64,000 nucleotides of DNA, from positions 39,866,001-39,930,000 of the forward strand of contig NC_043015.1 in the NCBI RefSeq assembly GCF_006345805.1, read 5' to 3'. Numbering within the stretch: the first letter of the stretch is position 1; each line of letters starts with the position of its first letter. This stretch comes from Octopus sinensis. Lineage: Eukaryota. Positions 1 to 64,000 of this stretch are shown here, piece after piece. The position numbers and the translations under genes are program-made. Below the pieces are notes generated by a model. It made no database searches and was not told where the DNA came from. It was given only the letters and a program-made list of their open reading frames with translations.

Positions 1-178
1 GTATTTCGTCTACTGCTACATTCTGAGTTCAAATTCCGCCGAGGTCAACTTTGCCTTTCATCCTTTCAGGGTCGATTAAATAAGTACCAGTTACGCACTG
101 GGGTCGATGTAATCGACTTAATCTATTTGTTTGTCCTGTCTGTGTTTAGCTCCTTGTGGGTAGTAAAGAGATGGGTAT
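1..178 (+). mobile_element. SINE family A (tRNA-derived, Meta-domain-like core), cut by the window edge
   Basis: Matches the many internal copies (gagttcaaattccgccgaggtc...ggggtcgatgtaatcgact...aaagaaata). Confidence 0.85.
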
Positions 179-309
179 TTGTTCTGGTTATTCATGTCGT
201 GAGTTCAAATCCTGCCAAAGCCAACTTTCCCTGTCATAATATTTGCTGGCCCTCCGGCTTAAATCAGAAACCACCATTTCAGATTGGCAACCTGGCAGTT
301 TAGATTAAT

Positions 310-720
310 GTCATCATCATCATCATTTTCATGTCCGTTTTCCATGCTAGCATGGTGCTGATGTACTTGACTCAATAGGTCTCCTCAAGAACAGCGGGTA
401 ACTCTACGATCCAAGGTTAGCACAGCAGGCCATCCTGCGAGCCATAAACTCACTTCATTTGTCGAGGTCTTCACAGTCACGGCATATCTCAAAGGTCTCG
501 GTCTTCGTCATTTCCTCTGTGAGGCCCTACATGCCACCGGCACGGGTATGACAACTACAATATCCATACAATTTTTATTTTGATGTTGATGAACTTGACA
601 CAATAGGCCTCCTCAAGCGCAGCAGGCCGTCCTTCAAGCCATGAACTCACTTCAGTTGTTGGGTCTTCGAAGTCACAGCATATCTGCAGAGGTCTCGGTC
701 TTTCGTCATAGCCTCTTTAA
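310..720 (-). mobile_element. Two tandem 3' ends of an RTE-clade LINE
   Basis: Decayed ORF end GLTEEMT.DRDL.RYAVTVKT occurs twice, followed by the (atg)n tail shared with family C. Confidence 0.7.
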
Positions 721-1142
721 TGTGTCCATAAAAATGTTGTTCTCTGTTTGTTCTGGCTTTTTTATATATTCTGAGTCCAAATCCTGCTGAGGTCAACTTT
801 GCCTTTCATCCCCACCTGGGGCCCAATGAAATAAGTACTTGTCAAGTACTACAGTCAAGAGTATCAACTTACCCACTCCTGTCAAAATTGCTAACCCTTG
901 TGCGTAACTCAAAACCAATTGTTGTTGTTGTTGTTAGGGTGGTAAGCTGGGCAAAACGCTTAACAGCATTTCATCCATTCCGAGTTCAAATTCACTGGGG
1001 GCGACTTTGCTTTTCATCCTTCTGGGCTCAGTAAAATAAATACCAGTTGACCACTGGGGGTCGACATAATCAGCTTAACCATCTTCCTCAAAACTGCTGG
1101 CCTTGTGCCACAGTTTGAAACCGTTGTTGTTGTTGTTATTAC

Positions 1143-1186
<44 letters not shown>

Positions 1187-1828
1187 TCATCATCATTATT
1201 ATTATTATATAGAGCCCTTGTGGCCAATAAAAGAATTGTTATTATTATTATTACTATTATTGTTGTTGTTGTTTCTCCCTTGTTTCCCAGGCTGCGCATT
1301 GCTACCTTCATATAAGTGCACTTGTTTCAGAATATTTGAGACGGAGGGGTAAGTCACGTTTTATTTTCCTCTTTGTTTATTTTCGGTTGATTTTTGTTTT
1401 TTCTAAGTTTGATTACTTTCATACTCTTTAATAATTAATTAACAACTTTGTACCAAGGCCTGTCTTGTGCCCCCAAAACTGAACCAATAACTTTCTGCAT
1501 ATTTTTAACCAAAATTAATTTTTCTAATGAAAACAATGGCTGCAGTTGTTTGCAAAAGGCATTTCTATAATCTGTTGCCTCTTATTGTTATCAGTACTGC
1601 AATAGATATTGTTATCATCATCATCATCATAGATTCCTAGTTGTAGCCGATTCACACAAATTTGAGAATTTCTGTGTATTTTAGAAACTAATTTAATTAG
1701 TTTAATACTTGTTTATAATTAAAGAAATCTTCTTTTTTTTTTTTTGTATAGAAGCCATTATTGTTATTATTATTATTATTAAGGTAGCGAGCTGGCAGAA
1801 TTGTTAGCAACCTGGACAAAATCCATTT

Positions 1829-1865
<37 letters not shown>

Positions 1866-1897
1866 ATACATACACACACACGCGCACACACATGTTG

Positions 1898-2056
1898 GGC
1901 TTCTTTCAGTTTCCGTTTACCAAATCCACTCATGAGGCTTTGGTCAGCCCGAGGTTATAGTAGAAGGCACTTGCCCAAGGTGCCACGCAGTGGGACTGAA
2001 CCGGGAACCACATGGTTGGGAAGCAAGCTTCTTACCACACAGCCACCCCTGCGCCA
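1898..2056 (-). mobile_element. SINE family B, 5' half
   Basis: Reverse complement of ggcgcaggggtggctgtgtggtaag...ctgaaagaagccc. Confidence 0.85.
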
Positions 2057-2402
2057 ATGTATGTATAGAGAGATTAACAGATTAATGATAATCTTTGATA
2101 AACCAGAAACTCACAATCATCTGACGCTTCTTTTGGAATTCTGATTCCTTCCGTTGCTATTAATGTGTGGCTATAATCTTTTGTTTGAGTGTTAACTAAT
2201 AATTAGTAAATTGGCAATTAATAATGTCTGCAAACTTATTAGTAACATGCAATAACAATTTGGAAATGTTGGTGGAACTTCTTTAACGAACAGAATTCTA
2301 AGATGGACAAAGCAAGATTAGTGTTCTTTTATTTTTTCTTCTAGTTTTTGACTAATTTTGGTTTCACTTGTAGCATGGGTGGGAATGGTATTTGGGGAAT
2401 TC

Positions 2403-2636
2403 AAGGCAGCGAGCTGGCAGAACCGTTAGCACACCGGGTGAAACGCTTAGCGGTATTTCGCCTGCCGCTTCGTTCTGAGTTCAAATTCCGCCGAGGTCGA
2501 CTTTGCCTTTCATACTTTAGGGGTCAATTAAATAAGTACCAGTTACGCACTAGGGGTCGATGTAATCGACTTAATCCGTGTGTCTGTCCTTGTTTGTCCA
2601 ATCTGTGTTTAGCCCCTTTTGGGTAGTAAAGAAATA
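2403..2636 (+). mobile_element. SINE family A, full length with 16-bp TSD
   Basis: B-box-like gagttcaaat; TSD ggtatttggggaattc at 2387-2402 and 2637-2652. Confidence 0.9.
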
Positions 2637-3586
2637 GGTATTTGGGGAATTCTGGCACAGTGACTGCTGAGTTATAGCCATTGACCTGAAAGACAGGAGT
2701 TCAAACCATGCTACTACAGCCAGTGTGACAGATGGAGCTGGTGTTGGGGGGGGGGAGATGGCACTGAGCAAGGGAGGTAACTCTGTGATTCAGTGTCACT
2801 GAAGAAACAGGTCCCATTTCTTTCTTATCCCCACAACAGGAATTGAACTTACCACTGCAAACTAACAAATCAGTTGTTGGTATTACAGCAGTGAGTATGT
2901 ATATATATATTCGTATGTACATGCATAGGTGTGTGAAATAGATGCACATTAACAAAGGCCATACAAATTTTTGTTCATTGAAATGAAATATTTCATCACC
3001 ACCAGCAAGAGAGCTAAACAACTCATCAGGTAGTCGGTGCTATGATTTTTCTGTGAATTAAACAAAGACAGCATACAGGACCTCAACTATATTGCAGAAA
3101 TCTGGAATGGTTACCATCATTTCTTTACAGGCCATCTGGATTTTTCAGCAACTCTTCACCATGTCAACTACTCTCAAACTTAGGATGGTTACTCATTCAA
3201 TCATACTACACATATATATGTATATATATATATATCATTGAGTATGCTACTGTCAGCAATTTGGCAGGAAAAGGTGGTGCTTGGGCTAATATAACTTGTC
3301 GCTACAGACAACCACCAGCATCTGCATACGTTAATATAAACTGTGGCTGTGGTCACCATGGAATATATCAATATTATGGTACTAGTTCTACAGTCTGGAA
3401 ATTTATCACTTGTTCTCTCAACACAGTGCATCCTCAGTGTTTTAAACAAGCATACACAGAAGTGTATCCATGATACTTTATATATATACACACACATATA
3501 CACACATACTTAATATATCAACATTACTTGTAGAATCTACACCCAACTTAGTAAAGCCACAATACAAAGAACAGCCTTAAGTTCAC

Positions 3587-3802
3587 GGCAGAACCGTTAG
3601 CACGCCGGGCGAAATGCGTAGCTCTATTTCATCTGCCGTTACGATCTGAGTTCAAATTCCGCCGAGGTCGACTTTGCCTTTCATCCTTTCGGGGTCGATT
3701 AAATAAGTACCAGTTACACACTGGGATCGATGTAATCGACTTAATCCGTTTGTCTGTCCTTGTTTGTCCCCTCTATGTTTAGCCCCTTGTGGATAATAAA
3801 AA
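3587..3802 (+). mobile_element. SINE family A
   Basis: Near-identical to the 2403 copy. Confidence 0.88.
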
Positions 3803-4455
3803 AACAAATTCTTTATACACACACACACTCTCTATACAATATATCTACATTGTTATATGTTATTATGTTCACAGTCACAACCAAAACTATGACAATCAAA
3901 ACAAACACCTCCACCACCACCACCATTCCCACTATTATAATTAACGCAGTCATTAACTCTAATGATTGTTAATTAAACAATTGTTTGTTCCATTAACGAG
4001 ATTCCATGATTTATTGATGTGCTTTTTGCCTTCCTTTTTGGGCCGACAGGGAAGATGAAGTCGAGTAAGTATGTGACAGCATGTCTCTATTCCATGCATG
4101 AAATAATCATTATACATACATGTATGTATATACGCAGACAACACACATGTCTGTCTGTATATGATGTATATATATATGATGCAATGACACAGTCGTTACG
4201 GCAACACACAACAAGACAACTTTTAACACATTTCTTACGTGTTTTATTTTTTTTTATTGTTTGCCTGGCTTCAGTTTTTTTTTCTGTTTTTTTGTTTATT
4301 CTCTGTTCATCTTGTCATAGTTTTAAGTTTGGATGAGTAGTTTAGTATGTATATTAACTCATTATCCACACATGTGGAGTTCACAGATACCTACATCACC
4401 TTCATCATTTAACATCCATGTTGGCATAGGTCAAACTATATATGTATATATGTAT

Positions 4456-4487
<32 letters not shown>

Positions 4488-4490
4488 CTC

Positions 4491-4522
<32 letters not shown>

Positions 4523-4582
4523 TACAGAGATGTACTTGCATAGCAAGTGACCTGATCTGAGATCGTGTGCTTGAACGAAAAC

Positions 4583-4843
4583 AATTGCAGTGTGGAAGGT
4601 GTTTACAAGCCATTTAAGAAACACACAAAAAATTCACTTCAACATTTAAATTTCATTTACCAAAATATTTTCGTCACTTTGAAACCGTGACCTGTTCACT
4701 GACAAAATCCCAAATTTTGTCTGAACAGGTCGCAGTCTCAAAGTGACGAAAATATTTTGACAAATTAAATTTAAATGTTGAAGTGAATCTAATGGTTTTT
4801 GTGTGTTTCTTAAATGGCTTATAAACACTTCCACGTTGCAATT
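4583..4843. repeat. Foldback inverted repeat (about 115-bp arms), MITE-like
   Basis: aattgca..tggaag...gacctgttca is mirrored by tgaacaggtc...cttccac.ttgcaatt. Confidence 0.85.
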
Positions 4844-5007
4844 ATATATATATATATTATATTATATAATATATATATATATATATATATACGTTTCTGT
4901 ATTTGTTATGCAAGAGACTTGATGTGAAATCGTGTGTTGAAACAGATATCATTATACTTGGAGATGGTCATATTTCTGCCATTTAAACACACACACACAC
5001 ACTATAT

Positions 5008-5243
5008 GTTTGTGGCCCAGTGGTTAGAGCGTCGGACTCGCAATCATGAGGTAGTGAGTTCGATTCCCACATCGGGCTGTGTGTTGTGTTCATGTTTGCT
5101 CCATTTCCCTCAGCTGTAGAAATGAGTTGTGATGTCACTGGTACCAAGCTGCATCGGCACCTTTGCCTTTGCCTTGGATAACATCGATGGTGTGGAGACC
5201 ATGGGGGCTGGTATCCACATGCGACTGCTGGTCTTCCATAAAC
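5008..5243 (+). mobile_element. tRNA-Arg(TCG)-like SINE; a related body copy lies at about 49130-49370
   Basis: A box tggcccagtgg, B box gagttcgattc and anticodon-like ctcgca, with no acceptor-stem closure. Confidence 0.7.
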
Positions 5244-5343
5244 NNNNNNNNNNNNNNNNNNNNNNNNNNNNNNNNNNNNNNNNNNNNNNNNNNNNNNNNN
5301 NNNNNNNNNNNNNNNNNNNNNNNNNNNNNNNNNNNNNNNNNNN
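5244..5343. other. Assembly gap (100 N)
   Basis: Run of exactly 100 N, typical of an unsized scaffold gap. Confidence 0.99.
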
Positions 5344-6761
5344 ATATATATATATATGTGTTTTTGGTAATGGTGTTAGAAAAGAAATACAATCAATCCA
5401 GACATGCCCACCCAGGTATATAATCAGCTTTCACCTTGATGCTGCTCCAGGTATCCATGCGATGACGTCCTATTCTTTCGTGCTGATTTAGGGTCAGTTT
5501 CTCTTCTCACTTGCATTTGATCTGCACATTTGGTTCTGCACATTTTCGTCTTAGCTGCACCCTTAATGATTCTAACTTGCTGGTGTTGTTCGGATTCTCA
5601 ATGAAATTACTTCACTGGACCCCAGAGATGTCAGTTATGTCCAGCTGTGGTGGACACCGGAGACTTGAGTTGTGTCCAGCTGTAAGTCAGGTCCACAAAA
5701 TCAATAGAAACAAATCTTGAATTGTTGTTTGAAAGTGTTTTCTGAGAAACTGTGAAATGGAAATATTTTCTCGTTATGTCTGTCTTGTCTAAGTCTCACT
5801 AATTAACGCAATTATTAATTGAAATGACCGTAGAGTAGTAGCTACTTTACACTGACCACTTTACTAACCTTTTTTCAGTCTCTGCTCAAGCCGTAGAAAC
5901 CTTAGTCTTAAGCCATAAACTAACCTGACCCAGTGGCATGGTCACTGGGTGTTTGTATGAGGTCGGCCGGGGTCCACATTTGTTGTACACCAAATTATAT
6001 TAATTAACTGATTTGATTAATTTCTACCATGTCCTGGAACTCATTGGTAGAGGCATTAGCATGGCAGACTCTGCCACATTGTCCTTTTGGGACTTGACCA
6101 ATATCAAGCTGTCATCAATAACTGATCAAGATCAGGATTATCGTCCATGATTAATCACTATCAGGTCATTGTCAGTAAGTGACCATTATTAAACCAACCG
6201 GTCAACAGAACCTGAGCAATACTGATCCCTGTTGTTACTTGATCAGTTCCTAGTTTGTTGTAAATGGTTGACCAGTGTGTCCTTGGTCTCCCTCAAGTGA
6301 TGACCAGTCACATGTGTATGTATATATGGATATCAATTAATGACTGACAAAACAACAGGAGTTTACATAATCACTTTCATCAGCTTAATGGCTCTGAGGA
6401 AGCTATCGAATGCTGCACAAACAACCAGCTCTTAGTGCACTGTTTTTTTTTTATTAGCAGAAACAGCTGTAAGCCGATGAAGGTGATTATGTAACTTCTG
6501 TTCTTTTGTCATTCATTAATTGATATTACACTCTCTACTCTCCTAATGCTTTATTCTAAAGCATAATGATGTTGAGTTCTAACAACAGTTTATTAGTATC
6601 ACTAAGCAAAACCATAATAATCATAAATGTAACCATATTACTTACCAACATTCACGACTGTTTTATCATGTCTGAGTGGTCTTTGAAACTGATGCAGAAC
6701 TGTTCCTTTTGACCTTCTTACCATGAAATATTCTCACTTGTAATTCTGTGTTTGCCAACAG

Positions 6762-6871
6762 GAACCTACCCACAAGGCTGTGCTGCGTTTCACATGATCT
6801 CCCCCAACATACAGATTGAGGAATCCTCTATAAAAGATGATTCCGGAATGCAGGATGTTCACTACACTGAT
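6762..6871 (+). CDS. DOCK9: DOCK-D exon ([37 protein letters not shown])
   Basis: ccaacag|ga acceptor and gat|gtaagt donor; resembles the DOCK9 GCTAFRVITPNIDEE..MQDVHF segment. Confidence 0.92.
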
Positions 6872-9800
6872 GTAAGTACTTACACACACACACACACACA
6901 CTCGCACTCACACACACGGATGCAAACCAACCATCACAGGTGAAAATCTGTGAAGTCAAAACAGCACTCTTTTTTTTCTTTCTTTTTTTACTCTTTTTAC
7001 TTGTTTCAGTCATTTGACTGCAGCCATGCTGGAGCACCGCCTTTAGTTGAGCAAATCGACCCCGGGACTTATTCTTTTGTAATCCCAGTACTTCTTCTAT
7101 CGGTCTCTTTTGCCGAACTGCTAAGTGACGGGGACGTAAACACCAGCATCGGTTGTCAAGCAATGCTAGGGGGACAAACACAGACACATACACACACACA
7201 TACATACATATATATATATATATACGACGGGCTTCTTTCAGTTTCCGTCTACCAAATCCACTCACAAGGCTTTGGTCGGTGCGAGGCTATAGCAGAAGAC
7301 ACTTGCCCAAGGTGTCACACAGTGGGACTGAACCCGGAACCATGTGGTTGGTAAACAAGCTACTTACCACACAGCCACTCCTGCGCCTGTATATTTTTTA
7401 AAATTATTTTTATTATTTGTATATATTTATTTTATTATAAATGCAAAACCACACCACGGAGGAACTGATGTAAGCTTCAATAATAAACGACAATAAACTG
7501 TGACCACCCCCATTCATTTTTAGGAATTCATACAACTATTAAGTGAGGAGCTACAGTTGCTATTTCTTGACGGACGAGGGACCCCAGTTGAGGCTCTTCT
7601 GTGTTGGGTGTAGAGAGGGTTGAGTGTTTGTTGATGAAGAAATACACATATCATTCCATGTTTTGTGTCTTGTGTTCCTGCAGAGTACGTTGATTGAGAA
7701 CCTGGAACAAGCAGCCCGAATCATAGAACAAGCTGAACGCTATGAAGTTTTAGGGGACATTTACAAACTCATTATTCCAATGTATGAAGTGGCCAGAGAC
7801 TTTGAGGTAAGCTATCATCATCATCGTCATCACCATCATCATCATCATCACCATCATCATCGTCATCATCATCATCACCACCATCATCACAGTCACCATC
7901 ATTATTATCACTACCACCATCATAATCATCATCATTATCATCATATTTATGTACATTATCTCTGACTACACCACCACCACCACCACCACGACTATCAACA
8001 ACATGGCCACCAACAATACCGCCGCTATCACTCAAAAAACGATGATCATCACCACTATCACCATCACCATCACATCAATTCTATCCTATTTTCCCATTCT
8101 CCCCTCTTTAAACGACAACCCCTATTTTAGTCATTTGTTGTGAAATAATTCCCATTTTTTTTTAACCAATTCTTAGATGCCTACACCCCCACCTCAACTC
8201 CCACCTCTCTCCCTCATTACCAATCCCAAGATGTCTCCCTCTCCCCCTCTCTCTCTTTACCAATTCTTAAATGTCCCCCCCTCTCCTCTCACTAATCTCT
8301 TATCCTTTAATTCTTCTTTTACAGAGATTATCTGAGACTTACCGCAAATTATTTGAAGCTTACAATAAAATCGTTGAAGTGATGCACTCTGGCAAACGGC
8401 TCCTTGGAAAATATTATCGTGTAGCATTTTATGGACAGGTAAGAATGATGTTTTTAGACAGGTAAGAATGCAAGCTTTTGGACAGGTAAAAATGGACAGG
8501 TAAGGATGCGATTTTTTGGACAAGTAAGAATGCAAGTTTTTTTAAAGAAATTTTGAGATGCAATTCAGTCTTGTCACCTGCCATCATTGCTGGATTCTTT
8601 CTGAGTGGTGGCACAGTGTGCCAGTGAGGGAATATTGGCTTTTGTTTGATATTTCATATTGTTTTTCCACTTCCAGATCCTTTACTCTAATGACTATAGA
8701 GATGACCAAGTGCAGGGCCCTTACCCCTGGCATGGTTTCTGTCATTCATTGGGGTTTAAATGGTTTTGCAACCCTGTAATGTTTCGGGTCTCAGAAATAC
8801 TTTACACAAGTCAGAGAGCTGGCAGAATCGTTAGCAGGCTGGGCGAAATGCTTAGCGATATTTCGTCTGCCGCTACATTCTGAATTCAAATTCTGCCAAG
8901 GTCAACTTTGCCTTTCATCCTTTCGGGGTCGATAAATTAAGTACCAGTTACGCACTGGGGTCGATGTAATCGACTTAATCCCTTTGTCTGTCCTTGTTTG
9001 TCCCCTCTTTGTTTAGCCCCTTGTGGGCAATAAAGAAATAAGAAACACTTTACACTTTGCACTAGAACTAATTGACATGACTTTTAAACACTAAATTTGT
9101 CTGTGACTGTTTCTGGTTATTTAGTTCCAGTATTCCTCAATCTGTTCTTAGGATGGTTTGTTGTCTTCGACTTGAATGCAATTCCATTCTATGATTCCTC
9201 ATGGAGAAGCTTTGTTGTTTCCACATCAAAATGCACCACTTGCATGCAATGTGTGTATGTACAGTTGTGGAGGAGAGATGAGTTAAGGTGTTGCACAGTT
9301 TTTGATTGACATTGGCTTTAACTGTTGGTTTTCAAACACTGCACTGCAGCACACTGGTGCACTGCGTCAGATATTTAGGTGCAGCTGAAAGGTTCAAGTT
9401 TTTAAATTTAAAAACGGTTCTCCTTTTAATTGCTCATGTATTGTTTCCACCAGAAATGTTTGGCCTCCATTCCACTGCAATGTCAAAAACTTTGAGATTC
9501 TCTGGTTTAAATGCTTGAAATCTTTGAACCCTATTTAAAATGTTTGAGTGAGAATATACGACAATATGTCTGAGGCACATTGATAGTTGTTTGGGTTAAG
9601 ATACAAATACTAGGTTAAACTAATATATCCAAAACAGATGAGTCTCTAGTCATATAATTACATCCTCGTTTAACATCCATTTCATATACTTATTTCTTTA
9701 TTACCCACAAGGGATTAAACACAGAGGGGACAAACAAGGACAGACAAACGGGTTAAGTCAATTACATGGACCCCAGTGCGTAACTGATACTTTATTTATC

Positions 9801-12175
9801 GAGCCTGAAAGAATGAAAGGCAAAGTCAACCTTGGCGGAATTTGAACTCAGAACATAGTGGCAGACGAAATACTGCTACGCATTTCTCCTGGTGTGCTAA
9901 CGTTTCTGCCAGCTTGCCGCCTTTTCATATGCTGGCATGGATTGGATGGTTCAATGAGAACTGACAAGCCAGAGGAACTGTGCTGAGTTCCAATGTCTGC
10001 CCCTTAATATGGTTCCTGCAGCTGGATGCCCTTCCCAATGCCAACCACTTTACAGAATGGACTGGGTGGTGCTTTTTACGTGGCACTGGTACTAGTGAGG
10101 TCACCAAGAAACTTACAAGACAAGATCCCTCATCTGAGATTGGGGTTCAGAATTGATGGAGGTGAAAGAATGATAGAGGGACAGGAACAGGTGTCTCGTT
10201 GAAGAGGAAATACAGGGTTACCCCAGCTGGAAAGTGAGAGGGAGAAATGGCGAGGAATTCTCAGATTATAGGGGTTAGATTGATAGGTAAGGTGTGGAGA
10301 TATTACAATAATATAAACAAGTTTCTTTATAATTGTGGTCACATGACCCTTTGATCATTTTACCTCTTGGCACTGATATGTTTTTGTATTTATTTTGTAC
10401 AAATTTTAGGCTCACTTTGATGAAGAAAACGGCAAAGAATATATTTATAAAGAACCTAAAGTGACCAACCTTTCAGAAATCTGTGACCGATTGTTCAATT
10501 TATATACATACCGCTACGGCAAAGAGAATGTGAAGTTGATTATGGATTCTAAGAAGGTTAGTTCTATAATTCTTCAGTGGTGGTCATGCTTGATGTGTTT
10601 GTTATTGTTGTTCCCACCATTTGTACGAAATCAATCTTTTATAACAGAAACCATCAATGGAATGACAACATCCCTCACTTTCTAATTAATTGCTTACTTT
10701 CTCCCCCCTCTCATTGTTCCATTATATTGTAACCTGCTCTGTCTACCAACCTCTAACTCTCTTTAGTACAATATGGACTGGTCTAACCACAGACCAAACC
10801 TTCTTCAGTGTAATTTGGACCAGTCTAACTTCAGACTTACTTCACATTAGTATAAGGTGAACTTATCCAACTTGTCACTTTTCCCCCATTTCAGTGTTAA
10901 CATGGAACTCTTCTCTGTTTTCAGGTGAATGTTGATGAACTTGACCCTAAATATGCCTTCATCCAGGTCACCTATGTAACCCCTTATTTCACTAAAGAAG
11001 AAAGTAAGGAACGACTCACAGAATTTGAACGCAACAACAACATACAGCGCTTCATGTTTGAAACCCCGTTTACGAAGAACGGACCTGCTCATGGCTCTAT
11101 CACGGAACAGTACAAACTACGGACAATACTGACCAGTAAGTCTCCCTTCTCACAGTTTGGCCCTCAATTTTTGGTCAGTCTAGCACTAACACACCTATGG
11201 CTTGTAAACAGCTGCTACGTTTGAGGGCTACATTACTGCATATTCTCACAAACACTGGCTAAGCGAGCAGGCCAACAGAAGAAAGAGTGAGAGAAAGTTG
11301 TGGCGAAAGAGTACAGCAGGGATCGCCACCACTCCCTGCCAGAGCCTCGTGGAGCTTTAGGTGTTTTCGCTCAATAAACACTCACAACGCCCTGTCTGGG
11401 AATCGAAACCGCAATCCTACGACCGCAAGTCCGCTGCCCTAACCACTGGACCATTGTGCCTTCACATATACACACACACACATGCACATGTGTACGTATA
11501 TGTGCACATGCACACGATATATTACATACTTCTGTCGCCTCTTCCACTGTAGCATTGTCTGCTGAAGCCTGATTTATTGGCGTCGAGAAACAAATGGCTC
11601 TGAAAATTTTTTGCCAATAATATTTCAGGTTTGAGCTAAAGGGAGATAACTGCCGTTGGCATGGTTTTTGATGAGGGATGTATTGAAAACCCAAACCTAG
11701 CGGCAACCATTGACAAATGATGACAAATTAAATGATGAGGTGCACAACCAACAGGTATCAATTAGAATTTACCATTTAGTTGGTGAAATAAAACAGACTT
11801 AGTGGCAATTCTAGCCATTGATCCAGTTGGCTTATTTTAGTTACCTCCCTTGATAATTCCAGTCGTTGATGGTTCTGTAGGGGTTGGCTGTTCTATTGAT
11901 TGCAACTCCCTCCCCCATCAACCTGTCCTCTTTTAGTTGTCCTAATGATACTGGTCAGCAGTGGTCAAGCTGATGTTATTCTCATACCAGGCTCTTGAAA
12001 TATAGGCGCAGGGGTGGCTGTGTGGTAAGTAGCTTGTTTACCAACCACATGGTTCCGGGTTCAGTCCCACCACGGGGCACTTTGGGCAAGTGTCTTCTAC
12101 TATAGCCCCGGGCCAACCAAAGCCTTGTGAGTGGATTTGGTAGACGGAAACTGAAAGAAGCCCGTCGTATATATG

Positions 12176-12206
<31 letters not shown>

Positions 12207-13069
12207 ATATGTGTGTGTGTATGTTTGTGTGTCTGTGTTTGTCCCCCAACATCGCTTGACAACCGATGCTGGTGTGTTTGCATCCCCGTAACTTAGTGGT
12301 TCGGCAAAAGAGATCGATAGAATAAGTACTGGGCTTACTGGGGTCGATTTGTTTGACTAAAACCCTTCAAAGCAGTTTCCAGCATGGCTGCAGTCAAATG
12401 ACTGAAACAAGTAAAAGAGTATAGTATGTATTATGCGATGTATCATGTCTGTCTGTCTGTTTGTCTCTCTCTCCAGCCTCGCACACCTTCCCGTACGTGA
12501 AGAAGAGAATAGAAATCATTGAACACATGGAGCAGGAACTGTCCCCCATCGAAGTAGCCATTGACGAGCTGCACAATAAAGTGATTGACCTTCAGGAAGT
12601 TGTCCGAGCTGTCACCCCTGACGTTAAGAAGCTCCATTTGAACCTACAAGGCTGTGTCAGTACCCAGGTACGGTAAACGTTATACACCCTACTTTCTACA
12701 TACATGGTATTTACGGATTTAACCCTTTAGCATTCAAACTGGCCAAAATATTCTGCTGGTTTTGTGTCCAAACGGACCAGATCAGGCCTCTCATGCATAC
12801 CCTGCAATGTTGTTCTAAGTATAAGCAAATGCATTGTCAAAATCTCGAAGCTATGAGACAAGGCATGGCGTGGCTGTGTGGTAAGAAGCTTGCTTCCCAA
12901 CTTCATGTTTCTGGGTTCATTCCCACAGCATGGTACCTTAGGCAAGAATTTTATTTTTTATAGCCTCAGATCAACCAAAACCTTCTGAGTGGATTTGGTA
13001 GATGGAAACTGAAAGAAGCTCATTGTGTGTGTGTGTGTGTGTGTATGTTGCACCTGAGCACTGTACACA

Positions 13070-13110
<41 letters not shown>

Positions 13111-13154
13111 TAACCCATGCTAGCATGGAAAACGGACGCTAAACGATGATGATG

Positions 13155-13214
<60 letters not shown>

Positions 13215-15129
13215 ATCTATGTGTATCTATGTGTATGTGCTTTTGTGTCTTTATTTTTCCCACCTACCATCGCTTGACAACCAATGTTGGTGTGTTTATG
13301 TCCCTGTAACTTAGCAGTTTGGCAAAAGGGATTGATAGAATACAGACTAGATTTACAAAGAATAAGCCCTGGGGTCGATTTCTTCGACATAAAACCCTTT
13401 AAGATGGTTCTCCAGCATGGCTGCAGTCAAATGACTGAAACATGTAAAAGAATTAAAGAATAAAAAGAATTAAAGAATGAAAGAATTAAAGAACGAAAGA
13501 ATAAAAGAATGAAAGAATAAAAGAATGAAAGAATTAAATAATGAAAGAATTAAAGAAAAGAATTAAAGAATGAAAGAATTAAAAAATGAAAGAATTAAAG
13601 AATAAAAGAATTAAAGAATAAAAGAATGAAAGAATAAAAGAATGGAAGAAATGTTACATTTAACAGAGCAATCTGAATGCTAAATGGTTAAACAGATGTT
13701 CTCAATATTGGTGTCGGTGCCGTGTGTGTCTGCTGTGAGTGCTGGACAAGGTGTCTGCTACAAATGAAGAGACTGCAAAGAGCTTGCTGTTAAAGCTCCT
13801 CTGTTCTGACTCTGTTCTGTCTGTGTGTCCTCCCGCAGGTGCATGCTGGTCCGTTAGCCTATGCTGAAGCGTTCCTCAGTAAAGACAAAGTCAACAAGTA
13901 TCCAGTTGGTAAAGTGGCAGCACTCAAAGATGTCTTTAAGTAAGTCAGCATCATCATCATCATCATCTTCTTCTTCTCCTCCTCCTCCTCTTTCTCTTCT
14001 TCTCCTCCTCCTCCTTTTCCTCCTTCTTTTTCTCCTTCTTCTTCCTCTTCTTCTTTCTCTTCTTCTCCTCCTCCTCCTTCTCTTTCTATTCTTCTCCTCC
14101 TCTTTCTTTTTCTTTTCTTCTTCCTCCTCCTCCTCCTCTTCTTCTTATTCTCCTTTTTCTCCTTTTTCTCCTTTTTCTTCTCTTTCTCCTCCTCCTCTTC
14201 TTCTTTTTCTTCGTCTTTTTCTTCTCTTCGTCTTCTTTTCCTTCTCTTTCTCCTCCTCCTCTTCTTTTCTTCTTCTTCTTCTCCTCTTTCTCCTTCTCCT
14301 CCTCCTTCACCTCCTCCTCCTCCTTCACCTTCACCACACTTGTTGGCATCTCCCTTTTAATCTTTTGTCTCTGGCAAACCACCCTCTCTTCTTCTTCCCC
14401 TCCCTCTCAACTATACTCTCTCTCTCTCTCTCTCTGGTTATATCCACTGCATCCACCCACCCACCCACCTTCCACAGTAATCTAACCTCCTCCCCCCTCT
14501 CTCATTTCAGGAACTTTATCCATATCTGCAGTGAAGCGTTGGATTTGAATGCGAAACTCATTGAGACGGAACAAAAAGATTATCACGAATCTTTGAAGGC
14601 TGGTTTTAATGAAATCTACGAGAAACTAGGGGAGATTGTTGGAGATAAAGTAAGTGATACACACACACACACACACACACACTCTTCCTTGTCCTCCATC
14701 TCTCATCCTCTTCCTCTCCTATATCCCTCTTCCTCCTACTCTTTCCTTCTCTCTTTCCTTTCTACTCAATGTTTATACTTGTTTACAAACTTTCACATAT
14801 CCAAAATATGGTGGAGCTGAAAAACTTCGATCACCTCAGATTATCCAAGCAATCAGCAGACAAACACTTTCTCTACAGCTGTTTAAAACAAAGAAAAAAA
14901 AACATTTACACGGGAGGTAACTAATAAGATAAATTGATCAGTTTTTTTTTGTTTCTTTTTTTTCAATATAAATACAATATTGATTGGAGTGGGTTTGGTT
15001 CTTTTAGTGGCACCAACAGACATGTTGCTCTTTATAGATTCTGAATAATTTGGTTTTCTTTATTTCTTTAAGACTTTACCAACATCAAACAACCACTGTT
15101 AATATTGTTGCTTTTATTATTATTATTAC

Positions 15130-15169
<40 letters not shown>

Positions 15170-18100
15170 TGGGTGTTAGATTCTCACAGAATTGTTAGAG
15201 AATTAGAAAAAATGCTTTCTTGTATTTTTTCCAATTCCTTACATTCTGAGTTCAAATCCTAGCAAGGTCGACTTTGCCTTTCATCCTTTCAGGGTTGATA
15301 AAATAAAGTACCAGTCATACACTGGGGGTTGATGCAATCGATTAACCACCTTTCCCTAAAATTGCTGGCCTTTTGCCATAGTTTGAAAAAAAAATTATTA
15401 TAATTATAATTATTATTATTATTATTATAATTATTATAATTATTATTATTATCATTATTATTATTACTGCTCTTGTTGTTGTTGTTGTTATGCTCCCTTG
15501 CTTCCTGTGTCAGGTGCTAAGGTAGGGGAGGTGATGGTTGTGGTGATGTACTTTTAGATTTAATCTGGAATTATCTGGGAATTTCTTTTTGAAGGAAAGA
15601 TGAAACAGGGTGTGTGTGTGTATGTGCATGTGTGCGTATATGCACGCCTGCATGTATGTGAGTGTGTATGTGTGTGTGCATGCATGTATGTGTGCTGAGA
15701 GAGAGAGGTTGAATGATTGAATCCTTCTACAATCACTTCATTAAGTTTTTTCAATATGTTTTCTGATTTGTTTTTCCTGTAAAATATTTCTATTCTACTC
15801 TTGACATCTCTGTACTTACCATACTATTGTATACATACAATACCATTTCTACCACAGTACAAAACATTGCTACTACGACTACTACCACAATACTATTACA
15901 GTACTGAACAGCTCCCAGAAATACTTGTACTCCTCACCACAGTAAACTCCAAACTCCTCATTCTTCTTACTCTCTAACATTACACCACCATTTCTTCATA
16001 TTCTCATTGTATTTCTAGAAAATCTCACAGTTTTAGAATCGGAAACGTTGTGTGTCACCTGTCTTTTCTACGTTACAAAATGTCCAGTTCACCGACTGAG
16101 TGTGTGTTTCTGTGTAACACCGGGTCGTGTTTACAATGCGACCTGTGTAATTTAACGCGTTAATCATGTGTGTGTATATTCAACCGTAATTGATTTGTTT
16201 CATTACATCATTTTTAATGTGTGTAACACATTTTCAGATATTTCTATCTGGTTTAACTGAAACAACCAACTAAGTTTGGTTTCTTCACTGTGAATGGCTG
16301 TCCCCCCTCAGAGGTACTGTATGGTTGTCTTAACTGTTGTTTTTCTAGCTGTCGTTTCTTGATTTGGCAACAGTTGTTTCCATAGCTCTCTACTTATTAC
16401 TCAACTTCTTTCTTCTCTGCTCTGCTCTGCTCTCTGTGTTTTTTCACTCAACATGGTAATGGGTCAATATCAGACAACGAAGCACAACATGGCTGCCTTG
16501 CCTTTTATTCTGGACAACAAGACTGTTTTCCAAATTTTGGTCTAATAGCACCTCTTCCGAATAATACTTTGTTGTACTTTAGAAGAGTCATATTATCAGA
16601 AATGTTTATTCTCGAGATGTCTGTATTTGTTGACAATATCAGTTTTACTTTGTACATTGATATCTCAGAGATGCAGGTGAGGTAGTAACATCAGTGTCCA
16701 GATTGTGAATATAGGATGATGGGACAATGTCCATTTCAATAGTACCATGTGTCTGTTAAAAACTTGGTCGCAACAACCTTATTTTCAACAACCTTATTTT
16801 AAAAATCACAACAATTATGGCAAATAAATAAATATGAATTAATACTCAACGAAATCAAAGTGATAAAATTATTTATATTTTTCCTTTTAAATTTAGAAAA
16901 TTAACGTTTTGAAGTTCTTCTCCTGTGACCATTACTGTGTCACTTGTACAAAACTATATTTAAATCTAAGAAAATAAATTTTGAAGTGAAATCATTAAAT
17001 TCTAAATCATGAGGTGTTGTTCTGCTTGGTGGAGCCACTTGTCTGATATTGGCCTCTCAAATATGATGGAATGGTATTGTTCTGTTCAATATTGTCTGCA
17101 TTTTTTGCTTGCAAAATGATTGGCTGGTGTTGAGTTGACTTCTTTGGATTAGTCACATATTTTTGTTGTTGTTGTTATTATTGTTGTTGTTGATGTATTT
17201 TTATCCCCCTACTCCATCCCCTGTCCACTTTTCTTCCAACTCAAGTTTCACTTGGATGTTCCATCATTAATATTGTGATCCTCCTCGTGTGTATCACCAG
17301 TTCTAATTGTAGGTATTTTATAAGATATATACCGCACACACACACACACACCCCTCACATTCTATCTTAAAAGTAAAGTTAGTATTTAGACAGGTTTATT
17401 ATGAGATAAAGACTCCCTCATCTTACTTATGACTGAACTTCCGGGACCATACTATTCAATGACAGAACTCTTATGACTTAGTCAGTGTGATAAATGACTG
17501 GCTTTGCGTTATGACAACTGTTATGATTGCCTTATTCGACAACCCAAGTTTCATAACAGACTTATACTTCTCTGACTGCCTTATTTGTGTACCTATTATG
17601 ACTGTCCTGTTTAATGTCTCAGATCATAGCTATGATGTGTTGATGCATATTCCTCAATCTCATGCACACACACACACACACACTGCTACTTGGTCAGATA
17701 TGTGGGTGTTATCCACAAATCCTTAATTTCCAGATTTATCATTTTACATAAACTTTCCCTGATGGAATTCTCGGAAATCCGTTCTCTATTTATTGTAGAG
17801 ACTTTGTATAAAATGCAGTGGAATGTCTTGTGTTGTGACTGACATTCAGACCATGGCAGTCCAACTGAAATGGTTGTCTTGCTTGTAAAAGACTGATTTA
17901 ATTAATTTAGATACAACTAATATTAAATAGTTCTCACAATGTCCTCCCCATTTTTTTTTATACGACATATTTGATGGCTATTCTACAGACTTATTAGCAC
18001 CACATTCTTAGCTGACCGTTCTTGGAAAGTCGTTCCCCCATCTCAGATCTAATCGTGATTACAAGACTGTTTTGAAAGATATCGAGTTTTCTTTAGAGTT

Positions 18101-21100
18101 CTTGCTATTCTTCTGCATTTGCCAAACTTTGATTGGACACAAAATTCTCAAAATGCTACAACACATACAAACTCTTTTATAGTTTGAAGAATTTTAAAAT
18201 GGCTTTGCTTGTTGGAGGCATCACAAACTTACTGCATGACTTTGCATTAATTAGTCTTTGTTAATTTGGTTCTTTCTCAGATATTTAATTGCATCAAAGT
18301 TTACGATAACATTGTTCTCCGTAGTCTTCTCTGCACGTTTGTTGTTCGACTTGACCACGTCCCAGGTACCCCCCCTCCACTGGTCTCTATTGTTGCATCA
18401 TTCAATCCGACATAATGTCGTAGTTATACTAACAACCGAAGTAGTTACCTTGGTGTTGTGTTATTGGTAAACTGTTGCATGCTAGTTAACTAACTACGAC
18501 TGATAAAGTGTGATTAATTTGTGACGAACAGTGTGTGTGTGTGTGTGTGAGGAACTGTGGAAGGAAAAGGATTGAATTAATCTTTTATTAATTTGTGTAA
18601 CATTTTAATTCTTTAATTAGACTGTTTTATAATTAAACACAATTTGTTGAGAATGTTAATTAGTTTTCATGAAGGATTTGTAGATAAGGATTACATGATT
18701 TATATGTTGTTTATTAATAATCTAGAATAGGTGGTATTTTGTAGATAATTCTAATTATTAATTATATATTTAACTTGGATATTAATTAGTGAGAATTTGG
18801 ATTACATATTTCTTAGAAATTCTTCAAGAAATTCTTGTCAGTTCTTGAAATGTTCATTATCACTTTATCATTCTCCATTTTCTTTCTCAAAACTTCATTA
18901 TTTCATTAAAACACGATGAGATGGCCAACTCATTACAGTGCTTTGAGCTCAGCACTCATCTTTGCCTTTGGTCAGAGGTTAAAGTACAGACAGAGGATTG
19001 ATGTAACTGTTGGAGAGTTGGATGTGATGTGTTGCTGTATCAGTTCTAAGTCTGAGCTGAAATTCTTCCTCTTGTCACTTGGGCAGTGGAGGAGAGGGAC
19101 CAACAGACAGAATCAGCAATTAAAAAAAAAAAAAACCAGTGGAAACACAGTTTCCTTGTTTCTGCGGAAAATTTGTGACTCGATGATGATAGCATTAACT
19201 TGGATGAGATTTCTCAGAGACACCCATTACTCACCTTAGAATATTTAATATTGGCCCCTTTTTTCTAATAGAAACTACCTCAGGAAACATCATTTCAGAG
19301 AGGTCACTCACGAAAACTCCTTTCAAAGGAATCCTCTTGAAACACAACCAGTCGAGGGAACCTTTGAAGATTCTTCACTTTGCTGTTTCCCGTTTGACGC
19401 AGAGTCCTTAAATCTGTTTGTCTTGGAACCATTATTGTTGAAACCAAGCAGAAGAATTTATTGAGAAATGTCTGAAAACACAACTTATTGGCTGTGGATT
19501 GATTCTACCCACCTCTCACCCCAAACATCAATAGGTAGGGTTAATCAATCCTAATGGTTTAGAGGAGTCTAGGGTGGTGTGTGGGGTTGAGGCTGTCTTA
19601 TATGTTCTGGCTATTGAATGAATCTTTATTTCATGTTACTTCAGTCCATTCAGCTGGCAAACAGGAGTGTTACCTGTAATATAAAGGGAGCCAGCCTTGT
19701 CACATTCTGTGTCACTCTGAATCTCCTTGAAGAACTACGTTAAGGGTGCACGTATCTGTGGGGTGCTCAGCCTCTTGCACGTTCATTTCATGAGTTGGCT
19801 GTTCCATTGACTGAATCAGCTGAAACCATTGTCTTTGTAACGAACGGAGGGCCAAGCCATTGTCTATGTGTCAGAATATTTAAAAAATGCTAGATTATGT
19901 TTGATGTGGAATAAAGAAGTGTGGCTTGCTGTTGAACATGTACCAGTGAAAACTGAGGTGCTTACATGTGGCACTGAAAACCAAATCAAGGCTCTCTACT
20001 CTATAGTCAAAATATATATATATTTGAATGTTGACCTTTTGATCATTGCCCAATGATCTTCAGGCTCCAGTCTGATCTGGCAGAGTTTCTACAGCTAGAT
20101 GCCCTTCCTAATGCCAACCACTCCATGAGCGTAGTGGGTGCTTTTTACATGCCAGTCACGCGGTACTGGCAATGACAAACCATTCAGCCGTGTCTCGGGA
20201 ACCATCATGTTTGGTAGAATCACAGGTGCCTGTGAGGAGGAACATGTCTCAGCAGAGGGCTTATCGTGATGATGGTAACATCACATGCTCATAACTGACC
20301 GTCGTGGGCAGAACTTGTCGGGAGAATCACCTGATGAGACAAGGGAAAGCAAGGGGTTGATGCGATGGTGGGTGGGGAGTCAAAGAATGTATCCATGGTA
20401 ATGTAGCAAGACGGGTTTAATAAATCTATTAATGTTTTATGGTGTTGTTGTTGATGTTGTTCTAAATGTTATTTGTGTCTGAGACAATGGGAGTTGCCTC
20501 ACTTTTAGCAGGCAGCTACCCTCTTCAGCAGATGAAGCCAGGTTGAAAGATAGTCTTTTTCTAGTCCTAGAGACAAGTTAATCATACCTTCATATTTCAG
20601 GTTTTCATCAGCATCATCATAGTCATCATAATCATCATCATCAAACAATATTCTCCTCCTCATCATCATCTTCCTCTTCCTCCTCCTCCTCCTCATCATC
20701 ATCATCAACATTGCAATCAAATATTTTCCTCTTCCTCTTCCTCATTTAACTTTGCAATCAAATATTTTCCTCTTCCTCCTCCTCCTCATCATCCTCTCCT
20801 TGTTTTCTAGCATCTGATATGACTACATCTCCTGCTCACCCTCACCAGTTGCACCCTCTGTCCAGCTACGGATTCTTGGTCCAAATCTACCCTTATTTCT
20901 CACCCCAAACTAACTCCCTTGAACTAACATCAATTGGACTTGAAGATCCAAGAAAAGGGATCAGCCCTCAATCAAATATCTCTAAACGACTGTTACCCCA
21001 CCACCTCATCACTAAAGGACTACTCCCCCTCTTTCCTTTGAAACACACCCTACTCTATTGTCTTCCCCCCTCACCTCCTATATAGAGGACTCTGCTGTTT

Positions 21101-24100
21101 CTCTCCCCCACCGCCTCTCTTGTGTAGAAAACTTTACTTTGCAAATTCTCGTCTTGTGGGATTCATGCCAGTTTCCAGGCCATGTTGCTCCCTGTTCATA
21201 TCTTTGAATGTCTGGGGTTATTCCATCCACCTTGATCTCACCAAAAGTCACACCTGTCCTAATTAATCTACATTATTCGTTAATCTTCAAGAGTCATTTG
21301 GGTGCGTGAAGTGTTGTTCTTTTGATTGCAGAGGAGTTGGGGGGGTCTTCAAATGAACCACTGCCACCACCACCACCACTACTACTACTACTACCTTGTG
21401 AGTAATGGCTGAGGTGGTGGTGTGCGAGGAGTGGATGTAGCAGTGGTGGTGGTAGTGTTTCTCTGGATGGCTGGCACAGAAGCCAGAATCTTCCAAGAAT
21501 TGTCCTTGCTCTGGAATATGGATGACTGAGTGTGTTGGTTGTGGTGGGCGAGGGACTGGAGAGGATACATTGGGAAGGGGGAGTTATGGAGAAGGAGGAT
21601 TGCATTACAGTGTTTGATGATGATGATGATGGTGGTGGTGATTGGTTGGTTAGTGAGGGGTAAAAGGAGTGGGTGAGTTTGTGGGGAAACAATCTCTTCT
21701 GAAAATAACACCAGCCGATGATGAGCTTGGATGTTGAGGCCAGTGCGAGTGATGGGAGGTGATAGCTTGAGTGAAAGAATGGTCCAAGATGAACTTGACC
21801 ACTGAGAAAATGGTTAATGGCAATCCAAAGAAATGTGTGAAATGTTTTGCAAATATTTCCATTTTATATGAAATATTTAGGTTTGTTTCATTTTTGGATT
21901 TGGTTTACAAGATTCTTTATGTGAGTTCGTGTGTTGAAGCATATTCTGTTGTGTCTGGGGAGAGTCATTCTCTTTTTGTGCCTTATAATGTAACACACTC
22001 ACCGGTAAAATTTCCACTTTTTTCTTATTTTGCAAGACGCAATGAAAATTTTAGGAAAATAAAAATAAGGAAAAAGTGGAAATTTTACCGGTGAGTGTGT
22101 TAAATTATAAGGCACAAAAAGAAAATGACTCTCCCCAGACACAACAGAATTAAGGTTTGTCATAGAAGACAACTCAAGGCTTCCTCACATGAAACAGTTT
22201 TGGCTGGTTGAGTGTCACTCAACACTCAAGTGTAGGACCACAGTATTGGATTTTGAAGTTGACATCTGTCAGTAATTAAAACGGGTCCTCAGAGCCTTTT
22301 ATTTACCTATTTAACTGGATGAGAGAGACCCTATAACATCAGGCTTAGAATCTACCCCCTGCAGAAGTCATCCCTCACAATCTCCAATTCTAGGGTCCGC
22401 TTCCAAAAAAGCATTATTAACAGCCATATCAAATGTTCCTATGATGTTGCTAGTTAGAACACTGTAGCTAGAAGTCATTAGTTATCGGCCTGGGGTTCAC
22501 ACTCACACAACAGACTGTGAGGGTGATGGTGGAGCGATGGGGGGTAATGTCTAGTGTCTTTACTAATCATTACAGGATGGCTGCTGCTACTGCTGCTGTT
22601 GTTGTTATCCCCTGGTGCAGTTGTGTTTTGTGGTTATCTGCCCTTGTTTTATTTTGCATGTTCCTTTGCATGGTCCCAACGCTTGCTTATTGAGCTTCGG
22701 ATTTCCTCTTCAAAGTTTTCTTATATTTTGCCAGGTTCTGCATGATTTACCATTTCCTCAAGTTCTGCATGATTTTACCATTCTTTAATCAATGTGATTT
22801 GTGTCTCAGTTGATTTGTTTTATATACTTTTGTTGTTTTTATATTTGTTTTTTGGTTTCTGACGAATCCTGTAGAATTGTCTCCAGTTCTGTTCCAAGAC
22901 TATCAGACATCTCAAAGATTGAATATTTCTCATAGATTGGTAACACGACACTTTTAAAGCCTCTATTTGGCTTCTTGGCCTGCTAGATGTAGCAGTCTAA
23001 TTTGTATTATATCTCACAAAAGGGAAGGACACATTGATATACTTTTTGAAAAAGTGAGGTGGGATTGTCATGGCTGGAAGGCTTTTGATCAAAGGTCTAT
23101 GGAATCAGGGCTAAGCTGAGGTTGAACAAAAGGTAGGTTTTAAATGGTTGATAACACTCCGACCCCAAAGCCTGTGTTTGAGTTTTACTTCTGTCACTAA
23201 TTACTTTCAGAAAGGCATGACCATCACAACTTTCCATTCCAAGGAATCTGAAATGCCAAACCTCTGTAAGAGTTCTTTCTTTGATTCCTCACAAATATTG
23301 TTGGGTCAATTTACTTGGAATCTGCTTAATTTGACCTTTCCCTTGCCTTGGCTCCTCACCTGATTGATGGGGCCACAAGGAGCACAATCCAGGTATCTTT
23401 AGACCTGGTGGAGCTCATTCCTCTCCAGGTCATGAGGATTTCTTTGAGAAAAGAGAATGACAAACAGAAAGCAAAAGAAAGAGTTAGAACAGACCCCAGT
23501 ACAGCAACGGTGCTTTCTTTATCGACCCCTGAAAGCAAAGTTGACCTTGGCAGGATTTGAACCTTTTATGCTGAGATCAGAAATGCTCACTGTAAAACAA
23601 TCTCTGTTGCCTTGACAACTCTGCCAACTGACTTTCAAGAATTCCTAAGGAGCTCACATCCCCTCCCCTTGCTTCTGTATCTTCTTGTATTGACAGCTCC
23701 TGTCCTTTCTATAATATTCTTGCTGTGAACAACTACACCAAAGGGGCCACAAGTACCTCCACCTGCAGAGTGTGGTGTCAGAAACGGCTCATCCCAAATG
23801 TTCTTCTTGAGTAAGAACATTCCTGTCTGCTTCTAATGGTTAATTAAGCCGTTTGTTAATTGGAACAATTGCTTGACATCTCGTCAACCATGTCACATTC
23901 TCACAGCTGATCAGTTTTTAATTAAACCAAATTGCCACATACAGTATTTAATGATTTAAATTATAATATTAGCAATTTATCTTATAAACCAATAACTCGT
24001 TATATCGTTAGTCTGCGTTGTTGCTCCGCAGAGGCTGGGGGTGGGGTGGGGAGTGCAGTATATTGTTTTTATAGTTTGATGTTCTGTCATAAACCCCAGA

Positions 24101-24743
24101 GAAACGAGGTAAGAATGGAACTTGTTGGTAGACACGGTTCCTGGTCTTTGCCAAGAGAACCATAATACAGCAACAGCTATGCAAAGGTTTGAACTTCTGA
24201 CCACGTGATTGGCAGGGCAGCACCTTATTCCAGTCATGGTTATGTAAATACTTTACATTGTAGATTATTTCCCCACAGGTGAGAGCAATCAACAGGTTTT
24301 GTATTGATAACAAGGGCGGCGAGCTGGCAGAATTGCTAGCACGCCGGACGAAATGCTTAGCAGTATTTCGTCTGTCTTTACGTTCTGAGTTCAAATTCTG
24401 CTGAGGTCGACTTTGCCTTTCATCCTTTCGGGATTGATTAAATAAGTACCAGTTACGCACTGGGGTCGATCTAATCGAATTAATACGTAAGTCTGGCCTT
24501 GTTTGTCCCCTCTATGTTTAGCCCCCTTGTGGGTAATAAAGAAATATGTATTGATAACAAAATTATTGTAAATGTTTGTATGTATACCTTGTTACCATGG
24601 CAACAGTTATTCATGTTTTTGGTCTCTCGTTCTCTCCGTAGCATTTCCTCTCCGGCCGATACAGCATTGGCAGCCTACCGGGCCGACATTCGGCATCCAT
24701 CATTAGTCTTCTCAATTCCACATCTGGAGCGAGTACCGTATGA
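6762..24743 (+). CDS. DOCK9: Dedicator of cytokinesis 9/10/11-like (Zizimin, DOCK-D) GEF, 3' part; join(6762..6871,7684..7806,8325..8438,10410..10556,10925..11135,12477..12667,13839..13939,14511..14649,24642..24743), 5' partial
   Basis: All introns are GT-AG with matching phases. The spliced product has DHR-2 hallmarks [75 protein letters not shown] and [17 protein letters not shown]. Co-orthologous to vertebrate DOCK9/10/11 (recognised from memory, no search run). Confidence 0.95.
6985..7390 (-). mobile_element. SINE family B, full length (bipartite with central TA/TG microsatellite)
   Basis: Reverse complement of the 12003 copy. Confidence 0.88.
7684..7806 (+). CDS. DOCK9: DOCK-D exon ([41 protein letters not shown])
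   Basis: ttcctgcag|agt acceptor, gag|gtaagc donor, phase 0/0. Confidence 0.95.
7812..8090. repeat. (CAT/CAC)n microsatellite directly after a donor
   Basis: Directly visible. Confidence 0.95.
8325..8438 (+). CDS. DOCK9: DOCK-D exon ([38 protein letters not shown])
   Basis: cttttacag|aga acceptor, cag|gtaaga donor, phase 0/0. Confidence 0.95.
8812..9043 (+). mobile_element. SINE family A
   Basis: Near-identical to the other copies. Confidence 0.88.
9697..9922 (-). mobile_element. SINE family A, reverse orientation
   Basis: Reverse complement of the family consensus. Confidence 0.85.
9925..10095 (-). mobile_element. Family C repeat (RTE 3'UTR-type retroposon)
   Basis: Reverse complement of gtaaaaagcacc...ggaagggcatccagctgtag...ccaacccatgccagcatg. 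Confidence 0.75.
10410..10556 (+). CDS. DOCK9: DOCK-D exon ([28 protein letters not shown]...VKLIMDSKK)
   Basis: ttttag|gct acceptor, aag|gttagt donor; EYIYKEPK motif. Confidence 0.95.
10925..11135 (+). CDS. DOCK9: DOCK-D exon ([22 protein letters not shown]...FMFETPFT...RTILT)
   Basis: tttcag|gtg acceptor, cca|gtaagt donor, phase 0/1. Confidence 0.95.
11225..11460 (-). mobile_element. tRNA-derived SINE (third family)
   Basis: Minus strand has A box tggtccagtgg and B box ggtttcgattcc followed by a non-tRNA body. Confidence 0.7.
12003..12420 (+). mobile_element. SINE family B, full length
   Basis: tRNA-like head, central microsatellite and gtaaaaga tail; shared with several copies in the window. 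Confidence 0.88.
12477..12667 (+). CDS. DOCK9: DOCK-D exon ([12 protein letters not shown]...[14 protein letters not shown])
   Basis: ctctccag|cc acceptor, cag|gtacgg donor, phase 1/0. Confidence 0.95.
12723..13687. mobile_element. piggyBac-type MITE (TTAA TSD) hosting a SINE B; a sister copy lies at about 52513-52708
   Basis: ttaa|ccctttagcattca ... tgaatgctaaatgg|ttaa. Confidence 0.75.
12862..13650 (+). mobile_element. SINE family B with expanded (aaagaatN)n tail, nested in a TTAA MITE
   Basis: Both halves present; about 200 bp of tandem 8-mer tail at 13445-13650. Confidence 0.85.
13839..13939 (+). CDS. DOCK9: DOCK-D exon ([34 protein letters not shown])
   Basis: cccgcag|gtg acceptor, taa|gtaagt donor, phase 0/2. 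The frame differs from the ORF-track entry at 13861. Confidence 0.93.
13950..14340. repeat. Polypyrimidine (CCT/CTT)n tract
   Basis: About 390 bp almost entirely C/T. Confidence 0.95.
14511..14649 (+). CDS. DOCK9: DOCK-D exon ([32 protein letters not shown]...GDK)
   Basis: catttcag|g acceptor, aaa|gtaagt donor, phase 2/0; end of DHR-2 lobe C. Confidence 0.93.
15175..15385 (+). mobile_element. SINE family A-related, diverged
   Basis: Shares the core ctgagttcaaat...ttgcctttcatccttt...gtaccag. Confidence 0.75.
20055..20175 (-). mobile_element. Family C repeat, partial
   Basis: Similarity to other copies in the window. Confidence 0.75.
21943..22150. repeat. Near-perfect inverted repeat (about 88-bp arms)
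   Basis: attctgttgtgtctggggagagtcatt... is mirrored by ...aatgactctccccagacacaacagaat. Confidence 0.9.
24314..24546 (+). mobile_element. SINE family A with 14-bp TSD
   Basis: TSD tgtattgataacaa at 24300-24313 and 24547-24560. Confidence 0.9.
24642..24743 (+). CDS. DOCK9: Probable DOCK-D terminal coding exon ([33 protein letters not shown])
   Basis: Strong pyrimidine tract tctctcgttctctccgtag|, a GC/CpG-rich island in AT-rich context, and phase 0. Ser-rich tail with a class I PDZ-type end, like DOCK9 C-termini. The junction to 14649 is inferred. Confidence 0.75.
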   Translation, partial: HFLSGRYSIGSLPGRHSASIISLLNSTSGASTV

Positions 24744-27411
24744 CACAAAAGCCATCAGAAAGCAGCAGATATGGTAATCAAGAGGATTATGATGACGATG
24801 ATGATAATTGGTGGTGGTGGTGGTGATGAAGGTGGTGATGGTGGTGGTGAAGGTGGTAGATTCACCGACGACTTCCAGTCAGTCCATTTCTGCATTCAAT
24901 TATTTTTTTTACCCAGAACGTTGTTAAACTGCTGTGATAGTTTAAACCACACTTGGACATTTCTGCGTCTGTCCTTCATCAACTGCAAGTTTTACTGACC
25001 ACAACACTTCTTTCCTCCTGTTGCAGTTTTAAAGAATCATTTTTTTTTTAAATCTTTTTTTTTTTTTTTCCAAATATACGGACAAACAACAATTAAACGG
25101 TCAATTGTCCTGTAGAATTGATCTCTAAACTGTTCTCTATCATTTCTGTGATATGACCCATGCTCTCCTCCCGGACAGCCACTGCTTTGCTGACCAAACA
25201 ACAGACCATCACTGACTTAACAACACTCTTTAGATCATCATTACCTAACAACACATAACAACGCTGATTGATCTAAAGACCTAACAACACCCACAGACCT
25301 TACAACATCCATGGACACCTTTGAATATGTATTTTACCTGCGGCTAAAATCCCAAACCACCCCCTACAACCATTTAGAGATGAACTCTGTACCTTTTACT
25401 CATGCCCATGTATATTGCAGTGTTGTACATCTGGGGTACCATGCGTACAGAAGTGTTGCACTGCTGTGGTACTCTGCTTACCAAACTGCTGTACTCTAAA
25501 GAGTACGCTGCTTGCAGGATAGCTTCTCTTTTGAAGTACTCTGTTTCCAGTAGTATTTCACATCTGTGGTACATTAATTACAGCATCACTGCACCTCTGA
25601 GGGTACCCACAACATTTCTTTTGATGTATATACCTTGTGTTGTACCCCAGACTTGGGTTTCTTTACCTGTCAGTGTAGTAATACAACCCGTGGTAGATAG
25701 GGGTACCTGTGATCTGTTACATACCCATTCTACTATTTTTAAACTAAATACCCAGCATAGAACCGCTGGACTTGTAGTGATGTACCCCAACTGCAAGCTG
25801 TACTTGTCAATGTACCCCATCTGACAAATAAATGTACATATCTGTGCTACCCATGAGAAAACATTGGCTATGAAGAGGTACCACTGATTTGTGTACCCAA
25901 AATGAAGGAGGTACTGCTGTGTACCTTAACATAACATAAACGTTATTTAATGAAACAATATATATAATAATTAATAATAATGATAATTGCAATAATTGCT
26001 TTAGTGTTTTTAATTGCCCCCTCCCCCATCTCATACAGTTGATCTTTTTCATAAAATTTTGTTTTAAAATTTGTTTTTCTTTGTCTTTATTTGAAATGTT
26101 GTTGTTGTTGTTGTCAATTACTGAAATATTTTTGTTTTTTAAGCAATAACTCTAAAAAAAAATTGTGTCACCTCAATTTCTGGAGTTGACAAGCATAAAA
26201 AAAAGACACACACACACACAAGTTCAACATTCTGCCACTTGAGTGATGTGGAGAGAAAAGTCCTAGCAGTTCAAGGATAGGCTGCTAGTCTATCACAGGG
26301 TGTGTTTCCCCACAGAAAGGAAACTTGATCACAATACTACAATGTAAGGAATCATTTATGGATTCCACTTTGTTAGGCCAGTCTATCAACCATGCCACTG
26401 TCTTTCTACTTTCTTTACACACACCACACACACACACACACACACCAAGTGACCAGATTCTATTCTTCTTCATCTTCCACCCATTCATTCTTTCAATGAT
26501 CAACTACAACTTCCAAATCCTGTTCTCTCGTCTCATGGCTGCTCCAGTCTTTTTCCTCTTCAGCTTAGTAATCTTGGTAACCTCCTAGTTTCGTACCTCC
26601 GTAGCATCCAGCTATACACAATGAGGCACTTTTAATTGTGCTTGAGTGTATGGGTCTGTTCATGTATACATGTGCGTATGTTACGCGTTTTGTCCCCTGG
26701 AAAATGAATGGTACCTACAAAAACTCAAGAAATTCTGACGCATGCAAGGAGGGTCACCACACACAGTTATTCTCTCTGTGAAGATCTCAGGGACAGTTCT
26801 ACGACACGACTCAGTATTGACAACGGACATCTCTAATGGAAAACCAATCTGTGGCAGTCAAGTTCTAGGGAGAAACCTTGAAGCATTTCCGAGAGCACTG
26901 GCTCCATCAGTTGGTGTGGAATCGTGTGAAATGCCTGTCGTCTACCAAGTGAATACTTCATCACTAAAGAGGCATAAAAACAAGGGAGACAACTGTGTTT
27001 GCTCCAACAGCAGAGACAGCAATCTTGGCCTTATAACAATGTTGTGGAACCACGATGCAGTGAGTATGGATACACTTAAGCTCATATGTATATCTCGTTG
27101 ATACACAAGTGTGTATTTGCACTTTGTGTGTGTATAATACACACACACACACACACTTGTGTATATATTTTATATGGTCTTTCTGAGAATTTAAATGTTT
27201 TACAGAGCTTCCCTTGTATTTCTCATAGATTGGATTTGGAGGATGTGTGTTGGTTTGTTTTCATTCTTGAAAACCGCCATTGTATTTCCTAATTTTTTAA
27301 CCGGGTGTCTTTAACCCAGTGCCCCACACAAATAAGAAATCTAATATATAGGCTGCGAGATGGCAGAAACGTTAGCACCCAGGGTGAAATGCTTAACTGT
27401 CTTAATGTTTA

Positions 27412-27875
27412 TAGGCGTAGGAGTGGCTGTGTGGTAAGTAGCTTGCTTATCAACCACCTGGTTCCAGGTTCAGTCCCACTGCGTGGAACTTTGGGCAACT
27501 GTCTTCTACTATAGACTCAGGCCGACCAAAGCCTTGCGAGTAGATTTGGTAGATGGAAACTGAAAGAAGCCCATAGTATCTGGTTTGCCAGCCCTCAGTC
27601 AAAATCGTCCAACCCATGCTAGCATGGAAAGCGGACGTTAAACGATGATGATGATGATGATGTGTGTGTATATGTTTGTGTGTCTGTGTTTGTCCCCCCA
27701 ACATTGCTCGACAACCGAAGCTGGTGTGTTTATATCCCTGTAACTTAGTGGTTCAGTAAAAGAGACCGATAGAATAAGTACTAGGCTTACAAAGATTAAG
27801 TCCTGGGGTCGATTTGCTCAACTAAAGATGGTGCTCCAGCATGGCTGCAGTCAAATGACTGAAACAAGTAAAGAG
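27412..27875 (+). mobile_element. SINE family B with an RTE-tail insert in its linker
   Basis: Both halves present; insert ends ...ggacgttaaacgatgatgatg. Confidence 0.85.
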
Positions 27876-28142
27876 TACCATATATGTTCTCATTTTCTTT
27901 CACAACTTTAGAGGGGACATTCCCATCTACTGGACAAGTGACCACTACAACTAAGCGTATTTCCAGAAACAATATCAGATCTGTTGTATTTATCCAGATT
28001 CCTGTTTTTATTGGAATGTTCCATGAGTAAGTTCTCCTCCTCCTTATTTCTAAAGACATGGATACATTCTGGTTCTAATGGTTTTGGTGTGAACCTCCCA
28101 ATATTCCTGTCAACAGAATTGGAAATAGCTTATGCAGTGTGC

Positions 28143-28635
28143 AATATCTTGGGTCATACATATCATCATCTGAAAAAGATTTTCTAACTAGAAAGGGTAT
28201 GGCCTGGTCAGCCTGTAATGACATGCATAAGATCTGGTCATCAAAGAAGAAATTTCAAATTTAAAATCTTCAAAGCCACAGTCGAACCTATTCTACTATA
28301 TGGCTCAGAAACCTGGACGTTATCAAAGAAGCTTAAAAGGCAGTTGGATGGAACTTACACTCGCCTCCTTATGAGAGCTCAAAATATCTTGTGGAAGCGT
28401 CATCCAACCAAAGTACAAATATATGGGAAATTACCACCTGTATCATCCCTTGTGAAAGGTAGAAGAGTCCAGTTTGCTGGACATTCTTGTAGAGCTGAAA
28501 AACAAGGTAATTTCTACTCTTCTCCCCTGGAAGCCATCTGCTCGCGATACCAGAGGGCGCATACTCTCCTACCCTGATGTAATCTCCAGGGGTACAGGCA
28601 TCCAGCAACAGGACCTCCGTAATGCTATGGTGGAC
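28143..28635 (+). mobile_element. RTE-type LINE ORF2 C-terminal fragment
   Basis: YLGSYISSSEKDFLTRKGMAWSAC...IFKATVEPILLYGSETWTL...RRVQFAGH, typical of the post-RT region; frameshifted. Confidence 0.85.
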
Positions 28636-29088
28636 CGTTTCCAAATAGTGAATCACCCTGATGAACCGTGTATCTATTACAGGCCGTCAAGAGGCAGCTC
28701 TTCCTCTCAAGTAGTTGGTATCTGCTTACTTGAAAAGCCGTATGGCCCTTCATAACTTCCAATTGATATGATGTTCCTCTTTTACTAGATTTAGTCCAGC
28801 TATTCTTGGCTTACACGCAACAGCTGGCTACTTATTCACGAGTTCTTCACAGCATCTGTTTTTGAGGATGTTTCCTCTGAGTGCATGTGATTTCTCTCTT
28901 CACTGTCCAGGGAGCGTTGGCTAAACACTATCTGGACTCACTTCACACGTCTCTGTCTCGTCTTTTTTTTTTTTTGACATAGATCCTGTTGGTATTACCG
29001 TTAATGTGGGAGTTACCTCAAATGGTAGGTAATATTTCCCTCACCAATTCTCTTGCAGGCCTTCCCATGGCCCAGGAAGAGTAACTGG

Positions 29089-29279
29089 ATGAGCTGGCAG
29101 AAACATAAGCACACCAGGCGAGATGCTTAGCGGTATTTCATCTGCCGTTACGTTCTGAGTTCAAATTTTGCCGAGGTCAACTTTGCCTTTCATCCTTTTG
29201 GGGTCGATGTAACCAACTTAATCCCTTTGTCTGTCCTTGTTTGTCCCATGTTTAGCCCCTTGTGAGCAATAAAGAAATA
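29089..29279 (+). mobile_element. SINE family A with 15-bp TSD
   Basis: TSD aggaagagtaactgg at 29074-29088 and 29280-29294. Confidence 0.9.
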
Positions 29280-29294
29280 AGGAAGAGTAACTGG

Positions 29295-30110
29295 GTGCTT
29301 TGTAAAGAGTCTCAGAGTAGCAATGTGACGCAGTGTAATGGTTGACCCTGGTGGCTCTTTCCTGCTGTGAGGATGAATCCAGAAAGATGAAGTCTCACAC
29401 AGTCAAGGACCCCAAAAGAAAAGCTTGTTGGGTTTTTTAACAACTGGAAACTGATACGAGTTGCCTGAGGTCCTTTGCAAGGTCCATTATGATGTTGGAA
29501 ACTGTGTGAATCTTTATAAATAACACTGTCAAGCTTCATTGAACATGGATCTTCAGCTGCAACATGGATTACGGTTCACTAAAAGTCTGGCACTGATAAC
29601 AACTCTGCATGTATGGCAAGTTTCAAATCAGAAATTTATGCTCCATTTGCGCAGAATGATGATCACCGACAGCCGGGACTGAGGGTGAGCTACTCTTTAG
29701 CTGACCCATGTGTGGCTTTCTAGGAGCAGCTCTGCTCATCCAAGCCTGGGAAGGATCTAGGGAAAGTCTTTTCAGATTAGTTTCACTGTAAACTGCTCTT
29801 GTTAAGACAGTTTCACCAATCCTAAAAGATCATCTGGAATCTATTGTTTGCCCTCAACGAGAGTGGTTTATTTGTTAAGGGTTCTCTTAATAAGGTTGAT
29901 GAGGATCATTCCTTCTTTTGAAAGGGTTCCCTAGAGAATGGATATCATCAACACGGTATCAGCTTTCTTTGAGGAACAGAGGAGCTGTCTTAAGGTGACT
30001 GAGGTACTAGTCGACTTTGTTGAGCAGCATGGTTTCCCTCCCTGTGTGCTTTTGTACCAACCTTGCCATCATCTGAGTTGAGACAAAAACACTTCTATCA
30101 GACATTAGGA
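29295..30110 (+). mobile_element. Decayed RTE LINE 5' region with APE endonuclease remnant
   Basis: FALNESGLFVKGSLNKVDEDHSFF*KGSLENGYHQHGISFL resembles ALSETR..GEG.L.E.GYTFFWKG...HGVGF. Confidence 0.6.
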
Positions 30111-30114
30111 TCAT

Positions 30115-30370
30115 CATCATCATCGTTTAACATCCGCTTTTCATGCTGGCATGGGTTGGACGACTTGACTGAGGGCTGGTGAACCACATGGCTGCACCAG
30201 GCTCCAATCTGATCTGGCAGAGTTTCTACGGCTGGATGCCCTTCCTAATACCAACCACTCCGAGGGTGTAGTGGGTGCTTTCACGTGTCACCGGCACAAG
30301 GGCCAGTCAGGCGGTACTGGCAACGGCCACACTCAAATGGTGTTTCTTACATGCCACTTGCAACGACCTC
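30115..30370 (-). mobile_element. Family C repeat
   Basis: Similarity to other copies, (cat)n tail. Confidence 0.8.
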
Positions 30371-32117
30371 ACTCAAATGTTTTTCTACCTTTGATATCCT
30401 GTAAAATAAGATGTTGGATGGGAGATTCTAAGGAAATCCTGATGTTCCCAACAGACACAAATGTTTCTGTAATGCAGTCAGAACCTTCCATGTTTCCGAC
30501 CAAGTCACCAGGTGGTACGTTTCTAGTGGAGAAAACCCATCAATCGAAGTAAAATACCTTTGAGAAAATTCCAACCATTTTAAAGAAATGATTACTTATG
30601 GGTTTCTTAAGCAATTTTTAACTTCTCTTTTCTCTGCTAAACATTCTGTTTTTATAAACACTTGAATATTACTCACCTTTAATAGACGGTTCTTTTCTTG
30701 AATCAGTTCTCACCTGTGATTGACAATATTTTCACAAATACTTCGAGATACTCACCTGTGATAGCTGGTCCTTACTTTCCCAAATATTCAAATTAACTGA
30801 AGCAGTGTCAACTCCCAAAGACCCCTTGTGGCATCAGTAAAAATAAAAAGAATACAAAAGACAGGTCAGTAGAAAAAAAGACCAAGGGCCTGTAATGACC
30901 CCTGTCCTGTAAAATTTATTTGACAGAAATATTTACAAGAAATGCTATTTGGTATATGTTGTTGTTGTTGTTTCTTCTCTCTTCATTGAATTACAAAGAA
31001 TTTTTTTCTGAATTCCACATCCTATAGTTCTGACTTAACAGCTTTTTGTGTTTTTGTATTTTTTTTAATCCTTGCAGAAATGGTTCTAGTTAAAAACTCC
31101 AGTAGAGTTGAGGAAAGCATTATACAAAAAAAAAAAGTAAAGAAAAAAAAATGGTTAAGCGTTGCAGGGAGAAGGGGTAGGGGGCGTTATGTGTTGAAAA
31201 GAAAGAGCATTGACTAAATATTAATTAGCCAGTAATATTGCTAATTACCGTGAATAGCTGCTGCTAGCTTGGGTTAGACCGAATTCCCATCATTGGCCTG
31301 GAAGATAGTGACCATCCAAAACAATGAGGAATCCACAAAAGAGGTTTACATTTTGGTAGGAAGCTGAACTGAAGAACTGACGTTATTTCATAGATTAGGA
31401 ATGGCAGGAGAGACAATATCAGACAGGTTTGACCATTATCAATTCTTGCTTTTTAAACACAACAAAACAATGGATTCAAAGAATGTTGCAAAAGTAAAAT
31501 AAATCCAAAGAGATTACAGAATCCGTGGCAAAGTTTTAAATCTGTTTAACTTTTAGTTCTATTAAGGATAAAATTAATCTGTGTGAAGAATAATTAGAAT
31601 AAATTTATCACATTTTTAAACAGATTTATTCTTGAAATGGTTAATTATCAACATGTCCACTGTATTTACAAAGATAAACTGTAATGTCATTCACAGGTTC
31701 TAGAATTAGGGTTTACAATTGTCCACCGCCTCCTCTCTGTCACGTTCGTTAACCTCAGCCAAGAAGTCAACAGTTGATGCTTAATTGAAAAGTAGCTTTT
31801 ACATATCTTTAGAAAATAGAACCCAAAAAATTATCAGATTTCTAAACAATTATGTTTGGATTGATAAAGACTCAAGAGATTAATCAGGCTCCTAAATGTC
31901 TTTTAGAGATTAATTCTGTCATAAATAGAACCAAACAAAATTTAAATAGTGCATTCTTTACTCTGCAGGCATGTGTGTGTTTATATATTATATATACATG
32001 CCATAGGTCTCAAGTCCATGGAAGCAAGGAAAGCAATGCTTCCCTTAAAAAATTATAGAAACAAAATTATTTTTCATAAGTTCATTCTTCGAATGTTTTG
32101 TAAAATTAATATAAACT

Positions 32118-32281
32118 AGAAAATTACTATTTTTAAATCTCACAACGAGAGATATTCAGCAATAGTACTTTGGAGTAAAGATTGTTTGCCAACATAACAC
32201 GGCAACATTTCTAAAGCAATCTTTTACTCCAAAGTACTGTTGCTGAATATCTATTGTGAGATTTGCAAATAGTAATTTTCT
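32118..32281. repeat. Inverted repeat/MITE; arm sequence recurs at about 32465-32530 and 60695-60810
   Basis: gatattcagcaatagtactttggagtaaa / ttttactccaaagtactgttgctgaatatc. Confidence 0.8.
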
Positions 32282-33115
32282 GATTTATAGATTAGTGACT
32301 TAGTTCTCACTTTGAAAACTATATATATTTTGAACAGGAATAGCCCAGAAATCGTGATACACAGATATTGTTTTGAGCTGAGTGGGGGTGCTAGATTCCC
32401 TTGTTCGAAAATATAAGGACACAGATCATGTCATATAGCCAACTGGAGACGATGTCTCCTGGGGCTAAATTACAGCAACATTCGTCCTAAACCAGGACTG
32501 CCATGTTATGTTGGCAAATAATCTTTACTAATACAAACTACATGACATCATAGGCTCCAGACTTTTATTTGTCAGAATTAGCATGAGACGACACAACAAA
32601 AAATCTATCTGTGCAAGGGAAGCAACATGAGCTGTTGCTTCCTTTTCAGTGTAATATTTTAACTTTTTTCCCAATAAAAATGCCACAAAGACAATTTTTT
32701 TTCTCATAAGAGCTGATAATGAATAATTTTAGTTGCTAATAAATACTTATACGCTTAGATTAATTAAGTTTCTGTCAATTTGCAATACTTACGGTGAAAA
32801 GATAACACACGTATAGTTTTCTGTGTTTATTCAACTAATATTTGATACTTTTTCAAATTACAGAACACCCTTAATATAAAATGCGATTTTTTTAGTTTTA
32901 AAAATAGCTGTATAATAATGAACATGTCAATTTGATTCAAATACCTATGTGACAAAATTTTGACCATTGCTTCCCCAGCCAGAAATATCACCGCACGCTC
33001 CTCATACATACAACCATATATATACATACATACACACACACACATCCAGAGTGGTTTGATGGATCCAGCATGTGCACAGCCTCTAGTGCAAGGTGTATAT
33101 ACATATACACACACA

Positions 33116-33953
33116 CAAGGTGTCCCAAATGTATACACAATTTAACAACTGATAACTATAAAAATTTTCCTTTCTTTTTAAAAGCAACCCCTTAGAAATA
33201 ATGAAGGGACCCACTCTAAACTTTGGACAAAGTAAATATATCTTTAGGGGCTCCAGATGTTTGCAAACGTAACAAAAGTGCAAAGACTTTAGGAGAGAGT
33301 TTCAGACAGATCTTCCTTGCAGGACTCACTGTCTAAAGTCTAAAGCAGATGGAACTTTTCAGGAAACTTCACAAGAACATTCCAGAAGACCTGCAGACAT
33401 TGATGAACAAGAAAGCATTTTCGAAGCATATCGTCAGAGATGAAGGAAATCTGTGCAGTGAGTGAGTCGTGATGAAGGAATTTCAAAATGAAGAACATCC
33501 CTTACGTTCTGAAGCCATGTCATTCCATTCCAAGAATAGTCCATGCCTCAATGTTTATGAACTGGAGCCAGGAAGAGTGGAGGTCTGCCAGTGATATTTG
33601 GAAGAATATGTAGAAGATGCAGACTTTTCAACAAAAACTGTTTGAAAAGATGAAACTACATCAAAATAAAATGGTACAACAGCGTCTCTACTGGGGACAC
33701 AAGAAACCATTTTATTACAGACAAATATTGTTAATTTAGCAAAAGTTAGAATACGGTGTGGTTCATTAGCAGAAGAAATGTTTCCTGGTGTTTTGGGATT
33801 TGATTCCAAGTTTCTGGACCAGAATGGTCAACACTTTGAAAACAAGAAATGTTTGTAATAAAAGAAAATTCTGGAGATTCAATAAAACTTTGAAAAATGT
33901 ATTTTTATAAAGAATTACTTTGAATGTGTGAAAACATTTTTGGGGACAACTTG
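33116..33953 (+). mobile_element. Decayed Tc1/mariner-superfamily DNA transposon
   Basis: Imperfect TIRs caaggtgtcccaaa / tttggggacaacttg; frameshifted transposase remnants (FRREFQTD, RKSV..VSR..GISK, EDADFSTK..KDE, KVRI.CG). Confidence 0.65.
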
Positions 33954-34204
33954 AACACTAAACATTTATGCCTATATATAATTCATGTGTATATATATAC
34001 ACTCACCTATATATAGTCTATATATTACACTATTGTATATACATAAACACATGCATATATGTGCATGCACGCATGTTACATAAATATTGATGATATATAT
34101 ATATGTGAATATATATATATATATACATACATGTTTATAAATATACATACGTTTACACACACACACATATATTTTCATATACATACGCATACATGTGTAT
34201 GTGT

Positions 34205-34530
34205 GCAGTCATGGCTGTGTGGTTAAGAAGCTTGCCTTACAACCATGTGGTTTCAGGTTCAGTCCCACTGCATGGCACCTTGAGCAAGTGTCTTGGCTGA
34301 CCAATGCCTTATGAGTGAATTTGGCAGACAAACTCTATCAAACCACTGTGTGTGTCTGTGTGCGCACACCACTCCACTACTGTATTGACCTGTGTTTTTT
34401 TTTTTTTTCTAAATTACGACTTAGTGGTTCAGCAAACAGGACTGAGAATAAGCACCAGATTTTATTTAAATAAAACTCAAGGCAGTGCTCCAGCATGGCC
34501 GCAATCTAATGACTGAAACAGTTAAGATAA
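34205..34530 (+). mobile_element. SINE family B, diverged
   Basis: Head and tail recognisable. Confidence 0.75.
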
Positions 34531-34557
34531 AAAAAAACACACACATACATATATATA

Positions 34558-34780
34558 ATCAAAATAAGCAACAAGGATATCCAAGGTAGAGTGGTACAAT
34601 TGTTTCATGCTACTTCATTTTGGCATGAAACAATTGTACCACTCTACCTTGGATATCCTTGTTGCTTATTTTGATGATAATCACCCCATTTGATTTATAC
34701 GGATTATACCATACAAAATACTGGTGCCTTTAACTTAAGTACCATATTCATCTGAATCTAAATTTTACTGAACTTATATA
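34558..34780 (+). mobile_element. Hairpin-plus-tail element, copy 1 (perfect 53-bp arms, 12-nt loop)
   Basis: Arms 34558-34610 and 34623-34675; about 100-bp tail shared with copy 2. Confidence 0.8.
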
Positions 34781-37598
34781 TATTACACACATACTTACAT
34801 ACACAGTCATTGGTTTCAGCTACACTCTATGGCCTTGCTGGGGCACTTATATAAGGAACATGACAACAAATTCTAGAGACTACACGCAGTCTCAGAAATT
34901 AAACTGAAATTACAATAAATAAGAAATTAGCAAATGTTGAAAATATTTCGCAAGGAACTTATTAAATCAAGTTCTCTCTTTCTCCTGCTCATTCCATATT
35001 CTTCCTCCCTTCTCTCATATACTCTATAGTCATGCATCCTGCTAGAGATAGCAGCCAAGTTGCCTTTAAATCACCCTCACAATGTAGTGTAAGTGAATAA
35101 AAAGACAGGATGGTTATAGCTGGAATATCTTTGGTAATAGGACGATATAATACATGGGAGGACACACAGAATCTCAAACCACTGTTCCCGTCAAACACAG
35201 CCAACTCCAAACTGTTCCTTTTCTATGTGTTCCCAAATGTCCCCAGTCTTGTCATTTCAAAACCCCTTTCATTCCAGGTAAGAATCGACAGAAATAAGTT
35301 TTACAAAAAAAAAAAAGAAAAAAAAAAACAATGTTCAAATGAAATAAAAAAATCATCTCTAAGTTCTTCCTCCTCTTTCAGTATTGCAAATCGGAATTTC
35401 CACTTTGGTGTGGAATTGCATAGCAGCATTATTCACAAAGAATGTCATCTTCATATTTCTGTAGCAACAAAAATAGTTTAATAACGTTTTACAACTGAAT
35501 ATTTCAATTCAATCCACAACTACCATCTTATTAATCTCTTGCTAGTTTGGCAATTTAGATGACATGTCAAATTGTTCAAGATCTCATTCACTCTGTTTGG
35601 CCTCCAGACACAGTTTAAAAACTAATTAATATGACAATGTTTACATCAAATTAAAAATTTCTTTTTATCTCCAGGCAGAGTCTTTCCTTGGTAGTTTTTT
35701 TTTTCTTTCTTTTTTTAATTTACAAATGGATAGAAAATGTCAAATAAAAAAACATTTCAAATTATGAACAAACTTTAATTAAAATTTGTGTAGATAACAA
35801 CTGGTTGGTAAAACTTGATGGAATTTACCATTTTTTTTTCCCCAGCAGATTTTTATATATTTTTTTTAATTAGTGATGATGCCATTTCACCAGAAGAATG
35901 GTGAAGAGAATAATTTGCAATATGGAATTTGATTACGGAAGTTTTCAATAACAAAAGGACGGAAATAGGGTTACCAATTCTAAAATAGAACCACACAAGA
36001 GACAGACGTAAGAACCAAGGAGTGAATGTGAGGTAAGATGGGGAGGGGAAGGAGCCATTGTTTAATGGAATGACCTGATATGAGGGTTGTCTTGGAGAGC
36101 AGCAGCTTGGTGCTGTCTTCAGATGTTTCAAAGGGAAATTCTTGGCACTGGTGTGTTCTTGCTTTGGAATCTAAGAGAAGTCAAAGAGAAAACTAACCTG
36201 ATCCAATATTCTTCTGCTCACAGACTAAGTACTTCCATTGATGAAACTTTTTGGTTTGAGATTTAACAAAGAATTAGAAGCAGAACAATAAAAATCCTGT
36301 TTAGAAACACACACAGACACACACAGTCAGCAGTTGACACAATTTTTAAACCATACAACATTGGAAAATGGTTATAACAGTTCCACTAAAGATAATTCCA
36401 GGAATATGGTGTTAATAGTGATGATGGATAGGTTTGTGATGCAACCTAATATCTGAGTAGCATCAAATAAATCTAACAGAATAGTTGGGGGGAGGGAGGA
36501 TGTATATGGTGATAGAGATGTCATACATGGTGAAATTCCAAGAACAAATTCACAAACAAGCAAAAAACAAAGTTTTGGAAGAACCAAAAGGGAAAATGGT
36601 TCAAAGAACTAAAAGTGAAGCTGCAAGTCTAAGAATACAAAAATAGAAATGAATTTCTAGAATCTTTAAAATGGTAAAAACCTCCCACAAGAACAATATT
36701 TCTAAAGCCTGTTTTCTTATCCATTGAGCACACTAACTTCAAGAGTGGTAAATTACTAATAGAATATTTAGAAAAGAATAATAATTCTCTGACGATTGGA
36801 ACGAAATGTTCCTCAGAGATTTAGTGCAATGATGCTATGAAATTCCGTAGCTAAGAAATTTAACCATTTCACCATTATTCCATTCGTTTTCCCTCAAGCA
36901 GAAAAGCTAAGGTATTTTTTGATTTGTATAAATTCCAGTTAAATCTAATGTGGAAACTATGAAAAAAAAAAAAGAACTAGTCCAAGACCCAGGATAGACA
37001 TGAAGGAATGGTAAATTGATTTCAGCAGTTGTAAAAGAAATGATGGAAGATGAGAAAAATCCAGAATAAATAATAAATAAAAGTCTGCATCAGGAAAAGT
37101 TTTTGAGGGAAAAATCTGAATATTTTGCAATGAATGGTTGGGGGGGTGGGGGAGACACAGTATTCAACAAAGTTAAAGATAATAACAAAATCAATAAAAA
37201 CAAATTAGATCAGAGAACATTTGCTGTCATTTTTGGTACCATCCACATCTAATGGGATAATTCTTCCTAAAAATTTCCATTTGCACAATTAATTAATCTT
37301 TTATTAAAATTTGTCTGTGTGAGTTTTGTGGAAAAAAACATCGCAAAAAATGGATCTTTCTTTTTTTTTTTTACCTTGGTAATCAATAATTTAGTTTCGT
37401 AATACCTGCTAGTAAGGATGTAGAAGAGGAAGAAGAAAGACCATACAAGAAACTAAGGTGACATGATGGGTGGGCGAGGGGGCTGGGGGGGGGGACAGGG
37501 AGACCATGCTGAAAGTTGGTCAAACAAAACCTCGGAGATAAATGTTAATATTGCTGGCTTTTTTTGAAAACAAAATTAAGATTTCTTTGGAAACACAA

Positions 37599-37630
<32 letters not shown>

Positions 37631-37849
37631 AAAGACATTTCCAACTGTGAAGTTAATATGAAACGACAGGTGAAGTGTTCACAGACTGAGGCCCAGCAAA
37701 GAGCGAAACCTGTGAAAGCTGGTTCAAACCTGATCTGGTATTATAATTACTGTTATCTGAGAGATTGAAAGTTTATAAGATATAAAAAACACTTTTTTTC
37801 TTGTTCCATCTTTATAATATATACACATGTATTAAACATGTATATGTTA

Positions 37850-37881
<32 letters not shown>

Positions 37882-38283
37882 CATACATACATGTATTAAT
37901 TTACAAATATTTAAAATTTACTCGATTGACAAAATTCACTGTTGAACTTTTTTTTTTTGGTTTTTCTCCGACTCAAACTTCGCAGATGATTTTCTGCTGT
38001 TGTTTTTGAGTTCCAACGAGAACAAACTCCACAAACAAACAAGTTCTTCATATGGAAATGGCACATTTTCAGGAACACTTTCAATGTTGTGGACAGCTGT
38101 GGGAAATATATATAGTAGCAGTGGGGGGGGGGGAGACCAGCCGACAGCTGGAGACCACGCCAGTTTTGAAAGGTGACGGACCTCACAACTTTGGACATCA
38201 ACTTGACATAAAGAACCGTCATTATTTTTTTCTCAGTGTAGGTGGACACCAGATCACCACTGATGTCTTAGAATGAATATATA

Positions 38284-38315
<32 letters not shown>

Positions 38316-38538
38316 AAGCAGCCCAGGGTTATAGTGTACATCATGATCATCATTGTATATGGTGACATTGAGGTGAATACAAAGGCAGGAAAATAACAGC
38401 CATTCTTAGCAGAATTATTATCATTGTTGTTGTTCTTGTTGATGTTGTTGTTCGATGTGTGCTAAGATTTCAGGAGATGAATCTCCTTTTCCTGCTGTAT
38501 GTGTTGTTGCGGTAACTGTTCCCTAACGATTAGGGGTA

Positions 38539-38624
38539 CAGCACGGCTTTCTATCGACCAATCAAATTGCAGCACAGCTCTCTACCAATCAGGTTGCAGC
38601 ACTGCTCTCTGCCAACCAATCGGG
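38539..38624 (+). promoter_or_regulatory. Three tandem CCAAT boxes (possible NF-Y module)
   Basis: CCAATC at 38558, 38585 and 38616, each preceded by cagcac.gct.tct. Confidence 0.35.
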
Positions 38625-39177
38625 CCTTCACTCACATCTTCAATGTGACTCTTGAAGAAGAGTTAATCTCTATGCAGTAATGATGCTGTATATTTAAATA
38701 TACACACACACACACACATACATATACACATATGCGCATAGAGTTGTTTAGGCAGGTGTGTATGTGTGCGTATATATATGTCTGTCTATGTATGTGCGTT
38801 TGTGTGCAAGTATGTATACGATGGATGTGTGTGTGTGTGTGTGTATATATGTTTGTGTATGTGTATGCGTGCGTGTTAAAACACACAGTATACATACATG
38901 TAAATATATATAATTCTCTACAGATGCACTTGTGCACATGCAGATTTGCATGTGTGTACACACAATCACACGTATATATATATACATATACACACACTCA
39001 TATATATTTGTGTATACATATATATGGCCACACACACACACACATGGATGTATACATATAATTACAAAAAAAAGAACACTTACTAATTTGTAGAAAATTT
39101 TTAACTTTTCCTGAAATTCTACCAGAGTGGTTTTCTTAACCTGGTTGTAATTATTATAATTATTATTATTATTGTTA

Positions 39178-39223
<46 letters not shown>

Positions 39224-40454
39224 CATCTTTATCTTATTATTATTGCTTGAGATGTGTATAAAACACGGTGGAAGTGGAGAGATGTTGGGCCTACGAAGGG
39301 AGAGAACAGTCTAGATGTCACATAACAACAAAAGGTTCAGAGTTCAACACCAGGGTTGGGTCACATGGTTAAAAAAAAACAAATAAACATAAAAATAAAG
39401 AAATTTTAAAAAATAATAATTTGTTTTCTTTTTTTTTACCTTTTCTCATTTTGTTTACAAGACACCTTAAAGGAAAAAAAACAAAACAATTAAAAATATT
39501 TATCGAAACATTTTCAGGTGTTAAAGAGGATTATTGATAATTAATAATTAACGACATGGGTTCCTCGTTTCAACACAATAGCCACATGTAGGGAGAAGGG
39601 TAGAATCGATTGAAATGATCTTTTTTCTTTTTTGGCCCCCAGTATATTACTGGTACGCCGCTTCAGTTGATCTCCTTTGGAAGAATGAAAAGGCAAAGCA
39701 AAGCCATTGCTGAGATTTTGAATTCAGAACATAAAAAAAAAGAGACGATGCCAATCTACAAGAATTTGGACAATTTACCATTTTTGTCTTCTTTGAAATA
39801 ATAAACAACAAAAGAAAATATAAACAAAAACAATAAAGAAATAAAATAATAAGGTCAAAGGTCAAAGGGTCACATTGGTTAATTTGGGTAAGTTTTTTTT
39901 ACTTTTTCATAATTTTCATTGTTTTTGATTAATTAATATCTTAATAAATTTCACTGTCATTATTATTATATTATTGTTATTATTATTATTATTAATTATT
40001 ATAATTATTATTGGTGGGTGTTGTTGATCTGTGATTTAAAAAATTTTTTGGCAATTTTAAGAAAATAAGTTTTTTCTTTTCATCTCTTCCCCCCCCCACT
40101 CACTTTTCCCCCTTCTCTAGGGCAGGGCCCCAACGTCCCAATCACCCTTGGTTCACCAGTCACATGCTACCCCTCCCCCCTCACCTCTGACCTTAAGCTC
40201 ACCATGGCAGAATTGCTAGGAAGGTGGGGGGGGGAGGGGATCTGGTAGAAGCAAGAGGTACAACTGCTACGATCCGATCCGTAAAATCCCCGGCCACCAC
40301 TCTGCTGCCCCACCCCACTCGGTCCTACCTCGTAATTCCTTACTCCCCCCCACACCCCCACACAACCCGACCTAATCAACAACATACCACCCTCCCCCTA
40401 GTTCCCCCCATCCCCCAGTTTTAGCAACTCCGTAACACAGCACCACACTCAGTC

Positions 40455-40802
40455 ACCGTGTGTGCGCGCACGTGTGTGTGTGTGTGAGTACATTTGTGAT
40501 GTGTGTACACGTATGTACTTGCATATGAAAGAGTGTGTGTGTGTGTGTGTGCGTGCGTACGTGTGTGTGTATATATATATATACATACACACGCATATAC
40601 ATATATGTATAAATGAATGTATGCACAGATATATATATGTATGCACATATATATATATATATGTATGTATACATATATACACACATGTATAGAAGTATAT
40701 CTATGTTTATATGTGTGTGTATATATATATATATATATATAATATATATATATGTATGTATACATATATACACACATGTATAGAAGTATATCTATGTTTA
40801 TA

Positions 40803-40834
<32 letters not shown>

Positions 40835-40879
40835 CATACACACACACATATACATATATGTATAAATGAATGTATGCAC

Positions 40880-40913
<34 letters not shown>

Positions 40914-40985
40914 ACATATATATATACACATGTATAAAAGTATATCTATGTTTATATGTGTGTGTGTATATATATTTATATATTC
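40455..40985. repeat. TA/TG/CA microsatellite complex with higher-order duplications
   Basis: An about 60-bp block occurs three times. Confidence 0.9.
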
Positions 40986-40995
40986 ATGGGAGTTC

Positions 40996-41264
40996 TTAAA
41001 AAAACAAATGAGTGTATAATAGTTGAGAGGTGAATACTAGGCTGAGTACGGCCACTGACCAGTGCGGCGCTCTGGCCGATGACCGATCGTCAGGCGCAGG
41101 TCTGAAAGATTTGGTACGCGGAGTAGTGGATGCAAAGTAGTAGCCGTCAGTGTTTGATTGGTGTTCATTGTTTTCCTTGTACGTGATGGAATCGTCCTCA
41201 TGATCACCACTGCCCGATCCACTGAGGTCATCGTAACCACTGCTGTCCCCACTGCCGTAGATGT
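40996..41264 (-). CDS. GPC6: Glypican last coding exon ([25 protein letters not shown]...[31 protein letters not shown])
   Basis: cttctccttgcag|ac acceptor; five Ser-Gly sites in acidic context (HS attachment) and a small-residue omega site plus hydrophobic tail (GPI); TAA at 40996-40998. Confidence 0.95.
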
Positions 41265-44200
41265 CTGCAAGGAGAAGAGAGAAGAAAAAGAAAGATGGTT
41301 AGGTTGAGTGACGGTGGGAGGAGATAGTGTGAAGCTTGGAGGGGTAGGAGTGGGGGTGTAATGATTTAGGAACACGTTTAAGAGCCCTTGTGGTTCCACA
41401 TAAAAAGAGCCTGTGCAGTGTCACATGAAAAGAACTTGTGTGGTGCCATGTAAAAAGAGCCCTTGTGGTGCCATGTACAAAGAGCCCTTGTGGTGCCATG
41501 CAAAAGCGCTCGTGTGGTGCCATGTAAAAAGAGCCCTTGTGGTGCCGTGAAAAAACACCCATACGGTGGTATGCACAAAGAGCCCTTGTGGTGCCATGAA
41601 AAGGTGCCCGTGCGGTGCCATGTAAAAGGAACCCTTGTAGTGGCACGTAAAAGCACCCAGCTGTAGAAACCATGCCAAAGCAGACTGGTGGTTGGCAAGC
41701 AAATGACCAGTGAATGAAGTGAGTGTGATAATTACTACAAGTCCTAAAATCAGTGGCCCCTAACTGTGGCACAGCTCTCACCTTTGCAGTCACTTAACCA
41801 TGAAGTGTTGTTGTTGTTTAACCAAGTCAAACCCCAAATCAAGGCATTCTAACCACAGCCATTTTGTCTCATTAGGGGTCCATTAAGACGACATTACTTA
41901 AGGTCTTCTTTCTCAAGATTGTGTGTTTAGATTAAAAGGAAACCTTGCTGCTATTTCGAAGAAGACCACTATATTGCACAATCGTGGGCAAACAGAAACC
42001 CACAGGATTTTCTGAATGGCATACCTAAAAGAAAAATTCCACTGAACTTTTTTTTTTTCAGATGTGTGGGTTACCTGGTGATGCTTCCTGTCTCCTAAGG
42101 TCCACTTCTCAAAAAAGGTGGCCCATGCATGATAGAGAGACATTGGCCTGAGACCAATGGTCAACAGTTACACACTGCTCAGAATGATGGTCACCTAGCA
42201 ATTAAAAACCAATAATGTGACCACAGGAAGATCCACTTTTAAACCATTGATCCCATAATTTAACCCTAAATACGAGGGCCTTAAACATTTTCTGCTCTCA
42301 ATCTTTTAAGTTAGACCCCAATGAAGAACAAGCTTCTGTGGTCATATATTACTGACACCCATCACCTGTAGACAACCTTTTTATGAACCCCTTATCCACA
42401 ACAACCATGCATCAATGGATACCTAAGGGTCCACATTCCCCTAAATCATCAGCACAGTCATTACTCCCTCACCACCCGTTTTCCAATGATATATTGCCCC
42501 TGTCCCCTACCCATCAACAACTGGACAAAGCAATGTTTAAGTTTTAACCTTTAATTTCCCCAAAATAAATCACCTTTATTAATTCCAACCATAAACCTTC
42601 ACTCAACATCTCTCTACCCCACCTTCACTCAATACCTCTCTACTCCCACTTTCACCCAACACTTCCATCTCCCACCTTCACTCAACATCTCCTTTCCCTA
42701 CCTTCACTCAAAACTTCCTTTCCTCTACTTTCACTCAACACCTCATTTACCCCACCTTCACTCAAAGCCTCCTCTTCCTACGTTTACTCAACACTTCCCT
42801 CCCATTACCTTCACTCAACACCTCCCACTTTCACTCAAAGCCTCCTCTTCCCACTTCACTCAGCATCTCACTCCTCTTACCTTCACTCAGCATCTCCCTC
42901 CCCCACCTTCACTCAACATCTCTCTACCCCACCTTCACTCAATACCTCTCTACTCCCACTTTCACCCAACACTTCCCTCCCATTACCTTCACTCAACACC
43001 TCCCACTTTCACTCAAAGCTTCCTCTTCCCACTTCACTCAACACCTCCCTTCCCCCTACTTTCACTCCACACTTCCCTCCCCCCTTACATTCACCAAACA
43101 CTCAACACTCCTCCCTCTCCCCCACTCACCGTTTATCAAAGACTCCACGTCCTCCCCGTTGTATGCGTCCTCCAGCTTCATCGTTATACTCCTCAGCTGC
43201 GTCATCTGATATGAAATCACGGTCTTCATTTGCTTCAATTCGGGATCCGAGTCTTCCGACAGATCCGTTTCGTCCTTCAGCATCACAGACCAATCACTAA
43301 CGGCAACAAGACCACAAGAACAATTACTAGACATGTAAACACAAACAGTTTAATAAAATACAAATGATGTTGTGATGTTCATGCAGTTTTTAAAGCAAAA
43401 CATAACAAAAGACATCAGAAACTTGTCTGATATCAGCTCGGCTCTGATCGAGTAAAGTTACGAATCAAAGTTGGTCCAAACATGACCACTCTGTTTAAAT
43501 ATAAAAGACACGACATTCTTTTATTTGTTTCAGTACTTATTCTATTGGTCTGTTTTGCCGAACTGCTAATGTTACGGGGACGTAAACAGACCAGCATTGG
43601 TTGTCAAGCCACATTGGGAGGACAAACACAGATGCACACACACACACACATTTATATCTCTCTCTATAAATATAAAGCTGAAGTTGTCTGTGTGTGGCAG
43701 GTTTGGTAGCCTTCAACTAACACTATCTCCTCCGAGACCCTCCAGCGCAAGTTGACCAAAATTGAGAGTATGATAGAAGAAGGCTTGCTCTTCATTCCGT
43801 AGAAGAAAAAATTCAAACCGGACCACGTTAACACCAAAAATTATTTTCATCAAAAAGGTGCTTTTTTTTCTATGAAAATCCCTATTTTTTTACGATTTTT
43901 TGACTGCTGTGTCGCCATTTTTCGGTGTATTTCAACCAGAAAAATGTTCACTTCAAGAGAACAACAAGCTACATAATGCAAAATTTTTACTTTTTAAAAA
44001 TTCCAATTCTGAAGGGTCGAAACAAACCCGAGCAACACTGCTAGTATATATATAAATATAAAAATGGAACAAAAACACAATAGAGGACAACAAAAACATT
44101 CGGAGAGAGAGAGAGAGATGATACAAAGGCAGACAAGAGAAACCACAATTAGGACAGGCAAAAAAAGATGGGTCCAGGCTTCTTTCAGTTTCTGTCAACC

Positions 44201-45185
44201 AAATCCACTCACAAGGCTTTAGTCAGCCCGAGGCTATAGTAGAGGACACTTGCCCAAGGTGCTACACTGGGACTGAACTTGGAACCATGTGGCTGGTAAG
44301 CAAGCTACTTATCACGCAGCCAGTCTTGTGCATAAATAATAATAATAAATATCAGCTTACAGTTTATAAGTGGTCACCGTGTATTGACCAAAGAAAATAA
44401 TCTACTATTAGACTATTTTTTTAGTCAATATACAGCAATTTGCTTATAAGCTATAACTTATAAAATTGTCACTCATCACCACTTCTCAACTCATCGCAGA
44501 CATATATATATATATATGTATATATATATGTGTATAGCATTAAAAAAAAAAAGGTTCAGTAAAATTGTATTACATACATATTAGAATGAAACCACTATGT
44601 GGACACCCTTATACTAGAAATAGATCCAAGATTTTCTTGAGAAAATTTCTTAGTGGTAAGACCATAGCGGATCTATTTCTAGCAAAAGGGTGTCCACATA
44701 GCGGTTTCCCTCTATGTATATATATGTATATATAAAGAGAGAGAGATGCATGATAGATACATAGATGGAGAGATAGATAGATGTATAATAAATAAAATTA
44801 CCTGTCTTTTCCATTTGCAGACCAACAATTTTCTTCGTTAGGTGTCATGGCTGTGACCGAGGACAGGTTACCTAACGTCACCTGATATTTACTGACTGGA
44901 GCACCTCTTGAAGACAGAGATTCTTTGCATACAAAATAAGGGACATTTATCCAGAAGTCGTAGGCTATTTTGACTTTGTCAGTAATGTCCCGTACAAGCC
45001 GGTCGAGACTCGTTCCAGCAGCTGTGATTGGCCGTTTAAGGTTCTTCTTTGAGGGCCATTCATAAACGAACTTTTCATGTACCATATTGTCTGCATGTCT
45101 TGGAACTCGTGAGGATGGGTGGCCACATTTGGCAGAAGCCTAGGAAGAATATACACAATTAAGTCACATGTTAACAACAACAATA

Positions 45186-45237
<52 letters not shown>

Positions 45238-48200
45238 CCCTGATGCAGTACCGGACAGTGGCTCTCATGGCTTCTGATCTTAATTGATTGGAAGTGTCAT
45301 CTTGTACATTGTTTTGTCTTGGTATAAAAGATGGGCTACAGCAAATATTCTGCTCAATACCACAGATTTGCTTGTCAGTTGTTTGACCTTAACCAGTTGA
45401 GCATGTCCCTTAGTGGCTGACGATATGGGCATCTCTGATCACGAGCAGAAGTAGTGGGGGAGCATCATAGCCATGTGTTGAGAAGGATTCTTTGGGATTT
45501 GAATAATTCACCTTTGGAAACATGGGTGATTTGTTCAACATCCTTAAACAACCCTTATTCAGGGACATTTTGAGTGGGATGGACTACTCAACCTGAAGGA
45601 AATTCTAACTGGGCCCCACCTGCAAGGCCATGCATTATCTTGAGATCACCATGTCACACACATATGGTTGTGATGCATGTGCCTGGTGTACCCTTATCAG
45701 ACAGGTAGTCATGATGGATATACTGGGCTTTGTATATTTGTACCCCAAGTGTCACTTTGATGGCATGAACTGCTCTCTCATCATCATCATCATCATCGTT
45801 TAACGTTCGTTCTCCATGCTAGCATGGGTTGGACGGTTCGATCGGGGATCTGGGAAGCCAGAAGGCTGCCCCAGGCTCCGGTCTTATCTGGCAATGTTTC
45901 TACAGCTGGATGCCCTTCCTAACACCAACCATAATAATAATAATAATGATGGTGATAATAATCATGGTTTCTGATTAGGAATAAGGATTAGGGGGTTAAT
46001 TGACATCAGTGAACCCAGCACTTGAGTAATGCTTCATTTTATCAAGCCCAGAGGAATGAAAGGCAAAGTGAATATTGAGGTGGATTTGAACTCGGAATGT
46101 GAAGATCTAGAGATGAGTACCTCAAGACACAGTTTCTGATTCTTTCAACAGATTCTGCCAATAATGGTTTGCTTTGTTGTTTTTAGCACAAAACCGTTTT
46201 ACAGAATCACAGAATAAAATTGTATTAAATTCACACAGTCTTGACATATTGTGGTGGTGGTGGTGTGTGTGTGTGTGTGTGTGTGTGTGTATTGTAGTAC
46301 AGTGATACGATAGAGTAGGTGGCGAGCTGGCAGAACCGTTAGCACGCCGGACGAAATGCTTAGCGGTATTTCATCTGCCGCTACGTTCTGAGTTCAAATT
46401 CCGCCGAGGTCGACTTTGCCTTTCATCCTTTTGGGGTCGATTAAGTAAGTACCAGTTACGCACTGGGGTCGATATAATCGACTTAATCCCTTTGTCTGTC
46501 CTTGTTTGTCCCCTCTGTGTTTAGCCCCTTGTGGGTAGTAAAGAAATAGATACGATAGAGTAGTGGTATAACATGGTTGTGCAGAGTGATAGCATTGGTC
46601 TTTAACCCCAGTTAATCCTAATTAAGCAGACACCAATGACCACAGACATTCCGGCCATAATCCTCCAAGTCATTTTGGAGGAATCTACAATTATTATGTC
46701 TTGTGCGTTTTTTTTCCTTTTATGGTGTGATACGAGCAAAGTTTTTGGCCAAAGTGATCTATCATACATTTGCTAAATAAGAGCTCTCTCATATTAGGGA
46801 GGCAAGATCCAGGCTTACTAGGATTTGAACTCAGATAAGACAGCTTTCACCTCATCAACTTCTGTGTCCCACAAATGTGACAAGGGATGAAAAGGACTTG
46901 TGAGATTGAAACTTGGCCATTACGGCGAAATAACATCAACAAAATTTAAAATTCAACATAAAAATGTAAACTGGATCTCATTTGACAAGATATGTTGAAT
47001 TGGTGTGAAACTGGCTGAGTATACCAAACGTGTTTCTTTAATGTAGTTCTCCAGAAGAATCAGCAAAACACATCACATGATAAGACTAGACCTTTATATT
47101 ATTGCTATCATCCATCTGATGGGATTCCACATAGTTTCCACCAGCTCAGTTTCACTCAAAAGGTACAGGACAACCTGAGCAGGTGACATCAGACACTTAC
47201 CCAAGACGGCATGCAGAGGAATTGAACCAAAGACCATCTGTTTGTGGCACGACCTTCTTAGCCATTCAGTCATGACCATGGAAACACAAGACTCCGGCTG
47301 TCGGGTTAGTTTTGTCTGGGAAGAATTAGAATTACGGCAGGAAGGCTTACCATGTGTTCCTGTTCTTTTAAGAAGAGAGGTTGATCAGATACAGGAACAG
47401 GAGGATTGGAACTCCTGGTTCGATACTCTGCAATGGGGCCACATACACAAAATTAATCAAAAACCTTCCAAAAGTCAGCAACAAACAAGAGGCAAAAATC
47501 TCTTCCGACCAATTCCAGAAGGGATTACATAACACACCAAGTGGGGACAGACGATCCTCTAAAGAATAGGCAAATATAGCAATTAGAGTACAGTATACCA
47601 TTTAGAGTACAATTCCAATACTCAGGAAACCATCCCATTCATCTCATCGGAGATGAAACATAATACTCCAGAAAAAGCCATTCCAGTAATTAACCCCTTA
47701 CCCGGCAGAAACGAATATATGCGTTTTGACCAAAATCGTTTTTTTCTATCTCTGGCGAGTTAACTAGTCAAAAGATAGACTCGCCAAAACATAGTAAAAT
47801 AAAACAATTAAAAAATATGTCTGAAAAAATACATTTATTTTCAAAATAATTGTTGGGTAAGGGGTTAAGGTATAACCGAAGTACCCCAGAGACCATTCCA
47901 GTGTCTAAAAGAATTAACAGAGTCATACTTACTTGTTCTGTGACTGCAGCTGCTTTGTTCTGGAAAGACATGATGGCATCTGATATTTTAACATTGATGG
48001 GATCAATAACAGATTCTATGTTGAAAGGTCCATTCAGTTGCTGCGTTATCTTCTCCAGGGCATCTGCACAACATAACGAGATTTAATTAAAGGATTCGTT
48101 AGAACAGAAAAGACTTCAAGAACAACTGACAGAGACTTAGTTTGAATGGGATGCAGCTGAAGTTGGTGTCAGGGTGAGGAACCACCGGTGCCTGCTTCCG

Positions 48201-51200
48201 AGTGAAACGACGACAGAAGTTCTTAGCAAAGAAGTCCCTAAACGTGGCATTCATTGACAAAGGGAAGAGCTTTGATAGGGGTCTGCTCTCAGGAGCCTGG
48301 TGGTTCCTAAGGAAGCCATGTGCTGGGGAATGGCAGTGAGATGTGTGCAGAGGTGAGAGGATAATTAACAGGTTCAATGAGAAATTTAGAGTAGGGGCAA
48401 GTGTCCATTAGGGTCCAGTCTTCAGCCACTCCCTGTTTATTAAGGGTCTCCTGATGATAACAGAGCAGTTCAAAACTGGATGCCTGTGCTGACAACCTAA
48501 TTCACTTAAGCAAGCGATCCACGGAATTACAGGAAAATTCCAAATATGGAAACAGATCTTAGAAACAAGACAGACAGTATCACTAAATTTGGTTGTTTTG
48601 TGTTGTTAAGGTTAGCAAGAAAATCTGGATGAAGGTCAATGATCCAACCCCATGCCGGTTTGGAAATACAAACATAAAAAGGGATCTCTTCAGTATTTCC
48701 CTCTGAAAGTTGAAGAGTCTGAGAATCCGCTAGAGGGAAGCACTGGGCAAATGCTGTGTTTTTACATCTTTTTAGCATAAGAAAGAATTTTTTCTCTAAA
48801 GTAACTGCTTTAGCAATTAAAATATGTCACAAACATATTTTAATTAACCCTAAGTTCATTTATTTCTAATCACTGCTTGGCACTAATGCTGCTATTTTTA
48901 AATAACTGCCCTACATGTTTCCTGGTAGCCTCCTGGGTCTACAGGTGTGGTTATATCTCCTGCCAAGTATCCAGAGATGATGGGTGTGGCTACATCTCCT
49001 GGGAAGTATCCAGAGACTATGGGTGTGGCTCCATCTACCAAAAATCTATTTGAGGCAATGGACATGGCTCCGCCTACTGGGATTTTAACAGTAATATATT
49101 AATTATATGAGCAAGACACTTTATTCTTCACATTGCTCCAGTTCACTCAGCTGTAGGAATGAGTTGTGACATCACTGGTGCCAAGCTGTATCGGCCCCTT
49201 TGCCTTTCCCTTGGATAACATTGGTGGTGTGAACAGGGTAAGCTGGTACACATGGGCAACTGCTGGTCTTCCATAAAACAACCTTGCCCAGACTTGTGCC
49301 TCAGAGGGGAACTTTCTAGGTGCAATCCCATGGTCATTTTTGACCGAAGGAAGTCTCTATCCTTTACATGAATTATTTATCAATTTTGCCTTTCAACCTA
49401 AAATAATGTTGGGAGGGTCAATGTAATCTTCCATAGTGCTCCAGCATGGCCTGGATGAGAAGAAACATCTGTGATGTGGTTTCAAATCTCATTGCTTCTC
49501 GGTAATAAAATACTTTTCTAAACAATTGTAAATAATGGAGAAGCAAGGACTGGTGTGGGAAGCAGAGTAACAAATGCAAGTGAGGTGGTAGAATTGGTGG
49601 AGGGCAGGACCAAAGGCCTTGCAATATTTAGCCAAATACTGTTAGGTTCTGAGTTCAAATTCAGACAAATCCAACTTCACGTTTTTATCTTTGGAACCAG
49701 GAAAAATTGGCATCAGTCAAGTATGGCAATTGGTATAATCAATTCTACCATTCCTAGCTGTAGGACTAAGTTAAAAATTAATATTAATTATTATTATTAT
49801 TAAAGGCGGCAAGCTGGCAGAAACGTTAGCACGGCGAAATGATTATCGGTATTTCGTCTGTGGTTACGTTCTGGGTTCAAATTCCGCCGAGTTCGACTTT
49901 GCCTTTCATCCTTTCGGGGTTGATAAATTAAGTACCAGTTACGCACTGGGGTCAATGTAATCGACTTAATCCGTTTGTCTGTCCTTGTTTGTCCCCTCTG
50001 TGTTTAGCCCCTTGTGGGTAGTTAAAAATAAAAACTTATTATTATTATTATTATTAAGTGCAGTGGATATCAGGATTGGTAGCCTGGTGGTATAAAGGTG
50101 TGATGGAATGGCAGTCCAATGGTATAAGTGCCGTGTAAAGCATACTTATGTCTTTTCATGTTCTCAGTTCAATTCCTGCCAAGTTCAAGTTTTGTCTTTC
50201 CTCTTCCTGGGGTTGGTATAATAAAGTACCAGTCATGAACTGGGATCCATGTACCCCTTGTGGCTATGTCAGAAATTAATATCATAGTTATTATCATGAT
50301 GAGAATTAATATGTGGAAACTTCAAATAATTATATGAAACATGTTAATGAGATTTGATTAACGAAGTAGAACCAGTTAAAGTGTTATTAATAATTCAAAA
50401 TCAATACAATTTGTTGCTATGGAAACTAAACTAACATAAAATTTAATTATTTGCCTATCATTAAGTGACAAAAAAATAACATAATTACAACATTCCCTTT
50501 ATTATTCCCTGGTTTGGTTTGGTTGGATAAGTTTGTAAATTTATATATTTCCTAGTAGTCTGATATAACACAAGATGTTACATTTGGATGCACTGATAAA
50601 GGAGTACTCAATACATGTAATAGAGTATGTTTGTTCAAAGCTGTACTTTCACTCTACTGTCACTCACGAGTTTTCCTCTATACATGTTCCATAAACTTGA
50701 AGGATCACTCACATACATATACATTGTGCTGGTGCCATGTAAAAGGCACACTTAGACCACTCTGTGGAATGGTTGGTGTCAGGAAAGGCATCCAGCCGTA
50801 AAAACCCTGCCAGACTCGGTTAGTAGCCTGCACTCTTAACCACTACGTCTTATACCCGTGGGCAAGTATGGAGTGAATTTTAGGGCTTATAAATCTAATA
50901 TTTTCCTATCTTTCTTTAATGTTCTGCGGCATATAAAAAAAGGGGGGTACACTGCATGATGTAATCCTAGAATGTAATCCATTATGTAATCCTGACATAA
51001 GACATGATGGTCATAGGTGGCATGTCTTTAATCATAGCTCTGTTGGATCAGGTCAGACCTGGGGCAAAACGACAATAAAGAACATGAGATGTTGCAGTCC
51101 TAGATACACTGTGGTTGGATAAAAGACAAGATGACTAGATGGAATATCTCTGATCATAGGTCTGCTGGATCAGAACTGACTCGGGGCTAAACAACAACAT

Positions 51201-51756
51201 CAACAAGCACAATATTTTCATATATCACAGTGTTTAGTGTCATCTACTGGTCACGTGTTCAAATCCTGATGGAATCTGTCACCATAAATACCAGTGGTAT
51301 TCTGGGGTTGACTGACCTTGTTTCTTCAATAATAAGTTCTGTGCTGAAACAATATTAGATTTATGTGACTAGACTGGAATATAATCAAAAGCAACCCAAC
51401 CATGACCACCTCTTTTACTCAGCCAAAGTGTAACTAGGACTACATTATCTAATATGTTGTTCCTTCCTTAAATACTGGAGGTGATTCAAGGCAGATTTAG
51501 CTGCTATTGCAGGCATGCTGCACAACCACATAGAAGTTGTCCTGTTAAACATAAAAAAAAAGGAAACTGGTGAGGAGAGCGAAGCCTTACGTATATAAGC
51601 ATTCCACACATCGTTGAACTGTTTGTGATAAGGCTGACATGCTTCAATGGTTTTCATACAATAGTTTGTGCAGGGTTTCTTGTGAGGAACTTGGTTACAG
51701 CGCTGGCAGTACATCATCTGCGCCAGACTGCGAGCACAGCGCTTGGTTGGTTCAAT
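40996..51756 (-). CDS. GPC6: Glypican, dally-like / GPC1-2-4-6 class, 3' part; complement(join(40996..41264,43130..43296,44802..45139,47933..48063,51591..51756)), 5' partial
   Basis: Phase-consistent GT-AG exons. Conserved Cys pattern [10 protein letters not shown]...KPC.NYC...C, plus [53 protein letters not shown], a Ser-Gly cluster and a hydrophobic GPI tail. The symbol is the nearest vertebrate co-orthologue, not a 1:1 call. Confidence 0.95.
41380..41660 (+). repeat. 25-bp minisatellite (about 11 units) derived from the family C head
   Basis: Unit atgtaaaaagagcccttgtggtgcc, head to tail, ending in tggcacgtaaaagcaccc. Confidence 0.9.
42590..43120 (+). repeat. About 20-22-bp C-rich minisatellite
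   Basis: Units of the type cccaccttcactcaacacctc. Confidence 0.9.
43130..43296 (-). CDS. GPC6: Glypican exon ([10 protein letters not shown]...[38 protein letters not shown])
   Basis: gccgttag|t acceptor (an alternative in-frame acceptor lies at 43326), acg|gtgagt donor, phase 2/1. Confidence 0.88.
43515..44330 (-). mobile_element. SINE family B split by a Helitron-like insertion
   Basis: 3' half at about 43515-43640 and 5' half at about 44175-44330. Confidence 0.75.
43657..44044 (+). mobile_element. Non-autonomous Helitron-like element
   Basis: A|TC start, CTAG|T end, no TSD, truncated subterminal cccgagcaac hairpin arm. Confidence 0.65.
44590..44706. repeat. Inverted repeat (about 38-bp arms)
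   Basis: aaccactatgtggacaccctt..ctagaaatagatcc / ggatctatttctag..aagggtgtccacatagcggtt. Confidence 0.85.
44802..45139 (-). CDS. GPC6: Glypican exon ([14 protein letters not shown]...[14 protein letters not shown]...NCWSANGKD)
   Basis: cttcctag|gct acceptor, cag|gtaatt donor, phase 0/2; contains an RxxR convertase-type site after CGHP. Confidence 0.95.
45780..45930 (-). mobile_element. Family C repeat
   Basis: Similarity to other copies, (cat)n tail. Confidence 0.8.
46319..46548 (+). mobile_element. SINE family A with 15-bp TSD
   Basis: TSD gatacgatagagtag at 46304-46318 and 46549-46563. Confidence 0.9.
47694..47864. mobile_element. piggyBac-type MITE
   Basis: ttaa|ccccttaccc ... gggtaagggg|ttaa. 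Confidence 0.8.
47933..48063 (-). CDS. GPC6: Glypican exon ([44 protein letters not shown])
   Basis: ttgtgcag|at acceptor, caa|gtaagt donor, phase 1/0; not present in the ORF track. Confidence 0.95.
48140..48600 (+). mobile_element. Decayed RTE LINE reverse-transcriptase fragment
   Basis: [22 protein letters not shown]...WWFLRK and [17 protein letters not shown]...FKTGC match RT motifs (KAFD, HQGS.LSP.LF). Confidence 0.8.
48944..49081 (+). repeat. 39-bp tandem repeat, about 3.5 units
   Basis: ggtgtggctacatctcctgggaagtatccagagactatg and variants at an exact 39-bp period. Confidence 0.8.
49803..50030 (+). mobile_element. SINE family A
   Basis: Near-consensus copy following an (ATT)n tract. 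Confidence 0.88.
51591..51756 (-). CDS. GPC6: Glypican exon ([55 protein letters not shown])
   Basis: cattgcag|att acceptor, tac|gtaagg donor, phase 0/1. Confidence 0.95.
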
Positions 51757-51959
51757 CTGCAATGAAGAGACAAAACATTTCATCAGAAGAACGGCACATT
51801 ATAACCTCCATCACCAATCACCATGACCACCACAACCACAACCACCTCCAATGTCATCATCCCAACAAAGGCAACCATCATCAACACCATAATCACTCCA
51901 GCATCTTCACAACAAGCATCAGCATCACATCAATAATTACTGTCGTCGTCAAAATCAAA

Positions 51960-52440
51960 TTCGATGACTGGCATCCGTGCTAGCGGGGTGCAGAGAGCAC
52001 CATACAAGGGTGATCGTTGACAGAGCGGCTAACCGGCTTCCGTGCCAGTGGCATTCGAGTGTGATCATTACCAGCGGCCCCTTATTGGCACTTGTGGCCG
52101 TGCTAGTAGGGTGCCAAGAGCACCATCCGAGCGTGATCGTTGCCAGAGCAGCTAACTGGCTCCATGCCAGTGGCACGTAAAAGGGCACCATTTGAGCATG
52201 ATCATTACCAACGTCGTAAAAGGGCACCATTTGAGCATGATTGTTACCAACGTCTCCTTACTGGCACCTGTGCCGGTGACATGTGTAAAAAGATTCGAGC
52301 GAGGTCATTGCCAGTATCGCCTGACTGGCATTAGGAAGGGCATCCAGCTGTAGAAACTCTGCCAGATCAAGATTGGAGCCTGGTGCGGCCGTCTGGTTCA
52401 TTAGCCCTCAGTCAAAATCGTCCAACCCATGCTAGCATAT
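51960..52440 (+). mobile_element. Long family C copy with internal tandem subrepeats
   Basis: Repeated gcaccat..gagc.tgat units, then the standard 3' segment. Confidence 0.75.
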
Positions 52441-52712
52441 ATATGCCTCAAACCGCATCATTATCATACCACCATCACCGTCAACTTCCCCATCGAACCG
52501 TTTCTGCTTTGACCCTTTAGCATTTAAACTGGCCCCAGCTGGAGCAAGTATTCTGTTTTATATCAGACTGGACAGATCTGACCTCTCATACCAACCCTAC
52601 AATGTCATCCTAAAAATAAACAATCCCATCATTGAAATCTCCAGGATTAATTCAAAGCAATGTAAATAAGAATTACATTTGACAGAGCAGTCTGAAGAAT
52701 CTGAAAGGTTAA

Positions 52713-52975
52713 ACTAGCAAAAGAGTTCTGCAAAGATTTCCCAATGTTACAAGAGGCCACTGGAATGGATTGTTGGTGTCTTGCAGAATGCCACGAGTGA
52801 TTCCAGTATTTCAAACTGAGAAGAATATTGACCGAAGATGGATAGCCTTCCATGGCAGCAGACAACAACCACATTGTGAAAGTTTCTGAGGAATTAAGCA
52901 TTGGTAAAAGTTGGTGCCACACGATTTGAAAAGAACGAAGATACATCACGTTGCAACAAAATTTGTGTCACATCT
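52713..52975 (+). mobile_element. Mariner transposase remnant, N-terminal HTH part
   Basis: FPMLQEATGMDC...E*FQYFK...EDG*PS and SEELSIGKSWCHTI...HVATKFV. Confidence 0.7.
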
Positions 52976-53119
52976 TAGTCGATTTTTGTAATTTTTTCAA
53001 GACTTATATATGTCCTGATACCGTCGGGATCTACAAATCAAATTTGAGCGCAATCGGATGGAGGATGTCCAAGATCCTAGAAGACACACAGACAGACAGA
53101 ACGGATTTTATATAATAGA
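52976..53119 (-). mobile_element. Helitron-like 5' fragment
   Basis: Minus strand begins tctattatataaaa...gtctgtctgtgtgtc. Confidence 0.5.
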
Positions 53120-53369
53120 TATATATATATATATATAATTGGTATTATCTATAAGTTGATGATTGAAAGGAATCTATTCCTCCATTTTCTTATTTTGTAT
53201 TATGAATTTAAGGTAAAACATTTTACCTTCGCCCATCTAATACAATAAATGAACTAATTGCATTGCAATTGTAAGCATTTATGTATTAGCCTTTTTGGGT
53301 ACTTCACTGGCAGTATATTGGATAAATGATATCCCATAGTGGGTTACACTCATAACCCCTATCTCACTT

Positions 53370-53428
<59 letters not shown>

Positions 53429-53519
53429 TATGATCATGAGATTAGCATTAGCTTATCTCACTCTCTCTCGTGGAACCCTAGGGTTCCAGGGAATCCTGAT
53501 TGAGAAATGATGCTCTAAC

Positions 53520-53760
53520 CAGCAGACTACACATCTCCCCACACTGGATGCCTAAAAGATAAACCTAAAGCAGACACTATATATCATAACAATGGCCCCC
53601 TAATCGTGCATAAGTCTCTATCGAAGCACACACACACCTCTCACTGCCATGTTACCCCTGCAGACTTCATTTTGGTCCCCAAACTTAAAATCCATCTTGA
53701 AGGGTCAACAATTTTAGATGATAGAAAAAAACTGAAGAGAGTTCACTAAGAGAGAACAAC
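53520..53760 (+). mobile_element. Mariner transposase remnant, C-terminal part
   Basis: HNNGP and PADFILVPKLKIHLEG resemble HDNAP and (SPDL)APCDFFLFPKLK..LKG. Confidence 0.6.
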
Positions 53761-53924
53761 ACACAAGCCCCGAACATGTGGAATCATAGAATGTGTCGCA
53801 AAACGGCACCGATGGGGGGGGGGGCGGTTTAACACGAGAGGATTGTTAAGAATGGAAGGAAATGTTTATGCACACACATTAGGAAGGGCATCCAGCTCTA
53901 GAAGTGATGGCAAAACAGATAATG

Positions 53925-54635
53925 GTGGTAGTGGTGATTGTGGTGGTGGTGGTGGTGGTGATGATGATGGTGGTAGTGGGGTGATGATGGTGGTGGTGGT
54001 GGTGGTGATGATGATGATGGTGGTAGTGGTGGTGATGGTGGTGATGATGATGGTGGTGGTGGTGATGATGATGATGGTGGTGGTAGTGGTGGTGATGATG
54101 GTGGTGATGATGGTGGTGGTGGTGTGGTGGTGGTGGTGGTGGTGATGATGATGGTGGTGGTGATGATGATGATGGTGGTGGTAGTGGTGGTGATGATGAT
54201 GGTGGTGGTGGTGGTGGTGGTGATGATGATGATGGTGGTGGTAGTGGTGTGATGATGATGGTGGTGGTGGTGGTGATGATGATGGTGGTGGTGGTGGTGA
54301 TGATGATGATGGTGGTAGTGGTGGTGATGATGGTGGTGGTGGTGGTGATGATGATGATGGTGGTGGTAGTGGTGGTGATGATGATGGTGGTGATGATGAT
54401 GATGGTGGTGGTGGTGATGATGATGGTGGTAGTGGTGGTGATGATGGTGGTGGTGGTGGTGGTGGTGATGATGATGGTGGTGGTGGTGGTGATGATGATG
54501 ATGATGGTGGTAGTGGTGGTGATGATGGTGGTGGTGGTGATGATGATGGTGGTGGTAGTGGTGGTGATGATGGTGGTGGTGGTGGTGGTGATGATGATGA
54601 TGGTGGTGGTGGTGGTGATGATGGTGGTGATGATG
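53925..54635. repeat. Compound (GGT)n/(GAT)n trinucleotide tract, about 700 bp
   Basis: Composed almost only of GGT, GAT and AGT triplets. Confidence 0.97.
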
Positions 54636-54784
54636 ACAAAAATGCATCTCCATATATGTGCTTATGTGTTTGCATTTAACACTTGTATTCTATGCTAGCA
54701 TGATGTGTGTGTGTGTGTGTGTGTTTAATAACAGGCCATATGTTGGTTGGTTGGTTAATTTCTGCAGTCACGCTTTACATTGTG

Positions 54785-54960
54785 TGTGTGTGTATAGAGA
54801 GAGAGACAGATAGATAGATAGAAAGATAGACAGAGAGAGAGAGCGAGAAAGATAGACAGAGAGATAGAGAATGATAGATAGATAGAAAGATAGACAGAGA
54901 GAGAGAGAGAAAGATAGATAGAGAGAGAGAATGATAGATAGAGAGAGAGAAAGAGATTTT
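54785..54960. repeat. (AG)n/(ATAG)n microsatellite
   Basis: Directly visible. Confidence 0.9.
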
Positions 54961-55719
54961 GCAAAGATAGATTTTCGATGGAGTAGATTGTGATTATGTT
55001 GATAAAATCTAGAAAAAAAAGAAAAAAAGCAACACATATTTATTGCAAACTTATAAATGATGAATAGGTTTTATTTACTTTTTGTGAAGGCAATAAATAT
55101 TTTACTTTCGAAAATCAATATTCATAATTTTACAGAATCACCAAGAAATTTCATAAAAGTTGAATAATTATTATTGAATGAATGCCATATTTGCTGATGA
55201 TAACTCAGTGTCGAAAATATAAGTCCAAAGGTCCCCCATCATATGATGATGAGGAACACTCTAGTATATGTGTGTGTGTGTGTGTGTATGTATATATATA
55301 TATATATACATACATACTCAAGTATTTTTAGACTTCTTAAATTAATTACTTTAATTTCAAATGTTATTGGAATACCTTCGGTAATCTTATAATAAATCTC
55401 CCAGGTTGAATAATTTGAAGGAATTCCACTTCAAAACAAATACATACGCACACACACACATATCTATATACATACACACATATACACACACACAGCCATA
55501 CACACACACACACACACATATAAATAAAGGGTAGCATATTGGTTGAGATGGAGAAGTTGTAGGAGTCATGGAGAGTTCATGGAAGTCATTGAGAGTTTGT
55601 GTTTATTGGAGTAATTTGAAGTCTGTCGTGTGAAGACAGTTGTTTGTGTCCCTGCTTCATGAAATCTGTATATCCAACGTAGAGAAGGATATAAAATTAT
55701 GTAAGACTTGCTGCCATGT

Positions 55720-55900
55720 AAAAAGGCACCAATTACACTCTTTGGAGTGGTTGGCACTAGGAATGGTATCCAGCAGTAGAAATTGAGCCTGAATAGAAGA
55801 AACGGAGCCTGGTGCAGTTCCAGTCAAACCATCCAACCCAGCCTGGAAAACGGATGTTAAATGCTGCAGCTGATGACAATGATGATGGTGATGATGATGA
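55720..55900 (+). mobile_element. Family C repeat
   Basis: Similarity to other copies. Confidence 0.75.
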
Positions 55901-57036
55901 ATGACTGAAAATTTAATCTAAACTCTCGTGTCTCATGTTTGTGCAACAAACACGAAACAGGAGAAAAGACGAGAAACAGGTTACATTTTTTTTCCGTACT
56001 TTTTCCCCAGGATTCTTTAATTTCCAATGTTTTGTTTTAAGAAATAGGAACAAAGTAATTTCCAAAAACGAATTAAAATTTAGGGTGTGTGTGTGGGGGG
56101 GATGGATGATTATTCTGAAATTCCTGTTTTTTGGGAAATTATTATTTTTTTCCCCCCCATAAATATAAAGCTACACAACACAATGTAACTCTTCCTTTTG
56201 CAAGATGGTCGTATGTGATTTAAAAGAATTTGGTTGCTATGTCTGGCAGATTGAATGGCTCCACAAAGGCTTCTTTGGTTCACTATATTCTAAAGATACA
56301 CACTTCATTACCAAAATTTTTATTCAGGTCTACAAGCATTTACACACACACACACACATCCAGATCCTTGCCACCCCCACCCACCATGTGTTTCTTTCAT
56401 ATCTCTTGTTCTTGTAATGTAGGCCAGCCCTGGCCCACCTCCCCCTAAACAACCCACTTGATCACCCTTACTACTCTGTCCCTCCCCTCCTCACTCACCC
56501 CTGACACTAATCCCTTTCCTGTCTTCTTCCCCAACAATGTCTACTCTGTTATTCCCCCCCCCACCACCATCCTCACAACCAATCACCCCCCCACCGCTTC
56601 ATTACTGCACCACCACCCCCGCACTGCATTACACACCCTCTCTTCTATTTCCCTCACTTACAGAAGCTCTTTTAGGCCCTTAATCTTGTAAGTTGCAAGG
56701 TGACTTAACTAGTGTCAGGGAGATAAAGAAGAAAAATAAAAAAAGGAAAAAGAAAAAAAGTCCCTGCTGCCAATCCGATCCCTAAAATGGCAGGTGTCTG
56801 GTGGAGCATCCAGCTGTAGAAATATGGACAAAATTTAAGACTCTCACTCATCAGAGCCCGATAATGTGTCCAACCCATGCCAGCATGGAAAACAGATGAT
56901 GAACAACAAGGATGATGATGTGCACACACACACACACACTCGTATCTACATACATCTTTATCAATCTACCTATCTATATATAATCATATATCTATATATA
57001 ATCATATATCTATGTATAATCATATATCTATGTATA

Positions 57037-57478
57037 ATCAAAATAAGCAACAAGGATATCCAGAGGTAATGCAGTACGATTGTTTCATGCAACTCCATTT
57101 AATTGAACAATGCAATCATTACATCAATTTGAAATGTAGAGCAATCTTCAGCTGCACAAAAATATAGAATTTAGTTGAATTCCAAGGACTCATTTGTATA
57201 ATTTTCTTTTTATCCAAAATCGCAAAGAAGATAAATAGATAGACAAAGAACATGTTTTATCAACAACATCAACTGTTCCAAATTGATGTAATAATTGCAT
57301 TTTTCAATTAAATGGAGTTGCTTGAAACAACCATACTGCATTACCTCTGGATATCCTTGTTGCTTATTTTGATTTTAATCACTTTATTTTAAATTATATG
57401 GATAATACCATACTAAATTCTGGTGCCTTTAACTTAAGTACCATATTCATCTGAATCTAAATTATACTGAACTTATAT
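57037..57478 (+). mobile_element. Hairpin-plus-tail element, copy 2 (about 100-bp arms, about 140-nt loop)
   Basis: Same termini atcaaaataagcaacaaggatatcc and same tail ctggtgcctttaacttaagtaccatattcatctgaatc. Confidence 0.8.
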
Positions 57479-57481
57479 ATA

Positions 57482-57548
<67 letters not shown>

Positions 57549-57568
57549 ATATACATATATCTTGCTAT

Positions 57569-57774
57569 AAGAAGGGTTGCTGAAAAGTCCCTGGCTTTAA
57601 GGCCTGATTGGGGGGCCTACCTTCTGAACTCTTTGACAGGGCTTAGAAAAATTGAAGAACTACTGCAATAAGTGCATGGATCTGAGAGGGGAATATGTTG
57701 AATAAAATCATAATTAACTGATCCTCTTCTATTTTCTTTCATCCAAAGCCAGGAGCTTTTCAACAACCCCTTAC
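57569..57774 (+). mobile_element. Mariner-derived MITE
   Basis: TIRs gggttgctgaaaagt.cctggcttt / aaagccaggagcttttcaacaaccc; internal remnant of transposase end (NKC..LRGEYVE*); TA flanks. Confidence 0.75.
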
Positions 57775-57789
57775 GTATATATATTTTTT

Positions 57790-57906
57790 TTATTCTTAAA
57801 CAAAATATTTATTGATAGTGACTTTGAAGATTTGGCTGGCTGAGCCGTTCTTGAAACTGGCTGAAATTTCGAAGTCACTATCAAAAACATTTTTGTTTAA
57901 GAATAA
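57790..57906. repeat. Inverted repeat
   Basis: ttattcttaaacaaaa..tgatagtgacttt / gaagtcactatca..ttttgtttaagaataa. Confidence 0.8.
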
Positions 57907-58014
57907 TAAATTTGTACTCAACAAAAGTACAGAGTAACCCATCAGATTACCATAAAATTGTTTTTATTAAAACTGAACATAAAAACATTCATACATATAT
58001 ATAGATATATATAG

Positions 58015-58600
58015 GCACAGGCGTGGCTGTGTGGTAAGTAGCTTGCTTCCCAACCACATGGTTCCAGGTTCAGTCCCACTGCATGGCACCTTGGGTAAGA
58101 ATCTTCCATTACAGCCTCGGCTTGACTAAAACCTTGTGATTGGATTTGGTAGATGGAAACTGAAAGAAGCCTGATGTAAAAAGCACCCACTACACTCATG
58201 AAGTGGTAGGCATTAGGAAAGGCATCTAGCTATAGAAACATTGCCAGATCAGACTGGAGCCTGGTGCAGCCTCCTGGCTTCCCAGACCCCGGTCTAACCG
58301 TCCAACCCGTGCTAGCACAGAAAACAGATGTTAAATGATAATGATGATACATATATAGATATATATATATATAGAGAGAGGGGGAGAGTGAGAGAGAAAG
58401 ATATGTATATGTTTGTGTTTGTCCCCCCTACATTGCTTGACAACCGATGTCAGTGTGTTTCCATCCCCTGTAACTTAGCGGTTCAGCAAAAAAGACTGAT
58501 AGAATAAGTACTAGTCTTACAAAGAATAAGTCCTGGCGTTTGATTTGTTTGACTAAAGCCAGTGGTCCAGCATGGCCACCGCCAAATCACCAAAACAACT
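58015..58600 (+). mobile_element. SINE family B with an RTE 3'UTR insert (about 58175-58345)
   Basis: Both halves present around the insert. Confidence 0.85.
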
Positions 58601-58602
58601 AA

Positions 58603-58650
<48 letters not shown>

Positions 58651-59763
58651 GCACGCATTTATATATCTATACACACACATTTATCTACACACACACACAC
58701 ACACACACACATTCAACTTTGTTTTTGAAATTTAGACGTTTGTCTTTTACCTGTATTTATCCTGTATTTTCATCAAACTGACACGGATGCCAAAACCGTT
58801 CTTTTGGATTATCCTGATTGGGATTACTCAGGATCTAATACTTGTATCCATGCATGTGTGTGCGTGTGTGCGTGTGTGTGTGCGTGTGTGCACGCCTATA
58901 TATGTTTGTGTTATTATAATGATTCTTCCTCTGTGCTTTTTTACATATGGGCATAACCGCCCCCCCCCACCTCAGCCTGCAACTCTTTCCCCTTCTATCC
59001 CAGCCGACACCCTGTTCCCCCACCAACCCGCCTTTTATATAAAACTAATTCTCATTCTACCCCTCCCCCCACCCCACCTCGGTGTATTTATTTAGATAAC
59101 AAGCAAAGAAAAATAATATCCCAGATTTGCATTTTGAGATTGTTGCTGTTGTTGTTGTTGTTGTTGTATCTCTGCAACAAAACCTTCACTGATTCCACCT
59201 CATCCTGAAAGCGAAGAACTCAGGTCTTTTATGTTGTTGGATTCTGTTGTTTTTTTTTTTGTTGTTTTTTTCTCTCTGTGAAAACAACCCTGAGATAACA
59301 GAACTGGCTGCTGTTTGGCATTATTATCAGTTCTTTATCAGAGAGGGAGAGAGAGAGATTAGAGAGTGTTTGCCCCCACTTACCTACAAGCCAGGGGATT
59401 TAACAAAAACCTTGTAAAGATTTTCGGAATGTTTAAAAAGATTTTCCTTTATTTATTTATTTTTTTTTTTTTTCACGTTCTTTAATTTTGTTATTTTGTT
59501 TTTTAACCCAAAACAAGAATCTTTAGAAGTTTCTGGAATTAGGTAAGAAAGATTAAGGGAAAGATAGCAGTTTTGGCAGAGGAACGGCTCCTGATGTGGT
59601 TTACACAAACAGATTTACTACGACGAGTGCACGGCTGGTGCTATCTTTAGCTTGTTAGATGAATCCCTTTCCTCAGAGGAACGGTTGCTGGAAGATAATT
59701 GGATGAATGGTTAGTGATGCCGTTAACCTTCAGACTTCATTCAATGTTGCAAGTGTGCGTGCA

Positions 59764-59799
<36 letters not shown>

Positions 59800-59970
59800 A
59801 GTTGGAGATATTTTATACCTCATTACTCAAAGGTTTTCTCCTTAAAGGCAATCCTCAGGCAGACACTGCAGTAAGTAAAATATTCAGGTACAGAGGGAGG
59901 TGATACATCATTACATCATGTGCAGTCATGCTGGAGCACTTGTCATGAATATGCACACACATACACACAC

Positions 59971-60550
59971 AGTTCCTGGCTTTGGGTGAAAGAAAATATA
60001 GGAGGATCACTGAATTATGATTTTACTCAACATATTCCTGGAGTGGTTGGCGTTAGGAAGAGCATCCAGCTGTAGAAACACTGCCAGATCAGACTGGAGC
60101 CTGGTGCAGCCTCCTGGCTTCCCAGACCCTGGTCAAACCGTCCAACCGATGCTAGCATGGAGAACGGACGTTAAACGATGATGATGATTCCCCTCTCAGA
60201 TTCATACACTTATTGCAGAAGTCCTCCAGTTTCTTTTAACCCTTTCATTACCAACCCGGCTGAAACCAGCTCTGGCTCTTTAATACAAATGTCTTGTTTT
60301 CATAAGTTTTGAATTAAAATCTTCCACCAAACCTTAGTCACAATTTATGTTCCTAATACTAGCTTAATGATAACTAAGTTATTTTAATAAATTCTTTGTT
60401 GTATTTAAAGTAATTGAAAGAAATACAGAGCATCTCAAAATAAATACAATAACGAAAGGGTTAAACCCTGTAAAAGAACTCAAAAAGTTGGGCCTCCAAC
60501 CAGGGCCTTTTGCAATACCCTTAAAGCCAGAAACTTTTCAGCACACCCTC
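59971..60550 (-). mobile_element. Second copy of the mariner MITE, interrupted by family C (60039-60187) and a TTAA MITE
   Basis: Pieces are collinear with the reverse complement of 57569-57774. Confidence 0.75.
60240..60460. mobile_element. piggyBac-type MITE
   Basis: ttaa|ccctttc ... gaaaggg|ttaa; a fragment recurs at about 63965-64000. Confidence 0.8.
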
Positions 60551-60821
60551 ATGTGTGTGTGTGTATATATATATATATATAGTATTAATAAAATAGATGG
60601 AATAAAAGATTTAATTTAGTACAACACGTTTTGGCCCATTCTGGGTCTCTTCAGATATATAAATAACAAAATAAAAAGTTCTGAGTTCTTTTACAGGAAA
60701 TTACTATTGGTAAATCTCTCGAGAGATATTCAGCAACAGTACTTTGCAGTAAAGATTGTTTGCCAACATAACATGGCAGTCCTGGTTTAGGACGAATGTT
60801 ACTGTAATATATATATATATA

Positions 60822-61180
60822 AAAAGCACCATCTGAACGTGGCCGATGCCAGCGCCGCCTCGACTGGCTTCTGTGCCGGTGGCACGTAAAAAAGCACCAT
60901 CCGAGCGTGACCGATGCCAGTACCGCCTTGACTGGCTTCCGTGCCGGTGGCACGTTAAAAGCACCAACCGATCGTGGCCACAGCCAGACTCCCCTGGCAC
61001 CTGTGCCGGTGGCACGTAAAAAGCACCCACTACACTCATGGAGTGGTTGGCGTTAGGAAGGACATCCAGCTGTAGAAACATTGCCAGATAAGACTGGAGC
61101 CTGGTGCAGTCTCCTGGTTTCCCAGACCCCAGTTGCACCGTCCAACCCATGCCAGCATGGAAAGTGGACGCTAAACAATG
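60822..61180 (+). mobile_element. Long family C copy with three tandem head units
   Basis: tgccggtggcacgtaaaaagcacc occurs three times, with small variations. Confidence 0.8.
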
Positions 61181-61217
<37 letters not shown>

Positions 61218-61249
61218 TGGTCTAGTGATGTGTATGGATGAGGGCTGCT

Positions 61250-61600
61250 GCATAAAGAAATGCTGATTTCTAACTGTGGTGGGAGCCTGTGGAAGAGGTA
61301 GACTCAGGAAGAGATCGGACGAGGTGGTGCAGCATGATCTTTGAAAGTGGGGTCTCACGGGGACAAAGTGATTGAGACCTTTGGTGATTCAAGCCAAGTG
61401 AAGTTGCAGCTGTGGCCAGTGCTGTTGACATGTAAAAGGCACTCATTGCACTCTTGGAGTGGATGGCGTTAGGAAGGGCAAGCAGCCATAGAAACCAAGC
61501 CAAATCAGACTGGAATCTGGTGCAGCTCTCTGGCTTACCAACTTCAGTCAAACCATCCAACCCATGCCAGCATGGAAAGCAGATGTTAAATGATGATGAT
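61250..61600 (+). mobile_element. RTE LINE 3' end (ORF tail continuous with the family C 3'UTR)
   Basis: ..DEVVQHDL*KWGL remnant runs directly into the family C sequence and (gat)n tail. Confidence 0.7.
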
Positions 61601-61789
61601 ACATTTATATATACACACACACAGACATCATATCAGGTATGGCTTAGTGGTAAAGAATTTCATTTGCCAGCCATGCAATTTCAGGATCAGTTCCACTCAC
61701 TGGGCAAATGGCATCTTTTATTATAGCCTTAGGTCAAGCAAAGTCCAGGAAGTGGATTTAAGAGATAGAAGTCGAGGAAAACCTGCTGA

Positions 61790-62040
61790 ATCATCATCAT
61801 CATCATTTAACGTCCGATTTCCATGCTAGCATGGGTTGGACGGTTCGACCAGGGTCTGGGAACCCAGGAGGCTACACCAGGCTCCCGTCTGATCTGGTAG
61901 AGTTTCTACGGCTGGATGCCCTTCCTAACGCCAACCACTCTGAGAATGTAGTGGGTGTTTTTTATGTGCCACCGGCACAGGGGCCAGAGCAGGTTGGCAA
62001 ATGGCCACAATCAGTTGGTGCTTTTACGTGTCACCGACTT
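61790..62040 (-). mobile_element. Family C repeat
   Basis: Similarity to other copies. Confidence 0.8.
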
Positions 62041-62169
62041 TGATTAGAGGTCGTGTTAACCTAATGGAGGGATGGTTTCATCCTAGGAAACACTGGTTCA
62101 ATCCTTAGGTCTTTTTCGGGGGGAATTAATTTCCTTAAAATAATAGGTAAACATACAAAAAAAAAACAT

Positions 62170-62312
62170 ATATTCATATAAAAGAAGAAAATGGAGATGG
62201 GGAAATTAATAATTGTTCTTTATTAACAGCAAATTAATCACCATCTCAATTTGCTGTTAATAATAAACAATTATTAATTTCCCAACCTCCATTTTCTTCT
62301 TTTATATATGTA
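62170..62312. repeat. Inverted repeat (about 60-bp arms)
   Basis: atataaaagaagaaaatggag...ttaacagcaaatt / aatttgctgttaa...ctccattttcttcttttatat. Confidence 0.85.
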
Positions 62313-62606
62313 TATATATATGCACATACATTTACACACGTGTTTGTGTATAATTGCATGTCTGTACACACACATATTATTTATATGAAATGTAAATGTG
62401 TGTGTATATATCTATATATATATATATAAATGTGTATGTATGTGTATATATATGTCAACACCATTTTAGATTTTCATACAAAAACCATGGAAAATGATAA
62501 TTATGGAACGGCAAAATCAGCTGCCACAAAGATTACACCATTCCTGCTTGCAGACAAGGAATCCCAAGTTAGCTTTGGTTGTAGATAAGAACACATGCAT
62601 ACATAA

Positions 62607-62657
<51 letters not shown>

Positions 62658-63584
62658 CACCCCTCCACACAGACAAATACACATATTATTAAAACACACA
62701 CACAAACACTTCCATGGAAACACATACTCAGATGCATACATGCACACGTACATAAACAAATACACACACACACACATGTGCTTATGAATAATTTAGCGTT
62801 ACTGTTAATGATTTCCAAAGCTGAAGAGGTGTCTAATGTCCTGGAGTTAGGATGGGGTGTTAAGTGGGTGGAAGGTGTCAGAGTAGGGTGGTGGTGGTGG
62901 TAGATTGCATTTATAGTAGAGGAATGTCTCAGTGGTATGGTCATATGATGGTGGGTTAATTATGAAAGTTAATGAGTAAAAAGTGTTTGTTAGTAAACAG
63001 GATGTTTAGAGTAGAAAGAAAAGCAATGATGTATGCACCCTAGAAGTGTATACACCCTACAATGTATACAAACTGCAAGCAATGGCAGTATAATGTATAT
63101 GGGCAGACTCAATACAGGTTCAGACATGGCTGCGTGATTGAAAAGTCCATTTCCCAATCAGGGTGTCTGGGTTCAGTCCCCTTGCATGGCACCTTGAGCA
63201 AGTGTCTTCTACTAGGGACCCCATCGGTAGGCAAAAACAGAAAGAAGACCATTGTTGTGTGTGTGCCTCTTTCATCATGCTGTTAAAGCAACATGGAATA
63301 AGTAATCCTTTTCTTGAATTAGTAAGGGTTAGAGACAGGGAGGGCATCCACTAGTAAAACAAAGCTTCGATAATGCATTCATCTAACCCATGCAAGCATA
63401 GAGAAATGGATGTAAAAATGAATAGAAACACACACACACACACTGTAACCTGGTGCAGCTCCCCAGCTTGCCAGCTCTGGTCACAACATCCAACCCATGC
63501 CAGCATAGACAACAGACATTAAATGATGAAGGACGATACACACACACACACACACACACTTGTATAGATATGTGTGTGTGTGTG

Positions 63585-63890
63585 CACGTAAAATCACCAT
63601 TTGAGCATGGTCATTGCCAGTGCCGCTGGACTGCCTCCTGTGCAGGTGGCACATAAAAAGCACCATTTGAGTGTGAGTGATGCCAGTACTACCTGACTGG
63701 CCCTTGTGCCAGTGGCACCTAAAAACACCCGCTACTCTCTTGGAGTGGTTGGCATTAGGAAGGGCATCCAACTGTAGAAACTTTACCAGATCAAACTGGA
63801 GCCTGGTGCAGCCTTTTGGCACACCAGCCCTCAGTCAAACCATCCAACCCATGCCAGCATAGAAAGTGGACGTTAAACGACAATGATGAT
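63585..63890 (+). mobile_element. Long family C copy
   Basis: Similarity to the 60822 copy. Confidence 0.78.
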
Positions 63891-63896
63891 ATATAT

Positions 63897-63938
<42 letters not shown>

Positions 63939-64000
63939 TGATCAGAATATGTGGGTTCAATCCCTGAACAAATGTCTTGTTTTCATAAGTTTTGAATAAA

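What the first reader, a model, noticed from the sequence alone, without database searches (positions are those of the whole stretch)
6762..51756. DOCK-D and dally-like glypican are direct neighbours, mirroring three vertebrate paralogons
Seen: a DOCK9/10/11-type gene (+) and a GPC1/2/4/6-type glypican (-) converge with about 16 kb between stop codons and no recognisable gene between them. Known: in human, DOCK9 (13q32) is linked to GPC5/GPC6 (13q31-32), DOCK10 (2q36) to GPC1 (2q37), and DOCK11 (Xq24) to GPC3/GPC4 (Xq26). Inference: this is a relic of a bilaterian DOCK-D/glypican linkage. It would have survived as strict adjacency in a lineage known for extensive genome rearrangement, possibly held by shared intergenic or 3' regulation.
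Basis: partly seen in the sequence, partly recalled or inferred. Interest (0 to 1): 0.72.

Follow-up and report, generated by a model that had tools for sequence, protein, structure and literature searches.

The report
Ancient DOCK-D and glypican neighbour pair
In this octopus window a DOCK9-type gene and a dally-like glypican gene end tail-to-tail 16 kb apart, and the same arrangement is found in an oyster and an annelid worm, so it is an inherited piece of old gene order of an already familiar kind.

Summary
The window (Octopus vulgaris/sinensis) holds the last 10 coding exons of a DOCK-D gene on + (1291-24743). It also holds the last 5 coding exons of a Dlp/GPC1/2/4/6-class glypican on - (51756-40996). 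The stop codons are 16,252 bp apart, and no Pfam, Rfam or tRNA hit lies between them.

The same convergent pair, with no gene between, occurs in Crassostrea virginica (7.2 kb spacer) and Capitella teleta (2 kb or less). The adjacency therefore dates at least to the mollusc-annelid ancestor and is not an octopus coincidence.

At bilaterian depth I could show only same-chromosome linkage (nemertean, abalone, three bivalves, two hemichordates, one bird). The genes are not adjacent in amphioxus (Med11 follows the glypican), in the hemichordate Glandiceps (a RagA-like gene follows) or in the nemertean Tubulanus (2.2 Mb apart). They lie on different chromosomes in Babylonia. In the octopod Argonauta an EF-G-like gene sits where DOCK would be.

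There is no evidence for or against shared regulation; no noncoding sequence is conserved between phyla. This is a new example of a known kind, conserved microsynteny, and of moderate interest.

The parts
1291..1348 (+). DOCK-D coding exon (residues about 1728-1747 of P0182, DHR-2 lobe A). The 5' boundary is approximate.
   Evidence: tblastn and exact-match walk
6762..6871 (+). DOCK-D exon ([15 protein letters not shown]...HYTD).
7684..7806 (+). DOCK-D exon, DHR-2 lobe A
   Evidence: Pfam PF06920, E 2.6e-8
8325..8438 (+). DOCK-D exon
10410..10556 (+). DOCK-D exon
10925..11135 (+). DOCK-D exon, DHR-2 lobe B
   Evidence: Pfam PF20422, E 1.4e-28; PDB hits
12477..12667 (+). DOCK-D exon, start of DHR-2 lobe C
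13839..13939 (+). DOCK-D exon ([13 protein letters not shown]...)
14511..14649 (+). DOCK-D exon, end of DHR-2. A 10-kb final intron follows.
24642..24743 (+). DOCK-D last coding exon ([10 protein letters not shown]...SGASTV) plus stop TGA at 24741-24743
   Evidence: 100% match to the C-terminus of P0182
24744..40995 (.). Spacer of 16,252 bp between the two stop codons. It must include both 3' UTRs. About 20% of it is repeated elsewhere in the window. No recognisable gene.
40996..41264 (-). Glypican last coding exon: SG/SGSGSG glycosaminoglycan attachment sites, hydrophobic GPI-signal tail, stop TAA at 40998-40996
43130..43296 (-). Glypican exon (residues 459-514 of P0001)
44802..45139 (-). Glypican exon (residues 347-458)
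   Evidence: Pfam PF01153
47933..48063 (-). Glypican exon (residues 303-346)
   Evidence: Pfam PF01153
51591..51756 (-). Glypican exon (residues 248-302), the most 5' one in the window. Residues 1-247 are encoded beyond the window.
   Evidence: Pfam PF01153

Best explanation
The pair is an inherited piece of gene order. A DOCK-D (zizimin-type Cdc42 GEF) gene and the Dlp/GPC1/2/4/6-type glypican gene already lay tail-to-tail, with nothing between them, in the common ancestor of molluscs and annelids. Octopus, oyster and Capitella still have that arrangement. Deeper in Bilateria only the looser state is demonstrable: both genes on the same ancestral chromosome. The three human DOCK/GPC paralogons reflect that looser state.

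Shown: the gene identities, the adjacency and orientation in three lineages, and same-chromosome linkage in further phyla.

Inferred: why the pair persisted. I think passive retention is the most likely reason. Only a break inside the short 3'-3' spacer (2-16 kb) can separate the genes without damaging one of them. Both genes are very long, and the promoter of each lies at its far end, away from the junction. The pair therefore decays slowly and has simply not yet been broken in these three lineages, whereas it was broken in several others.
For: - Octopus: convergent pair, 16,252 bp between stops, no gene between.
- Crassostrea virginica CM130318.1: Dlp-class glypican P0304 (GPC1 352 bits, GPC3 156 bits). 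A 2213-aa DOCK-D gene (PH, DOCK_C-D_N, TPR_DOCK9, DHR-2) lies on the opposite strand 7.2 kb downstream. Its last exon maps to L004 43159-43070 on the minus strand.
- Capitella teleta KB292506.1: Dlp-class glypican P0011 (GPC1 385 bits, GPC3 161 bits). A 2081-aa DOCK-D gene lies on the opposite strand about 2 kb downstream. The octopus DHR-2 region aligns to L006 26801-24347 on the minus strand at 43-68% identity.
- Breakability: 2.2 Mb apart in Tubulanus; other neighbours in amphioxus, Glandiceps and Argonauta; different chromosomes in Babylonia.
- Ancestral microsyntenies are known to survive in part in cephalopods (PMC9023564).
Against: - Only three positive species, and one look-up each.
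- The look-up tool shows only 10 kb of flank. Haliotis and Ptychodera (no neighbour within 10 kb) are therefore uninformative about adjacency.
- Argonauta, the closest relative sampled, does not show DOCK next to the glypican. If that annotation is right, the pair is not fixed even within octopods.
- Passive retention is an inference. Survival in a genome as reshuffled as a coleoid's could equally reflect regulatory constraint, which I could not test.
Confidence: 0.7

Rival explanations
1. Regulatory constraint, as in a genomic regulatory block or bystander model, or shared 3' regulation. Enhancers or a common chromatin domain serving one gene lie in the spacer or inside the partner gene. Rearrangements that split the pair are then selected against.
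For: - Same order and orientation across more than 500 million years in three lineages, one of them a heavily rearranged coleoid.
- Conserved metazoan microsyntenies in cephalopods tend to be co-expressed, to sit centrally in TADs, and to be enriched for Wnt-pathway components (PMC9023564). Glypicans are Wnt/Hh co-receptors (established knowledge).
Against: - The pair is broken in a nemertean, neogastropods, a hemichordate, amphioxus, vertebrates and apparently Argonauta.
- A word-size-7 blastn of the octopus spacer against all seven fetched loci, oyster and Capitella spacers included, found only low-complexity hits.
- No expression or chromatin data were available.
Confidence: 0.27
2. The strict adjacency itself is ancestral to Bilateria. 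It was later loosened independently in deuterostomes, nemerteans and others.
For: - Same-chromosome linkage in hemichordates and a bird as well as in spiralians.
- From memory and unverified here: in human 13q and Xq the GPC4/6-type gene is the glypican nearer to the DOCK gene and faces it convergently. That is the order expected from an expanded ancestral pair.
Against: - No deuterostome or ecdysozoan with the adjacency was found. Amphioxus has Med11 and Glandiceps has a RagA-like gene 3' of the glypican.
- No DOCK exon is detectable in any deuterostome locus fetched.
- In Priapulus the two genes are on different scaffolds, which is weak evidence.
Confidence: 0.25
3. Coincidence: the two genes were brought together secondarily in the octopus lineage by rearrangement within the chromosome.
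For: Coleoid genomes are extensively reorganised (PMC9023564). Argonauta shows a different 3' neighbour.
Against: The same pair, orientation and lack of an intervening gene are found in oyster and Capitella. Independent origin three times is very unlikely. My rough estimate, not a computed result: about 2/n for adjacency times 1/4 for orientation per lineage, with n in the thousands of genes per chromosome.
Confidence: 0.03

Closest known systems
Vertebrate DOCK-D/glypican paralogons: GPC5-GPC6...DOCK9 on 13q31-32, GPC3-GPC4...DOCK11 on Xq24-26, GPC1...DOCK10 on 2q36-37 (established knowledge; one bird scaffold checked here)
   Same: The same two gene families share a chromosome in each paralogon, consistent with one pre-duplication linkage.
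   Different: The genes are megabases apart with many genes between them. That is macro-linkage, not adjacency.
Conserved metazoan microsynteny blocks, genomic regulatory blocks and bystander-gene pairs (for example as analysed in cephalopods in PMC9023564)
   Same: Order and orientation of orthologous neighbours kept across phyla for more than 500 million years, and still present in a coleoid genome.
   Different: This is only a two-gene unit, and glypican occurs nowhere in the two supplement sets I searched. There is no evidence yet of shared regulatory elements, co-expression or a common TAD. The pair is absent from the deuterostomes sampled.
The tandem glypican cluster (GPC3/GPC4, GPC5/GPC6), described as conserved in Eumetazoa (PMC3828384)
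   Same: In oyster a second glypican lies head-to-head upstream of the Dlp-class gene. In Tubulanus a second glypican lies downstream, after an eIF4E gene. The DOCK-D pair may therefore be the edge of a three-gene unit.
   Different: The octopus window ends inside the glypican gene, so a second glypican cannot be seen. The class of the second gene is only weakly indicated for Tubulanus (GPC3 23 bits against GPC1 15 bits) and not at all for oyster.

Membership tests
DOCK-D (zizimin; DOCK9/10/11) subfamily | A DHR-2 catalytic domain is present | tested here: met
   Pfam DHR-2 lobes A and B reach the curated cut-off on window exons; lobe C matches below it (19.6 bits against 26) on one exon. The model aligns end to end with the DOCK9 DHR-2 crystal construct.
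DOCK-D (zizimin; DOCK9/10/11) subfamily | Closer to DOCK9/10/11 than to the DOCK-C, DOCK-A or DOCK-B subfamilies | tested here: met
   447 bits to DOCK9 and 414 to DOCK10, against 280 to DOCK6 over the same region and 57 to DOCK5 and 47 to DOCK2 over most of it
DOCK-D (zizimin; DOCK9/10/11) subfamily | N-terminal PH domain plus the DOCK_C-D_N region | tested here: met
   These lie outside the window. The annotated protein P0182, whose residues 1728-2158 match the window exons (two split-codon residues aside), carries PF00169, PF11878 and PF28208.
Glypican, Dlp/GPC1/2/4/6 subfamily | Glypican domain with 14 conserved cysteines | tested here: met
   Pfam PF01153 on four window exons. P0001 has 14 Cys after the signal region. 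The figure of 14 conserved Cys comes from PMC3828384.
Glypican, Dlp/GPC1/2/4/6 subfamily | C-terminal Ser-Gly glycosaminoglycan sites and a hydrophobic GPI-anchor signal | tested here: met
   SG at 519 and 523, SGSGSG at 529-534, and the tail ...[21 protein letters not shown], all in the last window exon. Read directly from the sequence; no GPI predictor was run.
Glypican, Dlp/GPC1/2/4/6 subfamily | Groups with Dlp/GPC1/2/4/6 rather than with dally/GPC3/5 | tested here: met
   Dlp 248, GPC1 230 and GPC2 199 bits against GPC3 132 bits. The best named relatives are 'glypican-6-like' and Platynereis 'GPC1-6'. No tree was built, because no GPC3/5-class sequence was in hand.
Ancient conserved microsynteny (spiralian depth) | Orthologous genes adjacent, in the same relative orientation, with no intervening gene, in distantly related lineages | tested here: met
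   Octopus, Crassostrea virginica, Capitella teleta
Ancient conserved microsynteny (bilaterian depth) | The adjacency is also present in deuterostomes or ecdysozoans | tested here: not met
   Amphioxus has Med11 3' of GPC6. Glandiceps has a RagA-like gene. Ptychodera has nothing within 10 kb. No DOCK exons were found in those loci. Ecdysozoans were not adequately sampled.
Bilaterian chromosome-scale linkage (same ancestral linkage group) | Both genes on one chromosome in several phyla | tested here: met
Babylonia differs. Tubulanus coordinates confirm one chromosome, 2.2 Mb apart.
Genomic regulatory block / bystander pair | Conserved noncoding elements, a shared TAD or co-expression linking the two genes | tested here: inconclusive
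   Blastn found no conservation of the spacer across phyla, but none would be expected at that distance. Chromatin and expression data cannot be tested with these tools.

The most novel reading that the evidence does not exclude
The tail-to-tail DOCK-D/Dlp-glypican pair, possibly with the second glypican as a third member, is a functionally constrained regulatory unit that goes back to the bilaterian ancestor. Enhancers or a shared chromatin domain couple a Cdc42 GEF with a morphogen and synapse-organising proteoglycan. The three vertebrate paralogons are stretched remnants of that unit.
Probability: 0.12. Interest if true: 0.6.

Novelty: new member of a known kind. Interest (0 to 1): 0.38.

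Why it matters
This is a clean, easily scored marker of ancestral spiralian gene order that has survived in a coleoid genome otherwise known for large-scale reshuffling. It polarises the vertebrate 13q/Xq/2q DOCK-glypican linkage: a tight pair in spiralians and a loose one in deuterostomes. It also offers a simple two-gene test of whether retained microsynteny in cephalopods reflects regulatory coupling or slow neutral decay. It does not reveal a new kind of genomic feature, and no functional link between the two proteins is implied by the data.

Tried and rejected
1. I guessed by eye that the last DOCK exon was read in the frame ...SISSPADT...QQIW*. The phase did not fit. The annotated O. sinensis protein shows the same exon read in another frame (HFLSGRYS...ASTV*), with the stop at 24741-24743.
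2. I looked in the window for an EF-G-like gene, the 3' neighbour of the glypican in Argonauta. Motif scans and a tblastn with bacterial EF-G found nothing.
3. Pfam on the ten longest ORFs between 18.9 and 38.3 kb (two intronic, eight in the spacer) gave nothing at curated level. An ORF at 28188-28574 looked to me like a LINE reverse-transcriptase tail, but it has no Pfam hit.
4. Rfam and tRNA scans of the whole window found nothing.
5. A cross-phylum search for conserved noncoding sequence, octopus spacer against all fetched loci, gave only microsatellite-like hits.
6. Look-ups of DOCK isoforms P0183 (oyster) and P0219 (Ptychodera) failed because only the longest isoform is on record. The Ptychodera distance therefore remains unknown.
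7. Literature searches found no paper reporting this pair. In the held supplementary text of PMC9023564 and PMC8851819, 'glypican' does not occur at all. The one Euprymna/O. bimaculoides block with a DOCK gene lists no PH domain and so is probably DOCK-C. Both files were truncated when stored. Supplements of the three-spiralian-genomes paper are not held.
8. A single-exon search of the representative library returned mostly fragments. It was useful only for obtaining a full-length DOCK-D query.
Full report
**What is in the window**

The sequence is AT-rich animal DNA, full of microsatellites and short interspersed repeats.

On the + strand, stop-free stretches carry Pfam DHR-2 lobes A, B and C. 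With GT-AG boundaries read from the DNA they splice into a 378-aa model. That model aligns end to end with the DHR-2 crystal constructs of human DOCK9 (447 bits) and DOCK10 (414 bits). It scores 280 bits against DOCK6 over the same region, and 57 and 47 bits against DOCK5 and DOCK2.

A full-length nemertean DOCK-D, obtained through a single-exon search, served as query to fetch named orthologues. One of these is Octopus sinensis 'dedicator of cytokinesis protein 9 isoform X3' (P0182, 2158 aa; PH, DOCK_C-D_N, TPR_DOCK9, C2, DHR-2). Its residues 1728-2158 match ten window exons from about 1291 to 24740, apart from two residues whose codons are split across introns, followed by TGA at 24741-24743. 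One more exon lies upstream at about 1291-1348. The last intron is 10 kb long.

On the - strand, five exons from 51756 down to 40999 carry Pfam Glypican positions 228-544 in order. Spliced together, they are 100% identical over their whole length to Octopus vulgaris 'glypican-6-like' (P0001, 603 aa). Residues 1-247 are encoded outside the window, and the annotated gene spans 124 kb.

P0001 has 14 cysteines after its signal region, SG/SGSGSG sites and a hydrophobic C-terminal tail. Against solved structures it scores Dlp 248, GPC1 230 and GPC2 199 bits, but GPC3 only 132. It is therefore the Dlp/GPC1/2/4/6 type.

**The spacer**

The two stop codons are 16,252 bp apart (24744-40995).

- The ten longest ORFs tried between 18.9 and 38.3 kb (eight of them in the spacer) have no Pfam family at curated level.
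- There is no Rfam family, no tRNA and no EF-G-like sequence.
- About 20% of the spacer is repeated elsewhere in the window.
- The public annotation shows no gene within 10 kb of the glypican.

**Is the adjacency more than chance?**

The parallel with three human chromosome regions is not, by itself, more than chance. Two neighbours in any bilaterian tend to belong to the same ancestral linkage group. Their vertebrate relatives are therefore expected to share paralogous chromosomes. The informative test is gene order in other phyla, so I looked up the genomic places of glypican and DOCK-D orthologues. The tool shows 10 kb of flank.

Positive cases:

- **Crassostrea virginica (bivalve).** The Dlp-class glypican P0304 (GPC1 352 bits, GPC3 156 bits) is followed 7.2 kb downstream, on the opposite strand, by a 2213-aa DOCK-D gene. 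I confirmed on the DNA that the C-terminal exon of oyster DOCK9-like proteins maps to L004 43159-43070 on the minus strand.
- **Capitella teleta (annelid).** The Dlp-class glypican P0011 (GPC1 385 bits, GPC3 161 bits) is followed about 2 kb downstream, on the opposite strand, by a 2081-aa DOCK-D gene. The octopus DHR-2 region aligns to L006 26801-24347 on the minus strand.

Octopus, oyster and Capitella thus share the same two orthologues, the same convergent orientation and the absence of any gene between. Independent assembly three times is not credible. The arrangement was present at least in the mollusc-annelid ancestor.

Negative or looser cases:

- **Tubulanus polymorphus (nemertean).** Same chromosome, but 2.2 Mb apart and in tandem orientation.
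- **Branchiostoma lanceolatum.** Med11 follows GPC6.
- **Glandiceps talaboti (hemichordate).** A RagA-like GTPase gene follows the glypican, although both genes are on one chromosome.
- **Ptychodera and Haliotis.** Nothing lies within 10 kb, but both genes are on the same chromosome.
- **Babylonia (neogastropod).** Different chromosomes.
- **Argonauta hians (an octopod).** The convergent neighbour 8 kb 3' of the glypican is an EF-G-like gene, not DOCK. I could not see further.

That is 7 of the 8 comparable invertebrate species. They also share a 13-Mb scaffold in a parrot.

**Interpretation**

The adjacency is a relic, demonstrably spiralian (mollusc plus annelid). At bilaterian depth only chromosome-scale linkage is shown.

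On why it persisted, there is no direct evidence either way. The pair has been broken repeatedly, in a nemertean, neogastropods, deuterostomes and perhaps Argonauta. The two invertebrates outside octopus that keep it are, from general knowledge, slow-rearranging genomes. Only a break inside a 2-16 kb 3'-3' spacer can separate two very long genes without damaging one of them. I therefore favour passive retention over regulatory constraint, at roughly 2:1.

Constraint remains a live rival. Conserved metazoan microsyntenies that survive in cephalopods tend to be co-expressed and to sit centrally in TADs (PMC9023564). No sequence in the octopus spacer is conserved with the oyster or Capitella spacers, but that says little at such evolutionary distance.

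**Comparison with what is known**

- The two glypican subfamilies, and the GPC3/GPC4 and GPC5/GPC6 clusters, are documented; the GPC3/GPC4 cluster is described as conserved in Eumetazoa (PMC3828384).
- A second glypican next to the Dlp-class gene in oyster (head-to-head) and in Tubulanus (after eIF4E) fits that picture. The DOCK-D gene may sit at the edge of an old three-gene unit.
- I found no paper reporting a DOCK-D/glypican pair, and glypican does not occur at all in the held microsynteny supplements.

**Verdict**

The feature is real and correctly described, and the relic idea is confirmed at spiralian depth. It is a new example of a well-known phenomenon, conserved microsynteny. It is not a new kind of feature, and there is no evidence yet of function in the linkage.

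Noticed in passing
   Followed up: yes
window 5244-5343: A run of exactly 100 N, which is an assembly gap, inside a DOCK intron.
   Followed up: no
window 1-137, 2387-2635, 3558-3806, 8792-9040, 24297-24545, 46300-46548, 49783-50031: An interspersed repeat of about 250 nt, SINE-like, with 7 copies at 65-91% identity. One copy ends about 100 bp before the last DOCK exon. ARAGORN finds no tRNA-like part. Other families are at 58.0-63.9 kb, 12.0-13.4 kb and 27.4-27.8 kb.
   Followed up: partly
window 13858-14817, 42555-43211, 53866-54700: Long low-complexity or tandem tracts that create spurious ORFs of 220-320 codons. The one at 53.9-54.7 kb has a 9-12 nt period and strong GC skew. The tract at 13.9-14.8 kb surrounds two real DOCK exons.
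   Followed up: partly
L004 1-1222 (C. virginica); L002 25955-27239 (Tubulanus): A second glypican gene lies next to the Dlp-class one. In oyster it is head-to-head, 8.8 kb upstream. In the nemertean it is downstream, after an eIF4E gene. One Tubulanus exon scores better to GPC3 (23 bits) than to GPC1 (15 bits); the oyster exon gave no signal. This echoes the vertebrate GPC3/4 and GPC5/6 clusters.
   Followed up: partly
Argonauta hians, glypican locus of P0002 (no DNA returned): The convergent gene 8.2 kb 3' of the glypican is a 755-aa EF-G-family gene (possibly mitochondrial EF-G), not DOCK-D. No such gene is in the octopus window. Whether this is an insertion or a break is unresolved.
   Followed up: partly
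window 28188-28574 (+): A 129-codon ORF (…ILLYGSETWTLSKK…) that looks to me like the tail of a LINE reverse transcriptase. It has no Pfam hit, so this rests on my impression only.
   Followed up: partly
window 25092, 25827 (+) and 37305 (-): These are the first canonical poly(A) signals after the two stop codons. If used, the 3' UTRs would be about 0.35-1.1 kb (DOCK) and about 3.7 kb (glypican), leaving roughly 11 kb between the transcripts. There is no transcript evidence.
   Followed up: no
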